Position numbers and translations under genes: made by a program | The notes under the pieces: generated by a model | Databases searched by the model: none | What the model was told of the DNA's origin: nothing | The model's input: the letters and a program-made list of their open reading frames with translations, nothing else | Shown here: piece by piece, positions 1-64,000 of the stretch | How positions within the stretch are numbered: the first letter of the stretch is position 1 | Layout: every line of letters begins with the position of its first letter | Source of the DNA: a virus | DNA: 64,000 nt | Virus record (IMG/VR): IMGVR_UViG_3300031519_004372 | Coordinates: 71,782-135,781 of that record | Reading direction: 5' to 3' (one strand)

Positions 1-2
1 CA

Positions 3-248
3 CAACGTGGAACAAATAAGTTTAACTGCGATAGTACAGCAGGAACAGCTACAATTTGCAGACTTGTAAATGAAACTGCACCAAACGCTGAAGGAGAAGC
101 TTCATTAGTAGCACTTACTCCAGGCGGTGCTGCAACTATTCTTAAAAAGATGTTTAACAGAACAGCAATTGACTGGGACGGTAATCGTTACTCGTGGGCA
201 GTTGAAGATGATTCAACACAATCATTAATTAGAATAACAGCTATCTAA
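3..248 (+). CDS. 3' end of a phage protein (partial, truncated by window start)
   Basis: Open frame from nt 3 (QRGTNKFNC...VEDDSTQSLIRITAI) ending in TAA at 246-248; not in the supplied ORF track because it has no start codon. Confidence 0.75.
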   Translation, partial: QRGTNKFNCDSTAGTATICRLVNETAPNAEGEASLVALTPGGAATILKKMFNRTAIDWDGNRYSWAVEDDSTQSLIRITAI

Positions 249-252
249 ATTA

Positions 253-276
253 AATAGGGGGAGAAATTCCCCTATT
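253..276 (+). terminator. Stem-loop (terminator or mRNA-stabilising hairpin)
   Basis: AATAGGGGGA-GAAA-TTCCCCTATT: 10-bp stem with one G-U pair and a GNRA loop, directly after the stop codon; no strong U tract. Confidence 0.55.
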
Positions 277-291
277 AACTAGGGATTAAGA

Positions 292-1314
292 ATGTCAAAG
301 TATTTAAGAATTGGTAATGGTGATTATAACATTTCAGTAAAAGAAGGTGGAGAGATCACCTTAGACACAACTGACGGTGCATTAAACGGCACTGGAAAAG
401 TTATAATTACAGGAGATTTAGAAGTTAAAGGAGATACTTCAACAATAAATTCTACTGTAGTAACTGTTGCTGATAATATTATTGTTCTTTCTAAGGATAA
501 TATCGCAGCAGGAATTCCTGCCGCTCTTAATTACCGAAGTGGTATTGAAATTGAAAGAGGCTCAGTAAGTAATGCATTCATGATATATGATGAACAGCTT
601 GCTTGGACACTTGGAGGAACATCAGGAACAGGTACTTGGACTTTTGAACAAGGTACAACAACTGTTCCTATTAAAGCAACAGGAATGTTTTCTGATGCTA
701 ACTTATATTTAAATCCCGGAACCGGCGTATTATCAGTAACAAATACAACTAATTATGAACAACGAGTGTTTACGTATTCTGGAAGTGTAGTAACTGATGG
801 CGGAAGCGGAGTTGTTATTGATGACGATATTATTCCAAATACAAAAGCATTAGTAGATTATGTAGTTTATGCATTATCAACAGGATCAGTTCCAGCAAGA
901 TTGCAAGAATCTGATACTTCGGTTGAAGCACATGACTTTAGTGTAACCGGGACTGAAAGTAATATACAACTTGATATTAACGGTGTTGCAACTGCTAACT
1001 TATTTGCTAATAGATTTGAAGTATTTGATTTAAAACTTCAAGATAATGAAATTTCAACTACATCAAGTAATGTTGATTTAATATTAGGATCACCAGGAAC
1101 TGGTTCGGTAAAAATAAAAGATACACTAGAATTGACAGAAACGCCAGGCGAAGACGATGTTGCAACAGATCCAACAGCACCAGGTGAAGGTATAAAACTT
1201 TATTCTAAGACAATGTCTAATGGCGGAACTGGATTGTTTTTCATTAATAAAAGCAATAGGCAAGATGAATTAATAAGTAAAAGAAAAGCATTAGTCTTTA
1301 GTATGGTATTCTAA
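292..1314 (+). CDS. Putative virion structural protein (T4-like baseplate/fibre-associated)
   Basis: 340 aa, G/T/S-rich beta-type sequence with a GIEIERGS motif and hydrophobic C-terminus (KALVFSMVF); sits in the structural gene block. Confidence 0.6.
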   Translation: MSKYLRIGNGDYNISVKEGGEITLDTTDGALNGTGKVIITGDLEVKGDTSTINSTVVTVADNIIVLSKDNIAAGIPAALNYRSGIEIERGSVSNAFMIYDEQLAWTLGGTSGTGTWTFEQGTTTVPIKATGMFSDANLYLNPGTGVLSVTNTTNYEQRVFTYSGSVVTDGGSGVVIDDDIIPNTKALVDYVVYALSTGSVPARLQESDTSVEAHDFSVTGTESNIQLDINGVATANLFANRFEVFDLKLQDNEISTTSSNVDLILGSPGTGSVKIKDTLELTETPGEDDVATDPTAPGEGIKLYSKTMSNGGTGLFFINKSNRQDELISKRKALVFSMVF

Positions 1315-1326
1315 AAGGAAATAAAA

Positions 1327-1683
1327 ATGGCGATTACAAATAATCAATTAACACTAACACAGCTAGATGCACTCACAGTTCCGGCTAGCAAACAATATGC
1401 AATTACAAATATATTAGTTTGTAATACATATAGCCCAGTTGGAGGCAGTGCGTCAACTCGCGGTGCAAAGTTTACAATGCATTTAATTCCGTCAGGCGAT
1501 CCTTTAGCTAACGCAGTAACTACAGTTGTTAAAGAATTAGAATTGCCTGCAGGAGAAACATTTACGTTTGACTCTGAAAGAATTATTTTAGAAGCTGGCG
1601 ACAAGATTAGTTTTATAGCTTCTCCTGATTTAGGTGGTGGCCTTACAGACTTAGCAAGTACTATAAGCTACATGGAAGTTTAA
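1327..1683 (+). CDS. Small beta-rich virion accessory protein (paralogue family with 6697 and 17056)
   Basis: 118 aa with AAGGA RBS; pattern TVP..K.YAI..I.VCN ... L.AGETF...ERIILEAGD ... ISY.EV is shared with the two paralogues. Confidence 0.65.
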   Translation: MAITNNQLTLTQLDALTVPASKQYAITNILVCNTYSPVGGSASTRGAKFTMHLIPSGDPLANAVTTVVKELELPAGETFTFDSERIILEAGDKISFIASPDLGGGLTDLASTISYMEV

Positions 1684-1684
1684 G

Positions 1685-2356
1685 ATGCGGTTATTAAAAG
1701 GACAAAATACTAACTCACGTAACATATACGGTAGAGGTTTACAGGTTGATACATTAGATCAATTAATTGCCGACAGCACTAATTCATTACGTGTTCCGTA
1801 TGGTACAACATCACAGCGTCCAACAACACCCACAAACGGCCAACTTAGGTATAATTCTACATCAAATAAATTTGAAGGTTACGAAAATTCAGCTTGGAGA
1901 GTATTAAGATATGCTGAACCGTTTCCTGCAGGAATTACTCAACAAAGTTTAGGCAATGGAGATGCTACGGCTGTAGTATTTGGTCCATTAGCATCAGGAG
2001 ATGTTAATGCGCCGGCGCCAGCAGCAGCACAAAATGTATTAGTGCTTGTTGAAAACGTATTTCAATTAGCAACTACAAACTATACTCTAGCACAAAATCC
2101 AGCAGCAGCAGTAGGCAGCGGATCTGAAGTTACAGCAGGATCTTTTTCTATTGGTGTAGAATATAAAATTGTTGTCCCCGGCAATACAGACTTTACATTA
2201 ATTGGTTCTGCAGATAGCACAGCAAATACCGTCTTTACAGCAACTGGTGTAGGTACAGGCACAGGCACTGCAAGGATAACAGGTTATTACTTGGTATTTA
2301 CAGGTGCACCAGATGCAGGTAAACCAGTAACAGCCTTACATAACTTCGACAAGTAA
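1685..2356 (+). CDS. Putative tail fibre/baseplate appendage protein
   Basis: 223 aa; GTTSQRPTTPTNGQLRYNSTSNKFEGY motif typical of phage fibre proteins and repeated in the 2388 and 5218 products. Confidence 0.6.
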   Translation: MRLLKGQNTNSRNIYGRGLQVDTLDQLIADSTNSLRVPYGTTSQRPTTPTNGQLRYNSTSNKFEGYENSAWRVLRYAEPFPAGITQQSLGNGDATAVVFGPLASGDVNAPAPAAAQNVLVLVENVFQLATTNYTLAQNPAAAVGSGSEVTAGSFSIGVEYKIVVPGNTDFTLIGSADSTANTVFTATGVGTGTGTARITGYYLVFTGAPDAGKPVTALHNFDK

Positions 2357-2359
2357 ACC

Positions 2360-2387
2360 TATAAATACTGTATAGGAGATACAGTAT
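2360..2387 (+). promoter_or_regulatory. T4-type late promoter overlapping an RBS-containing hairpin
   Basis: TATAAATA at 2360-2367; perfect 9-bp stem ATACTGTAT/ATACAGTAT (2365-2373/2379-2387) with AGGAG as the loop; ATG at 2388. Confidence 0.7.
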
Positions 2388-5081
2388 ATGAGTTTAGGTA
2401 GAATTTCAGGTCCATTACTACAAGAAAACCTAGTCCGAAACGGAGTTGATTTAAACTTCCGTAACCAATCGGCTGACACTCCTCTTTTATTCTTTGATGT
2501 AGCTAACAATCGATTAGGTGTTAATAAAGATGCACCTGGAACTGATTTAGACCTCATTGATAGTACACTAAGGACAACAGGCTTACTTGCTCCTACTACA
2601 AATCAATCTATTGCAAATTATACATTATCTGGATCAAATCTAAATGTATCAACTGGTGACATTAACTTTAATGCTGCAGAAGCTATAGTTGCATCAACTA
2701 TAGAAACAGATAATATTAGAATTACTGATAATACTATCTCAACGTTTAATAGTAATGCTAGTTTTGATTTAACACCAAACGGTACAGGAATAGTTGATGT
2801 ATTATCAGATATGAAAGTATTTGGAAACTTAGATACGCCTTCTACTATAACAATGGGCGGAAGTATTACTATTGGAGATAACTCTTCAGATACTATTGAT
2901 TTTAATACTGATATGACTAGTGACTTAACACCAGATGTTACTGATACTTCTAATTTAGGATCAGCTAATAATAAATGGGATAATATATATTCATTTAGAT
3001 TAAATGGTGCATCGTTAGAAATTCCTAACATACGAGTTGACACTAATACAATATCAACACTAACATCTAATTCTAATTTAGACCTTATAGGTAACGCTAG
3101 TGGAAATGTAAAACTTGAAGACTTGGAATTTGCAACTAACGTAATATCTACATCTACAGGAAATGATCTTACATTAACTGTTCCTCCAATGCAGTGGGCT
3201 GCTACATTAACCAAAACATTATATCCCGTAAACACAGCGGCTTATGTCAGGCTAGGAATGACCCTAGCTGCGTCAGGAAATTATACTATAGTTTGGGATG
3301 GACAAATTGCCACTTGGGTTATTTATAATATTATTACTGGAGCAATTGTTACTAATATCAATCAAAGAGGATATAGCGTATCTATGGATAGCAATTACCT
3401 TATTATTGGTGACCAGACTTACGATGATGGTGTTAATAATGATTCAGGTAGAGCATATATCTATAAAACAACAACAGGAGATTGGTCAGATATAACTTTA
3501 CTACATACATTAGATAACCCAAATGCCTATGATACAAGTGTATATGATAACTTTGGTTACTCAGTTGATATAGACGGTAACTCGGCTATTGTTAGTGCTC
3601 TATATGAAGATGATGCAGGTGGTAGTGCATCAGGTAAAGCATATATCTTTAATGTAACCACAGGTGCTCTATTACATACACTAGATAATCCAACTGCATA
3701 TGGCACTAGTTACAATGATAGATTTGGTAACTCAGTTGCTATATCTGGTAACTCGGCTATAGTTGGCGCTTCATATGAATATGATAGCCCAACTTTATTT
3801 CGTTCAGGTAAAGCATATATCTTTAATGTAACCTCAGGGGCATTATTACACACACTAGATAATCCAAATGCATATGGTACAAGTGCAGGTGATTATTTTG
3901 GTCAGCGAGTAGCAATAAGCGGTAACTCGGCTATTGTTAGTTCTTGGCAAGAAGATGATGCCGGTGGATTTACTTCAGGTAAAGCATACATATTCAATGT
4001 AACCTCAGGTGCTCTAGTACATACACTAGATAACCCAAATGCATATGGCACTAGTTACAATGACCAGTTTGGTGGTTCGGTTGCTATATCTGGTAACTAT
4101 GCAATTGTCGGCGCGGGTCTCGAAGATGATGCCGGTGGTACTAATTCAGGTAAAGCATATATCTTTGATGTCACAACTGGCGGACTACTAACAACAATTA
4201 ATAACCCTAATGATCCAGAAGGAAATCCTGGTGGTACAAGTGCTAGTGATTTTTTTAGTGGTTACCAAACAAATGGTGTTGCAATATCAGACAACTATAT
4301 TATTGCTAGTTCACCTTATGAAGATAGACGAAATGTTGATGGATCTATAAGCCAAGACGCAGCAGGTGTTGTATACGTTTTTGAATTATCTAATTCGCAT
4401 AACACTATAATTTCGACAACTTCTGCTCTAAAGTTACCAAGTGGTACAACTGTACAGCGTCCTAATGTTAACTTAGGAGTAAGATTTAATACAACAACTT
4501 CAAGATTTGAAGGTTACTATAACGGAAATACTATACTTGGCGGAGTTTATTCAAGTAATGAATTAACAAATATAGTAGCACATCCTACTAACGATACTGT
4601 GCCGCTTACAGTAAACAATACAGTAATAGGAACAGTTACAGCCACAGGAATAACAGTACATGGCCTACAAGTAGATAATATTAATGTTGATGGTAGTATT
4701 ATTAGTACAGCAACAGATACTGATTTAATATTAGCACCAGCTGGAAATGTATCAAATAAATCAGTAAAAATTGACAATTTATTCATAGGCGAAACTGTTG
4801 GTACACAACAAATTAAAAGTGACAATAACATAATAGAATTTGCTGTAACAGGTCAAGGTTCAACAAAGATTCCTAGCTCTTATGCCGTTACAATTCCAAC
4901 AGGCACAACCGCAAACCGTCCAGCATCTCCTCAACTTGGAGATACTCGCTGGAACGGAGTACTAGAGCAAATGGAAACGTATAACGGAAGTAGTTATATT
5001 AGTTCTGCAGGAACTGGTGGCGTTATTTCTAGAGCAGATTATGATGATCTTTTACTTCAATATACAATACTTCTTGGATAA
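2388..5081 (+). CDS. Tail fibre-like structural protein with an inserted FG-GAP-repeat beta-propeller
   Basis: 897 aa; N- and C-terminal parts align by eye with the 5218 product (GRISGPLL..NLVRNG.DL.F); internal repeats such as D.FG.SVAISGN.AIVGA..EDDAGG..SGKAYIF. Confidence 0.75.
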   Translation: MSLGRISGPLLQENLVRNGVDLNFRNQSADTPLLFFDVANNRLGVNKDAPGTDLDLIDSTLRTTGLLAPTTNQSIANYTLSGSNLNVSTGDINFNAAEAIVASTIETDNIRITDNTISTFNSNASFDLTPNGTGIVDVLSDMKVFGNLDTPSTITMGGSITIGDNSSDTIDFNTDMTSDLTPDVTDTSNLGSANNKWDNIYSFRLNGASLEIPNIRVDTNTISTLTSNSNLDLIGNASGNVKLEDLEFATNVISTSTGNDLTLTVPPMQWAATLTKTLYPVNTAAYVRLGMTLAASGNYTIVWDGQIATWVIYNIITGAIVTNINQRGYSVSMDSNYLIIGDQTYDDGVNNDSGRAYIYKTTTGDWSDITLLHTLDNPNAYDTSVYDNFGYSVDIDGNSAIVSALYEDDAGGSASGKAYIFNVTTGALLHTLDNPTAYGTSYNDRFGNSVAISGNSAIVGASYEYDSPTLFRSGKAYIFNVTSGALLHTLDNPNAYGTSAGDYFGQRVAISGNSAIVSSWQEDDAGGFTSGKAYIFNVTSGALVHTLDNPNAYGTSYNDQFGGSVAISGNYAIVGAGLEDDAGGTNSGKAYIFDVTTGGLLTTINNPNDPEGNPGGTSASDFFSGYQTNGVAISDNYIIASSPYEDRRNVDGSISQDAAGVVYVFELSNSHNTIISTTSALKLPSGTTVQRPNVNLGVRFNTTTSRFEGYYNGNTILGGVYSSNELTNIVAHPTNDTVPLTVNNTVIGTVTATGITVHGLQVDNINVDGSIISTATDTDLILAPAGNVSNKSVKIDNLFIGETVGTQQIKSDNNIIEFAVTGQGSTKIPSSYAVTIPTGTTANRPASPQLGDTRWNGVLEQMETYNGSSYISSAGTGGVISRADYDDLLLQYTILLG
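3440..4230 (+). repeat. Tandem coding repeats of about 171-186 nt (FG-GAP units)
   Basis: TCAGGTA(A/G)AGCATA recurs at 3444, 3630, 3804, 3975 and 4146; the central units are highly similar at DNA level. Confidence 0.85.
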
Positions 5082-5097
5082 TAATATTTAAAAACGA

Positions 5098-5217
5098 TAA
5101 ATATTAATAGTAAGACATGACCAGTGTTTTATTAACAAACTGTGGTTAGCCAGCAAAGAACCGTAAGGGTGAAAATTTAGGCTAGAGGGACAGGATCCCC
5201 GTATTGAGGAAAAAAAG
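5098..5217 (+). promoter_or_regulatory. Late promoter plus a long, possibly structured 5' leader
   Basis: TAAATA at 5098-5103, then about 115 nt of non-coding sequence with a GC-richer core and short complementary segments; GAGGA RBS before ATG 5218. Confidence 0.45.
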
Positions 5218-6690
5218 ATGGCTGTTGGTCGCATATCCGGTCCGCTTTTGAAGTCAAATTTAGTCCGTAATGGAATTGATTTAGCTTTTGAAACGAACCT
5301 ATTATATCTAGATGTAAACAATTCACGTCTTGGCGTTAAAACAAGTTCACCTCAATATGAGTTAGATGTAAACGGAACTACAAAAACAACCAATTTAGTT
5401 GCAACTACTGCAACACTTTCAGATATATCTTTTGCTAATAATACTATTAGCACAAATAATCCTTATCTAAATTTAGGCACACTAGACAATGTTGTATACC
5501 AAAACAAATTAAGAATTGATTCAATTGACATTGAAGGTAATACAATTACAACAAATGCTTCTAATGCAAACTTAGAATTAAGAGCAAATGGAACTGGTGC
5601 TGTTAATATACATTCAAATTTAAATGTTGACGGAAGTGTACACGTAACTGGAAATATTACAGCAGACGGTAACATTACACTTGGCGACGACGATACAGAT
5701 TCAATTACAATTAATGCAGAGATTGCAAGTGATTTAGTACCCGATGTTACTAATACATATAATTTAGGAACAGTAGCTAAAAGATGGAATAATTCTTGGA
5801 TTAATGATGTAGTTACTACTGAAGCTAATATTGGTGATGTACAGATCCGTGATAACTTTATAACTTCGTCAGCATCAAATGCAAACTTAGAATTAAGAGC
5901 AAACGGCGCTGGATCAATTGTAATTGAAGACATTAGTATTAACGGAAGTACAATAAGTTCTGCAAGTAATTTAACTCTTACTCCGGCTGCTGGATCAAAC
6001 GTAGTAATAGATTCAACAGGAGCAGTTAAATTACCATCAGGTACAACTGCACAACGACCTACTCCTGTAGCTGGTTATACAAGATACAATAACGAATTAA
6101 ATGTATTTGAAGGGTATAATGGAGCAAACTGGCTTGTTTTAAACGGAGTGCAAGATTTAGATGGTAACACTAATGTTACTGCTGAACTGACACCCGGAGC
6201 AAATGATGATATTATAAGATTTAATGTTGCTGGAGCAACTATTGTAGACATTAATAGTACAAGATTAAATGCACCGCAAGTAACAGTTGACAATATTACA
6301 ATAGACGGAAACACAATTAGTTCGGCAACAGATACAAACGTATCAATAGTTCCAGGCGGTACAGGAAAAACACTTTTTAATAATACAATTAGTATTAAAG
6401 ATAATATTATAACAAACGAAGTTAACAATAGTGTAACACAATTTAATACAACCGGAACTGGTTATGTAAAGTTTTCAGGAACAGCAGGATTTGTTATTCC
6501 ACACGGAACTTCATTACAAAGACCTGCTTTTGTAAACAGTGAAACAGGAATGATGAGACTTAACACAGCAGATAATCGTGTTGAAATATTTGACGGAACA
6601 AGTTGGGTGTCAGTAGCAGGTTCTGCTTCAGGTATAACTACAGCAGACGCAGAATCAATTGCACTAGAATTAGTGTTAAGTTTAGGATAG
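5218..6690 (+). CDS. Tail fibre-like structural protein (paralogue of 2388 without the propeller)
   Basis: 490 aa; internal duplication NANLELRANG (26 identical nt at 5563-5588 and 5878-5903); GTT.QRP motifs; C-terminus IALELVLSLG. Confidence 0.7.
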   Translation: MAVGRISGPLLKSNLVRNGIDLAFETNLLYLDVNNSRLGVKTSSPQYELDVNGTTKTTNLVATTATLSDISFANNTISTNNPYLNLGTLDNVVYQNKLRIDSIDIEGNTITTNASNANLELRANGTGAVNIHSNLNVDGSVHVTGNITADGNITLGDDDTDSITINAEIASDLVPDVTNTYNLGTVAKRWNNSWINDVVTTEANIGDVQIRDNFITSSASNANLELRANGAGSIVIEDISINGSTISSASNLTLTPAAGSNVVIDSTGAVKLPSGTTAQRPTPVAGYTRYNNELNVFEGYNGANWLVLNGVQDLDGNTNVTAELTPGANDDIIRFNVAGATIVDINSTRLNAPQVTVDNITIDGNTISSATDTNVSIVPGGTGKTLFNNTISIKDNIITNEVNNSVTQFNTTGTGYVKFSGTAGFVIPHGTSLQRPAFVNSETGMMRLNTADNRVEIFDGTSWVSVAGSASGITTADAESIALELVLSLG

Positions 6691-6696
6691 GATACG

Positions 6697-7026
6697 ATGG
6701 CAACATTTTTTAGAAGTAAAGTATTAAAAGACGTAGGTGTACTACAAGTACCTGGAATTACAACAGATGCATCAACTCGTGCAACAATTATTGGAATTAG
6801 TATGACTAACCTTACTCAATCTAATATCTTTGTTAGTGTATTAATACATGACGATACTAGTGTTGATGGATATTATTTAAAAGATGTTATGATTCCACCC
6901 AACTCAAGTTTAAAGCCATTAGGCCCAGCAGAAAAAATAATCTTAGCACCAACTAACGTTATTTCGTTTAAATCAAACGAAACTGATAGTATGGATGTTA
7001 TAATCAGTTATGTAGATATTGTATAA
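6697..7026 (+). CDS. Small beta-rich virion accessory protein (family with 1327 and 17056)
   Basis: 109 aa; RATIIGISMTN ... IPPNSSL...EKIILAP ... VIISYVDIV. Confidence 0.65.
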   Translation: MATFFRSKVLKDVGVLQVPGITTDASTRATIIGISMTNLTQSNIFVSVLIHDDTSVDGYYLKDVMIPPNSSLKPLGPAEKIILAPTNVISFKSNETDSMDVIISYVDIV

Positions 7027-7035
7027 GGAATAGTT

Positions 7036-7413
7036 ATGGGAAATTATATAGGCACTAGTCAAGACCACATTAACGCCGCAGTTCAAAATAGATTCTTTTA
7101 TGGATTAAGAAGAACCGACGAAGGAGAATTATTTATTGGAAAGGTTGATCAGTTAAAAACTGAAGATTCCTTAACATTGAATGTGCCCGGCGATCCAACA
7201 GCAAATTATCCAGATTTTTCTGAAGGACAAGACTTTTTTGAAGGTAGAGATGTTGCTCACGAATTAATTTATGAAAATTTAAATTACGAACAATTTCGCT
7301 GGGATGATAAAAATATTTATTACTATGTAAACTCTGAAGGCGAATTAGTAGCAAGAGTGAATCAAAGTTGGACATACGATGATGGTTCGTCATCTAATAA
7401 TGGGATAATATAA
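7036..7413 (+). CDS. Hypothetical phage protein
   Basis: 125 aa with AAGGA RBS; stop codon overlaps the next ATG. Confidence 0.65.
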   Translation: MGNYIGTSQDHINAAVQNRFFYGLRRTDEGELFIGKVDQLKTEDSLTLNVPGDPTANYPDFSEGQDFFEGRDVAHELIYENLNYEQFRWDDKNIYYYVNSEGELVARVNQSWTYDDGSSSNNGII

Positions 7414-10400
7414 TGGCAGATTTTAGAATTGATAGAATTAGGTTTCGTTGGAAGAATATTTGGACAGGAACAACGGTATACATCAAAGACGATTTCATTG
7501 TCTATCAAGGTAAAGCATATGTTTGTTTAATAGGACACACATCAGCTGCAAGTTTTTATACTGATTTAAATGATGCTGCACCTAAGTGGGTGTTGATGCA
7601 AGATGGTTATGTATGGAAAAATCAATGGTTACCTAGTACATATTATGATGTAGGAAACATTGTTAAATTTAATGCATATGTGTATAGATGTTTAACTCCA
7701 CACACATCTGCTGCTACAAACTTATTAGGATTAGTTGCTGATAACAGTAAATGGGAAATTGTATCTAAAGTTACTAACTGGTTACATAACTGGGCTATAA
7801 GTACTGATTATAATATAGGCGATGTTGTAAGATATAACGGATATGTATACGTAGTAAACACTAAACACGTATCGTCTGCTACATTGGCCCTTGGCTTAGA
7901 AAACGACCAGTCTTATTGGTCACAAGTAACAAAATCAGATCATTGGATTGGAGATTGGACAGTTTCAACTCGATATAAAGTTTCAGATGTTGTAAGATAT
8001 AATGGTATACTTTATAGAGCTAATCAAGGTCATACTAGTGCTGAAGATTATATAGACGCTGAATATTCATATTGGGATATTGTAAACTCTGGCATTGAAT
8101 ATAAGGGCGAATGGGTAGTATCAACCCGTTATAGACTAAATGATGTTATTAAATATGGACCGTCTTTATGGAAATGTGTATTAGAACATACGTCGAGCGA
8201 ACTACAATTTTCATACGATGAACGTGGCCCAAGTGATGCAACTAATAGATGGACCATCTGGCTTCCAGGATTAGAATACGAAACAGTATGGGATTATCAA
8301 AGAAACTACGCCTCAGGAGATATAGTATTATATGGCGGTTATGTATATACAGCATTAACTAACCATCAAGGCTCGGTGCCAAGTGCATATGGAATAGAAC
8401 AAGATGCCGCAGGAGCAAACTGGGAACTATTAAAAGCAGGATATAAGCACTTAGGTGAATGGGCTGAAGATAGTACAGAATACGATTATAGCACTGGTGA
8501 CGTTGTTACATTAAATGGATATTTGTATATCTGCGTAACTGATTCACATGAGGGTGCTAGTCCAGACGGGTCTGCATACTGGCAAGTATTAGTTACAGGT
8601 CGTCATAATAGAGCTGAATGGAACGACAATACACAATATGAAAAAATGGACGTGGTGTTATTTGCTGGTTCGGCATATTTGTGTTCAAAGCAACACTTAT
8701 CAACAGCTTCTGGATCAAGGCCAGATTTAGACATACCGTATGAACAAGAACAATTTTGGACTTTATTAATTCAAGGTGAAGAAACTAACGTACTAACAGA
8801 ACGAGGAGACTTAAGAACAACTAATTCTGAAGTAGATAGTTCTATGGCAGATGAAAGATTAGCTATTAGATCAGCTGGTATGGTTCTTAAATCTAATAAT
8901 CCTTTTGATGCAACACTTGCAACAGGAACATTACCGCAATGGAGTGACTTTGGTGCTTTACCAAAAGTATTTTATGTGTCAGTAGAAAACGGTCAGGACG
9001 TAACTACAAGCGGCACTACCGAAGGCGCACCGTTTAAAACAATAAAATATGCATGTGATTATATTCAAGCTAATTTAGCAGCAAGAGCTCCGGCAACTGT
9101 ATTTGTTAAAACAGGAATGTACGAAGAAATTCTTCCAATTAGTATTCCAGCTGATGTCGCTATTGTAGGCGACGAGTTAAGAAGCACTTCAATATTTCCA
9201 AAAGAAGGATATGAATCTAGTAACATGTTTTATGTAAGAAACGGTTGTGGATTAAGAAATTTATCATTAAACGGACTTACGGGGACACTAGGTGCATTAA
9301 ATTCATTTGGGACAAGACGCCCAACAGGTGGAGCATATGTAAGTTTAGATCCAGGAACAGGCCCAGCAGATACAACTGTGCATATTATAAGTAAGTCTCC
9401 GTACATACAAAACGTATCAACGTTTGGTACAGGATGTGTTGGATTAAAAATTGACGGATCTTTGCATAATGGCGGATATAAATCTGTAGTAGCTAACGAC
9501 TTTACACAAGTATTAACAGATGGTATTGGTTATTGGGCAAAGTTTAACGGAGTATCAGAACTTGTATCAGTGTTTACATATTACTGTCATGTTGGATATC
9601 TATCAGAGAATGGCGGACGATTAAGAGCTACTAACGGTAACAACTCCTATGGAGATTTTGGATCCGTTGCAGAAGGAGTTAACCCTTCAGAAACTGCAAA
9701 AACAGGAACTATAAACAATCAATCTAAAGAAGCACAAGTAAAAATTGTAGAAACAACAGGAGCAAGTGTTTTAGCATTTGGGTATTCAAATGCAGGAACA
9801 AGCTACACAGGATCGCCTGCTATTGCATTAACAGGATCTGGTTACGGGGCTAGTGTTGCGTTTGAAGATATAAGAGACAGAGCAATATCAGAGATACGAG
9901 TAACTGATCCAGGAGATTCAAGTACTGCTGGTGGACTTAATTACACTTATATAGTAAACAATGCTCAAACTGGAACACCTACTACTATTCAATTATCAGC
10001 AGCTGATGTTACTGGAACTGAGACTGCATATTTAGGACAACGCATATTCATATTATCAGGAGCAGGTGTTGGACAATATGGAAAAATTGCATCTTACAAT
10101 GCTGTAACAAAACTTGCATCTATAGAAAGAGAAAGTGATAGTTCAGCAGGTTGGGAACATATATATCCAGGATATCAGATTGAAACTATATTAAATACTT
10201 CAACAAAGTATGCTATTGAACCAAGAGTTATTATAACAGAACCGGCATTTTCGTCTGCACAAAAAACAGCACCTCATAATATGACTGCAATAACAGCATC
10301 AGGTTCTAATTTTATAGCAGCAACAACAGATGTAATATCTTATTCAACAAACAAAGGTGATTCGTGGACTACAGCAACGGGAGACATTACAGGATCTTGG

Positions 10401-12206
10401 GATAATGTAAAAGCATATCGAGGAACGTCTTATGCTATGGCGTTCCAATCAGGTATCTCAACAACAGCAGGAAAATCATCTAATAACGGCCAAAGTTGGA
10501 CCAATGTTACATTATCGAACCCAGCTGGTACAACCTGGATTGACGTTGCGTATAAATCTGATAAGTGGATTGCAATATCAAGCGGAAGTGCTACAGATAC
10601 TTCTATTAGTACAAACAACGGATCAACTTGGACTGCCGGAACAACCTTAAGTGGCGAACACACAGGTATTGCATACGGAGTTGGAATATTTGTAGCTATA
10701 TCGCCTGGCAATAGTGTGTCAACAACCACTGACGGGACAACGTGGTCAACTAGAACATTACCAATAACATCAAATTGGAGTGATATTAAATATGCAGACG
10801 GCAGATTTGTTGCAGTAGGAACAAGTGATGCAGCAATTATTTACAGCTTTGACGGTATTACATGGTACGAAGCATATGTTAATATATCAAACTTATCAGA
10901 TAGTAGTAGTGGTACTTGGAATAAAGTTTCATATTCTCAAGGAGTATGGATGATTATTAACTCAACAGACGAAACTATTATTACTTCACAATGTGGTACT
11001 ATTTGGTCATCATTGTTAGATGACAGTACAACAAAGGCGTTTATTGTTGCTGGCGGATATGCAGATATTGCTGGAGGCCAATCGTCAGACGGATACCCAA
11101 TTTGGTTAGGAACAAAAGGTGGTTCAGACTTAAATGATGTTCAGTACGGAGCAAGACCCTTTATTAGAACATCAATAGTTGGATCAAGAATATCAGAATT
11201 TATTATATATGACCCAGGAAGTAACTATGCAACTGCGCCAGTTGTGTCTATCTACGATTATACTAATACAGTTGATGCCACTTACGAAGTAAGAACAAGT
11301 GCATCTGGTGTATTAGCACAACCTGTATTTTTAAATAGAGGCCAAGATTGGAACGTAGTATCTGCAGCAATTACCGGAGTTGGATATGCTGACATTTATC
11401 AAACAGGAAATATATTAGAATTAGTTTCAGTATCATCTTTACCAACACCGGGTGAAAACTTGATTATTACAGGCATTGATGATGTTATTTATAAAGTAGT
11501 AAATATTGAAACACAATCAGGCAGTGGCCCTTACAATTTAACATTAAAAATTAGTCCGTCAATAGGAAAAGCTGAATCACCTGAACACAGTACTTCTATT
11601 GAATTAAGAGAAAATTATAGCCAAATAAGATTAACTGGACATGATTTTCTTGATATTGGAACTGGTAATTTTAGCGAAACTAACTATCCTATTTTATACA
11701 CCGAAGGATATGACTTTGCTGCTGAATCAGAACCTAAACAGTTTAATGAAGTTCTTGAAAAAGGCGGCGGACGAGTATTTTATACTTCAACAGACCAAGA
11801 TGGTAACTTTAGAGTTGGCGAACAATTTTTAGTTGAACAAGCAACTGGTATTATAACACTAAACTCGTCTTTGTTTAATTTTACAGGTTTAGAAAGTTTA
11901 ACATTAGGTGGTATAACAATTGGCGGAACGGCTGTTGTTATTAATGAATTTTCTAAAGAACAAACGTTTATTGCAAATTCAAATAAAATAGTACCAACAC
12001 AACGGGCTATTGCTGCATATGTTTCATCAAGAGTAAGCGGCGGTGGCTCTGAAGCAAATACTAACACTCTTAATGCAGGTGTACTAAAAATAACAGGAAG
12101 CAATATTACAACAGCTGACAACACCCATATTCAAATGCCACAAAAAATGATTATAAAAGGTGGAGCAGATGGTCATTATTTGTCAAGTATGTATTATGGT
12201 TCTTAA
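7413..12206 (+). CDS. Large tail fibre/spike-like protein: N-terminal W/Y-rich repeats, putative beta-helix, inserted beta-propeller
   Basis: 1597 aa; about 8 repeats of W...T.Y..GD.V.Y.G..Y.C...HTS (CBM5/12-like); GDELRS...MFYVRNG..LRN segment; S.D/N.G.TW Asp-box-like repeats at about 10250-11150. Confidence 0.7.
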   Translation: MADFRIDRIRFRWKNIWTGTTVYIKDDFIVYQGKAYVCLIGHTSAASFYTDLNDAAPKWVLMQDGYVWKNQWLPSTYYDVGNIVKFNAYVYRCLTPHTSAATNLLGLVADNSKWEIVSKVTNWLHNWAISTDYNIGDVVRYNGYVYVVNTKHVSSATLALGLENDQSYWSQVTKSDHWIGDWTVSTRYKVSDVVRYNGILYRANQGHTSAEDYIDAEYSYWDIVNSGIEYKGEWVVSTRYRLNDVIKYGPSLWKCVLEHTSSELQFSYDERGPSDATNRWTIWLPGLEYETVWDYQRNYASGDIVLYGGYVYTALTNHQGSVPSAYGIEQDAAGANWELLKAGYKHLGEWAEDSTEYDYSTGDVVTLNGYLYICVTDSHEGASPDGSAYWQVLVTGRHNRAEWNDNTQYEKMDVVLFAGSAYLCSKQHLSTASGSRPDLDIPYEQEQFWTLLIQGEETNVLTERGDLRTTNSEVDSSMADERLAIRSAGMVLKSNNPFDATLATGTLPQWSDFGALPKVFYVSVENGQDVTTSGTTEGAPFKTIKYACDYIQANLAARAPATVFVKTGMYEEILPISIPADVAIVGDELRSTSIFPKEGYESSNMFYVRNGCGLRNLSLNGLTGTLGALNSFGTRRPTGGAYVSLDPGTGPADTTVHIISKSPYIQNVSTFGTGCVGLKIDGSLHNGGYKSVVANDFTQVLTDGIGYWAKFNGVSELVSVFTYYCHVGYLSENGGRLRATNGNNSYGDFGSVAEGVNPSETAKTGTINNQSKEAQVKIVETTGASVLAFGYSNAGTSYTGSPAIALTGSGYGASVAFEDIRDRAISEIRVTDPGDSSTAGGLNYTYIVNNAQTGTPTTIQLSAADVTGTETAYLGQRIFILSGAGVGQYGKIASYNAVTKLASIERESDSSAGWEHIYPGYQIETILNTSTKYAIEPRVIITEPAFSSAQKTAPHNMTAITASGSNFIAATTDVISYSTNKGDSWTTATGDITGSWDNVKAYRGTSYAMAFQSGISTTAGKSSNNGQSWTNVTLSNPAGTTWIDVAYKSDKWIAISSGSATDTSISTNNGSTWTAGTTLSGEHTGIAYGVGIFVAISPGNSVSTTTDGTTWSTRTLPITSNWSDIKYADGRFVAVGTSDAAIIYSFDGITWYEAYVNISNLSDSSSGTWNKVSYSQGVWMIINSTDETIITSQCGTIWSSLLDDSTTKAFIVAGGYADIAGGQSSDGYPIWLGTKGGSDLNDVQYGARPFIRTSIVGSRISEFIIYDPGSNYATAPVVSIYDYTNTVDATYEVRTSASGVLAQPVFLNRGQDWNVVSAAITGVGYADIYQTGNILELVSVSSLPTPGENLIITGIDDVIYKVVNIETQSGSGPYNLTLKISPSIGKAESPEHSTSIELRENYSQIRLTGHDFLDIGTGNFSETNYPILYTEGYDFAAESEPKQFNEVLEKGGGRVFYTSTDQDGNFRVGEQFLVEQATGIITLNSSLFNFTGLESLTLGGITIGGTAVVINEFSKEQTFIANSNKIVPTQRAIAAYVSSRVSGGGSEANTNTLNAGVLKITGSNITTADNTHIQMPQKMIIKGGADGHYLSSMYYGS
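9627..9664 (+). repeat. 38-nt exact repeat, second copy at 15379-15416
   Basis: GCTACTAACGGTAACAACTCCTATGGAGATTTTGGATC is identical in both paralogues; flanking synonymous sites differ. Confidence 0.9.
11766..11803 (+). repeat. 38-nt exact repeat, second copy at 16597-16634
   Basis: GGCGGACGAGTATTTTATACTTCAACAGACCAAGATGG is identical in both paralogues. Confidence 0.9.
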
Positions 12207-12252
12207 ACAAACAATGCTAAATGGCATAAATATAAAAAACGGAGTTTATTAA

Positions 12253-15200
12253 ATGGCTGAATTTAAATTAGGACGAATTAGATTTGTATGGAAAAGTGAT
12301 TGGGTCACTGCAACCGTATACTATAAAGACGACATTGTTAGAAACGGTGGTAACACGTATATATGTGTAAAAGGTCATACAGCTCCAGCATTATTTTCAA
12401 CTCAACAATCAACATATTGGAATAAAATTTCCGATGGACAAGATTGGAAAGGCGTATGGACAACTAACACTCTTTATAAAATAAATGATATTGTTGTATA
12501 CGGCGGATACTTATATATTGCAAACGCTGAAAATACTTCGGCTGCAACTGCTACACTAGGTTTAGAAGCAAATCAAAGCAGCTGGGATACCTTTGCAGAA
12601 GGATTTGAATATAAAACAGACTGGGCAACTAACACTAGGTATAAAGTTAACGATCTTGCCAAATATGGCGGAACTGTATATATTTGTATTACTGGACACA
12701 CATCAGCAGCAAGTACTGCATTAGGGCTTGAACAAGATCAATCTAAATGGCAAATATTTTCAGAAGGTTTTAATTGGAAAAGTGTATGGTCACCTGATTA
12801 CCGTTATAGAGTAAATGACATTGTAAAATACGGCGGAATTGTTTACGTTTGTACAACTGGACACACATCAGCTGCAACTGCTTCACTAGGACTCGAAACT
12901 GATCAATCTAAATGGCAGTTCTCAAATAAAGGTATAGAATATTTAGGAGACTGGACACCTACTACACGTTATAAAATAAACGATGTTGTTAAACACGGTG
13001 GCGCAATTTGGATTTGTGTAACTTATCATTCTAGTCAAACATACCTTACAGATGACGAATCTAAATGGAACCAATTTGTTGAAGGTTTGGAATTTGAAGA
13101 TAGTTGGAGTGGAACAGTTCGTTACCAGCCAGGCGACTTTATAACATATGGTGGGTATTCATACGTAGCTGTAACTAATAATTTAGGAGCAAGACCTACA
13201 TCAAGTCCTGCAGATTGGGACTTATTTACAGCAGGGTTCCGCTTTATAGGTGACTGGGGCGATGATAGCTCAAACTACGAATACTTTACAGGTGATGTTG
13301 TTAGACTTGGCGGATATACATATCTTGCTATTGCTGATAGTTCAGGACAACGTCCACCTAACGCAAATTACTGGCAAAAATTAAACAGTGGTGTTGCTTG
13401 GAAAAATGCACACGCTGATGCTACTTTATATGATGCTGGTGACGCTGTTAGGCAAGCTTCTAGTAGTTATATTTGTGTATTAGCACACACATCAAACACA
13501 GGAGTTACTGATCCTGCTAACGATTCTGGTGGCACTTATTGGAATTTAATGTCCGGCGGTCCTGAAACTGATGTATTAACAACACAAGGTGATTTAGTTT
13601 ACTACAGTGGTTCAGGTCCAGCTAGATTACCTGTCGGTGCTGCAGGACAAGTTCTTACAGTAAATGCAGCTTCAACTGCTCCTGAATGGACATACCTTGG
13701 AAAAATCAATAACATTTTTTATGTAGACACTAATATTGGTCAAGACCTTCCAGCATCAAATTATGGTGTAACATTAGCAAGACCTTGGAAAACTTTAAGG
13801 TACGCTACTGAACAAGTTGAAACTGGAGCATTGAGAGAAAATGCTACATACCTACTTAAAAGAAATAGAAACTTTATTGCAGAAGAAATTGTGCAATGGG
13901 TTAAATGGAACATTGCAAACCCATCGGGTATTTGGGCAAGTTTTACTTTAGATAGTGAAACAGCGTGTCGTAGAGATATGGGACAAATTGTTGATGCATT
14001 AGTTTGGGATATATCGCACGGTGGTAATAAACGAACAAGAGATGCTACTAACGCATATTTTCAAGCTAACGGAAATCTACTTACAGTAGTTGCAGATGAA
14101 GATGACCAAACAGTGGCTGCAATTAATTACGGACTAACAGTTATAGATAGAGTTCTAAGTAACTTAGCGCCAGCTACAAACTATCAAACAACAAATAGTT
14201 TTAGTCCGGCGCATGTACAAATAATTGATGCAACTTATACTGAAGAAACCGACGCTCAAGGCATAGTAACAAGTTTAGTAGGAGTTATTACAACAGCAAT
14301 TACAGCTGGTGTAAATACAAATGTTCCTGCAGAAAGAGTAGCAAACAATAGTATATTTGTTAAAACTGGACAATTAAATGAAGTATTACCAATAATTGTT
14401 CCTAGAGAAACTGCAATTATAGGAGACGAACTGCGTAGTACTAAAATTGTTGCAGCAGGAGCGTTAACAGCAGCCGCTGATACTCCAAAGAGTTTAGCAG
14501 CAATTGTTAGATTACAAGCTCTAATAAGCAATATTTGTACTAATACCGGAGTTACAAAAACTTCCGGAAATGCACTAAGTCAAATAACTACACGGGTAGC
14601 TGGATCAAGTGCAGCAGGAACTGCTGCAAGCGGATTGCTCCAGCAATTAAATGACTACATTGATTATCGTGTTAATGGCATAAGCGGTGACTCTACAGTT
14701 CCAGTAACTACAGGAACAAATACACCTAGTACGGATACAGGATATCTTTTTGCTGTAGAATGTATCGAAGCAAACAGAGCATTCCTTAAAGCAGAAGCAA
14801 TTGCATTTATTAATGCAACATATCCAAGTTATGTTTATATTGAAGCAAGTTGTAGTAGAGATGTTGATAGATACTTAGATGCAATTATACATGATATGAT
14901 TTACACTGGAAATTATAAAACATTACTACATGCACGTTATTACAGTAATTCAGTTAGCGGAAGTGTAACTGAAGATATGTTCTACATGAGAAACGGATCT
15001 GGATTAAGAAATTGTAGTATTAGCGGACTTGCAGGAACATTAGGTAGTGCTAACAGTTACGGAACTAAGAGACCAACAGCAGGAGCATTTGTAAGTCTAG
15101 ACCCTGGGTTTGGTGTATCAGATACAAGATCTCATATTGTTAGTAAGTCGCCATACGTACAAAATGTATCAACATTTGGTTCAGGATGTATTGGATTAAA

Positions 15201-17040
15201 AGTAGACGGAGATTTGCATAACGCAGGTTATGATTCAATTGTTGCTAACGACTTTACACAAATTTTAAGTGACGGTATTGGTGCATGGGTTACTAACTTA
15301 GGTAGAGTAGAACTTGTTTCGGTGTTTACTTATTATAATCATGTTGGATATCTAGCAGAGAACGGTGGTAAGATTCGTGCTACTAACGGTAACAACTCCT
15401 ATGGAGATTTTGGATCAGTAGCTGAAGGACAAGATTCAACAGAGGTAGCTATTACTGGTACAGTTGATAACAGATCTACTGAAGCAACAGTTACTAATGT
15501 ATTAACTGACGGCAATAATATTTTAACATTAGAATATTCTAATGCTGGAGTTGGATATACAGCTGGTGGAACAACTATAACTCCAACAGGAGAAGGATAC
15601 GGAGCTGTAATAAACTCAGCAGTTGTAGCTACAACTGGCGGAGTATATGAAGTTAGGTTATTAAACCCGTCAGATGATTTAGGCGGCGCTGGCTATGTAT
15701 CTGCAGGTGGTGTTGCACAAGCAGGAAATACAACACAGATAACAATCTCAAACACTGATGTTGGACTTAATACTACATACATTGGTATGAGTGTTTTTAT
15801 TACTGCTGGAGCTGGTGCAGGACAGTACGGAACTGTTGCAACTTATAACAGTGGATCAAAAGTTGCAACAATTACTAAACATAGCGATGGCTCAGCAGGT
15901 TGGGATCATGTTACGGGAGTATCTCCAGTAGCAGTATTGAACGATACTACAAATTATGTGATTGAACCTCGAGTAACATTTAGCGGTGGTGGAGTTAGTG
16001 CATACGCTGACATTGCCAAGGGGCGTGTTAGTATAGCCGATGGAAAAATAACAGAAGTTAGAATATGGGATTCGGGCACTGGATATAGTTCAGCACCAAC
16101 ATTTACATTAACAGACCCAAATAATACAGACGATGCTCCGCATGCAGTTAGGTACGGCGACGGCGTACTAAGACAGCCAACATGGACTAACAGAGGAACT
16201 TCATTTACTACAGCTGCTGCAACAATAGTAGGAGATGGTTATGCTGATAGATATCAAGCAGGAAATTTTGTACAGATTTCAGGATTAGCATCAACTCCGC
16301 AAGCAGGAGCAAATATTGCATTTGCTGGAATTTCAGGAGCATGGTATAAATTAGTAGCAGTTACTAATTTAACAGGTTCAGGACCGTATGCTGGATTATT
16401 TCAAGTTAGCCCAGTAATTAGCGTAACAGATGCTCCTGAACAGGGAGAGGTTATTACTGCAACAATTAGATATAGTCAAGTACGCTTAACTGGACACGAC
16501 TTCTTAGATATTGGAACAGGTGATTTTGCTACTACTAACTATCCTGGAACCCCTGCAGAAAGTCCAAATCAAGTAAGAGAAACAAATGATTTTGGTGGCG
16601 GACGAGTATTTTATACTTCAACAGACCAAGATGGCAACTTTAGGGTTGGAACACTATTTAGTATTGAACAATCAACTGGTATTGCAACACTAAATGCTGA
16701 TGCATTTAATATATCCGGGTTAAATCAGCTACAACTTGGCGCAGTTGCACTAGGCGGAACTGGTGCAACCATTACAGAATTTTCCACAGACGGAACTTTT
16801 ACATCAAACAGTGATAATATTGTTCCTACACAAAAAGCTATTAAAACATATATTACTAGTCAAATTGGTGGAGGAGCTGGTGAGCTTAATGTAAACAGTA
16901 TAACAGCAGGCGTAATACAAATTAGTGGTTCAACAATTACTACAACTACTAATGTTGCAATAAATACATTACAGAAGGTAAACTTTACTAAAGGTGTTGA
17001 CGGCCATCCGTTAGCAATGAATTACTACTTAAATCAATAG
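12253..17040 (+). CDS. Large tail fibre/spike-like protein, tandem paralogue of 7413
   Basis: 1595 aa; same N-terminal repeats and shared blocks (SKSPY.QNVSTFG, VANDFTQ, IRLTGHDFLDIGTG, GGGRVFYTSTDQDGNF); two helical insertions; TAAATA at 12227-12232. Confidence 0.7.
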   Translation: MAEFKLGRIRFVWKSDWVTATVYYKDDIVRNGGNTYICVKGHTAPALFSTQQSTYWNKISDGQDWKGVWTTNTLYKINDIVVYGGYLYIANAENTSAATATLGLEANQSSWDTFAEGFEYKTDWATNTRYKVNDLAKYGGTVYICITGHTSAASTALGLEQDQSKWQIFSEGFNWKSVWSPDYRYRVNDIVKYGGIVYVCTTGHTSAATASLGLETDQSKWQFSNKGIEYLGDWTPTTRYKINDVVKHGGAIWICVTYHSSQTYLTDDESKWNQFVEGLEFEDSWSGTVRYQPGDFITYGGYSYVAVTNNLGARPTSSPADWDLFTAGFRFIGDWGDDSSNYEYFTGDVVRLGGYTYLAIADSSGQRPPNANYWQKLNSGVAWKNAHADATLYDAGDAVRQASSSYICVLAHTSNTGVTDPANDSGGTYWNLMSGGPETDVLTTQGDLVYYSGSGPARLPVGAAGQVLTVNAASTAPEWTYLGKINNIFYVDTNIGQDLPASNYGVTLARPWKTLRYATEQVETGALRENATYLLKRNRNFIAEEIVQWVKWNIANPSGIWASFTLDSETACRRDMGQIVDALVWDISHGGNKRTRDATNAYFQANGNLLTVVADEDDQTVAAINYGLTVIDRVLSNLAPATNYQTTNSFSPAHVQIIDATYTEETDAQGIVTSLVGVITTAITAGVNTNVPAERVANNSIFVKTGQLNEVLPIIVPRETAIIGDELRSTKIVAAGALTAAADTPKSLAAIVRLQALISNICTNTGVTKTSGNALSQITTRVAGSSAAGTAASGLLQQLNDYIDYRVNGISGDSTVPVTTGTNTPSTDTGYLFAVECIEANRAFLKAEAIAFINATYPSYVYIEASCSRDVDRYLDAIIHDMIYTGNYKTLLHARYYSNSVSGSVTEDMFYMRNGSGLRNCSISGLAGTLGSANSYGTKRPTAGAFVSLDPGFGVSDTRSHIVSKSPYVQNVSTFGSGCIGLKVDGDLHNAGYDSIVANDFTQILSDGIGAWVTNLGRVELVSVFTYYNHVGYLAENGGKIRATNGNNSYGDFGSVAEGQDSTEVAITGTVDNRSTEATVTNVLTDGNNILTLEYSNAGVGYTAGGTTITPTGEGYGAVINSAVVATTGGVYEVRLLNPSDDLGGAGYVSAGGVAQAGNTTQITISNTDVGLNTTYIGMSVFITAGAGAGQYGTVATYNSGSKVATITKHSDGSAGWDHVTGVSPVAVLNDTTNYVIEPRVTFSGGGVSAYADIAKGRVSIADGKITEVRIWDSGTGYSSAPTFTLTDPNNTDDAPHAVRYGDGVLRQPTWTNRGTSFTTAAATIVGDGYADRYQAGNFVQISGLASTPQAGANIAFAGISGAWYKLVAVTNLTGSGPYAGLFQVSPVISVTDAPEQGEVITATIRYSQVRLTGHDFLDIGTGDFATTNYPGTPAESPNQVRETNDFGGGRVFYTSTDQDGNFRVGTLFSIEQSTGIATLNADAFNISGLNQLQLGAVALGGTGATITEFSTDGTFTSNSDNIVPTQKAIKTYITSQIGGGAGELNVNSITAGVIQISGSTITTTTNVAINTLQKVNFTKGVDGHPLAMNYYLNQ

Positions 17041-17055
17041 ATATGGAGAAATAAA

Positions 17056-17373
17056 ATGGCAAGTGGAAGATTAGGAGCAAATGATGTGGCAGCGGCAACA
17101 TATACAACAGTATATACTTGTCCAGCTGATACATTTGCTGTTGTAAGCATTAACTTTTTAAATAGAGGAAATGCATCGTGTTTTGTAAGATTAGCAGTAG
17201 CAGATGCGGCAACACCAACAGCAGGAGAATTTTTAGAATATGATACAGAACTAACAGCTAAGTCAGTTCTAGAAAGGACTGGACTTGTGTTAAGTGCTGG
17301 TCAATTATTAGTTGTTTATTCGAACATTGCAAACATAAGTGCTGTGACGTTCGGAATCGAAACAGCGGCATAA
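17056..17373 (+). CDS. Small beta-rich virion accessory protein (family with 1327 and 6697)
   Basis: 105 aa with GGAG RBS; VYTCPA..FAVVSINFLN ... LERTGLVLSAGQ ... FGIE. Confidence 0.65.
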   Translation: MASGRLGANDVAAATYTTVYTCPADTFAVVSINFLNRGNASCFVRLAVADAATPTAGEFLEYDTELTAKSVLERTGLVLSAGQLLVVYSNIANISAVTFGIETAA

Positions 17374-17397
17374 ATACAATGACAAAGGAATTATAAA

Positions 17398-17730
17398 ATG
17401 GGAAGATATATTAATGCAACTCCTGGCGTAGCATCAGTAGTTCGTACAATTAGTACAACTTATCAAGCTCTTGCAAACGATCGTATACTAGCAGACGCGA
17501 CAAGCGGTGCTTTTACAATTACATTACCGGCGGCAGCAGACGCTATTGCAGGAGATGTAGTACAAATTTACGATATTGCAGGACAAGCAGCTACAAACAA
17601 TATTACAGTTGGCCGAAATGCATCTAACATAGGCAGTACGGCAGCAGATTTAGTAATCGATGTAAGTAATGCAATTGTTACGTTAACATATACTAACGTA
17701 ACCTATGGTTGGGTCGTTACAAATAACTAA
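17398..17730 (+). CDS. Small fibre-associated protein resembling the T4 gp34 N-terminal repeat unit
   Basis: 110 aa; ANDRILAD.TSGAFTITLP...GDVVQIYD..G.A.TNNITV.RN ... TLTY....GW; TAAATA at 17371-17376. Confidence 0.55.
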   Translation: MGRYINATPGVASVVRTISTTYQALANDRILADATSGAFTITLPAAADAIAGDVVQIYDIAGQAATNNITVGRNASNIGSTAADLVIDVSNAIVTLTYTNVTYGWVVTNN

Positions 17731-17749
17731 GAGCATGGAGAAAGTTTAA

Positions 17750-18742
17750 ATGGCAAATCTGTCAACATTAATAGTAGCTAAACACCCGACCTACGCCGGG
17801 ACTGAAAACAATATGGAAACAGGTAAACTGTTCTATTTCTCCCCTGTTCAAGAACATGACCAATGCACTAAGGTTACCTGGCAAAGTCCCGGGGTGGGAA
17901 CAGCACGGGTAGAAATTTGGGGAGCAGGCGGAAGCGGCGGCAAAATGTGTTGCTGTGGACAAGGCGTTCCGGGAAATCCTGGAGCATATGTTGTTAAAAC
18001 TTTTATAACTGATGCAGCAAGCAGAGTTTGCGGATGTATTGGTGTTTCGTGCGGTAATAACGATACTTTGTGCTATCGAGGACAAAGTACAGGTTCGTGT
18101 GTATGTTGGTTTGGAGCAGCTTCAGATTCAGCACTTTGCGGATGTTTATGTGCAGAAGGCGGCGATGGCGGAACAACATATTGCAGTCCAGACAGTTCTC
18201 ATTATTGTTGTTTTGTAGCTGATGCATTATTTTGTACAACAGTAGGAACTGCACCTTCAGGCACTGCCTGGGGAACAGGATGTGGCATAGCATGCAATAC
18301 AAGACTTGCAATTGCAGCAGCTTATGGTGGAGATATTAACTGTCCGGGTGGAGTTAGTTGTACAAGTTTTTATAACTGTGATAGTGCAAACCATTGTTAT
18401 GTACAATGGCATATTAAAGGACCAGCAGGCGTTCATGCAACAGAAGGCACTAGGATAACATTTTCTGGAGACAACGATAGTGCAATCTCAAAAGGCGGCA
18501 CAGCACAGTATCAATCAACTCATAAATATGCACTAGAAGGCGCATCAAGACAACCGCAAAAAGGAATGGACTTAGCATTGTGTTACTTTAGTAGACATTG
18601 TGGTTGCTACGAAAACAACGGTTGCCAAGTTACACTACCACATGGTCATCCAGGAGCACCAGCAATGACATGTAATAGTGTTAGAGATGGCGGCCAAAGA
18701 GGCGGCATGGGGGCAATAAGAATATTGTGGAAAGCAACATGA
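17750..18742 (+). CDS. Cys/Gly-rich putative fibre-tip protein 1
   Basis: 330 aa with 28 Cys (manual count); VEIWGAGGSGG..CCC glycine-rich-domain motif. Confidence 0.65.
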   Translation: MANLSTLIVAKHPTYAGTENNMETGKLFYFSPVQEHDQCTKVTWQSPGVGTARVEIWGAGGSGGKMCCCGQGVPGNPGAYVVKTFITDAASRVCGCIGVSCGNNDTLCYRGQSTGSCVCWFGAASDSALCGCLCAEGGDGGTTYCSPDSSHYCCFVADALFCTTVGTAPSGTAWGTGCGIACNTRLAIAAAYGGDINCPGGVSCTSFYNCDSANHCYVQWHIKGPAGVHATEGTRITFSGDNDSAISKGGTAQYQSTHKYALEGASRQPQKGMDLALCYFSRHCGCYENNGCQVTLPHGHPGAPAMTCNSVRDGGQRGGMGAIRILWKAT

Positions 18743-18763
18743 TAATTTATAGGAATTTAAATA

Positions 18764-19756
18764 ATGGCAACTCTTAGTTCAATACTTAATAACAGAATAG
18801 CAGACTTTGCACCTGATGAGACTAATCTAGAAGATGGAGAGATTTACGTTTTTTGTTCCGGCAGAGAATTTGGATGTTTTACCAGCTGTCTTGCTTGGAC
18901 GGCACCTGCTGCAGGAACTGCAAAAATTGAAATTTGGGGTTCTGGCGGCAGTGTAGGTTGTCAGTGTTGCTGTAACTATAGTATAGGCGGCCAATCAGGA
19001 GCATATTCTAGAAAAGATGTTACTATGGGTGCTGACGGATACGTTTGTGGAAACACAGGACACCCGTGTATGCCTAACGCAGGTTTTTGTTATTCAGGAT
19101 GTTCAGAAGCAACTTGTTTAACAGTTTGCACAGGTGCATCAGGTACTTGTATTTGTATGTGTGCAGAAGGCGGCAACGGCGGAGGCCAATGGTGTCGTAC
19201 TAGTACTAGTCACGTATGTTGCTTACAAAAGTGCTGTTTTGGTGTTGTCTTTCCATCTCAAATGAGTACAGGATGTGGATATGTATGTGGATGTAGAAAT
19301 ACATACGCTGTAGCTACAGCATACGGTGGAGATATTAACTGTCCAGGAACTTATAGTTGTGTTTACATAAGCACTTGTGATATTTCTGGCAACAGATCAT
19401 ACGAAACTAATTCAAATGCTATACCTTATGGACAGTACACAACAGGTCAATCAAATGCAATGTCAAGTGGTGACAACGGTACAAACATACAAGGACAAAA
19501 TCAATCAGGCGAAGGTAACGCTAACTCAACTGCGGCAAAGTCCGCTATAAACAGAAATAGTGGATTTGGTATATCCCAAGGCCAGCAAGCGTGTTGGGCT
19601 TCAGGCACTCATTGCGCCTGCTACGAAACATATGCGTGTATTCCGTGGGTTCCACCAGGACAAGGTGCTAATAGAATGATGGGTTGCCCAGATGTAAGAA
19701 ACGTTGGTGCCCGAGGTGGACTTGGCTACATAAGAATATTGTTTAAAGCGACATAA
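18764..19756 (+). CDS. Cys/Gly-rich putative fibre-tip protein 2
   Basis: 330 aa with 32 Cys (manual count); IEIWGSGGS.GC.CCC, C.C.CAEGG, AYGGDINCPG, C.CYE. Confidence 0.65.
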   Translation: MATLSSILNNRIADFAPDETNLEDGEIYVFCSGREFGCFTSCLAWTAPAAGTAKIEIWGSGGSVGCQCCCNYSIGGQSGAYSRKDVTMGADGYVCGNTGHPCMPNAGFCYSGCSEATCLTVCTGASGTCICMCAEGGNGGGQWCRTSTSHVCCLQKCCFGVVFPSQMSTGCGYVCGCRNTYAVATAYGGDINCPGTYSCVYISTCDISGNRSYETNSNAIPYGQYTTGQSNAMSSGDNGTNIQGQNQSGEGNANSTAAKSAINRNSGFGISQGQQACWASGTHCACYETYACIPWVPPGQGANRMMGCPDVRNVGARGGLGYIRILFKAT

Positions 19757-19765
19757 GGAAATAAA

Positions 19766-20875
19766 ATGGCAAGTTTAAAATCATTATTAAGTACTAAATC
19801 TATTATAACAGAAGGTACATCAGAAACCAATATAGAAAAAGGTAGAGTATGGGGATTTACTCCTATGAACCACAGTGAAGTTAATAATGGCGGCATGAAA
19901 TTTTTTGGATGCCAAATTATTACTAATGACACTGATGTAGTAAACATTGAAGTTGAAATGTGGGGAGCTGGCGGGCGAGGTGGCAGTTGTCATTGTTGTT
20001 GTGCAGCAGGCCCTGGAGGAAATACAGGCTCGTATGTAAGATTTACAATACCAATGACAAGAACTGGTTATATATGTATAACAGGAATGAGAGCTTGTAA
20101 CAGCGGTAGCCATTGTCAGTGCGGTGGACAAGGCAGTTCTACTTGTGCTGAAATATGTCCAGGTTCAGTATCAGCGTGTACATATGCGTGTATGTGTGCT
20201 TGTGCTGAAGCTGGTTTAGGTGGCAGACAAATGTGTATTGATGGCGGCCAGTCTATGTATACATGTTTAAAAAATATGGGAGCATGTTATACAGATAGTT
20301 TGGATCTCGATGGTAATGCTGTAGGTGCTGGATGTGGAATAATTTGCAACTACGGTACAGGTACTTGGCCTAACGACAGTAATTTACCTCAATCTTATGT
20401 TTCAACTCATGCTGGCAGCATGTCAAAAATTACATGTTGTCCTTCATTAGCATCATCTGCTGCTAAGATGTATTTTGGACACTGTAACTTGTGTTGTTGG
20501 AATTGTCATAGACAAGTAATATCCACAGCTCCGATGAGATATTCAACTTGTGGTGGCGAAATGCAACTTAACCATGGATGGAACGATTACATGTCATACG
20601 AAGGTAGTGCATTTGGTCAAATGGATGCAGCAGTACAAGGCCTAAGTAGAGCTCCAACTTCGGGAACAAGGTCAACTCGTTGCTGGGCAGGTGACAAGAC
20701 GTGTACATGTTATGAAACACAAGGCTGTTGGTCTCCATGGCCAGTGGCGCAACCTTCACCAGCTACATTTGCATGTACATCAGTTAGGGCACACGGATGG
20801 GCCGGAGGACACGGCGCAGTAAGAATTAAATATTTAGGAAACCCATCTTCTTATACCAGTGCTGGCGAAGGTTAA
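19766..20875 (+). CDS. Cys/Gly-rich putative fibre-tip protein 3
   Basis: 369 aa with 32 Cys (manual count); VEMWGAGGRGG.C.CCC, CMCACAEAG, CTCYETQGC. Confidence 0.65.
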   Translation: MASLKSLLSTKSIITEGTSETNIEKGRVWGFTPMNHSEVNNGGMKFFGCQIITNDTDVVNIEVEMWGAGGRGGSCHCCCAAGPGGNTGSYVRFTIPMTRTGYICITGMRACNSGSHCQCGGQGSSTCAEICPGSVSACTYACMCACAEAGLGGRQMCIDGGQSMYTCLKNMGACYTDSLDLDGNAVGAGCGIICNYGTGTWPNDSNLPQSYVSTHAGSMSKITCCPSLASSAAKMYFGHCNLCCWNCHRQVISTAPMRYSTCGGEMQLNHGWNDYMSYEGSAFGQMDAAVQGLSRAPTSGTRSTRCWAGDKTCTCYETQGCWSPWPVAQPSPATFACTSVRAHGWAGGHGAVRIKYLGNPSSYTSAGEG

Positions 20876-20886
20876 TGGTTAACCTA

Positions 20887-20894
20887 TATAAATA
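20887..20894 (+). promoter_or_regulatory. T4-type late promoter (one of many TAAATA boxes)
   Basis: TATAAATA. The same box lies upstream of genes at 2360, 5098, 12227, 17371, 24444, 24873, 38881, 40690, 44083, 44822, 47879, 50153, 51744, 57457 and 58843, and on the - strand at 38866 and 40627. Confidence 0.75.
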
Positions 20895-20927
20895 CAGTAC
20901 TACTTTACTTAATTAAGGAATGAAAAA

Positions 20928-21590
20928 ATGCTAACAAAAACTTTTACTTACATTTACCCAAATGAACCTTGGAACCCAAGTGTAACAGACGGAAACTCTG
21001 TTACAGTAACTTGGAAAGGACAACGGTATTACACTTTTAGTGTAAAAACTGCAACTGGCGAAGTCTTTGCAATTGAAGATCAAGCTGATGATCTTGACCA
21101 GTTAACAAATGATTTACCTAATCAAATACACGAAGGACATACTTTTCATATATTAGATGCAAAAGAAAATCCAGAGGTAGCAGCACTTCTGATGGGAGAT
21201 GATACTATTCCTGCAAAAGATGCAGCTGGCGGTATTCCAGATTATACGTTTGAAACTCCAGGTAGTGACCAAGATTATGTATTTGAATATAATACTAATA
21301 ATTTTGTAGCTAGTTGTCACTCAGGCGGCTTATTGTACAATGTTTCATCAGGAGCATTTACAATGCCTCCATTTTTAACGCATATGATTCAAAAAGAACA
21401 ACTTTTTGATGGATACGAAGCAGATGCAGCAAGAGTTGATGCCACACTAGCAGATAGAGAAGACGAATTTACTGCGGCTGAGGTAACGATATTAAAAGCA
21501 CATTCAATTTGGCTTAAAGGTGTAAGAGCAGCGTATGCAAATATTGATGCTTGGAAAATTCCTTATCCAAATCCTGGTATTCCATACTAA
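20928..21590 (+). CDS. Hypothetical protein, possibly a tail-fibre assembly chaperone
   Basis: 220 aa acidic protein directly after the Cys-rich triad; helical C-terminus ending in WKIPYP, loosely like Tfa/gp38 chaperones. Confidence 0.4.
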   Translation: MLTKTFTYIYPNEPWNPSVTDGNSVTVTWKGQRYYTFSVKTATGEVFAIEDQADDLDQLTNDLPNQIHEGHTFHILDAKENPEVAALLMGDDTIPAKDAAGGIPDYTFETPGSDQDYVFEYNTNNFVASCHSGGLLYNVSSGAFTMPPFLTHMIQKEQLFDGYEADAARVDATLADREDEFTAAEVTILKAHSIWLKGVRAAYANIDAWKIPYPNPGIPY

Positions 21591-21685
21591 GAAAAAAAGC
21601 AGTTCATAATTAAGTAGGGCCTTTGGTCTCACTCTATAAGTAGTAGTATAATGTACAAATACTACAATCCAAAAGGAATTTATAG

Positions 21686-22633
21686 ATGAGATCAAAGGCT
21701 TTTTTTGTCAACGGGGGTTACGGCAGGGTAGTTAGTTCTATTCCTGGTTTTGAACTTTACGCTAAAGAATCAGGAGATGAAGACTTTATTATTGTTTGTG
21801 AAGGCGGAACTGATGCATTCAAAGGACATCCTGAATTAGACCATCGTGCTTATGATAACTGGCACAAAAACTTATTTAAAGAAAAATTAATTGATAAAGA
21901 TATTATATCACCTGAACCATATCGAATATGGGAATACTATAATCAAAAAGCTAGTTTAGCTCAAGGTTATGATATTGCAATTAATAACAAAGGTTTAAGA
22001 GATTTACCAAAACCAAGAATGTTTCTATCAAAAGAAGAAACACTTATGGGTAGACAAATAGTTAATCAAGTAAAAGAAAAATTAAAAAAAGAAAAAGTTG
22101 CAATTATTCAACCATTTGGTAGAGGAATAACTCACGTAGATAACACATTTGTTGACAACACTGGACGAAGTATTGAATACAAAGATCTTAAAGAAATAAT
22201 TAGAAAACTACAAGAAAATGATTTTGCTGTAGTAACAATGGCAGAAATGGGATTTGACTTTACTAAAGATAAATTTAAAGACGATGTTGCAATGCCAGAA
22301 TCAGTTTCGTTAAGGCATTGGTCTGCAGCAATTAAATTTGCCAATCACTTTATTGGATGTGATAGTGTTGGACAACACCTGTCGTATATTATGGACACCC
22401 CTTCAACAATTATACTAGGTCCTACATATCCTATAAACGTATCTTATCCTGATTGTGATTACTTTAATATTGTTGATTTAGGTCAAAACGGTAGAGTATA
22501 TGATCCAATTAGAATAATGCCAGACGAAACTACATCAAGACACAACGAAAATTTAATGTCGATGAGTAAAGATATTGTTGAATATGTAATTGACAGAGTA
22601 TTAGGAAAACCAATAGAGGAAGATGATGAATAA
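21686..22633 (+). CDS. GT9-like glycosyltransferase (ADP-heptose heptosyltransferase family)
   Basis: 315 aa; N-terminal GGYGRVVSSIP and C-terminal SLRHWSAAIKFANHFIGCDSVGQHLS...TPSTIILGPT match the GT9 pattern SL.E..A.I..A...IG.DSG..HLA.A...P...LFGPT. Confidence 0.7.
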   Translation: MRSKAFFVNGGYGRVVSSIPGFELYAKESGDEDFIIVCEGGTDAFKGHPELDHRAYDNWHKNLFKEKLIDKDIISPEPYRIWEYYNQKASLAQGYDIAINNKGLRDLPKPRMFLSKEETLMGRQIVNQVKEKLKKEKVAIIQPFGRGITHVDNTFVDNTGRSIEYKDLKEIIRKLQENDFAVVTMAEMGFDFTKDKFKDDVAMPESVSLRHWSAAIKFANHFIGCDSVGQHLSYIMDTPSTIILGPTYPINVSYPDCDYFNIVDLGQNGRVYDPIRIMPDETTSRHNENLMSMSKDIVEYVIDRVLGKPIEEDDE

Positions 22634-24446
22634 TAACAACAACACTAAAACACAATGGATAGCTGGAATTGCTAGAGGACACAATTCAGGAATTTGTTTA
22701 TTAAAAGATGGAGAAGTTGTATTTTCAATTGAAGAAGAACGTTTGAGCCGTAATAAATATGACGGTGGTCCACTAGCGTCTATTATTAAAATTTTAGAAT
22801 ATACAGATAGATTAGATTACTTAGTTGTAGCTCATACTCAGCCGTTAAGTGAATCATCACCCAAATTAGAATTTTCCTCAGATGATGTATATACAGGACT
22901 GTGTAAAAAGTTAGGATTAATTGACAGAGGCCACCGCGGACAGAACAACCATCCACAAGTTGTTGATGTATCAGACAAACATCATCAATTACATGCAGCC
23001 TGTGCATTTTATAGAAGCGGATTTGACGAAGCTGTGGGTGTAGTAATTGACGGCGCAGGAACATTTATACCAATGTCCATTGCTGGTTCTGATATGTATG
23101 GATACGAGACGGAGACATTGTTTAACTGTTCCTATCCTGCAACCTTTCAAACAATTGGAAAACATATTGGTACTAGGGGACCTCATGGTATAGACTTTGT
23201 TATGTCAGATGATAAAGAATCACCGTTTGAGATAACAGTATCCGACCGTGCAGGAATAGTTAAGGTATACGAAGCAGTTACTCAGTATTGTGGATTTAGT
23301 GCAATTGAAGCAGGAAAAACTATGGGACTATTTCCATACGGAAAACCAAACGATAAAATTCCAAAATTATTTGACGATATGGGCAGAGTACCATTGTCAA
23401 ATAGAAATTTAGTTGCACCTACTTATCCTAACGCAGCAGTAGTAAACGAAAATTTATATACTGAACTAGCAACAGGTACTATATTTGACGGCTCTCCTAA
23501 CGGGGAGAGGGTTGACTTAACTCTTTTAGAAAATCGAAGAGACCTAGCATATGCATGTCAAATTGAAACACAAAAAGCAGCATCTGCAGTCATTAGAGAA
23601 GCAGTTGAAAGAAGTGGTAAAAAGAAAGTAGTAGTCAGCGGCGGTTACGGATTAAATTGTGTTGCTAACTACTTTTATCTAAAAGATCTAGAAGACTTAG
23701 ATATTGAACTTTATGTAGAACCAGTGTCTAATGATGCAGGCACAGCTATGGGTGCAGCTATGATGATGTATCATCAACTTTCTAATAGTACAGAAGTATT
23801 GCCAAGAACAGATAGTTTATATCTAGGACCAAAATATGATTATAAGCCGCAACAACTAAGGACAATTGCTAAAAATTATAATGCAGAAGTAACAGATGCA
23901 ACTAATGAAGATATTATAGAATTAATTACATCTAGAAAAATTGTTGCAATATTTCAAGGACGAAGTGAAAATGGACCACGTGCATTAGGAAACAGAAGTA
24001 TCATGTACGATCCAACTGACCCTCATGGTAAAGACTATGTTAATGAAATTAAGCACCGTGAATATTTTAGACCATTTGCAGGTAGTATACTAGAAGAAGA
24101 CGTACACGAATGGTTTGATTTACGTGGCATGGAAAATTCTCCTACAATGATGTATGCTGTTAATTGTCAGCCTGGCATCGAAGAAAAGATTCCGGCTATT
24201 ATTCACGTTGATGGAACTTGTCGTATTCAAACTGTTAACAGGGAACAAAATCCGCATTACTATGATATTATTAAAGCATTTAAAGAAAAGACAGGGTGTC
24301 CAATTATCTTTAATACTAGCTTTAACTTAGGTGGCGAACCTTTAGTTGAAACACTAGAAGATGCATTATGGACATTACAACAAAGTAGAATAGAATATTT
24401 GTATTTGCCGGAATATAATTCTTTATTTACTTTGCTAAACGAATAA
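22623..24446 (+). CDS. O-carbamoyltransferase (NodU/CmcH/TobZ family)
   Basis: 607 aa; HNSGICL...EEERLSR.K, HH.LHA..AFY.S, IDGAG, GKTMGL.PYG, SGGYGLNCVAN, NDAG.A.GA, RSE.GPRALGNRSI, REYFRPFA, HVDGT.RIQTV, NTSFN..GEP.VET. Confidence 0.92.
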   Translation: MMNNNNNTKTQWIAGIARGHNSGICLLKDGEVVFSIEEERLSRNKYDGGPLASIIKILEYTDRLDYLVVAHTQPLSESSPKLEFSSDDVYTGLCKKLGLIDRGHRGQNNHPQVVDVSDKHHQLHAACAFYRSGFDEAVGVVIDGAGTFIPMSIAGSDMYGYETETLFNCSYPATFQTIGKHIGTRGPHGIDFVMSDDKESPFEITVSDRAGIVKVYEAVTQYCGFSAIEAGKTMGLFPYGKPNDKIPKLFDDMGRVPLSNRNLVAPTYPNAAVVNENLYTELATGTIFDGSPNGERVDLTLLENRRDLAYACQIETQKAASAVIREAVERSGKKKVVVSGGYGLNCVANYFYLKDLEDLDIELYVEPVSNDAGTAMGAAMMMYHQLSNSTEVLPRTDSLYLGPKYDYKPQQLRTIAKNYNAEVTDATNEDIIELITSRKIVAIFQGRSENGPRALGNRSIMYDPTDPHGKDYVNEIKHREYFRPFAGSILEEDVHEWFDLRGMENSPTMMYAVNCQPGIEEKIPAIIHVDGTCRIQTVNREQNPHYYDIIKAFKEKTGCPIIFNTSFNLGGEPLVETLEDALWTLQQSRIEYLYLPEYNSLFTLLNE

Positions 24447-24456
24447 ATATTATATA

Positions 24457-24858
24457 ATGTTTAGTTTATCAAAATTTTTTAATAAAGGTCTTAAAGACAG
24501 TTTATTGTTTGCTTCAAACGGTGCAATGTCTCATAATGGTCCCTGGAAACAAGTTTATACTGATACCTTAATAGACAGGTTTCATGTTAGTGACTTTTCA
24601 TCAGCAGAATATACTATCTCGGTAGATTTTAATAAAGATAAAAAAGAAATACTTAAAGTCTTAGTAACTGCAAGTTTAGACACTGCTAGTGTTGTAATTT
24701 ATGCAAGGAACAATTTAGATATTGATCTTGTTAATATAACTGCTACTGTAAATAATAGTTATGTTGATATTATCGCTAATCCTACAGCATCAAATGAAGG
24801 ATCTAAGATAATTTATACTGTGCAATATTTTCAAAATCAAAATCCTCAAGTTGTTTAA
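24457..24858 (+). CDS. Putative virion structural protein
   Basis: 133 aa; IDRF...DFSSAEY.I beta-sandwich pattern common in phage fibre proteins; late promoter immediately upstream. Confidence 0.55.
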   Translation: MFSLSKFFNKGLKDSLLFASNGAMSHNGPWKQVYTDTLIDRFHVSDFSSAEYTISVDFNKDKKEILKVLVTASLDTASVVIYARNNLDIDLVNITATVNNSYVDIIANPTASNEGSKIIYTVQYFQNQNPQVV

Positions 24859-24903
24859 CATTTATAATATGATAAATATGTTAACTAGGAGGATTAATAG
24901 GAT

Positions 24904-25791
24904 ATGCCAACAGTTACAAATAAACAACTAGAGTCTACGTACGGTTTTAAAAGTACAGGCTTTTCTGTAGATAATGCTGGAAATATAACAGCTCTGTCAC
25001 TTGTACAAACAGGAGCTGCAGCAGTTGATCCGGAAACGCCTGCAACCTATACTATAACCGAAAACGGATCTAATACTGCATATATTTGGGCACCTGGTGC
25101 TACAGAAAATCCTACACTAACATTAGCAAGAGCTGCATCATATATTATTGACTTAACTTCGTTAACAAACGGAATATATTTTTATAATGGTGCAACACAG
25201 TATAATACAGGACTTACACATTCAGACGGATCTACAGGAACAACAGCCCAAGGAAAAACTTCCGGACGACTAGTTTGGGCAATATCAACTAGTGCTCCAA
25301 GTACGTTAACTTATAGAAATTTATCAGGAACAATAACAGGAACAATTAATGTAACTGATCCTATAGGACAATTTGCTACTGTTACAATTAACGATACTAC
25401 TACCTCAACAAATAGTACAAACGGTGCTTTAACTGTAGCAGGTGGCATAGGTATATCGTTAGACTCTAATTTTGGAGCAGACGTGGGTGTTGCAGGAACA
25501 CTTGCTGTTCCTAATGTATATAGTAGTTCTTCGTTAAGTTTAGATGCAGCAACATCTGTGTTACTTAAAGTTGCAGGAACAACTATAGGAACTCTAACAG
25601 CAACAGGAATGGCTGATATGGCTATAAATAACAGTAGTATAAACAATAGTGTAATTGGCGCAATTACTCCAACAACAGCTAGTTTTACTTCGGCTATAAT
25701 AGCAAATGCCCCGACAACAAAAACATCGGGAACAAATAAAAAATACGTAGACGATACTGCAATAGCTTTATCAATAGCACTTGGGATTTAA
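24904..25791 (+). CDS. Putative virion structural protein with a cupredoxin-like beta module
   Basis: 295 aa; NPTLTLAR..SY.IDL ... AP.TLTY ... G.I.V; C-terminus KKYVDDTAIALSIALGI; TAAATA and AGGAGG upstream. Confidence 0.55.
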   Translation: MPTVTNKQLESTYGFKSTGFSVDNAGNITALSLVQTGAAAVDPETPATYTITENGSNTAYIWAPGATENPTLTLARAASYIIDLTSLTNGIYFYNGATQYNTGLTHSDGSTGTTAQGKTSGRLVWAISTSAPSTLTYRNLSGTITGTINVTDPIGQFATVTINDTTTSTNSTNGALTVAGGIGISLDSNFGADVGVAGTLAVPNVYSSSSLSLDAATSVLLKVAGTTIGTLTATGMADMAINNSSINNSVIGAITPTTASFTSAIIANAPTTKTSGTNKKYVDDTAIALSIALGI

Positions 25792-25796
25792 ATAAG

Positions 25797-28700
25797 ATGG
25801 CAAAAAAACAGATAAAAGATTACATTTTTAAACCAGGTATAAGTGCATTAGCCTATGTTTATCCAGATGCGTATAGTTTATTAAGTCAAAATAAATCATA
25901 CTTACAAGCAGAAGCTACAGCTTGGATAGCAGCACAAGTTGCGGCTGGAGCATCAGGATTTGTAGGTTATACATTTAACGAATCAAAATGTCAACGAGAT
26001 TTAGGATATATTATTGATGCATATCTTAGTGATTTACGATATGGCGGCAACCAAGAAATACGCAGAGTTGTTGGTTATTACTGGGATCAAACTACTGCAC
26101 AAGTAGACGGCGACAGACAACCAGAAATACAAACTCATACAGAAATAAGAAATATAATAAACAATTATATATTAACTAATACTGCACATACTTCGTTACA
26201 GTCTACCGTAGCCCAAGTAATTGACGGAACTAAGACTGCTGAGACATCGTCATCGTTTACAGCAACAGACGGAACATATGTTCCAACAACCGGCAACATG
26301 ACTATAACAATTGGGTCGCATTCACTTACTGTAGGAACTGAATTATTTATTGCACCAGCTGGGATAACATTTACTTGTGCGTTAGACGGAAATGCAACAT
26401 TGCATCCTTATCCAAGAGCATCTGGCGTTCCTAATAATACTGGGAAAGATCCATTTTATTACGCTCCAATAACAATTTCAGCAGTTACAAGTACTACTGT
26501 CACAATTAACGTAGGTATTTCATCAGACACGACACTACATACATTTAGTAGTGCTGTAACAGATTCGATATCAGCTGGACCTATTAATAAAATTAGTACA
26601 CTTGCATTTAACGTAACTGATGTTATTACAACAGGATTAACAGCACTACCAACTTTAGTAGAAACAGGTGTTTCTACAATTAAGATACAAGGTAGATACG
26701 AAACTAATGAATTATTATTATTTACTAATACTACTCGAAATGAACTAATTTATAATTTTTCTACAGTAGACCTAGGCGGAACTATTTCGCAAAAACTACA
26801 CGGCGAAGATACTGATTTTTCAAAATACTTACAAACTACTGACGCAGTAACTACAATAACTCTTGTTAAAGATACATCGACACATTTAAGTACTGATGAT
26901 ATTCAAATTTTTGTTGAAGATGAATTTATACGTACTAAACCTTATGACTTTGGGGTTGATGCAATTGAACGTCAACGTGTAGCAGCTCCATTAGCTATGC
27001 TTGATGCTGACTTTGAGTATGGTCTACAGCCAACTAAATGGTCAGCTATTGGAACATTAAGAGGATACCCTAGTGTATACGAAGTTCCAGGAACTGACTC
27101 CCAGGTATTAAATATAATTACAGACGCAAGTGCTGGAACAGATGGCGTTGGCCAAAGTTTAATTACAGTTACAACACTTTCGCCACACGGTTTCCTCGAA
27201 GGTGATCCGTTTACTTTAAAAGCTCTAGAAAATTCTATAGCAGGAGCTGCAAGAGCAGAAGGTAGTTTTGTTATTTCTTCAGTACCAACAACAACTTCAT
27301 TTAATTACTATGCAAAATCAAAAGTTGGTACAGTATCTGGACAAGTGCTAGTAACCACTTATTCGCAATTAAGGAAAGCAGGCTTTTACACTGGAGCATC
27401 AATTGGTAGTCCAGAATCAGGCGTAGCAATTCAATCGTTTACAGTATTAACTCAAGGAACTTCGGGAACATTAACATCGGAACTAAGTACTCCAATAGGT
27501 AGTACATTAGTGCCATTTGACGGAGTAAGTCCAGAAATTGGAGCTCCATTGGTTGGATCAGGAATACCAACTGGTTCGCAGGTAACTGGAGTTATTGATC
27601 AATCAGCAGGTGGCGGATCGTACTTAACTCCGGTGTTATCAGTAGATGTTCCTTCTGGTTCAACATCTATGACAGTAGTTGATGGAACAGGTATACTTGA
27701 AGATTTAGCATTAGATGATGGATCAGGAACTGCAATATTTGTTGAATCTGTAGTCGGTAATGTTATTACATTATCAGCACCTACTACTCAGCCATATGTG
27801 GGCAACACTGTTTTATATTCAGGAGTAACTGGTACTAACGTTTCATCAACTGGATCAGGATTAAGATCAACAATAGATTCCGACGGCACAGATTTTACAG
27901 TAAATGTTATTACCGCCCCTGGATCTGGATATAGTGTTGGCGATAATGTTAAAATATCAGGAATAAATTTAGGTGGAACAACTCCTACTAACGATTTATT
28001 ACTAAGAGTTACAACAATAAACTTAGGCGGTGGAGCAACTGCACTCGCTGTTGTTTCCGGAACACCTTTTGATGGAGTAGCATCATATACAGGCCTAGCA
28101 CCTACTACAACCGGCGGTGCAGGAACTGGAGCAACTTGGGATATTGCATTTACAGATAACTCGTTTGCTTCTATAACATTAGCAAGTGGAGCAGTTCCTA
28201 CAGGTTATGTAGTAAATGATAGAATTCAGTTTTTAGGTTCTACATTTAATGGTTTAGGCTTCGCTGGCGCTGTTGATGGAACGCATGATCTTATTGTAAC
28301 AGTAACAGCAGTTAATGGAACTGGCGCACCAACTTCAACATCACAAACAGGTACAGCTCCTGATGCAAATAATCAATATGTTATTAATGACGATAGCACA
28401 GAAATGGTTATGTCAGCAGCTGGTTCGCACTTAACATTTAGTAACACCGCAGCAGCTGATGCATTAAGAACAGCAGGTGACTATCTTGGCGTAACCGGTA
28501 CAAGTGGAGGCTCGGGAACTGTTGGAACTTTTGATATTACAGTTAATGCATCAGGAGCTGCAACTAATATACAAAGAACATATGACATTGGCTCAGGTCA
28601 TACTATTGGTGACACAATTACTATTGCAGACAGTGCATTAGGAAATGGCGGAGCTGCAAACTTAACTTTTGATGTTGCTACTATTGGAACAGGCACAGGA

Positions 28701-31700
28701 TATGGTCCACTATTAACGGTTGTTACAAACGGAACATCGTATAGTGTAAATATTACTTCCGCAGGTCAAGACTTTCAGGTTGGAGAAACTATTACTATTC
28801 CTGGAGCATTGTTGGGCGGAACAACCCCAACAAATAATTGTAATATTACTATCCAGTCAACAGTTAGTAATGGTCAGTTAGCTGGTTTATCGCCAGCTGG
28901 ATTGGCTGTTAACAGTAAGTCTTTTACAAGTCAAGCAGGCTCTAATTTAATTGGATCTGGATTTGTTGCAAATCTTTCATCAGCAAGTGGGTCATATTCT
29001 ATAGATTTTCAAGATGCAAGTGATTTAGGAGGTTCTAACTACGGCTTAGGCCAGACTTTTATTATTCCTGGAAACGAACTTGCAGGGAACGCCTATCCTG
29101 CTACAATAACAATTACCGGAGTTACTGACGATGACTCAACATCATCTGGTGAAATAACATCAGTAACAATAGCAGGAACAGCATCAGATGGTACTGGTAC
29201 ATATAATAGTTTAGAAACATCAAATTCACAATCATCAGGTTCAGGAGCATCATTTAACCTAACTAGAGACTCTCAAGACAGCTCGGGTATATATGAGAGT
29301 TTTTCACTTGCAGGCTCACCGAGTGGATATATAACTGGCGACAAAGTTACTATACCTGGAACACAACTTGGTGGAACAACTCCTGCTAACGATTTAACTC
29401 TTATATCAAATGGAACAAATTTTAGTAGTATTGGATTTGTAAGCGGAACCCCAGTACAAGCATCAGTACTTAATTTAGTTTGCACATTTTCAATGACTGA
29501 GGCAACTACATCAGTCCTTGCTCCTGGCACCACTGTAACGTTTGAAGCTTTAGCAACACTAGAAATAGTCTTTCCTAATGCCCACGGCCTAGTTCCCGGA
29601 AGTAGCTTTATTGTTACACAGCAATCAGACGATGGTTCAAATAATCACAATTTAGCTGCAGGGTCGTTTATTGCTACTGATATTCCGGCTACTAATAGTT
29701 TAAGATATCAAGCTCGTGCTGCAGGCGCAATTGATGTTAGTTCAACTCAAATTATTGGTGTTGTTTATCCAAGACCGGATAGTTTCTTTATACACAGGCC
29801 ATTTGATGGCGGCGTACAATTAGGCACAGGCGGGCCGCAACACGGAGCACAGGCAATACGTCAAAGTAAAAAGTATATTAGATATCAGTCTGGTAAAGGT
29901 ATTATGTACACAACTGGTGCATTACTTGCACCAAGTTATGACTTACAAAGTGTAACAGCAGATGGTGTTGAACTTAATTCATTAATTACTGTTGTAACAG
30001 ATGATAACGATCACGGATGTCAAATTGGTGGCGTAGTACGTTTAATTGGTATACAAACTGCAGGCTATAATAGTGGCCCAGGAAATAGTACACCACCAGA
30101 TTTTGATTATGAAGTAGTTGATATTGTAGATGAAAGAACATTTAAAATTCGTTCCAAACGTAGACTCGGTAGTACAACTGCTGATTTAGGATTTAATTCT
30201 CAAATGAGTGTTGTTAGTTGGCACGGTGCAACTGTTAGAGCTGGAGTATTTGATGACCAAAACGGAATTTTTTGGGAATATGACGGAACAAATGTTAACG
30301 TAGTTCAGCGTACTGGTACATTCCAATTAGCTGGCACAATTGCAGTGCAAGCAGATGCTAACCTAATTACAGGTACTAATACAAAATTTACTAAACAGTT
30401 AAAATCGGGCGATAGAGTTATTATCAAAGGAATGACTCACGTTGTTACTAATGTTACTAGTGATACTGGTATTACAGTTACCCCAGACTTTAGAGGTGTA
30501 AACGATGTAACTGGTGCAAAGATGATGTATATAACAGATAAAAAAGTTAAACAATCAAACTTTAACTTAGATCGACTAGACGGTACGGGTAAATCAGGTT
30601 ATGACATGGACCCAGCAAAGATGCAAATGATTGGAATTCAGTACAGTTGGTACGGTGCTGGATTTATTGATTTTATGGTACGTGGTGCAGACGGAAACTT
30701 TGTATACGCACACAGAATGCGTAATTCAAACGTAAATACAGAAGCATTTATGCGTTCAGGTAACTTGCCTGTTCGTTACGAAATTACAAATGAAGGACCT
30801 CCAGGTCAATTAGTATCAGCAATTAATTCATCACAAACTACTCTTCCTTTAGTTGATAGTAGTTTCTTTCCAACAAACGGAACAGTTTATATTGATAACG
30901 AAATTATCACGTTTGCTGGAAATAATAAAGTAACAAATACGTTAACTGGTGCAGTTAGGGCAGCAACATTTACAAACTATCAAGCAGGCGCAAATAGAAG
31001 TTATACTGCTGGTGTAGCATCATCTCACGTTATTAAAACAGGAGTAGTTTTAATATCAAGTACAATTACTCCGTTGATTAGTCATTGGGGATCTGCATTC
31101 TTAACAGACGGTGGATTTGATGAAGATAGAGGTTATATTTTCTCATACGCTGAAACAAACGTTTCGGTTAGTACTACAAAACAAACAGCATTTTTACTTA
31201 GATTAGCACCAAGTGTATCAAATGCAATCATTGGAGATTTAGGAGAAAGAGAACTATTAAACCGTGCTCAGCTACTACTTCAAGGACTTGAAATTACATC
31301 AGAATCAGGCGCAGGAGGTATTATTGTTGAAGGTGTGCTAAATCCGCAAAACTATCCAATTAACCCAGTTGATATTGCTTGGTCAGGATTATCAGGACTA
31401 GCACAAGGTGGACAACCTAGCTTTGCTCAAATAGCATCTGGAACATCAGTTGCTTGGAGTTCAGGAGAAGTTCCTGTTACTACAACTGCAACTGCTCTTC
31501 CTACAACTACTGCGGTACTAGATAGTGGGATTTATGGTGTAGGTAATAACAATCGCTATATATTTGTTAATAGTAGTGATTTTAGAACTACATTTGGATC
31601 TAACAATGTTAATGAAGTAGTAGGTAAAGTTATATCAGGTACTAACATTCCAACTGGTACAACAATTACTAGCGGCTATATGCCAAGTAGTGGAACATAT

Positions 31701-32240
31701 GGATACTTTTATATAAGCCAAAGAACATCTGGCAGTATTAGTGCAAACTCAACGAATCATTTTACTATTACACTAAATCCTGAATCAGTTAATTCAAACA
31801 AGGCGTTATTTGATACAACAACATGGCTAGCATCAGGCGCTAGAAACGGCACTGATACTACTGGTGGCAGTGTAACTTGGCCAGCTAACTCAGCTGTTGG
31901 CTTGATATCATTAAAGAGTTGGGCCGGAACTAGTTATTATGAAGTAACATTTAACAATGCGTTTACAGGAACACTTGCTAACGGTTCTGGAACAGTGCAA
32001 TTTACATTCCAACAACCGCCGTACGCTCAACCAGGAGAAACTGTGTTTTCATTCATTGCTGTACCTGGCGAACGTTCAACACTTGATCTTAGTGAATTGA
32101 AAGAAATTACAAATACTCCATTAGGAGGAAGAGGAACATTTCCAAATGGTCCTGATGTGTTGGCTATTAATGTGTATAAGATTTCGGGTGCTACACTTAC
32201 TTCTAATATTTTGCTTAAATGGGGTGAAGCTCAGGCTTAA
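25797..32240 (+). CDS. Giant virion structural protein with repeated beta-sandwich units
   Basis: 2147 aa, T/G/S-rich; about six repeats of G.GY..GD.I.IPG..LGG.TP.NDL.I.V. Confidence 0.7.
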   Translation: MAKKQIKDYIFKPGISALAYVYPDAYSLLSQNKSYLQAEATAWIAAQVAAGASGFVGYTFNESKCQRDLGYIIDAYLSDLRYGGNQEIRRVVGYYWDQTTAQVDGDRQPEIQTHTEIRNIINNYILTNTAHTSLQSTVAQVIDGTKTAETSSSFTATDGTYVPTTGNMTITIGSHSLTVGTELFIAPAGITFTCALDGNATLHPYPRASGVPNNTGKDPFYYAPITISAVTSTTVTINVGISSDTTLHTFSSAVTDSISAGPINKISTLAFNVTDVITTGLTALPTLVETGVSTIKIQGRYETNELLLFTNTTRNELIYNFSTVDLGGTISQKLHGEDTDFSKYLQTTDAVTTITLVKDTSTHLSTDDIQIFVEDEFIRTKPYDFGVDAIERQRVAAPLAMLDADFEYGLQPTKWSAIGTLRGYPSVYEVPGTDSQVLNIITDASAGTDGVGQSLITVTTLSPHGFLEGDPFTLKALENSIAGAARAEGSFVISSVPTTTSFNYYAKSKVGTVSGQVLVTTYSQLRKAGFYTGASIGSPESGVAIQSFTVLTQGTSGTLTSELSTPIGSTLVPFDGVSPEIGAPLVGSGIPTGSQVTGVIDQSAGGGSYLTPVLSVDVPSGSTSMTVVDGTGILEDLALDDGSGTAIFVESVVGNVITLSAPTTQPYVGNTVLYSGVTGTNVSSTGSGLRSTIDSDGTDFTVNVITAPGSGYSVGDNVKISGINLGGTTPTNDLLLRVTTINLGGGATALAVVSGTPFDGVASYTGLAPTTTGGAGTGATWDIAFTDNSFASITLASGAVPTGYVVNDRIQFLGSTFNGLGFAGAVDGTHDLIVTVTAVNGTGAPTSTSQTGTAPDANNQYVINDDSTEMVMSAAGSHLTFSNTAAADALRTAGDYLGVTGTSGGSGTVGTFDITVNASGAATNIQRTYDIGSGHTIGDTITIADSALGNGGAANLTFDVATIGTGTGYGPLLTVVTNGTSYSVNITSAGQDFQVGETITIPGALLGGTTPTNNCNITIQSTVSNGQLAGLSPAGLAVNSKSFTSQAGSNLIGSGFVANLSSASGSYSIDFQDASDLGGSNYGLGQTFIIPGNELAGNAYPATITITGVTDDDSTSSGEITSVTIAGTASDGTGTYNSLETSNSQSSGSGASFNLTRDSQDSSGIYESFSLAGSPSGYITGDKVTIPGTQLGGTTPANDLTLISNGTNFSSIGFVSGTPVQASVLNLVCTFSMTEATTSVLAPGTTVTFEALATLEIVFPNAHGLVPGSSFIVTQQSDDGSNNHNLAAGSFIATDIPATNSLRYQARAAGAIDVSSTQIIGVVYPRPDSFFIHRPFDGGVQLGTGGPQHGAQAIRQSKKYIRYQSGKGIMYTTGALLAPSYDLQSVTADGVELNSLITVVTDDNDHGCQIGGVVRLIGIQTAGYNSGPGNSTPPDFDYEVVDIVDERTFKIRSKRRLGSTTADLGFNSQMSVVSWHGATVRAGVFDDQNGIFWEYDGTNVNVVQRTGTFQLAGTIAVQADANLITGTNTKFTKQLKSGDRVIIKGMTHVVTNVTSDTGITVTPDFRGVNDVTGAKMMYITDKKVKQSNFNLDRLDGTGKSGYDMDPAKMQMIGIQYSWYGAGFIDFMVRGADGNFVYAHRMRNSNVNTEAFMRSGNLPVRYEITNEGPPGQLVSAINSSQTTLPLVDSSFFPTNGTVYIDNEIITFAGNNKVTNTLTGAVRAATFTNYQAGANRSYTAGVASSHVIKTGVVLISSTITPLISHWGSAFLTDGGFDEDRGYIFSYAETNVSVSTTKQTAFLLRLAPSVSNAIIGDLGERELLNRAQLLLQGLEITSESGAGGIIVEGVLNPQNYPINPVDIAWSGLSGLAQGGQPSFAQIASGTSVAWSSGEVPVTTTATALPTTTAVLDSGIYGVGNNNRYIFVNSSDFRTTFGSNNVNEVVGKVISGTNIPTGTTITSGYMPSSGTYGYFYISQRTSGSISANSTNHFTITLNPESVNSNKALFDTTTWLASGARNGTDTTGGSVTWPANSAVGLISLKSWAGTSYYEVTFNNAFTGTLANGSGTVQFTFQQPPYAQPGETVFSFIAVPGERSTLDLSELKEITNTPLGGRGTFPNGPDVLAINVYKISGATLTSNILLKWGEAQA

Positions 32241-32867
32241 TTACATTTCCAAAGATTTTACAAAAGCACTTAGATCATCAAATATTTTTGTTTTGGCTTT
32301 TATCTTTTTGTATGTAAATCTTTTTAGTAATTTTTCAGTTTCTTCTCCGTAACCTGTTCTGACTAGGATAGGAGTTGCACCTATTTTTATAGCTACTTTT
32401 AAATCAGATATTCTATCACCAACATAATATCCTGTTGAGAATTTGATACCAGGGTGTTCTTTTTCACAGCGTTTAAACATGCCAGTATTAGGTTTAGCAT
32501 ACATATCGTCTTTTCTACTACTTTCACTAAAATATAATGCTTCGATACTTGCACAACCTGCTTTCCCTAATAATTCAAACATTCTTTGATGTACTAGCTT
32601 AACATCATCTTCTGTCATTATACCTTTTTCGATGCCGCCTTGATTAGTTATAATAACAACTTGGTATTGATGTATTTTTAATGATGTAATTGCTTCTAAG
32701 CTACCTGGAATAGGTTCAAAGTCTTCAGGTTTAGTTACATATGTTCCTAGGTCTTTATTAATAGTACCGTCACGATCTAACCCAATTACTATTTTAGAAT
32801 TCTTTTCAGCTTGGTTAATTAATTTAGGTATATCTGATGACCACCTAATTATTGGCTCATTGGTCAT
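32241..32867 (-). CDS. gmhB: D-glycero-D-manno-heptose-1,7-bisphosphate phosphatase (HAD family)
   Basis: GLDRDGTIN, ITNQGGI, KPNTGMF, YYVGDRISDL motifs; start moved from 32945 to ATG 32867, which overlaps the cupin stop codon. Confidence 0.85.
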   Translation of the reverse strand: MTNEPIIRWSSDIPKLINQAEKNSKIVIGLDRDGTINKDLGTYVTKPEDFEPIPGSLEAITSLKIHQYQVVIITNQGGIEKGIMTEDDVKLVHQRMFELLGKAGCASIEALYFSESSRKDDMYAKPNTGMFKRCEKEHPGIKFSTGYYVGDRISDLKVAIKIGATPILVRTGYGEETEKLLKRFTYKKIKAKTKIFDDLSAFVKSLEM

Positions 32868-33240
32868 TTTGACTATCTCCTGGGGCAATTCTATAATTAT
32901 CTTCGACACTATCAGGAGTACTAACTTCAGTAATACTACTACCATCTTCTAGTGCTTCAATTTGATGCGGCTGCAAAGGAGGATTGTGCCATGTTTGTCC
33001 TTCGCATAATTCTTGTTCATGATGCGTAGCATCGTTAGTATTAATCCACCTTACAATAAATTTACCGTTGTTTACAAACCAAGTTTCGTCTTTTTCTCTA
33101 TGAAAGTGCATACTAAACTTGTTTCCAGTTTTTTCAAACACCATAATTTTACCACAGTATTTTTCGTTAGTTGCCCAGATAAGTTCATAACCCCATCCTT
33201 TTTGTACAACTCCGCTTAACCGTTCAATTTTATTTGTCAT
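32857..33240 (-). CDS. Cupin-fold sugar(-phosphate) isomerase-like protein
   Basis: 127 aa; KGWGYE, YCGKIM, FSMHFHREKDETW, PHQIEA, EVSTPD cupin metal-binding motifs. Confidence 0.75.
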   Translation of the reverse strand: MTNKIERLSGVVQKGWGYELIWATNEKYCGKIMVFEKTGNKFSMHFHREKDETWFVNNGKFIVRWINTNDATHHEQELCEGQTWHNPPLQPHQIEALEDGSSITEVSTPDSVEDNYRIAPGDSQNDQ

Positions 33241-33751
33241 GTTTTGTTTCCCATTTAATCATTAATTCTTTAATTACTGTTGAATACAGCTGATGCTCTA
33301 GGCGTTGAATACGAGTGCTTAACGAGGTGTAATCATCACCATTAAAAACTCCACAACTTAACTGAGCAATGATTCTACCTGTGTCCATACCTTCGTCCGC
33401 CCAATGTACAGTACAGCCAGTAACTTTAACACCGGCATCTAATGCTTGTCCTATTGCATTAGCACCAGGGAAACTTGGTAGCAGACTAGGATGAATATTT
33501 ATAACTTTAAACTTGCTAACAAATTCTTTACTCAGCAATCGCATAAATCCAGCTAATATTACTAATTTAGTATTTTTAGGAACTTGACTCTCATAGTTAG
33601 CTGTACTTACAATGCATTTAACACCTAACTTTCTAGCTAAATTGCTAATACCTGCATTTTCTTTATTAGTTATTACTAAGTCAACTTTAATACCATCTTC
33701 TATAATAGCTTTAAAATTTGTACCTGTTCCACTAGCCATTAAGACTATCAT
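33230..33751 (-). CDS. purN: Phosphoribosylglycinamide formyltransferase
   Basis: 173 aa; ASGTGTNF, ILAGFMRLL, INIHPSLLPSFPG, GCTVHWADEGMDTGRII. Confidence 0.88.
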   Translation of the reverse strand: MIVLMASGTGTNFKAIIEDGIKVDLVITNKENAGISNLARKLGVKCIVSTANYESQVPKNTKLVILAGFMRLLSKEFVSKFKVINIHPSLLPSFPGANAIGQALDAGVKVTGCTVHWADEGMDTGRIIAQLSCGVFNGDDYTSLSTRIQRLEHQLYSTVIKELMIKWETKHDK

Positions 33752-34559
33752 TAATATAATCCTCTATATTAGTCCAATCATGATAACACACAGAATTTAA
33801 CTTAGATAAATCTGCACTAGTAAATTTTTGGTATTGTAACTTTATGTTTTCTGGCATTGGTATGTATTGTATACCAGCACTGTGCCTGTTAGCAATAGTT
33901 TCTGCTACAGTTTGAAAACTTACAGGATTGCCTGTGCCTACGTTAAATATACCCGATTGATCCACATCAAACATTTTTTCGTGTAGCTTGCATATATCAT
34001 CTACACATACAAAGTCTCTAAGATATTTGTCACTATCCTCAAATAGTGTAATCACTTTATCTTCTTTTGCTTGTTTAGTAAACTTAGTATACGGACTTGC
34101 TTGATCACCTTTGTCCTCTTCACCTTTGCCGTAAACATTAAAGTATCGAAAGCCTTGTATCTTAATGTTAAATTCGTCTATATATTGATTCATAAACCTG
34201 TCAAACAAATATTTTGACCACGCATAAGGGCTTTGTGGTAATAACGGTCCGTCTTCGGTAAAGTGTGTAGTAGAGCCGTAAACACTTGCACTAGATGCAT
34301 ATTGAAAGTTAGTACCAAAGTTTTCGCATACTTGTGCAAGACGCACACTAAATTCAAAGTTCTGTTCTAGTATTTGATTTACGTCAGTGTAAGTAGTTGA
34401 ACTAATAGCCCCTAAGTGTATGCACCAATCATAACCTTCTGTATGTGGAACTATGCCAGGTTCCCACTCCCATCCTTCTACTTCGTGACCTTGCTGCTGT
34501 AAATAACTTGCAACATTCTTACCAATAAAGCCTTTGTGTCCCGTAACTAATATTTTCAT
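33732..34559 (-). CDS. hldD: ADP-L-glycero-D-manno-heptose 6-epimerase (extended SDR)
   Basis: 275 aa; TGHKGFIG, YASSASVYG, YAWSK, FRYFNVYG..E..KG.QAS, RDFV.VDD, YQ.FT.ADL. Confidence 0.85.
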   Translation of the reverse strand: MKILVTGHKGFIGKNVASYLQQQGHEVEGWEWEPGIVPHTEGYDWCIHLGAISSTTYTDVNQILEQNFEFSVRLAQVCENFGTNFQYASSASVYGSTTHFTEDGPLLPQSPYAWSKYLFDRFMNQYIDEFNIKIQGFRYFNVYGKGEEDKGDQASPYTKFTKQAKEDKVITLFEDSDKYLRDFVCVDDICKLHEKMFDVDQSGIFNVGTGNPVSFQTVAETIANRHSAGIQYIPMPENIKLQYQKFTSADLSKLNSVCYHDWTNIEDYINDSLNG

Positions 34560-35695
34560 TTGCTTGCCTCTATAATCTGTGTTGTTGAATAACCTTCAAC
34601 TGTAGGTACAAGATGCACATCAGCCAAATCATGACCTACAACTTGTTCTACTGTGTAATCACCGCCTTTTACAATAACGTGCGGAACTACCTCTTTAATT
34701 AATCTGTACGGAGTGTCTTCATCAAACACAATTACTTCGTCTACCCACGGTAATAATTCTAATTGACTTTTACGTTTGTTTACATTATTAATAGGACGCT
34801 TAGGACCTTTAAACCGTCTAACACTTTCATCTGAATTTATACCTACTATCAGTTTTCCACCCAGTGATTTTGCTTCAGCTAGTAGTTCAAAGTGACCCGT
34901 GTGTAGTATATCAAAGCATCCGTTAGTAAACACTATGCGTTCTTCAAGATCGCTTACAGTAAGCGTGTGTGTGCCTACGTGTGTGACTGCCTCAGTAGAC
35001 CCTTTTACTGCTAGTTGTAAACACTTTTCATAAGTATATTCTTTTGTAAGTCCATATACAAATGCCGCCAAAAAACAGTCGCCTGCGCCAGTAACATCTG
35101 ATACTTCAACTTGTTCTACAGGAATTGTATATTCGATATTGTCTATTGTAGCACTTACACTGTGACCTGCATCTGTAGTAATAATATTACCTTGCCATTC
35201 GTCAAACTCAAACTTAGTATATTCATTGTTGTTAGGCTTCACTAACCACGCACCTTCATAATTATATGCATAACGTTTAGGGTCTACAATTACTTTAGGT
35301 CCTTGACTATTAATATGTGCAATAATTTGTTTTGCATTGTCTAATACACCTTTATCATAGTCACTAAGTATTACATAATCCCATTGTGAAAAATCATTCT
35401 TTAGTACATTTGTTAGTATATCATTAGAGTCTGCATCTTTATCATCGTCAATTCGTGTAATATAATGTCCGTCACAAATTACTCTAGTTTTAATGCTACT
35501 AGGCTGTTTGGTTTCAAATAGTGTTACATCAACACCTAAACTTTTTAAGTTTTCATAAACAAGCCCGGCTCCACCAAGTGATTGAACTTCACGCAAGTAC
35601 TTGACTACAGGTACAGGAGCCTCAGGACTTAACCGTTCAGAAGTGCCGTAGATATATTTGTCGATTATTATATCGCCGATAACTAATACTTTCAT
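34556..35695 (-). CDS. hldE: Bifunctional heptose-7-phosphate kinase / heptose-1-phosphate nucleotidyltransferase
   Basis: 379 aa; GD.I.D.Y..G..ERLSPEAPVPV, LSDYDKG, DVTGAGD (PfkB kinase) followed by FTNGCFDILHTGH, INSDESV...KG..RP, KGGDY, GYSTT. Confidence 0.92.
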   Translation of the reverse strand: MKVLVIGDIIIDKYIYGTSERLSPEAPVPVVKYLREVQSLGGAGLVYENLKSLGVDVTLFETKQPSSIKTRVICDGHYITRIDDDKDADSNDILTNVLKNDFSQWDYVILSDYDKGVLDNAKQIIAHINSQGPKVIVDPKRYAYNYEGAWLVKPNNNEYTKFEFDEWQGNIITTDAGHSVSATIDNIEYTIPVEQVEVSDVTGAGDCFLAAFVYGLTKEYTYEKCLQLAVKGSTEAVTHVGTHTLTVSDLEERIVFTNGCFDILHTGHFELLAEAKSLGGKLIVGINSDESVRRFKGPKRPINNVNKRKSQLELLPWVDEVIVFDEDTPYRLIKEVVPHVIVKGGDYTVEQVVGHDLADVHLVPTVEGYSTTQIIEASK

Positions 35696-35701
35696 ATTGT
35701 T

Positions 35702-35730
35702 ATTATACTACCTTTTAGGTTAATTGTCAA
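35702..35730 (-). promoter_or_regulatory. Consensus sigma70 promoter of the heptose operon
   Basis: TTGACA (35730-35725), 17-nt spacer, TATAAT (35707-35702); only 6 nt before the hldE ATG. Confidence 0.85.
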
Positions 35731-36157
35731 GAAGATTTATTGTTTTAAATACAGTTTCTAATTTATTAAGATTTATTTTGCTTTGAAGAGTATTACGTAG
35801 TCCAAGGTGTAGCGGCTTTGGCCATTTTCCAAAACTGCACCAGGCATAACCACTATGTTCATGATTTAACGTTGGAATAAATTCTTCATCAATTACACAA
35901 AGATATGTATGAAATTGAAAATGTTGATCGTTAGATACAAACGATTCTAAAGGCAACGTTTTTTTAATTGTAGGAAGTTGTCCGATTTCTTCTTGAATTT
36001 CTCGTTGGAGGCCCTCCCAAGGAGTTTCTATTCCTTCGTTAGTGCCACCCACTAATCCCCATAAGTCGGCCTTTTTGCCATTTGCTCTTAGCAAAAATAA
36101 AAATCTATTTGTATTAAGTGTGTAGAAAAGAGCTCCACTGCAAACAATATTGTTCAT
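35720..36157 (-). CDS. Nudix hydrolase
   Basis: 145 aa; Nudix box WGLVGGTNEGIETPWEGLQREIQEEIG. Confidence 0.85.
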   Translation of the reverse strand: MNNIVCSGALFYTLNTNRFLFLLRANGKKADLWGLVGGTNEGIETPWEGLQREIQEEIGQLPTIKKTLPLESFVSNDQHFQFHTYLCVIDEEFIPTLNHEHSGYAWCSFGKWPKPLHLGLRNTLQSKINLNKLETVFKTINLLDN

Positions 36158-36170
36158 ACAAATAATTATC

Positions 36171-37700
36171 TTAAAATACTATACGCCAGGTCCCGTCTGG
36201 ATATTCACCTTCAAACGAAAGTACCCATTCAAATGCGTCCCATTTATATTGTACGCTGGTATTTAAATTAGTAGTATACGTTATGTCTGTTAATGGATCT
36301 GTTTTATTAGAAGCATCAAATACTACAATCCATTTAGTTCCATTCCATTCTACTATATCGTTTGCACTAGCAATAAAGTCAGTTCCGTCTGCATTTTTCC
36401 AAGCATCTGCACCGTCTGTATTAAGTGAGCTACCAATTGCTCCTAATAACAAAATTCTATTGCCTGTTGTTTTTAAAGTTGTTGGATTTGTTTTTGTAGG
36501 ATCTAAGATATAATCAATTTTTGCTTTTGACTGTAAAGTGCTTGCTATAATAGTATCACTAGGTAAACTATCTTCATCCCAGTTTACTACGGATTTACTA
36601 GGATCTGCAGGATCAATTGCAAACGATCCTATAATCTCGGTGGTAAGGTCTTGCCTAGATAATCTTATTTGTGATAAGCCAGCCTGGAAATTTCCAGGAA
36701 TTTCATCTAAGTAAGTTTTCCAAGCAATGTTACCTACAATACCTTTGTACACCAACTGTAGCACACCGTTTAATACTAACAGATTATGATTATTATGTGA
36801 TATTCCCATTACTATATCAGCACTGCCTCTTTTAACTTTACCACTTTGTGCAATATTAGTTACTTCCCCAGTAGGTGCAACTACTATCCTTCCGTGTACG
36901 TCAGTAGTTTCAGTTGCAAGTTCTGGCTGTAGTGAATCGTTACTATCAAAGTCTGAAGATAATTCTGCAGCTAATTGGTTCCCAAACGTATCAAACAGCT
37001 TTGTTGGATTAATATTATTAATATTCCCAGTTTCGTCAAATATACTCGTAATAATATTTGTAATAACCCCTAGTCGTTTTACTTTAACTGGCGGTGATAT
37101 ATAAATTGGTGTTTTGAAAGCAAGTGTAGCAACATCAATATCAGAATCAGTGCCAACTGGAATTGTTCTTCCAGTCCAAGTAATTCCATCTAAATTAACA
37201 ACACTTAAACTTGTCCAATCAATATAGTTATCAGTAGTTTGTATTTCTAAACTAGGATTGAATAACATTAAAATTTGTTCTAAAACTTGTAATTTTTGAT
37301 CAGTATTTGTTGTCCAAATGTCTACGTTTACACTAAGCTCGTACGGAGTAGGCATCAATCGTTCAACAGTATAATTTTTTCCTGACTCGTTTAAATATTC
37401 TTTTCCAGTTGAGTCGTATGCCCGTTCTCGAACATTTACTTTACTAATATAGCTTGCATCAGCAAGCATAGCAGTATTCATCTCAATACCAGTAACATAA
37501 ATTCCCATTCTAGGAGCACTTGGTATTTTATTTTCTGAACCTTCTTTAAGAATACTACCAACTTGCCTAGTAATATCACCATACATAACAGGAATTTGTA
37601 CTAATCTTTCTTTACTATCTTTATATGAGAAATTACTCATTAGTCTAACTAGTTGAGTAATATACCTTCTTATTTGACCATCGTAAAAATGTTGAGCCAT
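36171..37700 (-). CDS. gp15: T4 gp15-like tail sheath stabiliser/tail terminator with C-terminal extension
   Basis: 509 aa; HFYD.QIRRY.TQ, VP.MYGD, P..PRM..Y.TG.E, MP.PY.L...VDIW..N.DQ.LQ.LEQIL..FNP. Confidence 0.75.
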   Translation of the reverse strand: MAQHFYDGQIRRYITQLVRLMSNFSYKDSKERLVQIPVMYGDITRQVGSILKEGSENKIPSAPRMGIYVTGIEMNTAMLADASYISKVNVRERAYDSTGKEYLNESGKNYTVERLMPTPYELSVNVDIWTTNTDQKLQVLEQILMLFNPSLEIQTTDNYIDWTSLSVVNLDGITWTGRTIPVGTDSDIDVATLAFKTPIYISPPVKVKRLGVITNIITSIFDETGNINNINPTKLFDTFGNQLAAELSSDFDSNDSLQPELATETTDVHGRIVVAPTGEVTNIAQSGKVKRGSADIVMGISHNNHNLLVLNGVLQLVYKGIVGNIAWKTYLDEIPGNFQAGLSQIRLSRQDLTTEIIGSFAIDPADPSKSVVNWDEDSLPSDTIIASTLQSKAKIDYILDPTKTNPTTLKTTGNRILLLGAIGSSLNTDGADAWKNADGTDFIASANDIVEWNGTKWIVVFDASNKTDPLTDITYTTNLNTSVQYKWDAFEWVLSFEGEYPDGTWRIVF

Positions 37701-38860
37701 TAGTTGTCTGCCTTAGGTTTAAGTGCTTGCGAAAGACTCTGTCTTTGGGTTACTGTTTCACCACCAATTGTATCAGTAGTAGTATTATTAATAAAGCCAC
37801 CTTTTTGTGTAGACTTTGTATTTGTATTTGATAGAGAAACTCGTACAGAGTCTTCAAGTTTGACCCAACGAGTTCCATCAAACTTAAATAATCTATTAGG
37901 CAAAAAATCAGTCCTTAAAAAATATTCGTGTGTTGACGGGCTTCCTGGAAAAGAAATTCCGTGACCAAATACCTCACCGTTTGGTGGAAGTCCGTCACCA
38001 AGTAAATATCCTTGATATCCATTTTTAGCTGGCGGCACCATCATTTTGTCAACATTAATGCCATCTGACGCATCAAGTGTGGCTGAATCAACTGTTACTA
38101 GCTCAGTATCCCCGTTTTCGTCAGTTGTTAATGTAAATAAATGGCTAGTATCATATCCACTTTTTGCTGCATCTGCTTCTGCTTGTGCAACCACTGCATT
38201 ATTAATTTGCATTTCTTTTTCATATGTAGATAACAAGTCTCTTAATGTATTGCCGCCCGGAGCATCTTCTTCAGCTGGTAAATCTAGGATTTCTTTAAAC
38301 TCTTGACTATCAACTATCTGTTTAAGTTTTAATCTATATAAGTGCGGATACCACGTTTGGGTAAATCCTTCACTTGCACGATTAACATCTTCAACTACAT
38401 AAAATCTTTTAAGTGCTACTGCATAATCATTTAAGGCGTATTCGTCTTTTAAATGAGGTAATTCAATAACATCTCCAGACATAATTTTTCTTCCCAATGA
38501 TTTTACACTACTGTTAATATGAATAGTAAGCATTAGTGTGTCATTTTGTAAAAACAGTCCAAATTGACTAAGATCAAAATCTACATCTTGAACATTGTAT
38601 ACACCTCGCATAGTATACACGTCTGGATCATACTTACGATCTCTATTTTCTAAAAATAGTAAATCTTGTATGTTTGTTTCTTTAACAGCATCGTAACGAG
38701 GCTGATCAGCAGTTGCATCTGCTTCATCGGGGTTATCAGGACCAAGGTATTTGTGAACAAATAAGTCAGTACCACCAATAGTGAACATTTCTAGAATTTG
38801 TCTATCTAGGAATTCAAAATCTTTACCACGTTCGGGTTTATATAAACTAAGTCTCGGCAT
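37700..38860 (-). CDS. gp14: T4 gp14-like neck protein
   Basis: 386 aa; DRQI.E...IGG.D..V..Y, FDLSQFGLF..ND.L...IH.N ... GDVIELP; adjacent to the gp13- and gp15-like genes. Confidence 0.7.
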   Translation of the reverse strand: MPRLSLYKPERGKDFEFLDRQILEMFTIGGTDLFVHKYLGPDNPDEADATADQPRYDAVKETNIQDLLFLENRDRKYDPDVYTMRGVYNVQDVDFDLSQFGLFLQNDTLMLTIHINSSVKSLGRKIMSGDVIELPHLKDEYALNDYAVALKRFYVVEDVNRASEGFTQTWYPHLYRLKLKQIVDSQEFKEILDLPAEEDAPGGNTLRDLLSTYEKEMQINNAVVAQAEADAAKSGYDTSHLFTLTTDENGDTELVTVDSATLDASDGINVDKMMVPPAKNGYQGYLLGDGLPPNGEVFGHGISFPGSPSTHEYFLRTDFLPNRLFKFDGTRWVKLEDSVRVSLSNTNTKSTQKGGFINNTTTDTIGGETVTQRQSLSQALKPKADN

Positions 38861-38863
38861 ACA

Positions 38864-38888
38864 AGTATTTATCGGAACGATAAATACT
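38864..38888. promoter_or_regulatory. Palindromic back-to-back late promoters
   Basis: AGTATTTATCG-GAA-CGATAAATACT: perfect 11-bp inverted repeat placing a TAAATA box on each strand between the divergent gp14 and gp13 genes. Confidence 0.85.
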
Positions 38889-38902
38889 ACGAGGAGAACT
38901 TT

Positions 38903-39661
38903 ATGGCAAATCTACAAACACAAAGACAAGAAGTATTTGATTATGTAAATACACTGCTGGGTGGAGGCATGGTTGATGTTGAATTAGACCCAATTCACTA
39001 CGAAACAGCATTAAAAAAAGCACTTTCAAAACTTAGACAAAGATCTGATAATTCAGTTGAAGAATCATATGTGTTTTTGCCAACAGTAGTTGATCAAAAC
39101 GAATATACACTTCCGGATGAAGTAGTTGAAGTAAGAAAAATACACAGGCGCTCGGTTGGTTCTAGAAGTGGAGGCGGCGAAGGTGGCTCTATTTTTGAAC
39201 CGTTTAACCTAGCGTATACGAATACATACTTACTATCAAGTTCGAGCATGGGCGGATTATCAACTTACGAACTATTTGCAGGTCACCAGGAAATGGTTGG
39301 ACGTATGTTTGGATCATTCATAGAATTTAAATGGAATACTGTAAACAAAAAACTTACGTTATTACAACGTCCTCGGGCAGAAGAAGATCTTCTATTAATG
39401 TGTTATAATTATAGACCAGATAGTGAATTGCTTAGAGATTATTTAACGTCACAATGGATTAAAGATTATACGCTTGCCGTTTGTAAATATATGCTTGGCG
39501 AGGCTCGTTCAAAGTTTGCTACAATTGCTGGTCCACAAGGTGGCAGTCAGCTAAACGGTGATACTTTAAAAGGTGAAGCTCAAGCTGAAATGGAAAAATT
39601 AGAGACTGAAGTAGCAACTCAAATGGCCGGCGGCGTTGGTTATAGTTTTGTAATTGGCTAA
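38903..39661 (+). CDS. gp13: T4 gp13-like neck protein
   Basis: 252 aa with GAGGAG RBS; LG..MVDVELD, WIKDY.LA.CK.MLG..RSKF..I.GP.GG..LNG..LK.EA. Confidence 0.8.
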   Translation: MANLQTQRQEVFDYVNTLLGGGMVDVELDPIHYETALKKALSKLRQRSDNSVEESYVFLPTVVDQNEYTLPDEVVEVRKIHRRSVGSRSGGGEGGSIFEPFNLAYTNTYLLSSSSMGGLSTYELFAGHQEMVGRMFGSFIEFKWNTVNKKLTLLQRPRAEEDLLLMCYNYRPDSELLRDYLTSQWIKDYTLAVCKYMLGEARSKFATIAGPQGGSQLNGDTLKGEAQAEMEKLETEVATQMAGGVGYSFVIG

Positions 39662-39668
39662 AAAATAC

Positions 39669-39697
39669 TTGACTTCTTAATATTTTTATTGTATAAT
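39669..39697 (+). promoter_or_regulatory. Sigma70-like promoter
   Basis: TTGACT, 17 nt, TATAAT upstream of the dNMP kinase gene. Confidence 0.75.
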
Positions 39698-39727
39698 AGT
39701 TATTATATACAGTAAAGGTAACCTAAT

Positions 39728-40339
39728 ATGATTATTGGCATATGCGGCCTAATAGGCAGTGGCAAAGACACTATTGCAGATTATTTAATTAAACGACATA
39801 ACTTTCAAAAACTTAGTTTTGCAGATAAATTAAAAGATAGTGTAGCAACTATGTTTGATTGGGACCGAAGTCTATTAGATGGTAAAACAGATCAAAGTAG
39901 GCAATGGCGAGAAGAAATAGATGAATATTGGTCTAACGAAACAGGTAAAGAAATAACTCCAAGATTAGTATTACAACTATTTGGTACTGAATGTATGCGT
40001 AATGGATTTTATGACGGTATATGGGTTAGTTTAACCAAAAAGAAAATATTAGATAATCCAATGCAGAATTTTGTTATTCCAGATGTACGATTTCCTAACG
40101 AAGCTAAAATGATATACGGAATAAACGGACAAGTTTGGCGTATCAAAAGAGGTGAAGATCCAGACTGGTTTAGCGAATATCAAACATTAGGTGTAGAACC
40201 TAAAGAAGTACACCCTAGCGAATGGGCGTGGGCAAACACTAAATTTACATATATTTTAGAGAATAACAAAACTATAACTGAACTTAGAAATCAGGTAAAA
40301 GATCACCTTGTTTCCAACGAACTCCCTCTTTTTGCATAA
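39728..40339 (+). CDS. gp1: Deoxynucleoside monophosphate kinase (T4 gp1-like)
   Basis: 203 aa; P-loop GLIGSGKDT, SFAD.LK, TPR.VLQ.FGTE, VIPDVRFPNE. Confidence 0.9.
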   Translation: MIIGICGLIGSGKDTIADYLIKRHNFQKLSFADKLKDSVATMFDWDRSLLDGKTDQSRQWREEIDEYWSNETGKEITPRLVLQLFGTECMRNGFYDGIWVSLTKKKILDNPMQNFVIPDVRFPNEAKMIYGINGQVWRIKRGEDPDWFSEYQTLGVEPKEVHPSEWAWANTKFTYILENNKTITELRNQVKDHLVSNELPLFA

Positions 40340-40622
40340 TACGTTGACAGTTAGCACACACTGTCTTTAAATTATTAAACTGACAGTTATCTAACGAACC
40401 GTCTATATGAAAAACATTAAACTGTTCTCGATGATTACTTTTAAAGTTACACTTCTCACAATAGTCTTTCTTCTCGTATCCTACACGTTTCCATTTAGGA
40501 ATACCGTGTGCTACTCCACCGTGTTTAGTACAGGTTTCGCACTTGCGTCGATAAAACGTTTTATCGTTTTTCTTGTAATTTATTGCCGCTGGCCGCTGGC
40601 CGCATATACATAAAGGTCTCAT
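40284..40622 (-). CDS. Zinc-binding HNH-like protein
   Basis: 112 aa; CxC and CxxC pairs and FHIDG..DN...NNL..VCANCQ; TAAATA 4 nt upstream. Confidence 0.65.
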   Translation of the reverse strand: MRPLCICGQRPAAINYKKNDKTFYRRKCETCTKHGGVAHGIPKWKRVGYEKKDYCEKCNFKSNHREQFNVFHIDGSLDNCQFNNLKTVCANCQRIMQKEGVRWKQGDLLPDF

Positions 40623-40735
40623 ATTGTATTTACCTACCCTTTACCGCCCCTTTATCATACGGTCTTACACCAGGTTTTTATTTAAATAATATAAATACAA
40701 GTAGAGAATAACTTATTCCAACAGGAGACAATAAA

Positions 40736-43700
40736 ATGGCATTAGTATCACCCGGCGTACAGGTTAGCGTAATAGACGAGAGTTTTTATACTCCAGCTGA
40801 ACCAGGTACAACCCCTATGGTATTTGTTGTAAGTGCTCAAGATAAAACAAACGCATCTGGCACAGGTACAGCAATAGGAACAACATTAGCAAACGCAGGT
40901 AAACCTTTCTTGCTAACTTCACAACGAGATTTAGCCGATACATTTGGCGATCCAATTTTTGAAACAGACGCAAGTAACAATCCAGTACATGCAGGCGAAC
41001 TTAACGAATATGGATTACAGGCAGCATACTCATACTTAGGTGTTAGTAATGCAGCTTGGGTAACTAGAGCATCAGTTGATACTAATCAACTTAAACCTTC
41101 AGCAACTGCTCCGGCAGCTGATCCAGCATCTGGAACATACTGGCTTGATACATCAATTTCAAAATATGGAATCCAAATTTGGAATGCTGCAGCAGTTACA
41201 GTAACTGGCGGCCAAAGTTTTACTAATAAGATACCAAGTGTAATTACAAGTGTTGCATATGTTACTGGTTCTTTAGAATCCCCAGGGGCGCCAAAGACCT
41301 CATATGGTACAATAGGTGATTATGCAATTGTCTCTCTTACAACACTTAATACTATATGGTATAAAACACCAGGAAGTGCTCCAGGCGTAACTCCAGGCAC
41401 ATGGGTACAGTTAGGATCTGAAGATTGGATTAAGAGCTGGCCTACAGTGCAAGGTTCAAAAGCTAACCCAACATTTGTTAGTTCTACAGCTATTACAATT
41501 AATGGTGTTTCAATTGCTATTACTAGTTCAGATACGGTTACAACTATTACAGCAACAATTAACGGATTATCAATTCCAGGAATTCTTGCAGCAGTAGTAA
41601 ACAGTAAATTAGAAATTTATAGTGATGGTAACTCTTCAGGAGCAGATGATTCAACATATGGCGGACCAATTCTTATTGGTGGCGACAGTGCTACACTAAC
41701 ATTGTTAGGAATTTCTGTAGGAACATATTATCCACCAGCATTACAAATTTCAACACATACATCTATTCCAGAATGGAAAACTTCAGATACATATACTCGT
41801 CCAACAGGAAGTGTTTGGTTTAAAACTACTGAAGCTAACTTAGGAGCAAGAATAAGAGTTAAATCATGGAACGCAGCAACATTATTATGGGATGCCGTTG
41901 CAGCTCCAATTTACGAATCAAATGAACAAGCCCTTTATCAATTAGATAGAACAGGCGGCGGCGCAGGTCTTGCAGCTGGTGACTTATATGTACAAACTAA
42001 CGTTGCAGGCGATGCCCAACCGTTAGGAACATTTAAGTTATTTAGAAGAAATGCAGCAGTAGTTACATCAGTAATGAGTAAAAAGATTTTAGCAGCAACT
42101 ATTACAGCAGGAACACGTACATTTACAGTAGCGTCATCAGATGCAGGAAAATCTGTATTAAATGCGGCAGTTACAGTTTCAGCAGTAACTAACGGTACTA
42201 TTACTGATGCAGACACAATTGCAGCAGCAATTACAAGTGCTAATATTGAAAACGTTACAGCAGATGTTGATAGTGCAAATAGAGTTACTATTACACATTC
42301 ACAGTTTGGTGACATAAAATTTGTAGATACAAGTGGTGTATTAACAGAAGCTGGATTTGCAGCATATGTTAGTACTACAAGCGGAACTCCAAACTTATAC
42401 TATGTTTCAGGCACAGACGGAGACACAAGTCCGTTACAACTACAAGCAAGCCAGTGGAAACCACTAGTATACACAGCAAGTGATGACGAGGTTACTGCAC
42501 TAACAGTACAAGGAAGATTATGGTATAACTCTGTTGTTGACGAAGTTGATATGATGATTCATAATGGCGCTACTTGGGTTGGTTACTTAGATTCAACAAG
42601 TCCTTATTATAGTGCAGACGAAGCAGAACAAACTGATCCAGCAGGACCAATTGTTGCAGCAAGCACTCCATTATTACAGAGCGACGGTACTGCACTTAAG
42701 AATGGTGATATATGGATTAGTACAGCTACTATTTCAAGTTATCCACAAATTTATGTATTTAATGCAAACAAATTAAACACACCAATTGCTAATAGATGGG
42801 AGTTGCGTGATGCAGCTGATCAAACTACAGAAAATGGTGTATTATTTGGCGATGCTCGTTGGGCAACAACCGGAGCATTATCAACAGCAGGTGAAATTGA
42901 CGAATTGTTAGAGAGCAATTATTTAGATCCAGATGCTCCAGATCCTTCACTATATCCAAAAGGTATGTTACTATGGAATCTACGCAGAAGCGGATTTAAC
43001 GTTAAGCGTTTTGAACGTAACTGGATTGATGTTAATGGCGACAATGCTAGAATGAATGACGTAAATATGGAACTTTATTATCCACACCGTTGGGTAACAG
43101 AATCCGGAAATCAAGCAGATGGTTCAGGTAGCTTTGGTGCTAAGGCACAACGCAAAGTTATTGTACAATCTTTACAATCATTAGTTAACGGCAATTCTGA
43201 TATTAGAGATGATGAGTCAAGACTATTTAACTTAATGGCATCACCAGGATATCCAGAACTAATTGGCGAAATGATTAGCTTAAACTATGATAGAGGCCTT
43301 AGTGCATTTATTTTAGGAGATAGTCCAGCAACATTAAGTGCAAGTGGAACTGATCTTCAAGCATGGGGAACTAATGCCGCACTAGCACCAGAAGACAATG
43401 CAGACGGTCTAGTAAGTAGAGATGAATATATGGGAATGTTTTATCCATGGGGATTCACTAGTGATAATGCAGGAAACAATGTAATTGTTCCTCCAAGTCA
43501 TATGATGCTAAGAACAATGGCACTAAGCGATCAAGTTAGCTATCCATGGTTTGCACCAGCAGGTATTAGACGTGGTGGTATTACTAATGCTACATCAACA
43601 GGATATGTTGACGCAGAAGGCGAATTTAACGTAGTATCATTAAATGAAGGACAGCGTGATATATTGTATGCACAGAACATTAATCCAATTACATTTATTA

Positions 43701-44077
43701 CAGGTGCAGGTCTTGTTGCTTATGGACAAAAAACAAGAGCAAGAGGTACAAGTGCATTAGATCGTATTAACGTAGCACGTTTGGTTATTTACTTACGTAG
43801 TCAATTAAACAAACTAGCTAAACCTTATATATTTGAACCAAATGATAAAATTACGCGAGATGAGATTAAAGGAGCTGCAGAAAGTTTACTACTAGAATTA
43901 GTAGGACAACGAGCACTATATGACTTCTTAGTAGTTTGTGATGAATCAAATAATACACCAAGTAGAATTGACCGTAATGAACTTTACTTAGATATAGCTA
44001 TTGAACCAGTGAAAGCAGTTGAATTTATTTACATTCCATTACGCTTGAAAAACACTGGTGAAATTGCAGGACTCTAA
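40736..44077 (+). CDS. gp18: Contractile tail sheath protein (T4 gp18-like, expanded)
   Basis: 1113 aa; MALVSPGVQV..IDES, C-terminal VPPS, YPWFAPAG..RG, INPI, DRINV.RL, FEPND..TR, CDESNN, IAIEP.KA.EFI.I; TATAAATA at 40690. Confidence 0.93.
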   Translation: MALVSPGVQVSVIDESFYTPAEPGTTPMVFVVSAQDKTNASGTGTAIGTTLANAGKPFLLTSQRDLADTFGDPIFETDASNNPVHAGELNEYGLQAAYSYLGVSNAAWVTRASVDTNQLKPSATAPAADPASGTYWLDTSISKYGIQIWNAAAVTVTGGQSFTNKIPSVITSVAYVTGSLESPGAPKTSYGTIGDYAIVSLTTLNTIWYKTPGSAPGVTPGTWVQLGSEDWIKSWPTVQGSKANPTFVSSTAITINGVSIAITSSDTVTTITATINGLSIPGILAAVVNSKLEIYSDGNSSGADDSTYGGPILIGGDSATLTLLGISVGTYYPPALQISTHTSIPEWKTSDTYTRPTGSVWFKTTEANLGARIRVKSWNAATLLWDAVAAPIYESNEQALYQLDRTGGGAGLAAGDLYVQTNVAGDAQPLGTFKLFRRNAAVVTSVMSKKILAATITAGTRTFTVASSDAGKSVLNAAVTVSAVTNGTITDADTIAAAITSANIENVTADVDSANRVTITHSQFGDIKFVDTSGVLTEAGFAAYVSTTSGTPNLYYVSGTDGDTSPLQLQASQWKPLVYTASDDEVTALTVQGRLWYNSVVDEVDMMIHNGATWVGYLDSTSPYYSADEAEQTDPAGPIVAASTPLLQSDGTALKNGDIWISTATISSYPQIYVFNANKLNTPIANRWELRDAADQTTENGVLFGDARWATTGALSTAGEIDELLESNYLDPDAPDPSLYPKGMLLWNLRRSGFNVKRFERNWIDVNGDNARMNDVNMELYYPHRWVTESGNQADGSGSFGAKAQRKVIVQSLQSLVNGNSDIRDDESRLFNLMASPGYPELIGEMISLNYDRGLSAFILGDSPATLSASGTDLQAWGTNAALAPEDNADGLVSRDEYMGMFYPWGFTSDNAGNNVIVPPSHMMLRTMALSDQVSYPWFAPAGIRRGGITNATSTGYVDAEGEFNVVSLNEGQRDILYAQNINPITFITGAGLVAYGQKTRARGTSALDRINVARLVIYLRSQLNKLAKPYIFEPNDKITRDEIKGAAESLLLELVGQRALYDFLVVCDESNNTPSRIDRNELYLDIAIEPVKAVEFIYIPLRLKNTGEIAGL

Positions 44078-44111
44078 TATGATAAATATAATTACAACAG
44101 GAGCAAACTAA

Positions 44112-44738
44112 ATGTCTATTTCAACACTATCAAAAATTACAGTCCCGTTAGCAAGTGGAGATTCCGCAAGCAACCAGGGTTTGTTAATGCCAAAACTGCA
44201 ATATCGCTTTAGAGTTTCTTTAGAAAATTTTGGTGTAACTACACCTACTACAGAGTTAACTAAACAGGTAGTAGACGTAACAAGACCAACAGTTGCTTTT
44301 GAACCAATCACAATTGATGTATATAACTCCAAGGCGTATCTAGCAGGTAAGCATACATGGTCACCAATCACAATTAACTTACGTGAAGATGTTAATAACA
44401 ATGTACAGAAACTTGTTGGCGAACAACTTCAGAAGCAGTTTGATTTTTATGAACAGTCAAGTGCAGCGTCAGGACAAGATTATAAGTTTACAGCTAGAAT
44501 TGAAATTCTAGATGGTGGTAATGGAGCAAACGTACCAAACGTACTAGAAACGTTTGAATTGTATGGTTGCTTTGTAACTAATGCTAACTATAACGAATTA
44601 GCATATGCAAATAACGAGCCAATGAGAGTAACACTTGAAATCCAATATGATAATGCAATACAGTCACCACAAGGTACTGGTGTTGGTACAGCAATTGGAC
44701 GTACAATAAATACACTTGTTACAGGCGGCGGCGTCTAA
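44112..44738 (+). CDS. gp19: Tail tube protein (T4 gp19-like)
   Basis: 208 aa directly after the sheath gene; PKLQYRFRV, V.RP, GK..W.PI.I..R.D, L.IQYD. Confidence 0.85.
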   Translation: MSISTLSKITVPLASGDSASNQGLLMPKLQYRFRVSLENFGVTTPTTELTKQVVDVTRPTVAFEPITIDVYNSKAYLAGKHTWSPITINLREDVNNNVQKLVGEQLQKQFDFYEQSSAASGQDYKFTARIEILDGGNGANVPNVLETFELYGCFVTNANYNELAYANNEPMRVTLEIQYDNAIQSPQGTGVGTAIGRTINTLVTGGGV

Positions 44739-44758
44739 ACTTTAATTTAATTAATACT

Positions 44759-44786
44759 AAAAGGTCGCTTTATGCGGCCTTTTTTT
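44759..44786 (+). terminator. Rho-independent terminator
   Basis: AAAAGGTCGC-TTTAT-GCGGCC followed by a T run. Confidence 0.8.
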
Positions 44787-44846
44787 ACGGATAAATTATC
44801 TACCCAGTTAATTTAAAAGGATAAATATTAATATAGGAGAAACAAT

Positions 44847-46112
44847 ATGGCATCCGCATTTAACGGGTTTTTAGATAGTGTAGCAAATGGAGCGTTAAGT
44901 CCTAAAGGTAATTTAGGCGATTACTCTCATGCAAGTAAATTATTTGTAACAGAAAATCAAAAATTAGCACCCCATACAAAATTTCTATACCATTGCTTTT
45001 TCCAAATGGATCCACTTGCAGCAAGTGTATTGCCTGATTTAAAAGCTAAACACGAATTAGAAATTGGCATGCTTGTTAAAAGTGCAGAGCTTCCAAAGTT
45101 TAGTGCAGATATTGAAACTAAAAACAAATATAATAGAAAAAAGAATGTACAAACAGCCATTAAGTATAATCCGGTAACTATTACATTTCATGATGATAAT
45201 TACGGTGTTACTACAGCATTACTAGAAGCATACTACAGATACAACTTTTCAGATGGTAATTATAAAGAGACACCGGGCGCATTTAATAAAGCAGGGGCCG
45301 GAGACAGTACCTATAAAGGTGCAGGAGCTAATCAATATAGTTATGGTTTAAATAATGGACAAACTGTTCCATTTTTTCAAAATATACAAATTAGTCAAAT
45401 GGCTAGAAAGGCCTATACAACTTATACCCTAGTTAATCCTATTATTACTGACTGGCAACATGACACTGTTGATGCTACTGATGGCACGACTACTATGGTA
45501 AACACAATTACTGTAATGTACGAGGCAGTCTTTTACACTAGAGGAAATGTTGAAACTGGAGCTAATGGAAATCCTAAAGGATTTGGAGATCAGCAACATT
45601 ATGATGTTACACCTAGTGCATTAAATGGTGGTGGCCTTGGAGGAATACTTGGCACAGCGTCACAGTTGTTTGGCTTTATTACTAATGGCACAGGATTTAA
45701 TAATCCTTTACAAGCAGGTTTAGCTGCAGCTGGATTAATTAGTAATATTAGAAATTTATCATCTGAAGGTCTTAGAGCCGAAGGATTTAAAGTTCTTACT
45801 GGAGCAATTGGTGCTGCTGGGGGAATCGATGTAAGCGGAGTGTCACAAACATTTTTTCCAAAGAACGGCGGATCTGGTGGCGCAGCGGATATAGGTATAG
45901 CAACAGCAGCCGTTGTTGGACTAAGCACGTTATCATCGTTAGTTAAATCTTCTTCAAACGCTGCGGAAATTGAATCTGCAGCAAGAAAAACAAACGTAGC
46001 AAATTTTCAATCAAATGGAAATAGTGGAGGCGTAAATGAAGCAAACGCCGCATTTGATAACTTAGGTGCAGCTGATAAAGCTAAGTTAGCAGCACAAGTA
46101 ACAGGAACATAA
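44847..46112 (+). CDS. Tail-tube-fold baseplate/tube initiator (gp48/gp54-like) with G/A-rich C-terminal tail
   Basis: 421 aa; K.AELPKF...E.KN.YNRK......Y.P..I.FHDD pattern of tube-fold proteins. Confidence 0.6.
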   Translation: MASAFNGFLDSVANGALSPKGNLGDYSHASKLFVTENQKLAPHTKFLYHCFFQMDPLAASVLPDLKAKHELEIGMLVKSAELPKFSADIETKNKYNRKKNVQTAIKYNPVTITFHDDNYGVTTALLEAYYRYNFSDGNYKETPGAFNKAGAGDSTYKGAGANQYSYGLNNGQTVPFFQNIQISQMARKAYTTYTLVNPIITDWQHDTVDATDGTTTMVNTITVMYEAVFYTRGNVETGANGNPKGFGDQQHYDVTPSALNGGGLGGILGTASQLFGFITNGTGFNNPLQAGLAAAGLISNIRNLSSEGLRAEGFKVLTGAIGAAGGIDVSGVSQTFFPKNGGSGGAADIGIATAAVVGLSTLSSLVKSSSNAAEIESAARKTNVANFQSNGNSGGVNEANAAFDNLGAADKAKLAAQVTGT

Positions 46113-46113
46113 T

Positions 46114-46485
46114 ATGGCATCTTTACCATCAACTAATGCAACTGAAGGCAGTGATAAGAAAGTTACTGATTTTTTTGACAAATATTATACTAAATCATTA
46201 AGTTTTCCAACCAATGATGTTAACGCAGTATTAGGATTTTTTGAAAAAAGAGGTTTTAGTACATCAGCATCTGCGGCAGTGGCTAGTATATTATTATCAC
46301 AAGCAAAATTAGATAGTATTCCGGTATTTCAACTTTTAGATACATTAAAAGGATTACAAGAAACGCAGTTAAGTAATGTGGTTGCTGAAATATTAAATTA
46401 TAATAGAGACAGAACTAGCTCAATTGGGTATTCAACAGCAAATCAACTTACAGAAAAGACAGAACGCAGAAATATAATGGTGTAA
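46114..46485 (+). CDS. Hypothetical phage protein
   Basis: 123-aa ORF tightly packed in the operon. Confidence 0.6.
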   Translation: MASLPSTNATEGSDKKVTDFFDKYYTKSLSFPTNDVNAVLGFFEKRGFSTSASAAVASILLSQAKLDSIPVFQLLDTLKGLQETQLSNVVAEILNYNRDRTSSIGYSTANQLTEKTERRNIMV

Positions 46486-46488
46486 CCT

Positions 46489-46926
46489 ATGGCAAGATTT
46501 GCACAAGGTAAGTACTCTTTAAAAAATCCAGAAAAATACATTGGCACAAAAGTTCCAACATATCGATCAAGTTGGGAATTTGCATTTATGCGATTCTGTG
46601 ATGAACATGCTAGTGTATCTAATTGGGCAAGCGAAGCAGTAAAAATTCCATACAGAAACCCACTAAGTGGTAAATTTACAATATACGTTCCAGACTTCTT
46701 TATTACATATGTAAATGCACAAGGAAAACAACATGTTGAACTTATTGAAGTAAAACCTGCAAGTCAAACTTTTGAAAACAAGTTAGGAAAGAGTAAATAC
46801 AACAAAGCACATTTCGTAGTTAACCAAGCTAAGTGGGGTGCAGCAAGAGCCTGGTGCAAACAAAAAGGAATATTTTTTAGAGTAGTTACAGAAGGTGATA
46901 TTTTTCATAAGGGTAGACGTGGTTGA
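46489..46926 (+). CDS. gp4: Head completion nuclease (T4 gp4-like, TnsA fold)
   Basis: 145 aa; QG.Y...NP.KY.G, YRSSWE..FM.FCD, W.SE...IPY, Y.PDF, IEVKP. Confidence 0.85.
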   Translation: MARFAQGKYSLKNPEKYIGTKVPTYRSSWEFAFMRFCDEHASVSNWASEAVKIPYRNPLSGKFTIYVPDFFITYVNAQGKQHVELIEVKPASQTFENKLGKSKYNKAHFVVNQAKWGAARAWCKQKGIFFRVVTEGDIFHKGRRG

Positions 46927-47135
46927 CATCATATGTACATAAAAATGCAAGATTAAATATAAAAAATAACAGAGCTAAGTTATATATAGACGAGAGAATG
47001 GTTTTTCAAGGATCAGGCTATCCGGGTATAACACAGTTTGTTAACTACTGCAACGATCCAAAAGTAACAAACCAATTTAAAGCACAATTAGAAAGTAGAG
47101 AAACACCTAAGTTTCTAGATATAAAAAAAGAATAA
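46923..47135 (+). CDS. Small hypothetical protein
   Basis: 70 aa; TTG start overlapping the gp4 stop; no recognisable motif. Confidence 0.4.
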   Translation: MTSYVHKNARLNIKNNRAKLYIDERMVFQGSGYPGITQFVNYCNDPKVTNQFKAQLESRETPKFLDIKKE

Positions 47136-47157
47136 TATCATTGAGGGCAAAAATATA

Positions 47158-47361
47158 ATGATACATGCATTCATACTCATAATACTTATGAGCGGAGATA
47201 AAGAACCTAGTCCAATGTATTTTAGGAGCATTGATACTTGCCAATACTATGCTAAACGAATACCAAAAATATATGGATATGTTGGTGGTGACATAAAGAT
47301 TACTGCTTATTGCAAGCCTATAAAAGTTAATCCAAAGACAACACTAGTATACGACCATTAA
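47158..47361 (+). CDS. Small hypothetical protein
   Basis: 67 aa with GAGGG RBS; hydrophobic N-terminus and two Cys. Confidence 0.5.
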   Translation: MIHAFILIILMSGDKEPSPMYFRSIDTCQYYAKRIPKIYGYVGGDIKITAYCKPIKVNPKTTLVYDH

Positions 47362-47393
47362 TATAAGTATAACTAGCTAAGGAATAAATTATA

Positions 47394-47885
47394 ATGACAA
47401 AAAAACTCGAAGAACTTTTAAATTTGCCATCTTCTAAAGAAATTGTAGAAGAGACAAAAGAAAATTCTGTAAAAGCAGAAATAGCATTAAAAGTTCAAGA
47501 TAATACTATTCGAGATATTGCCGAGTTTGACAAAATTGCCGGAGCATTGCCTGCTATAAAAGGCTTGGGTAAAATGGCAGACGACGAGCTTAACGAAATA
47601 GCGGGCAAAGCAATGCAAGCATACGATGACTTAATGGATTTAGGTATGAATGTAGAAAGTCGTTACAGCGGCAGGGTATTTGAAGTTGCTGGCGGGTTGC
47701 TTAAAACTAGTTTAGATGCTAAAGTAGCTAAACTTAATAATAAATTAAAAGTAGTTGAATTACAACTTAAAAAAGAAAAATTAAATAACGATAGTATAGA
47801 AGGAAGTTCTATAACTTCTGGAGAAGGCTATGTAGTTACTGATAGGAATAGTTTACTTGAAAAACTTAAGAGTATGGATAAATAA
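47394..47885 (+). CDS. Probable terminase small subunit (gp16-like)
   Basis: 163 aa, helical; YDDLMDLG...RVFEVA..LLKT...KL..LQ.K pattern; upstream of terL. Confidence 0.55.
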   Translation: MTKKLEELLNLPSSKEIVEETKENSVKAEIALKVQDNTIRDIAEFDKIAGALPAIKGLGKMADDELNEIAGKAMQAYDDLMDLGMNVESRYSGRVFEVAGGLLKTSLDAKVAKLNNKLKVVELQLKKEKLNNDSIEGSSITSGEGYVVTDRNSLLEKLKSMDK

Positions 47886-47913
47886 TGTATAAGACAATAA
47901 TGGGGTTAAACAG

Positions 47914-48471
47914 ATGAAATCTTTTGAACAATATTTAACAGAGTCAAAAAAAACTTATGAATTTAATATAGGTGTTGCTGGCGAATTACCGGACGGCTTT
48001 GAAGACATGTTAGAGACATCACTTAAAAAGTTTAATATAGTAAATATGTCAGCAGGTAAAAGAACACCAATACAAGAACGTCCATTGGATTTTCCAAGAT
48101 TACAAAATTGTGAAGTTACTTTTTTTGAAGTTGAAGTTGATTATCCGACTACTCCACAAGTACTACAAGAATATGTTGGTACTTGCTGTGGCATTGATCA
48201 AGCATATGTTATTGTGCGTAATATTAATGATCCAAGAGAAGAATATCAAAAACCAAAAGATAAAACGCCATATGAATCAGTATTAAATACTGAAGATATG
48301 GGAGGCGAAAGTGCTCAAGATGATGTTGCCGGACCAAGGATAATGAATTTATTAAAAGAGTTAGAAGTAGCTCGGCAAGAAAGAGATATGGATATGACTG
48401 GCGGAGTTACTGCTGGTAAAACTAAAGACATACAAAATGTTGAAAATTCAACAAGTGTTGTAGGAGGATAA
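47914..48471 (+). CDS. Hypothetical protein, possibly head-associated
   Basis: 185 aa; N-terminus MKSFEQYLTES resembles prohead-protease-processed T4-like proteins; TAAATA at 47879. Confidence 0.5.
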   Translation: MKSFEQYLTESKKTYEFNIGVAGELPDGFEDMLETSLKKFNIVNMSAGKRTPIQERPLDFPRLQNCEVTFFEVEVDYPTTPQVLQEYVGTCCGIDQAYVIVRNINDPREEYQKPKDKTPYESVLNTEDMGGESAQDDVAGPRIMNLLKELEVARQERDMDMTGGVTAGKTKDIQNVENSTSVVGG

Positions 48472-48472
48472 C

Positions 48473-49852
48473 ATGAAAGACTTTAAAGAACTTATTAAGA
48501 TTGCCGATGTATATGGCACTGAAACAAAAGGATTAGCTGAACAACGCGAAGCTGAAATTCAGAAAAATTTAGATGAAGGAATGTGGGACGACTTAGTAGG
48601 AGGAATTTCAAGTCTTGCTAAGAAATTAGGAATAGATCCAGCAACAGCTGATAAAGTTGCTAACACAATTTCAACTCAACCAGACGCTAAAGCTGAAGTA
48701 GAAAAAGCAGAGATTCAAGATCCAACTGGTGGCGTAGGTGGAGCAGATGCAGCAGCAAAAGCAGCAGCAGATGCAAAGGTAGCCCAAGATCCAACTGGTG
48801 GCGTAGGTGGAGCAGATGCAGCAGCAAAAGCGGCAGCAGATGCAAAGGTAGCCCAAGATCCAACTGGTGGCGTAGGTGGAGCAGATGCAGCAGCAAAAGC
48901 GGCAGCAGATGCTAAGCCAAAGGCACCAGCAGTATCAGCAAATTTAATGAAAGATTATAATGCTGGCGGAAAGAAACCAATGCCAGCTATTAAAGATTTA
49001 CAAACAAAACTTGCAGCAGCAGGACATGATCCAAATGGTATAGACGGGAAATATGGCCCAGGAACATTTAAAGCAGTTCAAGCATTTCAAACAGCTAACG
49101 GATTAAAGGCAGATGGACAAGCTGGACCAGAAACTATAAAAGCATTATCAAATCCAGGTTTAAATATTACAGGTCCTGGAAATACGGCACCAGCAGCTCC
49201 AGCAGCTCCAGCGGCACCAGCGGCACCAGCGGCTACAACAGGTCCTGATGGTAATCCAACTTCAGTGCCAGCAACACCACCGGCTCCGGCAGCGCCAAAG
49301 ACTATAGCAACAGAAGCGTCAATGAACATTTCAATGAACGGAACTGATGCAGGCGAAGTTGCAGAACTAGTAGATATTCTAAAAAATGCAGGAGTAGAAG
49401 AGCCTGAAGAATTAACAATGAAAAATATGCCTACTATGTCACTTAGTGGACCAGATAGTCCTCTTAGTAAAGGTTCAATAGGCAAAGGTTCATTTGACGG
49501 TGGACCAATGGATGACAGACCAGGAAGTAATATGGATAAATCACCATCAAGCCCATTTGACGGTGGACCAATGGATGACAAGCCAGGTAGTGCAATGGGA
49601 GACAAGAAGCCGTGTGATGTATGTGGTGGAATGCACGAAGAGTATGATGCAATTGTTGCAGAATGGGATAATAGTCCAGAAGAAGCATATGCTGATCATA
49701 ACTATATGACACAAGATTTAAGTGGTGGTATTAATCGTCCAAAGAATTCGTATCCAGCAGTATCAGGTGGAGACAATCCTATGAAACTGTCAGTTAAAGA
49801 AACTCTTTTAAAGGCATTATCAGAAACTAAAAAATCTAAAAAATGGAAATAA
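48473..49852 (+). CDS. Low-complexity protein with a PG_binding_1-type peptidoglycan-binding domain
   Basis: 459 aa; IKDLQTKL...G.DPNGIDG.YGPGT..AV.AFQ..NGL.ADG.AGPET..AL at about 48990-49150; tandem repeats; PAA-rich linker. Confidence 0.75.
   Translation: MKDFKELIKIADVYGTETKGLAEQREAEIQKNLDEGMWDDLVGGISSLAKKLGIDPATADKVANTISTQPDAKAEVEKAEIQDPTGGVGGADAAAKAAADAKVAQDPTGGVGGADAAAKAAADAKVAQDPTGGVGGADAAAKAAADAKPKAPAVSANLMKDYNAGGKKPMPAIKDLQTKLAAAGHDPNGIDGKYGPGTFKAVQAFQTANGLKADGQAGPETIKALSNPGLNITGPGNTAPAAPAAPAAPAAPAATTGPDGNPTSVPATPPAPAAPKTIATEASMNISMNGTDAGEVAELVDILKNAGVEEPEELTMKNMPTMSLSGPDSPLSKGSIGKGSFDGGPMDDRPGSNMDKSPSSPFDGGPMDDKPGSAMGDKKPCDVCGGMHEEYDAIVAEWDNSPEEAYADHNYMTQDLSGGINRPKNSYPAVSGGDNPMKLSVKETLLKALSETKKSKKWK
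48716..48916 (+). repeat. Three near-identical 69-nt tandem coding repeats
   Basis: Units start at 48716, 48785 and 48854 and encode QDPTGGVGGADAAAKAAADAK(VA). Confidence 0.95.
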
Positions 49853-49864
49853 CAGGAAACTACA

Positions 49865-50089
49865 ATGACCGTAAAAAAAGAAACTAAAAAACCAGCAGTA
49901 AAAAAAGCTACAGCAAAAAAGCCAACTAAAAAACAACTAGAGGCAAAAGCAGTAAAAGCAGAAGCGGCGAAAGTAGCGAAAGAAGCAGCAGAAGCAGCAG
50001 AAGCAGTACTTACTCAAATGCCTGGAAGTAACGGTGGTGGTATATATCATAGCACTATTAACATGGCAAAGAAACTTAAATTTTGGTAA
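49865..50089 (+). CDS. Small Lys/Ala-rich protein
   Basis: 74 aa with AGGA RBS; KKETKKPAVKKATAKKPTKK N-terminus. Confidence 0.55.
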   Translation: MTVKKETKKPAVKKATAKKPTKKQLEAKAVKAEAAKVAKEAAEAAEAVLTQMPGSNGGGIYHSTINMAKKLKFW

Positions 50090-50122
50090 ACTATAATAAC
50101 AAGTAATAAAAATAACAATTTC

Positions 50123-50149
50123 AATAGGACCTCCGGGTCCTATTTTTTT
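50123..50149 (+). terminator. Rho-independent terminator
   Basis: AATAGGACC-TCCG-GGTCCTATT followed by a T run. Confidence 0.85.
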
Positions 50150-50162
50150 GAGTAAATACTGT

Positions 50163-51743
50163 ATGAGCAAATCACTAGACGGTGTAATCACTAAAAAAGC
50201 AAATCTAAAGGAAGCATTTTCTGAAGAACAAGTTGCTGACTTAATGGCCTGTTCAGATCCTAAAGATGGATATCTATATTTTGCACGTACATTTGCTTAC
50301 ATACAACATCCTGTAAAAGGAAAATTGTTGTTTGAACCGTTTGAATACCAAGAACGCTTACTTGCAAGTTATCACAATTATCGATTTAACATTAACATGT
50401 TACCTAGACAAACTGGAAAGACAACGTCTGCAGCAGTATACCTATGTTGGTATGCTATGTTTCATCCTGATCAAACTATTTTAATTGCCGCACACAAGTA
50501 CACAGGTGCTCAAGAAATTATGCAACGTATTAGATATGTATATGAACTTTGTCCAGATCATATTAGAGCAGGAGTTACAAACTACAACAAAGGTAGTATT
50601 GAGTTTGAAAACGGCTCACGTATTGTTAGTGCTACTACAACAGGTAATACAGGACGTGGTATGTCTATCTCGTTACTATATTGTGATGAGTTTGCATTTG
50701 TTGCTCCTAATATTGCAGAAGAATTTTGGACTTCTATATCACCTACACTTGCAACAGGTGGTCGAGCTATTATTACAAGTACACCCAACAGTGACGAAGA
50801 TACATTTGCTACTATTTGGAAACAAGCTGAAGATAAGTTTGACGAGCATGGCAACGAAAGTGTGCTTGGACGAAACGGCTTTCATAGTTTTATTGCTAAA
50901 TGGGACGAACATCCTGATAGAGACGAAGCCTGGAAATTAGAAGAAATTGGCAGGATTGGTGAAGAAAGGTTCCGCCGAGAATATGGATGTGAATTTTTAG
51001 TTTATGACGAGACACTAATTAATTCAATATACCTTAGTTCTATGGAAGGTAATTCACCTCTTATTAATATGGGGCAAACTCGTTGGTATAAAAAACCTTC
51101 ACCAGAATACAGTTATGTAGTTGCCCTTGATCCTAGTATGGGTACTGGTGGAGACAATGCAGCTATACAAGTTTTTGAAGTACCAAGTTATGTGCAAGTA
51201 GCAGAATGGCAACATAATCAAACAGCTATTCCTGGACAAGTTAGAGTATTAGCAGACATATGTAAGTACATTGAAAGTGAAATTAAATCAGCTACATCAA
51301 TATATTGGAGTGTTGAAAATAACGGTATAGGCGAAGCCTGTTTGATAGTAATACAAGATTTTGGTGAAGAACATATCCCAGGATTATTTGTAAGTGAACC
51401 AATGCGTAAAGGTCATGTACGTAAGTTCCGTAAGGGATTTAATACTACACACAGTACAAAAATATCAGCATGCAGCAGATTAAAAACTATGGTCGAATCT
51501 AGTAAGATGACTATAAACTCAAAACCATTAATTACTGAACTTAAAGGATTTATTGCAACAGGGTCTAGTTATAATGCTAAGAGTGGCAGCTCAGATGATT
51601 TAGTATCGTCGACTTTATTAGCGATAAGAATGATAGCAGTTTTAAAAGATTGGGATCCTAGAGTATATAATACCTTTACTCAAGCTGACCAGATTGACGA
51701 TTATGAGCCGCCCATGCCTATCTTCATAAGTAGAAACTATTGA
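50163..51743 (+). CDS. gp17: Terminase large subunit (T4 gp17-like)
   Basis: Walker A region LPRQTGKT, Walker B LLYCDEFAF, ITSTPN, nuclease motifs ALDPSMGTGGD and DDLV; start set to ATG 50163, 4 nt after TAAATA. Confidence 0.95.
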   Translation: MSKSLDGVITKKANLKEAFSEEQVADLMACSDPKDGYLYFARTFAYIQHPVKGKLLFEPFEYQERLLASYHNYRFNINMLPRQTGKTTSAAVYLCWYAMFHPDQTILIAAHKYTGAQEIMQRIRYVYELCPDHIRAGVTNYNKGSIEFENGSRIVSATTTGNTGRGMSISLLYCDEFAFVAPNIAEEFWTSISPTLATGGRAIITSTPNSDEDTFATIWKQAEDKFDEHGNESVLGRNGFHSFIAKWDEHPDRDEAWKLEEIGRIGEERFRREYGCEFLVYDETLINSIYLSSMEGNSPLINMGQTRWYKKPSPEYSYVVALDPSMGTGGDNAAIQVFEVPSYVQVAEWQHNQTAIPGQVRVLADICKYIESEIKSATSIYWSVENNGIGEACLIVIQDFGEEHIPGLFVSEPMRKGHVRKFRKGFNTTHSTKISACSRLKTMVESSKMTINSKPLITELKGFIATGSSYNAKSGSSDDLVSSTLLAIRMIAVLKDWDPRVYNTFTQADQIDDYEPPMPIFISRNY

Positions 51744-51756
51744 TAAATATATTATA

Positions 51757-53487
51757 ATGAGAAACTTAAACATCATAGCAGAAGAACTTTTTAATAAAAT
51801 TAGAGGTCGCTTCCCATCAGTTACTATTGGCAACGAAAGTGGCGAAGTAACAAACTTACCCAAAGACGCAAGATTCTTTGATTTTGATTTTAAAGAAGGG
51901 GAACGTTCTTTAGGAAAAATAAGTGTTAGCTTAGACGAAAAGACTGTTGCAATTATGTACAGTAATGAGTTTGTAACACAAGAAGACACTCTTACTAAAA
52001 ATGCCTGGTATGATTTTTTAAAAGAAATAAGGGTATTTGCAAAAAAACGTATGCTTAGTTTTGATACTAGAGATATTACTAAATCAAATCTTGACAAACG
52101 TGATTATAAATTTTTAGCACAGAATCGCCCAGGGGACATTACAATGGAGAGTACAATGTACGGAACAAGTAAAACAAGCTATCAAAACATTGGCGGCGCT
52201 AGATTAGCAATTAAACATTCTAGTCCAATTAACCAAGAACGAGCTGCAGGACGTACACAAAATGTTAGTGCAATTTATATTGAAAGTGCTGAAGGTGAAA
52301 GATTTAAATATCCATTCAAACATCTAAATGGCGCAAGGGCAATGGCTAGACACGTTGCAGAAGGCGGAATGCCATTTGATGACTTTGGTACACATATTGT
52401 TGGATTATCAGAAGAATTAGCAAAACTAAAAAAGTTCAAATCATACATGGGGCGTTCAGCTGTAATGGCAGAAAGTTTAGCAGGGTATAATGATATTGTT
52501 AATGACAGAATTAAAAATGTAAAAAAGACCATTGAAAATATCCAAAAAGAATCACAATATAAAAAGATATCTGAAGAGTTTATTAAACCTGTATTAGAAG
52601 ATGTTCCTAGTGATGTTGCTGAAAATTGGATTGATCAACTTACTATTAAACAATTTAATGAAGAATTAAAAGATGTATTTCCGTACATTTATAAACTAGT
52701 AGGCGAAGCAACTAAAGCTAAAGAACTAGACGCTGCAAATTTATTAGACGAAGGTGCAGAAACAATGGTATGTAAAGATTGTGGCGATGAAATACACAAG
52801 CCTACAACAGATTGTGAACACGACTGTGATGACGAAAACGGTAGTAACTGGAAAGCTAAAGTTAAAGAAGGTGAACAGCCTGCAGACTCGTATGTAGTTA
52901 AGTCTGGCGACACTATTTGGGCAATTGCTGATAGATTTGCAGATAGTAATTATGATGGTGATGTTAAAGCAGGCGCTAAAGACATTATGGAATTAAATGG
53001 TATTACGGATCCACAAAGTTTACAACCCGGACAAAAACTAGAAATTGGGTATTTTATGGGCGGAATGAGCAATGGCGCATCACGAGGTCTACCGCCCGGT
53101 GGCTTCAAATCATACGATGAAGAAATTGATAAAGAATTTGAACTAATGATGGGACAGTTTGGTGAAGAAGAGCCACAACCTGACATGCCTGATGAGAGTC
53201 CGGCAGTAGGACATCCAGGATCCAAAACTAAGATTCCAGTAACTGAATTTATTCTTTCTATGTACGATAGAGAAGTAGGAGCATTTCCAAAAGGAGAAAC
53301 AGCAGTATTAACAGCTATTGAAAAAGATTACGGTGAGAAGTTTATTGAACCATCTAAGAACTTTATTGAAAGAATGTATACTACATTTGCAGAACATTCT
53401 CAAACGATGCAACCAGAACAGGACGATATGGAAAGGCACGACACAGGCGAATACGACAGAATACGTGAGTTAGCCGGCTTAAGATAA
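51757..53487 (+). CDS. Hypothetical protein with a LysM domain
   Basis: 576 aa; YVVKSGDTIWAIA...IMELNGI.DP..LQPGQKL.I at about 52890-53050; CKDC...CEHDC segment. Confidence 0.7.
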   Translation: MRNLNIIAEELFNKIRGRFPSVTIGNESGEVTNLPKDARFFDFDFKEGERSLGKISVSLDEKTVAIMYSNEFVTQEDTLTKNAWYDFLKEIRVFAKKRMLSFDTRDITKSNLDKRDYKFLAQNRPGDITMESTMYGTSKTSYQNIGGARLAIKHSSPINQERAAGRTQNVSAIYIESAEGERFKYPFKHLNGARAMARHVAEGGMPFDDFGTHIVGLSEELAKLKKFKSYMGRSAVMAESLAGYNDIVNDRIKNVKKTIENIQKESQYKKISEEFIKPVLEDVPSDVAENWIDQLTIKQFNEELKDVFPYIYKLVGEATKAKELDAANLLDEGAETMVCKDCGDEIHKPTTDCEHDCDDENGSNWKAKVKEGEQPADSYVVKSGDTIWAIADRFADSNYDGDVKAGAKDIMELNGITDPQSLQPGQKLEIGYFMGGMSNGASRGLPPGGFKSYDEEIDKEFELMMGQFGEEEPQPDMPDESPAVGHPGSKTKIPVTEFILSMYDREVGAFPKGETAVLTAIEKDYGEKFIEPSKNFIERMYTTFAEHSQTMQPEQDDMERHDTGEYDRIRELAGLR

Positions 53488-53537
53488 GCTAGTTTAACCC
53501 ACTTATAAGTTTTTATGTATTTTCTTTAAAAAAACAC

Positions 53538-53566
53538 TTGACAAACGTTATAAATCAGTATATAAT
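53538..53566 (+). promoter_or_regulatory. Consensus sigma70 promoter of the gp32-uvsX-uvsY block
   Basis: TTGACA, 17 nt, TATAAT. Confidence 0.85.
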
Positions 53567-53645
53567 ATAAACTGTGCTATAACACTTAAAGGCACTTGTA
53601 GCAATAACGCTACAGCACATAGGCATAACATTGGAGGCACTAACT

Positions 53646-54659
53646 ATGGCATCATTAGCAGAAATTCGAGCTAAACTAAAAGAACAAGAATCACGTTCAG
53701 GCGGAAATTCTAACAGCGGCGGCGATAACGCAATTTACCCATTTTGGAATATTAAAGAAGGCGAATCGGCAACGATGCGTTTCCTTCCAGATGGTGACGA
53801 CACAAACACTTTCTTTTGGAAAGAACGTTTGATGATTAAACTTCCTTTTGCAGGAGTTAAGGGTGAAACTGATTCACGCCCAATACAAGTACAAGTTCCA
53901 TGTATGGAAATGTATGGAGAATCGTGTGGCATTCTAGCAGAAGTACGTGGTTGGTTTAAAGACGCAAGTCTAGAAGACATGGGTAGAAAGTATTGGAAGA
54001 AACGTTCTTATATTTTCCAAGGTTTTGTAACTGAAAATCCAATACAGGAAACACACCCAGAGAATCCAATCCGTAGATTTATTATTGGCCCACAGATCTT
54101 TCAGATCATTAAGGCAGCATTAATGGATCCAGACATGGAAGAATTGCCAACAGATTATACTGCTGGTGTAGACTTCCGTCTTAATAAAACATCAAAAGGC
54201 GGATACGCAGACTACGGCACAAGTAATTGGGCACGTAGAGATCGTCCGTTAAATGATGCAGAGATGCAAGCAGTTAACACACACGGTTTGTATAACTTTT
54301 CAGACTTCCTTCCTAAGAAGCCAGATGAAGTTGCTATCAAAGTGATGCAAGAAATGTTTGAAGCATCAGTAGATGGCGAAGCATATGATCCGGATCGTTG
54401 GAGTAACTACTTCCGTCCGAGTGGTATGCAAGCTCGTACAGGCGACCCACAAAAAACAGCAAGTCCAAATGCAACTGCGGTAAGCCAAAGTGCTCCAGCA
54501 GTTCAACCTGCTCCGGTACAACCGGCAGTAGAGGCACCTGCTCCGACTGTGTCTGAAACAGTACCTGCTCCGATAGCAGCACCTGCAACAGAAGAAGCTA
54601 AAGTAGGTGGCGATGCAAGTGATATTCTTGCAATGATTCGCTCACGTCAGCAAGGTTAA
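53646..54659 (+). CDS. gp32: Single-stranded DNA-binding protein (T4 gp32-like)
   Basis: RFLP.GD, YWKK.SY, IRRF.IG.QIF..I, G.DF.L.K...GG.ADY..S.W; start set to ATG 53646 after a GGAGG RBS. Confidence 0.9.
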   Translation: MASLAEIRAKLKEQESRSGGNSNSGGDNAIYPFWNIKEGESATMRFLPDGDDTNTFFWKERLMIKLPFAGVKGETDSRPIQVQVPCMEMYGESCGILAEVRGWFKDASLEDMGRKYWKKRSYIFQGFVTENPIQETHPENPIRRFIIGPQIFQIIKAALMDPDMEELPTDYTAGVDFRLNKTSKGGYADYGTSNWARRDRPLNDAEMQAVNTHGLYNFSDFLPKKPDEVAIKVMQEMFEASVDGEAYDPDRWSNYFRPSGMQARTGDPQKTASPNATAVSQSAPAVQPAPVQPAVEAPAPTVSETVPAPIAAPATEEAKVGGDASDILAMIRSRQQG

Positions 54660-54673
54660 TAAAGAAAACATAT

Positions 54674-54694
54674 CTCCGGGCTTTATGCTCGGAG
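54674..54694 (+). terminator. Intergenic hairpin after gp32
   Basis: CTCCGGGC-TTTAT-GCTCGGAG; same GC-TTTAT-GC loop as the gp19 terminator, weak U tract. Confidence 0.55.
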
Positions 54695-54725
54695 GTTACT
54701 TTCTAGCTTTTTATTAGGAGAAACA

Positions 54726-55814
54726 ATGGCTAAATCATTTGATGTTAGCAAGTTCCGTAAGGACTTGACTAAGAGTATCTCAGGCATGAGTACTGGATTT
54801 AACGATCCTACTGATTGGATCAGTACAGGATCATATGCACTAAACTATCTTATCTCAGGAGACTTTCACCGAGGTGTTCCACTAGGTAAGGTTACTGTGT
54901 TTGCAGGTGAATCAGGAGCAGGTAAGAGTTATTTCTGTTCAGGTAACATTGTAAAACATGCACAGGATCAAGGTATTTTTGTAGTCTTAATTGACTCAGA
55001 AAATGCACTTGACGAAAGCTGGCTACAAGCATTACAAGTTGACACTAGTGCAGAGAAACTTCTCAAGCTAAACATGTCAATGATTGATGATGTAGCAAAA
55101 ACTATCTCAACATTTATTACAGACTATCGTGCTATGGATGAAGAAGACCGTCCTAAAGTATTGTTTGTAGTTGACTCGTTGGGTATGTTGCTAACACCTA
55201 CTGACGTTGATCAGTTTAACAAAGGTGATATGAAAGGTGATATGGGTCGTAAGCCTAAAGCACTAACTTCATTAGTCCGTAATACTGTTAACATGATTGG
55301 CTCACTTAACGTAGGCTTAGTATGTACTAACCACACTTATGCATCGCAGGATATGTTTGATCCAGATGATAAGATTAGTGGCGGCGCAGGCTTTATCTAT
55401 GCATCAAGTATTGTTGTTGCAATGAAAAAGATGAAGCTAAAAGAAGATGAAGACGGCAATAAGATCTCAGAAGTTATGGGTATACGTGCTGGTTGTAAAG
55501 TAATGAAGACTCGCTATGCAAAACCGTTTGAAGGTGTGCAGGTTAAGATTCCTTATGAAACTGGTATGAATCCGTACAGCGGTCTAGTTGAATTGTTTGA
55601 GAAGAAGAACTTGTTAGTTAAGCAAGGTAATCGACTCAAGTATATTGACTTAGACGGCACAGAACATCTTGATTACCGTAAACAGTGGCTCGGCCCTAAA
55701 CTTGATATGGTTATGTCACAATACGCAGAAAAAATTAAACCTGTGGTAAATATCGACGAAGTTGATGAAGAAGAAACTGTTGATCAAATCGAGGAGATAC
55801 ACGAAAATGGATGA
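54726..55814 (+). CDS. uvsX: RecA-like recombinase
   Basis: 362 aa; Walker A AGESGAGKS, IDSENALD, VVDSLG, TNHTY, SGG.GF.YASS. Confidence 0.93.
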   Translation: MAKSFDVSKFRKDLTKSISGMSTGFNDPTDWISTGSYALNYLISGDFHRGVPLGKVTVFAGESGAGKSYFCSGNIVKHAQDQGIFVVLIDSENALDESWLQALQVDTSAEKLLKLNMSMIDDVAKTISTFITDYRAMDEEDRPKVLFVVDSLGMLLTPTDVDQFNKGDMKGDMGRKPKALTSLVRNTVNMIGSLNVGLVCTNHTYASQDMFDPDDKISGGAGFIYASSIVVAMKKMKLKEDEDGNKISEVMGIRAGCKVMKTRYAKPFEGVQVKIPYETGMNPYSGLVELFEKKNLLVKQGNRLKYIDLDGTEHLDYRKQWLGPKLDMVMSQYAEKIKPVVNIDEVDEEETVDQIEEIHENG

Positions 55815-56043
55815 AACCCAAATTGTTGATGTATGGACAGTATTTAAAGAATACTTAGATAAAAAACATATTCATACTGCTGCTGAAAGGTATGTTGATT
55901 TACTTTGTGATATAGGAGTTAAAGAAGAAACTTTACACGAAGTAATAGGGTCCGATAGTGAACTAGATGATGCTATTTGTTATTATCTAGATATGGATAA
56001 AGACGATCAAGACGAAGACACTGACGACGAATACGAGGATTAA
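55807..56043 (+). CDS. Small acidic hypothetical protein
   Basis: Start set to ATG 55807 (GGAG RBS), overlapping the uvsX stop; D/E-rich tail. Confidence 0.6.
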   Translation: MDETQIVDVWTVFKEYLDKKHIHTAAERYVDLLCDIGVKEETLHEVIGSDSELDDAICYYLDMDKDDQDEDTDDEYED

Positions 56044-56045
56044 TA

Positions 56046-56501
56046 ATGGGCTGGTATTCTGAAGTTTCAAGAGACGTATCAAAAATTCCTTCTGCTATTG
56101 CATACTTTGAAGATCAATTAATTGAAGCCAAAGGTGAAATAAAATTAAAAGGAAACGTTGAACGAGCAGCTGCAGAAATGCCAGGCATTGTTGAACATCG
56201 ATTCAACCAACTTCAAGAAATTGAAGCAATCCTACACTACTTAAATATCGAGCTACGTAGATTGCGTAGCTCGTTTTTTAAGAAATATTTAGAAAATTAC
56301 CAACGAGCTCTGTCAAGCCGTGACGTTGAAAAATACGTAGACGGTGAGGCAGACGTTGTTGACTATGAAAAGATTATCAACGAGTTTGCACTAATGCGTA
56401 ACAAATGGTTAGGTGTTCTTAAAGGACTTGACCAGAAGCAATGGCAGATAACTAATGTTGTAAAGTTAAGAGTAGCAGGAATGGAAGATGCTAGTATCTA
56501 A
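56046..56501 (+). CDS. uvsY: Recombination mediator (UvsY-like)
   Basis: 151-aa helical protein downstream of uvsX; D.EKY.DG..D ... LD.K.WQ..N.V.LR. Confidence 0.7.
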   Translation: MGWYSEVSRDVSKIPSAIAYFEDQLIEAKGEIKLKGNVERAAAEMPGIVEHRFNQLQEIEAILHYLNIELRRLRSSFFKKYLENYQRALSSRDVEKYVDGEADVVDYEKIINEFALMRNKWLGVLKGLDQKQWQITNVVKLRVAGMEDASI

Positions 56502-57444
56502 TGAACCATTAATAGTTGGGATAAAAGGTAGCTTTGATGCTCAAAATTTATTATTTGTTCCCAATTTACCTAATTTTAAAATAGTAGAAAGTTTAGATGA
56601 TCCGTTAGTACAAAGTGCTGATGGGTATATGCAAACTAATATATATAAATTTTCAACTCCAAAATTAAAAGATCAGTTTGATTTTATTAAAGAATCAGGC
56701 AAACCTTTTTTAGTATATGAAAGTCCTGTATTTCGTAGGGGCACAACAGCATTACAAGATAAGAATCCACTGTTTATGCAACGTGTAGGCTGGAATCATT
56801 TTATGCGACAGGGAATATTTTGTAATGAAAATAGCCCGCCGGATAGATTTAACCAAATACAAAAAGACCAAAACATAGAAATAAAGCCTTGGAGAGCAAA
56901 GGGTGATTACATATTATTCATTTTGCAAAAACCCAATGACAGTAGTTTAGAACAAGTACATAAAGTTTGGGGGAATAATTATTGGGATTACGTAGTTGAT
57001 TGCTTAAAGCATATACGCAAGCACACTGATATGCCTATTGTTCTTAGAGGGCATCCAAAAGCAAACAAAAGTAGATCAATAGCTGCAGGTATTGCAACAA
57101 AAGAAGGAATACCCAACGTAACGCATACTACTAATTACGATACAGACACAATTGCAAACGGTGGGAGGGGACTACAAAAAGACCTTGACAACGCCTGGGC
57201 AGTAGTTGGAACAACTAGTAATACCCTTATTGAAAGTGCGTGTTTAGGTATTCCTACATTTGCATTAGATGACACTGCAATGGCTTGGCCAGTATGCCAA
57301 CCTAATTTATCGTATTTAGAAAACCCCAAATTAGATATACCACGAGAGCAATGGTTATATGATCTAGCTTGGACACAATATTATTTTAATGAGCATAAAT
57401 CGGGGTTTGCCTGGAACAGACTTAAGCCTTATTACTTTTCTTAA
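56488..57444 (+). CDS. GT-B-type glycosyltransferase, capsule-synthesis (KpsS/KpsC)-like
   Basis: 318 aa; LQKP.D.S, IVLRGHP, DL.NAWAVV..TSN..IES..LG.P, R.QWL..LAW.Q...E...G.AW shared with three paralogues in the locus. Confidence 0.55.
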   Translation: MLVSNEPLIVGIKGSFDAQNLLFVPNLPNFKIVESLDDPLVQSADGYMQTNIYKFSTPKLKDQFDFIKESGKPFLVYESPVFRRGTTALQDKNPLFMQRVGWNHFMRQGIFCNENSPPDRFNQIQKDQNIEIKPWRAKGDYILFILQKPNDSSLEQVHKVWGNNYWDYVVDCLKHIRKHTDMPIVLRGHPKANKSRSIAAGIATKEGIPNVTHTTNYDTDTIANGGRGLQKDLDNAWAVVGTTSNTLIESACLGIPTFALDDTAMAWPVCQPNLSYLENPKLDIPREQWLYDLAWTQYYFNEHKSGFAWNRLKPYYFS

Positions 57445-57445
57445 A

Positions 57446-57466
57446 TAAACTACGTATATAAATACT
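57446..57466 (+). repeat. 21-nt direct repeat containing a late promoter (second copy at 58832-58852)
   Basis: TAAACTACGTATATAAATACT versus TAAACTGCGTATATAAATACT (one mismatch). Confidence 0.85.
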
Positions 57467-57480
57467 AGCGGAGAACCTTT

Positions 57481-58179
57481 ATGCAAACAACATTATATCA
57501 AGACTGGACTATATTGTCTGGCGATACTACTCTACGCAGAGCACTAAAAAAAGAACGAAAAACAGAAGTTGTTGATTATCAGTATGAACAACTTAACACA
57601 GCAATATCGTGTTGCAAGCAATTTAGGACAGCAATTGATGTAGGAGCAAACTACGGCGTAATGTCATACCATATGTCAAAAAGATTTACTAACGTGCATG
57701 CATTTGAAATTGAACCTAACGTTTATAACTGCTTAGAAACAAATGTAAAACACTTTAAGCTAGATAATGTACAAACACATGCATGCGGGCTTGGTAATAA
57801 AGAGCAAACTGTTTCACTGACTTACATCGGCAATAAAGAGAAATCTAACTCACAGCCCTACAAAGGAACAAGTACATTTGGCACACATGTTACTCCCGAT
57901 TCAAGCGGTGATATCTTAGTAAAAACAATGGATAGTTTTTCATTTACGGATGTTGATTTTATTAAAATGGACGCTGAAGGGTTTGAGCCACTTATTATAA
58001 ATGGTGGCATTGATCTAATAGCAAAATATAAGCCTGTAATACTATACGAATGCAAAGGGCACGAAACTAGATACGGCTATGCAAAAGACGAAGTTGGTCA
58101 ACAATTAAAGAAGTTTGGCTATGTCAAAATAGCAGATGCAGGTAACAAAAAAAACGCAATTATAGGTGTGATAAATTAA
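57481..58179 (+). CDS. FkbM-family SAM-dependent methyltransferase
   Basis: 232 aa; AIDVGANYG, HAFEIEP, VDFIKMDAEGFE. Confidence 0.85.
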   Translation: MQTTLYQDWTILSGDTTLRRALKKERKTEVVDYQYEQLNTAISCCKQFRTAIDVGANYGVMSYHMSKRFTNVHAFEIEPNVYNCLETNVKHFKLDNVQTHACGLGNKEQTVSLTYIGNKEKSNSQPYKGTSTFGTHVTPDSSGDILVKTMDSFSFTDVDFIKMDAEGFEPLIINGGIDLIAKYKPVILYECKGHETRYGYAKDEVGQQLKKFGYVKIADAGNKKNAIIGVIN

Positions 58180-58800
58180 ATGAAACAAGTATATAATTAT
58201 TGGATGCCAGATAGCGATAATCATTTTCATAGGATGATTACTAAGCGTATTAAAAATGGTGGACCAGCTGAATATCAAGACGATGTTAGAGATGCTGCTT
58301 ACCAATACGTTACAGATTTTGATCTTGCAATTGACGTTGGAGCAAATGTAGGGCTATGGGCAAAGCCATTAACTGAAAAATTTAAACAAGTTCTTGCTTA
58401 CGAACCTATGCAACAAGTATACGAATGCTTAGAACTTAATGTAAAAGACTTGCCAGTGCAAATTAATTCTTTTGCATTAGGAAGTGTTAATGATAAAGTT
58501 ACTATGGAATTTGATAAAGACAATACCGGTAATAGTTATGTTTCTGATATCGGTACTGGCAACATAACTATTAAACGCATGGATGATTTAAATTTGCCTA
58601 AATTTGGATTATTAAAAATTGATTGTGAAAGACACGAGTTAGAAGTGTTAAAAGGTGCAACAGAAACAATTTTAAAATACAAACCCATCATTGTATGCGA
58701 GCAACATCCTGACACAAATGAGTGTGCTGGAGAGTATATAAAATCATTAGGTGCAAAAGAATTAACTAATGTTAGAAAAGATTATATCTTTGGCTGGTAA
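58180..58800 (+). CDS. FkbM-family SAM-dependent methyltransferase
   Basis: 206 aa; AIDVGANVG, AYEP, LLKIDCERHE. Confidence 0.85.
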   Translation: MKQVYNYWMPDSDNHFHRMITKRIKNGGPAEYQDDVRDAAYQYVTDFDLAIDVGANVGLWAKPLTEKFKQVLAYEPMQQVYECLELNVKDLPVQINSFALGSVNDKVTMEFDKDNTGNSYVSDIGTGNITIKRMDDLNLPKFGLLKIDCERHELEVLKGATETILKYKPIIVCEQHPDTNECAGEYIKSLGAKELTNVRKDYIFGW

Positions 58801-58855
58801 TTTCTTTAATACCAGGATTCTTAACTAGTCATAAACTGCGTATATAAATACTTAT

Positions 58856-59623
58856 ATGAGCAAAGTTGTATTAGTTACGGGCGGATTTGACCCACTTCAT
58901 AGTGGACATATTGAGTATTTTAAAGCTGCCAAACAATTAGGCCAAAAGCTAATAGTTGGTGTAAATTCAGACGAGTGGCTTACCCGTAAAAAAGGTAGAC
59001 CATTTATGCCATTTACAGAGCGTGTTAATATTCTTAAAGAACTTGCTTGTGTTGATAAAGTTATTGGGTTTAATGACGAAGATGACAGTGCTTGTCATGC
59101 AATCTTTCATACACTTAGTACACATGACAGCAGTACAACAGTTATATTTGCTAACGGTGGTGACAGAACAAATACAACAACTCCCGAATATAAAATTTAT
59201 CATGATTATCCTCACGTAGAGTTTGCATTCTCAGTTGGTGGAGAAGATAAAAAAAATTCTAGTAGTTGGATTTTAGAGGAATGGAAAAATCCTAAAACTA
59301 TACGTGCTTGGGGATGGTATCGAGTTCTTGACAACCAAATAGGTTATAAAGTTAAAGAATTAGTTATTGCACCAGGAAAAAGTCTAAGTAATCAGCGACA
59401 TTTTAAAAGAAGTGAACATTGGTATGTACTTAAAGGAGAGTGTGCGTTAACTACAGAATGGGACGATCGGGTAACAACGTCTTTACTAACTGAACTAACA
59501 TCTGGGTATGCCATCGGACAACAAGTGTGGCACCAAGCATCTAATAATACTAAAGATCTATGCCATATACTTGAAGTACAATATGGGGAAGAATGTGTGG
59601 AGGAAGACATTGAACGAAGATAA
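58856..59623 (+). CDS. Cytidylyltransferase-like domain fused to a mannose-6-phosphate isomerase type II-like cupin
   Basis: 255 aa; TGGFDPLHSGH, GVNSDEWL.RKKG.PF, FANGGDR, followed by WGWY.VL, VKEL.I.PG.SLS.QRH..RSEHW.V. Confidence 0.85.
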   Translation: MSKVVLVTGGFDPLHSGHIEYFKAAKQLGQKLIVGVNSDEWLTRKKGRPFMPFTERVNILKELACVDKVIGFNDEDDSACHAIFHTLSTHDSSTTVIFANGGDRTNTTTPEYKIYHDYPHVEFAFSVGGEDKKNSSSWILEEWKNPKTIRAWGWYRVLDNQIGYKVKELVIAPGKSLSNQRHFKRSEHWYVLKGECALTTEWDDRVTTSLLTELTSGYAIGQQVWHQASNNTKDLCHILEVQYGEECVEEDIERR

Positions 59624-61328
59624 TAACCTAATACCGTTAAAGATATTTATAGGATACGATACAAGAGAAGATATTGCGTATGAAGTATGCAAACAAAGTA
59701 TACTTGATACGGCATCTGTTCCTGTTGAAATTATTCCTTTAAAATTAAAAGAATTAAGAAAATCCGGATGGTACACTAGAGATGAAGACCAACTAGGAAG
59801 TACTGAATTTACATTTAGTCGTTTTATGATTCCGTTTCTTACAGACTATACTGGCTGGGCATTATTTATTGATTGTGATTTTATTTTTAAAAGAGACATC
59901 GTACATCTATTTGAACAAAAAGATGACAAGTATGCAGTAATGTGTGCTCATCATGATTATACTCCTAAAGATGGAGAAAAGATGGACGGGCAAGCACAAT
60001 TACCGTACCCAAGAAAAAATTGGTCAAGTATGGTTTTATGGAACTGTGGACATGCAACTAATAAGACCGTAACATTATCATTAATTAATGATCCTAAAAC
60101 ATCTGGAGCATACCTTCATAGATTTTCCTGGATACCCGATAGTCTAATAGGAAAAATAACTCATAAATGGAATTGGTTGGTTGGTTGGTACAAAGAACCT
60201 CAAGATGGTATTCCGTGGGCATTGCACTATACTGAAGGCGGCCCTTGGTTTGAAGGATTTGAAGATTGTGAATATGCGTTAGATTGGGTCCAAGTAGAAA
60301 GAAATTTCTATAAAAATCAAATAACCAAACTTGAAGAAACTATTAAAAATAATAACAATCGAAGAATAAATGTTAGCGATTTAACACTTAGTGACCATGC
60401 TAAAAAATTATTAGAAGCAACACTTCATGAGTTAGTAGATCCTTCTGGAACAATATACACTGACGCTAAAGACACTATAATAAAAATAAAGGAGGAAGCA
60501 ATGGGAAATAAAGTTGCTGCAATGAATAATTGGGGAGCAAAGCCCGAAACTAGTACTCGTGCACCAAAAGGACTGTATGACCCTTATTGTGAAAATTTTA
60601 TTTTAGGAAGTGGCGGAATTGTAAGCGAATTTGCTAGAGAAGTAAAATCCGATAACACATTAGTAATACGTGGGTTAGGTGGAGGCGGCCAAAAAGCTAT
60701 AAAACATTGTTTGGAAAATAATAGAGATTTTTATGCAATTGATACAGGCTATATTCAACCCGGTCCTAGGAAAGAATATCATCGAGTCACAAAAAATAAT
60801 TTACAAAATTTAGAATTAATTCACAATCGCCCGCATGATAGATTATCAAAACTAGGTTGGCGTCCTACTAAATTTAAAAAAGACAACGGAGAAAATATTT
60901 TAATATGTCCGCCTAGTGCAAAAGTAATGAAATTTTACGGCCAAGATGCTGACGCCTGGATTGATAATGTGTTAAATGAACTTCCAAAGTACACTGATAG
61001 GCCTATTGTAGTAAGAACAAAACCTTCAAGTAGAAGAGAACGTACTACATTTAATACTATCTACGATGCGTTAGATGAGGCATATTGCCTAGTAACATAT
61101 AATAGTATTGCAGCTACAGAAGCATTATTAGTTGGCAAGCCGGTAATTGCATTAGCACCAAATGCTGCTCAGACATTATGTAATAAAAATCTTAATGAAA
61201 TAGAAAATTTAAATTACCCTAGCTTAGATGAACTTGTTAATTTTGCAGCACACTTATCTTATTGTCAGTTTACTTCTAATGAATTACGTTCTGGATATGC
61301 TTGGAGTATTTTAAATGAAAGTAGTTAG
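59610..61328 (+). CDS. Fusion of a GT8-like GT-A glycosyltransferase and a KpsS/KpsC-like GT-B domain
   Basis: IFIGYD.RE, STEFTFSRF, FIDCDF (DxD), YPRKNWSS, ALHYTEGGPW, then a second domain with IDTGY, VVRTKP, VTYNSIAA.EA. Start set to TTG 59610 after GGAGG; internal AAGGAGG-ATG at 60501. Confidence 0.7.
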   Translation: MNEDNNLIPLKIFIGYDTREDIAYEVCKQSILDTASVPVEIIPLKLKELRKSGWYTRDEDQLGSTEFTFSRFMIPFLTDYTGWALFIDCDFIFKRDIVHLFEQKDDKYAVMCAHHDYTPKDGEKMDGQAQLPYPRKNWSSMVLWNCGHATNKTVTLSLINDPKTSGAYLHRFSWIPDSLIGKITHKWNWLVGWYKEPQDGIPWALHYTEGGPWFEGFEDCEYALDWVQVERNFYKNQITKLEETIKNNNNRRINVSDLTLSDHAKKLLEATLHELVDPSGTIYTDAKDTIIKIKEEAMGNKVAAMNNWGAKPETSTRAPKGLYDPYCENFILGSGGIVSEFAREVKSDNTLVIRGLGGGGQKAIKHCLENNRDFYAIDTGYIQPGPRKEYHRVTKNNLQNLELIHNRPHDRLSKLGWRPTKFKKDNGENILICPPSAKVMKFYGQDADAWIDNVLNELPKYTDRPIVVRTKPSSRRERTTFNTIYDALDEAYCLVTYNSIAATEALLVGKPVIALAPNAAQTLCNKNLNEIENLNYPSLDELVNFAAHLSYCQFTSNELRSGYAWSILNESS

Positions 61329-62250
61329 TTATTTAAGATCAGTTCCTGGCAAAAATGACAATCCTCAGAAAGAAAAATTATTAGTTGATTTTGCAGCTGG
61401 GGTTAATGCAGCTGGAGACACTGGCATTGTTCATCATCATGATAACTTAATTGAATGTGATGCAGCAATGATACAAGGTTGGGTATATTCTAAGATTGTT
61501 ACTCCGCATTTACGATTAAGAGATTCAGTTATAAGATCTCAGAAAGAGTACAACAAACGCACAATAACAGCTGATGCAAATTTGTTTTTATTTCATGATC
61601 CGACAAATGCAAAAGGTGGATATTTAAGATATAGTTTTGATGGTATTTTTCCTACTACCGGAAATTATTGTGACAATAACGTTGACAGAAGTCGTTGGCA
61701 GAGTATATCAAAAACTTTAAATTTAACAATGACACCCTACACCAGACAAGGCCATCATATAGTTTTAATGTGCCAGCGCCAAGGCGGCTGGAGTATGAAG
61801 GGTCTAGACGTAGTAGAATGGATTGCAGATACAATAACACGCATTCAATCCTATACAGATAGAAAAATTGTTATAAGAAGTCATCCTGGTGATAAGTTAG
61901 CAGAAAAATATCTATCACCTACTATACCAAACCACCCTCTACTAAGATTTTCTAATATAGAATTAAGTCCACCAGGAAGATTGTTAGATGAAGATCTAAA
62001 AGGAGCGTGGGCAATAGTTAATCATAATAGTAGTGCCGCAGTAGGACCACTTATTAGAGGATATCATTGCTTTTTAACAGACTCAACTGATAGTCAATGT
62101 AAAGAAGTTAGTAATACAGATCTTAGTAAAATTGAATCGCCAGAGTATTTTGACAGACAACCTTGGCTAGAAAGAATTAGTATGTGCCATTGGTCTTTTG
62201 ATGAATTAAGGTCCGGCATTTGTTGGAAACACATGAGAGAATATATATAA
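61315..62250 (+). CDS. KpsS/KpsC-like GT-B glycosyltransferase paralogue
   Basis: 311 aa; CQR..GWSM, IVIRSHP, DL..AWA.V.HNSSAAV, R.PWL......HW...EL..G..W. Confidence 0.55.
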   Translation: MKVVSYLRSVPGKNDNPQKEKLLVDFAAGVNAAGDTGIVHHHDNLIECDAAMIQGWVYSKIVTPHLRLRDSVIRSQKEYNKRTITADANLFLFHDPTNAKGGYLRYSFDGIFPTTGNYCDNNVDRSRWQSISKTLNLTMTPYTRQGHHIVLMCQRQGGWSMKGLDVVEWIADTITRIQSYTDRKIVIRSHPGDKLAEKYLSPTIPNHPLLRFSNIELSPPGRLLDEDLKGAWAIVNHNSSAAVGPLIRGYHCFLTDSTDSQCKEVSNTDLSKIESPEYFDRQPWLERISMCHWSFDELRSGICWKHMREYI

Positions 62251-63095
62251 TGGAAATTACAGTATTAACAACATTTCATAAACCAGGTTTAGACAAATAC
62301 GGACAACGTATGATTGATAGTTTTGCATCTAATATTGATAAACGTATTAAATTGTTAGTGTATGCAGAAGATTGCTCGCCAGTAAATCCAAACCCAAAAC
62401 AAATTACAATATTAAATGCAAAGGAAGTATTGCCTAAACTAAATGCGTTTAAATCAACATGGGGACATGTTCCTAAAGCTAATGGCGACATTACTAATGA
62501 GCCACAGCGCCACACACGTCGCGATTGGATGAAGAAATTCAAGTGGGACGCAGTTAGGTTCGCTAATAAAACATACGCTGTGTATGACGCTGTACAGCGT
62601 TCTAAGGACTGGTGTGTATGGATGGACGCGGATACATTTGTGCATAGCCCCTGGACGTATGAAGACTTTGCAGAACAATTACCTAATGAAAGTTGGATCA
62701 CATATGTAGGCAGAGGCAAAGGATCGCAAACATGGCCAGAGTGTGGCTTCTACGGATTAAACTTAAATCATCCTGTGTGCCACGAGTTTCTTAAAGAGTT
62801 TGAAAGAGTATACGAAGAAGCAGACAACGGAATATTCTTGTTAGACGAATGGCATGACAGTTATGTGTTTGGGAGTATATTAAACAATATGAAATTACAA
62901 TTTCCTAATGCACACGACTATAGTGCTGAGATGTATCTGCGTGAAGCAAAGTCAGGCGGCGGTGGACATCCGTTGATTAACGGCGTACTAGGTAAATGGA
63001 TTGACCATATGAAAGGTGGACGCAAGGAAGCAGGTAAGTCTCAAAAGAAAGATATTATGGTTAACAGAACAGAAGATTATTGGAGAGAAATTTAA
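62250..63095 (+). CDS. GT-A-type glycosyltransferase
   Basis: WDAVRF..K.YA, WMDADT (DxD), ECGFY..N, EWHDSYVF; start set to ATG 62250 overlapping the upstream stop. Confidence 0.65.
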   Translation: MEITVLTTFHKPGLDKYGQRMIDSFASNIDKRIKLLVYAEDCSPVNPNPKQITILNAKEVLPKLNAFKSTWGHVPKANGDITNEPQRHTRRDWMKKFKWDAVRFANKTYAVYDAVQRSKDWCVWMDADTFVHSPWTYEDFAEQLPNESWITYVGRGKGSQTWPECGFYGLNLNHPVCHEFLKEFERVYEEADNGIFLLDEWHDSYVFGSILNNMKLQFPNAHDYSAEMYLREAKSGGGGHPLINGVLGKWIDHMKGGRKEAGKSQKKDIMVNRTEDYWREI

Positions 63096-63647
63096 ATGGT
63101 TGATATAGACGAACATTTAGGCGGCGGTGAAGGACGTTGTTGGACAGACGAAGGATGTTTAGATTGGGCAATTAACAATCTAAACATAAAAAGTATGATT
63201 GATATTGGATGTGGACAAGCCTGCCAAGTAGAACTTGCAAGAGAGAAAAATTTACGTGCTATAGGAGTTGAAGGTGATCCGCGATGTATAAAAGAAGATT
63301 TGCAAATACAGTTTGACTTTAGTAAAGGTAAATTTTCAATTGAAGAAAAGTTTGACCTTGCTTGGAGTGTAGAATTTTTAGAACATGTATACGAAGAATT
63401 TATTCCAAACTATATGACGGCATTTCAAGCAGCAAAATATGTAATTTGTACACATGCACCGCCAGGTAAAAAAGGATATCATCATGTTAATTGTAATACA
63501 AAAGAATATTGGATAGACATATTTGATCAATATGGGTTTGACTTTAATGAAAAGTTAACCAATAAAGTTAGAACTTCTACAACAATGGGAAAAGCCTTTA
63601 TGAGAAAATATGGCTTAGTCTTTATTAACCGGAACAATGAAAGTTAG
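63096..63647 (+). CDS. Class I SAM-dependent methyltransferase
   Basis: 183 aa; MIDIGCG, GVEG, FDLAWSVEFLEHV, HHVNC. Confidence 0.75.
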   Translation: MVDIDEHLGGGEGRCWTDEGCLDWAINNLNIKSMIDIGCGQACQVELAREKNLRAIGVEGDPRCIKEDLQIQFDFSKGKFSIEEKFDLAWSVEFLEHVYEEFIPNYMTAFQAAKYVICTHAPPGKKGYHHVNCNTKEYWIDIFDQYGFDFNEKLTNKVRTSTTMGKAFMRKYGLVFINRNNES

Positions 63648-64000
63648 TTTATGGACATCTTATGGCGCACTTAATAGTAGACCTATCTTTGATGCTTTTG
63701 AACACAGTCTTATATCTGCTGGGTGGACTGTTTCTCATAATGATGCTAGTGCCGATGTTAATGTTATTTGGAGTGTGTTGTTTAATGGACGAATGGGAAG
63801 AAACAAGGAAGTCTGGCAACAAAACAAACCAACCATAGTATTAGAAGTTGGAGGCATTAAACGAGGCACAACTTGGAAGGTAGGATTAAATGGGATTAAT
63901 AGAAGTGCTTACTTTGGGCCCGATAATAATAACGATGATCGCCATCGTCTACTCGGTCTATCGTTAAAGCCTTGGCGTACTAGTGGAGAGTTTATTCTTA
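63637..64000 (+). CDS. Further KpsS/KpsC-like GT-B paralogue (partial, runs off window end)
   Basis: Open frame MKVSLWTSYGALNSRPIFDAF...VLEVGGIKRGTTWKVGLNG...LKPWRTSGEFIL; the KPWR..G..IL segment matches the 56488 product. Confidence 0.6.
   Translation, partial: MKVSLWTSYGALNSRPIFDAFEHSLISAGWTVSHNDASADVNVIWSVLFNGRMGRNKEVWQQNKPTIVLEVGGIKRGTTWKVGLNGINRSAYFGPDNNNDDRHRLLGLSLKPWRTSGEFIL

Follow-up and report, generated by a model that had tools for sequence, protein, structure and literature searches.

A putative carbamoyl-heptose glycosylation module in a large T4-like ocean phage

The DNA analysed here (the window, 64,000 nucleotides) is part of a 135.8-kb record from a large uncultured T4-like ocean phage of a ~355-kb lineage that lacks psbA. 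It encodes genes for ADP-heptose synthesis together with a heptosyltransferase-like enzyme and a carbamoyl-adding enzyme, the latter two among tail-fibre genes (Table 1). Every open reading frame named in an earlier note on this DNA was found again at its coordinates. These genes form a genuine, widely distributed set that is partly known as cyanophage "LPS genes".

Table 1. Features of the transferase block and the donor operon; positions are counted from the first nucleotide of the window.
Feature	Position	Strand	Evidence or remark
Three tandem Cys/Gly-rich paralogues (330, 330 and 369 aa)	17750..20875	+	alignment, Cys counts, phrog_4205
T4-type late-promoter motif TATAAATA	20887..20894	+	34 nt before the p220-GT-carbamoyltransferase block
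p220, fast-evolving	20928..21590	+	220 aa; directly 5' of GT
GT9-like GT-B glycosyltransferase (GT), putative ADP-heptose-dependent transferase	21686..22633	+	315 aa; phrog_8954 E 1.5e-126; AlphaFold2 and structure matches
TobZ/NodU-family O-carbamoyltransferase	22623..24446	+	607 aa; PF02543 and PF16861 above Pfam cut-offs
p133, small conserved protein	24457..24858	+	3' of the carbamoyltransferase in 65/80 close loci
GmhB-like HAD-IIIA phosphatase	32241..32945	-	NF006506 E 5e-38, 130 bits (cut-off 178)
Metal-binding cupin	32857..33240	-	~40% identity to T4-GC307 of S-SSM7, S-CAM1 and P-SSM2
PurN-like formyltransferase	33230..33751	-	TIGR00639 151.1 bits (cut-off 150.1)
HldD-like ADP-heptose 6-epimerase	33732..34559	-	275 aa; TIGR02197 227 bits (cut-off 274.6)
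HldE-like fusion of heptose-7-phosphate kinase and heptose-1-phosphate adenylyltransferase	34556..35695	-	379 aa; NF008454 E 2.4e-83
sigma70-type promoter TTGACA-17-TATAAT	35702..35730	-	12/12 match; ends 6 nt 5' of the hldE start codon

All three genes of the hldE-hldD-gmhB operon that the earlier note had placed about 8 kb downstream of the carbamoyltransferase gene are present, 7.8 kb from its end and behind the consensus sigma70 promoter it had described, but a PurN-like and a cupin gene lie inside the operon as well. The HldE-like fusion carries the motifs DVTGAGD and GCFDILHTGH and is matched by both domain models below their equivalog cut-offs. In the HldD-like protein the motifs GHKGFIG and YxxxK are found and the identity to cyanophage T4-GC308 proteins is 39–45%, while the GmhB-like protein (motifs DRDGT, TNQ and GDRISD; true start probably the Met at 32867) exceeds the cut-off of TIGR01662 with 85.7 against 44.6 bits. 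As their scores fall below the NCBIfam equivalog cut-offs the heptose proteins have to be regarded as divergent. A SIS-type GmhA was not found in the 135.8-kb record. The cupin, in which H45, H47, E52 and H92 are invariant, adjoins HldE/HldD in 28 distant-clade loci and is conserved as part of the phage heptose gene set. It may stand in for the missing sedoheptulose-7-phosphate isomerase GmhA; a fold search returned generic cupins, with D-lyxose isomerases top in identity at 23%, and did not separate isomerases from other metal cupins. The closest relatives (L017 and L024) have this operon without the PurN-like gene, which is probably an unrelated insertion outside the module.

For the GT the sequence evidence is weak, with an E value of 7e-4 to RfaQ (NF007742, NCBIfam) and of 0.05 between the GT family profile and WaaF, and the Pfam profile search did not reach the GT9 threshold. 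The AlphaFold2 model is a confident GT-B structure (pLDDT 95.5) and the structure search proposed in the earlier note, against GT9 and TibC, gave GT9 folds as the top matches (Foldseek E 7e-12 to 1e-9). VIA-align Z scores were 22.7 for 3tov, 20.8 for WaaF, 19.8 for TibC and 18.6 for WaaC, and about 18 for the plant NDH subunits 7wff, 7f9o and 9grx, whereas the best GT-B family outside GT9 reached 12.0, so that all strong structural matches are GT9. The predicted fold is thus specifically GT9-like. The donor motif is also conserved, as CDSVGQH aligns with VDTGLSH of WaaC and NDSGLMH of WaaF, and R161, D226-S227 and H231 of the GT align with WaaC K192, D261-T262 and H266 and are invariant or nearly so, which, judged from the alignment, argues for an active nucleotide-sugar site. 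More generally the cleft residues G10, G11, E77-P78-Y79, Q142-P143, D157, R161-S162, D226-S227 and H231 are invariant or nearly invariant at 25–30% identity. Nevertheless, the GT is not a canonical GT9 enzyme. Its G13-R14 corresponds to G12-D13 of WaaC, placing Arg14 where GT9 enzymes have their catalytic Asp (D13 in WaaC, D110 in TibC), and this Arg is almost invariant across the family; the acceptor domain also lacks a basic charge like that of WaaC and WaaF (net charge -1.3 on average, compared to +8 and +5, respectively). Because of the Arg replacement the GT remains a putative enzyme in activity and chemistry.

The carbamoyltransferase is intact with both Carbam_trans_N and Carbam_trans_C above the Pfam cut-off, shows the motifs HHQLH, DGAG, GPRALGNRS and NTSFN and matches TobZ, NovN and GdmN from the PDB with E values of 1e-46 to 1e-56. 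Its start overlaps the stop of the GT gene by 11 nt. Neither p133 nor p220 matched a family in Pfam, NCBIfam or PHROG. The p220 family occurs in 76 of 160 loci at a median offset of -0.7 kb and has a mean column identity of 21% with only one invariant column; p220 is not enzyme-like and is a candidate acceptor or partner. Five of the six plus-strand copies of TATAAATA sit 6–39 nt 5' of an ORF start (P ~7e-7 for uniform placement). The T4-type late motif on the transferase block and the early-type promoter on the donor operon fit the earlier suggestion that the donor is made before assembly. The Cys-rich triad contains 28, 32 and 32 Cys (8.5–9.7%) and the motif VEIWGAGGSGG..CCC, and a protein atlas ties it to Gly_rich_2 viral clusters, which serves as a lead only. 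These are possibly fibre-tip proteins and one candidate acceptor. The GT and carbamoyltransferase genes do follow Cys-rich fibre-like genes here, as had been noted, and such genes lie beside the GT in 66/80 close loci but in only 4/80 distant-clade loci; the triad is therefore not an obligatory partner of the module.

Across relatives the co-occurrence of GT, carbamoyltransferase and heptose genes, which the earlier note had suggested to check, was indeed seen. At 79 of the 80 close viral loci, GT and carbamoyltransferase are neighbours, and HldD is present in both near-complete relatives and in 16 of 22 long fragments. Among cultured cyanophages, all that carry the GT carry HldD too. In the distant clade (about 30% identity) HldE, cupin and HldD often come directly after the GT, in many cases without the carbamoyltransferase. 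Apart from the carbamoyltransferase and heptose genes no protein family is conserved beside both GT clades. The GT occurs in the absence of heptose genes in one complete 202-kb phage and in Vibrio and Aeromonas phages, showing that the donor operon is an accessory of the GT and not a fixed partner. In unrelated phages, distant GT homologues are encoded within structural modules: one is flanked by gp15 and gp16 in a T4-like phage, another by genes for a 1952-aa protein and a tail protein in 78-kb Vibrio phages.

The cassette already exists in cyanomyoviruses as T4-GC 302-308, namely in P-SSM2 (PSSM2_307-313), S-SSM7 (SSSM7_120-133) and S-CAM1 (SXBG_00216-222), and also in S-CAM3, Sf-FS3, S-SSM6a and P-SSM5. 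In the first three the order is tail fibre, small proteins, GT, carbamoyltransferase and heptose genes, so that the position after tail-fibre genes is common to both systems, as are the kinase, adenylyltransferase, cupin and epimerase families, the GT (38–49% identity) and the carbamoyltransferase (46–62%). In contrast to the cyanophage cassette, the donor genes here are set apart, 7.8 kb downstream and on the opposite strand, with a sigma70-type promoter of their own. One fused protein, as in bacterial HldE, covers kinase and adenylyltransferase, a full GmhB-like HAD-IIIA phosphatase replaces a HAD-like protein of about 111 aa and the PurN-like gene is inserted; the carriers also differ, the phage described here being from the ~355 kb lineage without psbA. 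In the published cyanophage genomes the GT carries the annotation 'hypothetical', and the heptose genes go by the name of LPS genes with no role assigned.

Taken together, we consider a carbamoyl-heptose sugar module of the phage to be well supported (probability about 0.8). It would be a phage-encoded glycosylation module of two parts, donor supply followed by transfer and modification. From its early-type promoter the donor operon would convert sedoheptulose-7-phosphate into ADP-glycero-manno-heptose, with the metal cupin probably in place of GmhA for the isomerase step, the HldE fusion for the kinase and adenylyltransferase steps, the HAD phosphatase standing in for GmhB and HldD for the 6-epimerase step. 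The divergent GT9-like transferase, encoded in the tail-fibre cluster behind the late-promoter motif, would then transfer heptose to an acceptor, and the translationally coupled TobZ/NodU-type enzyme would add an O-carbamoyl group to the sugar, with a heptose hydroxyl as the simplest site. The model for this step is the LPS inner core of Pseudomonas aeruginosa, which likewise combines ADP-heptose, GT9-fold transferases (WaaC/WaaF) and an O-carbamoylated heptose; its 7-O-carbamoylated heptose II is the only natural carbamoyl-heptose known (PMC7168646). The acceptor there is lipid A-Kdo, and compared to WaaC/WaaF the phage GT falls below the Pfam GT9 threshold and has neither the catalytic Asp nor a basic acceptor domain. 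WaaC and WaaF bind anionic lipid A-Kdo. Gene assignments, fold, donor-site conservation and linkage are what the analysis shows; heptose as the donor, the carbamoylation site, the cupin function and above all the acceptor are inferred.

As acceptor we favour a host-recognition or tail protein of the virion that is produced simultaneously over a host surface glycan, tentatively and at slightly short of even odds. A precedent is given by TibC/Aah, which use ADP-heptose to O-glycosylate adhesion proteins, the beta-helical adhesins heptosylated by TibC among them (PMC4358343). TibC/Aah (adhesins TibA and AIDA-I) share the GT9-like core, but the phage GT has neither the N-terminal beta-barrel nor the four-Cys iron finger (three Cys in total), and TibC Asp-110 is replaced by Arg. 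Mycobacteriophages encode glycosyltransferases that decorate their own virion proteins (Freeman et al. 2023, Cell Host Microbe, as cited in PMC12801897); as far as these are described in PMC12801897 and PMC12619734, glycosyltransferase families, sugars and hosts are different and neither a phage donor pathway nor carbamoylation is involved. Counting for a virion acceptor are the GT9-specific fold with conserved nucleotide-sugar residues, the linkage of the GT to carbamoyltransferase and heptose genes, its placement in virion modules, the late-type TATAAATA on the transferase block against a sigma70-type promoter on the donor operon, and the acceptor-domain charge unlike that of WaaC/WaaF. Virion position alone is weak evidence, since in T4-like phages the tail-fibre-to-neck region doubles as an accessory-gene hot spot. 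Counting against it are the Arg for the catalytic Asp and the Pfam GT9 miss, GT-bearing phages without heptose genes, the lack of a neighbour family common to both GT clades beyond carbamoyltransferase and heptose genes, the cupin fold search not being specific for isomerases, and the same heptose genes in S-SM2 and P-TIM68, which lie without the GT in large polysaccharide islands near hli genes.

These islands, with several other glycosyltransferases, count for a carbamoyl-heptose epitope that would be built during infection on a glycan of the host envelope, such as LPS or a different lipid-linked saccharide, and by which superinfection might be blocked or progeny kept from adsorbing to debris. 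Those islands have been read as LPS genes, T4-GC 304-308 being grouped with them (Sullivan et al. 2010, PMC3037559); this host-surface remodelling corresponds to the traditional reading as 'LPS genes'. It also agrees with the presence of WaaC and WaaF, two LPS enzymes, among the closest solved relatives of the GT and with the occurrence of carbamoyl-heptose in an LPS core. We consider it unlikely all the same, as the GT is without the catalytic Asp and without a basically charged acceptor domain, three unrelated genomic contexts place GT and carbamoyltransferase within virion modules, the late-type promoter motif would be late timing for a cell-surface change, and the pair has no flippase, ligase or membrane protein gene as a neighbour within the window.

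A purely structural or assembly role of the GT9-like protein, as a pseudo-enzyme or fibre chaperone without catalysis, is improbable in our view; the heptose and carbamoyltransferase genes would then be separate auxiliaries that share its variable region by chance. The Arg, the plant NDH subunits as structural GT9 folds, the phages having the GT without heptose genes and the constant location among structural genes would all fit, but the cleft is conserved as in enzymes and the linkage to carbamoyltransferase and heptose genes would be hard to explain without a shared substrate. Similarly doubtful is a soluble heptoside or modified nucleotide-sugar acting as inhibitor, signal or counter-defence metabolite: the enzymes of known structure that come closest to the carbamoyltransferase (TobZ, NovN and GdmN) all have small natural products as substrates, no acceptor protein is common to the GT clades and the non-canonical active site permits an unusual acceptor, yet further tailoring or export genes are not present near the pair here, and virion-module placement and late-type motif would be left unexplained. 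DNA hypermodification is very improbable. T4 DNA glucosyltransferases also have the GT-B fold, and the GT might glycosylate phage DNA. For the carbamoyltransferase to act on 5-hydroxymethylcytosine there is a characterised phage enzyme found by MetaGPA with the same two Pfam domains (Yang et al. 2021, eLife, PMC8670742), but this enzyme forms its own branch and co-occurs with a thymidylate-synthase-like dCMP hydroxymethylase, whereas here the partner is GT9-like and no dCMP/dUMP hydroxymethylase (PF00303) homologue was found in the 135.8-kb record or in two 98–100% complete relatives, which makes DNA modification unlikely. Carbamoyltransferases of unmodified contigs were flanked in that work by unrelated genes, glycosyltransferases among them (PMC8670742).

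We read some of the genes listed in the table, with a probability of roughly 0.8, as one module that consists of a sugar donor pathway, a GT9-like transferase (GT) and a sugar carbamoyltransferase. All ORFs named in the earlier note were found where it had placed them, and the evidence points to these three components, of which the transferase is unusual, forming a coherent module that is tied to the tail-fibre region.

Genes of the plus-strand block, in their order, and of the minus-strand donor operon
Feature	Position (nt)	Strand	Remarks
Two fibre proteins		+	~1,600 aa each
Two small proteins		+	~105-110 aa; tail-fibre PHROG matches
Three Cys/Gly-rich paralogues	17750-20875	+	28, 32 and 32 Cys
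p220	20928-21590	+	220 aa
GT	21686-22633	+	stop overlaps carbamoyltransferase start by 11 nt
Carbamoyltransferase	22623-24446	+	
p133	24457-24858	+	133 aa
gp9/10-connector-like ORF		+	
Structural protein		+	2,147 aa
GmhB-like protein	32241-32945	-	longest ORF
Cupin	32857-33240	-	~125 aa
PurN-like formyltransferase	33230-33751	-	between cupin and hldD genes
HldD-like protein	33732-34559	-	
HldE-like protein	34556-35695	-	
NUDIX hydrolase	35720-36157	-	directly upstream of hldE promoter

The ORF at 21686 had been called a GT9-type transferase, which holds by structure, where GT9 proteins are the sole strong matches, but not by family models, whose thresholds it misses. Its AlphaFold2 model (pLDDT 95.5) folds GT9-like and matches GT9 structures with Foldseek E values of 7e-12 to 1e-9 and with VIA-align Z scores of 22.7 for a Veillonella GT9 (3tov), 20.8 for WaaF, 19.8 for TibC and 18.6 for WaaC, with other GT-B families reaching 12.0 at most. 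No Pfam family matched GT at E 0.01, a six-frame search of the whole record with PF01075 returned nothing at E 1 and the NCBIfam RfaQ model, whose cut-off is 467 bits, scored 18.5 (E 7e-4). GT thus escapes the GT9 models of Pfam and NCBIfam, and it is recognised solely via fold and profile comparisons. The profile of the GT family (58 sequences) finds WaaF at E 0.05, hhalign pairs GT with WaaF in the C-terminal domain alone, at a probability of 86%, and a few close GT homologues carry a precomputed PF01075 match.

The donor-site motif is kept, as hhalign pairs R161 with WaaC K192, D226 with D261, S227 with T262 and H231 with H266, and in two alignments R161, D226-S227 and H231 either do not vary or reach at least 90% conservation. 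The N-terminal motif GG.GR-hh..hP corresponds to MGDVLHTLP in WaaC and VGDMMMS in WaaF. Arg14, whose conservation is likewise 90% or more in both alignments, stands at the position of the GT9 catalytic Asp, an assignment that draws on the motif, on secondary structure and on where the structural alignment starts (model residue 2 on WaaC residue 1) and not on a residue-level superposition. In WaaC this Asp, D13, opens helix alpha-1 and is the putative catalytic residue (PMC9068772). The catalytic base of TibC is Asp-110 (PMC4358343), and with the structural alignment starting at model residue 1 on TibC residue 96, R14 falls at about TibC 109-110. Whereas the TibC dodecamer needs an N-terminal beta-barrel, a beta-hairpin as thumb plus a four-Cys iron finger (PMC4358343), GT has neither the barrel nor the iron finger: its 315 aa align to TibC 96-393 only, and it contains three Cys and no CxxC pair. 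The mean net charge of the acceptor domain is -1.3 in GT, compared with +8 in WaaC and +5 in WaaF. Because of the change from Asp to Arg, the acceptor domain that is not basic and the missing TibC elements, GT is a GT9-like protein that stands outside both the canonical GT9 members and the BAHTs.

The assignment of the next ORF as an O-carbamoyltransferase is unambiguous, in agreement with the earlier note. Both Pfam domains exceed their cut-offs (PF02543 with 94.9 bits, cut-off 24; PF16861 with 202.6 bits, cut-off 27), Kae1-like N-terminal and YrdC-like C-terminal domains with metal/nucleotide motifs are present, the HHQLH, DGAG, GPRALGNRS and NTSFN motifs are intact, and TobZ, NovN and GdmN are matched at E values of about 1e-56 to 1e-46, with 4e-46 for TobZ. 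As the NodU equivalog cut-off is missed (151 vs 1000 bits), we regard the protein as a member of the NodU/CmcH/TobZ family and not as NodU itself.

The proposed hldE-hldD-gmhB operon is present on the minus strand, but its composition had been given incompletely, leaving out a PurN-like gene and a cupin. It comprises five overlapping genes, encoding an HldE-like fusion, an HldD-like protein, the PurN-like protein, the cupin and a GmhB-like HAD phosphatase, and is preceded by the expected sigma70 promoter, which agrees with TTGACA-17-TATAAT at 12 of 12 positions and ends 6 nt before hldE. The HldE-like protein has PfkB and CTP_transf_like domains over the Pfam cut-offs and the motifs DVTGAGD and HTGH, and it scores under the NCBIfam equivalog cut-off (280 vs 521 bits). 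For the HldD-like protein, which has NAD-binding and YxxxK motifs, the best model is TIGR02197 (227 bits, cut-off 274.6). The GmhB-like protein shows a HAD-IIIA domain (85.7 vs 44.6 bits) with intact HAD motifs, and two GmhB models stay under their cut-offs (130 vs 178 and 75 vs 149.6 bits). A SIS-type GmhA (PF13580) is absent from the 135.8-kb record and from two relatives that are 98-100% complete. The cupin accompanies the heptose genes in all clades examined and has an invariant His-His-Glu-His metal site; its model resembles generic metal cupins in the PDB, with the highest identity (23%) to D-lyxose isomerases, and some of its atlas clusters carry Lyx_isomer or MannoseP_isomer matches. 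As modelled, the cupin is compatible with a ketose-aldose isomerase and may be a candidate for the GmhA step.

The PurN-like protein scores 151.1 bits with TIGR00639 (cut-off 150.1). Its gene is absent from the same operon in the closest relatives, loci L017 and L024, and is probably an unrelated gene of purine synthesis, not one for a sugar formyltransferase. In its longest form the gmhB ORF shares 89 nt with the cupin gene and opens with a hydrophobic stretch; the Met at 32867, which gives an 11-nt overlap as at the cupin/PurN junction, is more likely to be the start.

GT relatives are encoded in at least 598 IMG/VR stretches, and the anticipated co-occurrence with carbamoyltransferase and heptose genes is seen among them, though it is not absolute. 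The carbamoyltransferase follows GT in 79 of the 80 closest loci, the exception being a contig that ends at GT. HldD occurs in 16 of 22 long GT-bearing records, in both near-complete genomes (in one of them ~95 kb from GT) and in every cultured cyanophage with GT. In a distant clade (80 loci, with a GT ~30% identical to that of the window) the genes directly after GT are often those for HldE, cupin and HldD with no carbamoyltransferase, an enzyme present in only 39 of these loci; most of the distant GT homologues whose gene context was looked up lie on contigs too short to show it. Judged by this linkage, ADP-heptose would be the best-supported donor and carbamoylation an optional second step. 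GT is also present in 78-kb Vibrio and Aeromonas phages from which heptose genes are absent, and in L121, a complete (100%) T4-like genome of 202 kb with terminal repeats, a GT-like gene lies ~3.5 kb upstream of gp13-gp16. L121 has no heptose genes, and neither HldD, HldE nor a carbamoyltransferase is found near its GT-like gene. We infer that GT phages of this kind may rely on host ADP-heptose, and L121 is a natural test case for the need of GT for a phage-made donor. Conversely, the heptose genes of S-SM2 and P-TIM68 belong to polysaccharide islands that contain other glycosyltransferases and no window-type GT. Transketolase-like genes beside the heptose kinase in P-TIM68 (L172, 7768-8913) and S-SM2 (L173, 5422-6630) are in keeping with sedoheptulose-7-phosphate being supplied for heptose synthesis. 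In some relatives (L022, 10939-11805; L071, 10943-12777) GT and carbamoyltransferase are separated by one or two additional ORFs (288-308 aa); considered as GT paralogues, they were rejected, having no similarity to GT and no Pfam family, and they may encode further tailoring enzymes.

The earlier note had interpreted the system as one acting either on virion proteins or on host LPS; this interpretation is supported in part, with the coherent module well supported. A virion protein as acceptor is our tentative choice, held at a little under even odds. It is favoured by the location of GT in virion modules in three unrelated arrangements, by a copy of TATAAATA before the transferase block, by the GT acceptor domain not being basic and by the precedent of TibC, which heptosylates adhesins (PMC4358343). 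The T4-type late-promoter motif TATAAATA stands 34 nt before the block of p220, GT and carbamoyltransferase, and five of its six plus-strand copies are situated 6-39 nt upstream of ORF starts (2360, 20887, 40690, 57457, 58843), as expected of T4-type late promoters; it is the position alone that is informative, the total of 10 copies not being enriched over the 10.65 expected. Against a virion target, or neutral to it, are the other glycosyltransferases served by heptose genes in other phages and the fact that accessory genes, too, have a hot spot in this genome region. No protein family neighbouring GT was found to be common to both GT clades. Cys-rich proteins stand beside GT in 66 of the 80 close loci and in only 4 of the 80 distant ones, which makes them a lineage-specific acceptor at best; a tblastn search with a Cys-rich protein against 50,697 phage records gave no match, and the profile of the triad matched no solved structure. 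p220 was considered as a relative of 2OG-oxygenases/DUF6445, as in the S-SSM7 gene upstream of GT, and was rejected as an enzyme because its family has almost no invariant residues. Modification of DNA by the module is unlikely, since the characterised 5hmC carbamoyltransferase depends on and co-occurs with a thymidylate-synthase-like dCMP hydroxymethylase (PMC8670742) and a PF00303 homologue is missing from two near-complete relatives and from the window record, where the absence is weak at 38% completeness.

Taken to its furthest, the virion reading would make the phage GT9-like family a mechanistically new heptosyltransferase branch, in which an invariant Arg in place of the catalytic Asp adapts the enzyme to a nucleophile able to do without a general base (e.g. 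a cysteine thiolate or carboxylate), and which places carbamoylated heptose on receptor-binding tail proteins, the donor coming from a non-canonical pathway with a metal cupin replacing the SIS isomerase GmhA. We consider this full combination improbable; if true, it would be the first described virion glycosylation by marine T4-like phages and could offer a new means to tune or mask host recognition, and the GT9-like enzyme lacking the canonical base and the cupin that stands in for GmhA would both be enzymological novelties. Ocean T4-like phages are among the most abundant viruses, and their host recognition is poorly understood. Decoration of virion proteins, if it occurs, would mean that host range is controlled at a further, new level and that phage self-glycosylation has a second example. 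As cultured carriers exist (S-CAM1, S-CAM3, S-SSM7, P-SSM2 and Sf-FS3), the question is directly testable.

The window is the final 64 kb of the 135.8-kb record (CheckV completeness 38%) and encodes the T4-type structural and replication proteins gp13-15, sheath, tube, terminase, a gp32-like SSB and UvsX. Over the region studied, the nearest cultured relatives are the Kyanoviridae S-SSM7, S-CAM1, S-CAM3, Sf-FS3 and P-SSM2 with 60-70% nucleotide identity. The module is also present in the metagenomic relatives G007 (locus L031, 353 kb) and G009 (locus L034, 364 kb), both 98-100% complete, which have no psbA, no gene of the thymidylate-synthase family and no SIS isomerase. Given the size of these relatives and their lack of psbA, the lineage is a jumbo T4-like group whose cyanophage status is not demonstrated; it has the fibre module in common with cyanomyoviruses. 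The jumbo 'moraphage' lineage (PMC12619734) was considered and is a different one. Among 185,579 species genomes, a single-protein scan yielded one GT match, a 66% identical fragment on an 894-bp contig (L174) binned with a Rhodobacteraceae MAG (Yoonia sp.), which is probably a binning artefact and too small and weak for host assignment; the same kind of scan for the distant GT clade found nothing.

In P-SSM2, S-SSM7 and S-CAM1 the full order is fibre, small proteins, GT (T4-GC302), carbamoyltransferase (303), adenylyltransferase, kinase, small HAD-like protein, cupin and epimerase. Compared with this cassette, the window has the donor operon split off under an early-type promoter, a fused HldE, a full GmhB-like phosphatase and the inserted PurN-like gene. 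The published cyanophage genomes annotate GT as 'hypothetical' and class the heptose genes as LPS genes without a known role (PMC3037559; PMC7378029), listed in 2010 as possibly even 'stuffer DNA' (PMC3037559). We found no description in the literature searched of the GT9-like fold or the Asp-to-Arg change in phages, nor of a coupling of GT and carbamoyltransferase or a carbamoyl-heptose product. The T4-GC306 proteins named 'phosphoheptose isomerase' (~111 aa; S-SSM7_130, at 21055-21390 of locus L001, P-SSM2_311 and S-SM2_207/210) carry HAD-like motifs (DIDNT ... GKP..DD) and lack a SIS domain; this name seems to misannotate the 7-phosphatase step. The NUDIX gene adjoins HldE in L017 and L024 as well, and in many loci without heptose genes it adjoins gp15.
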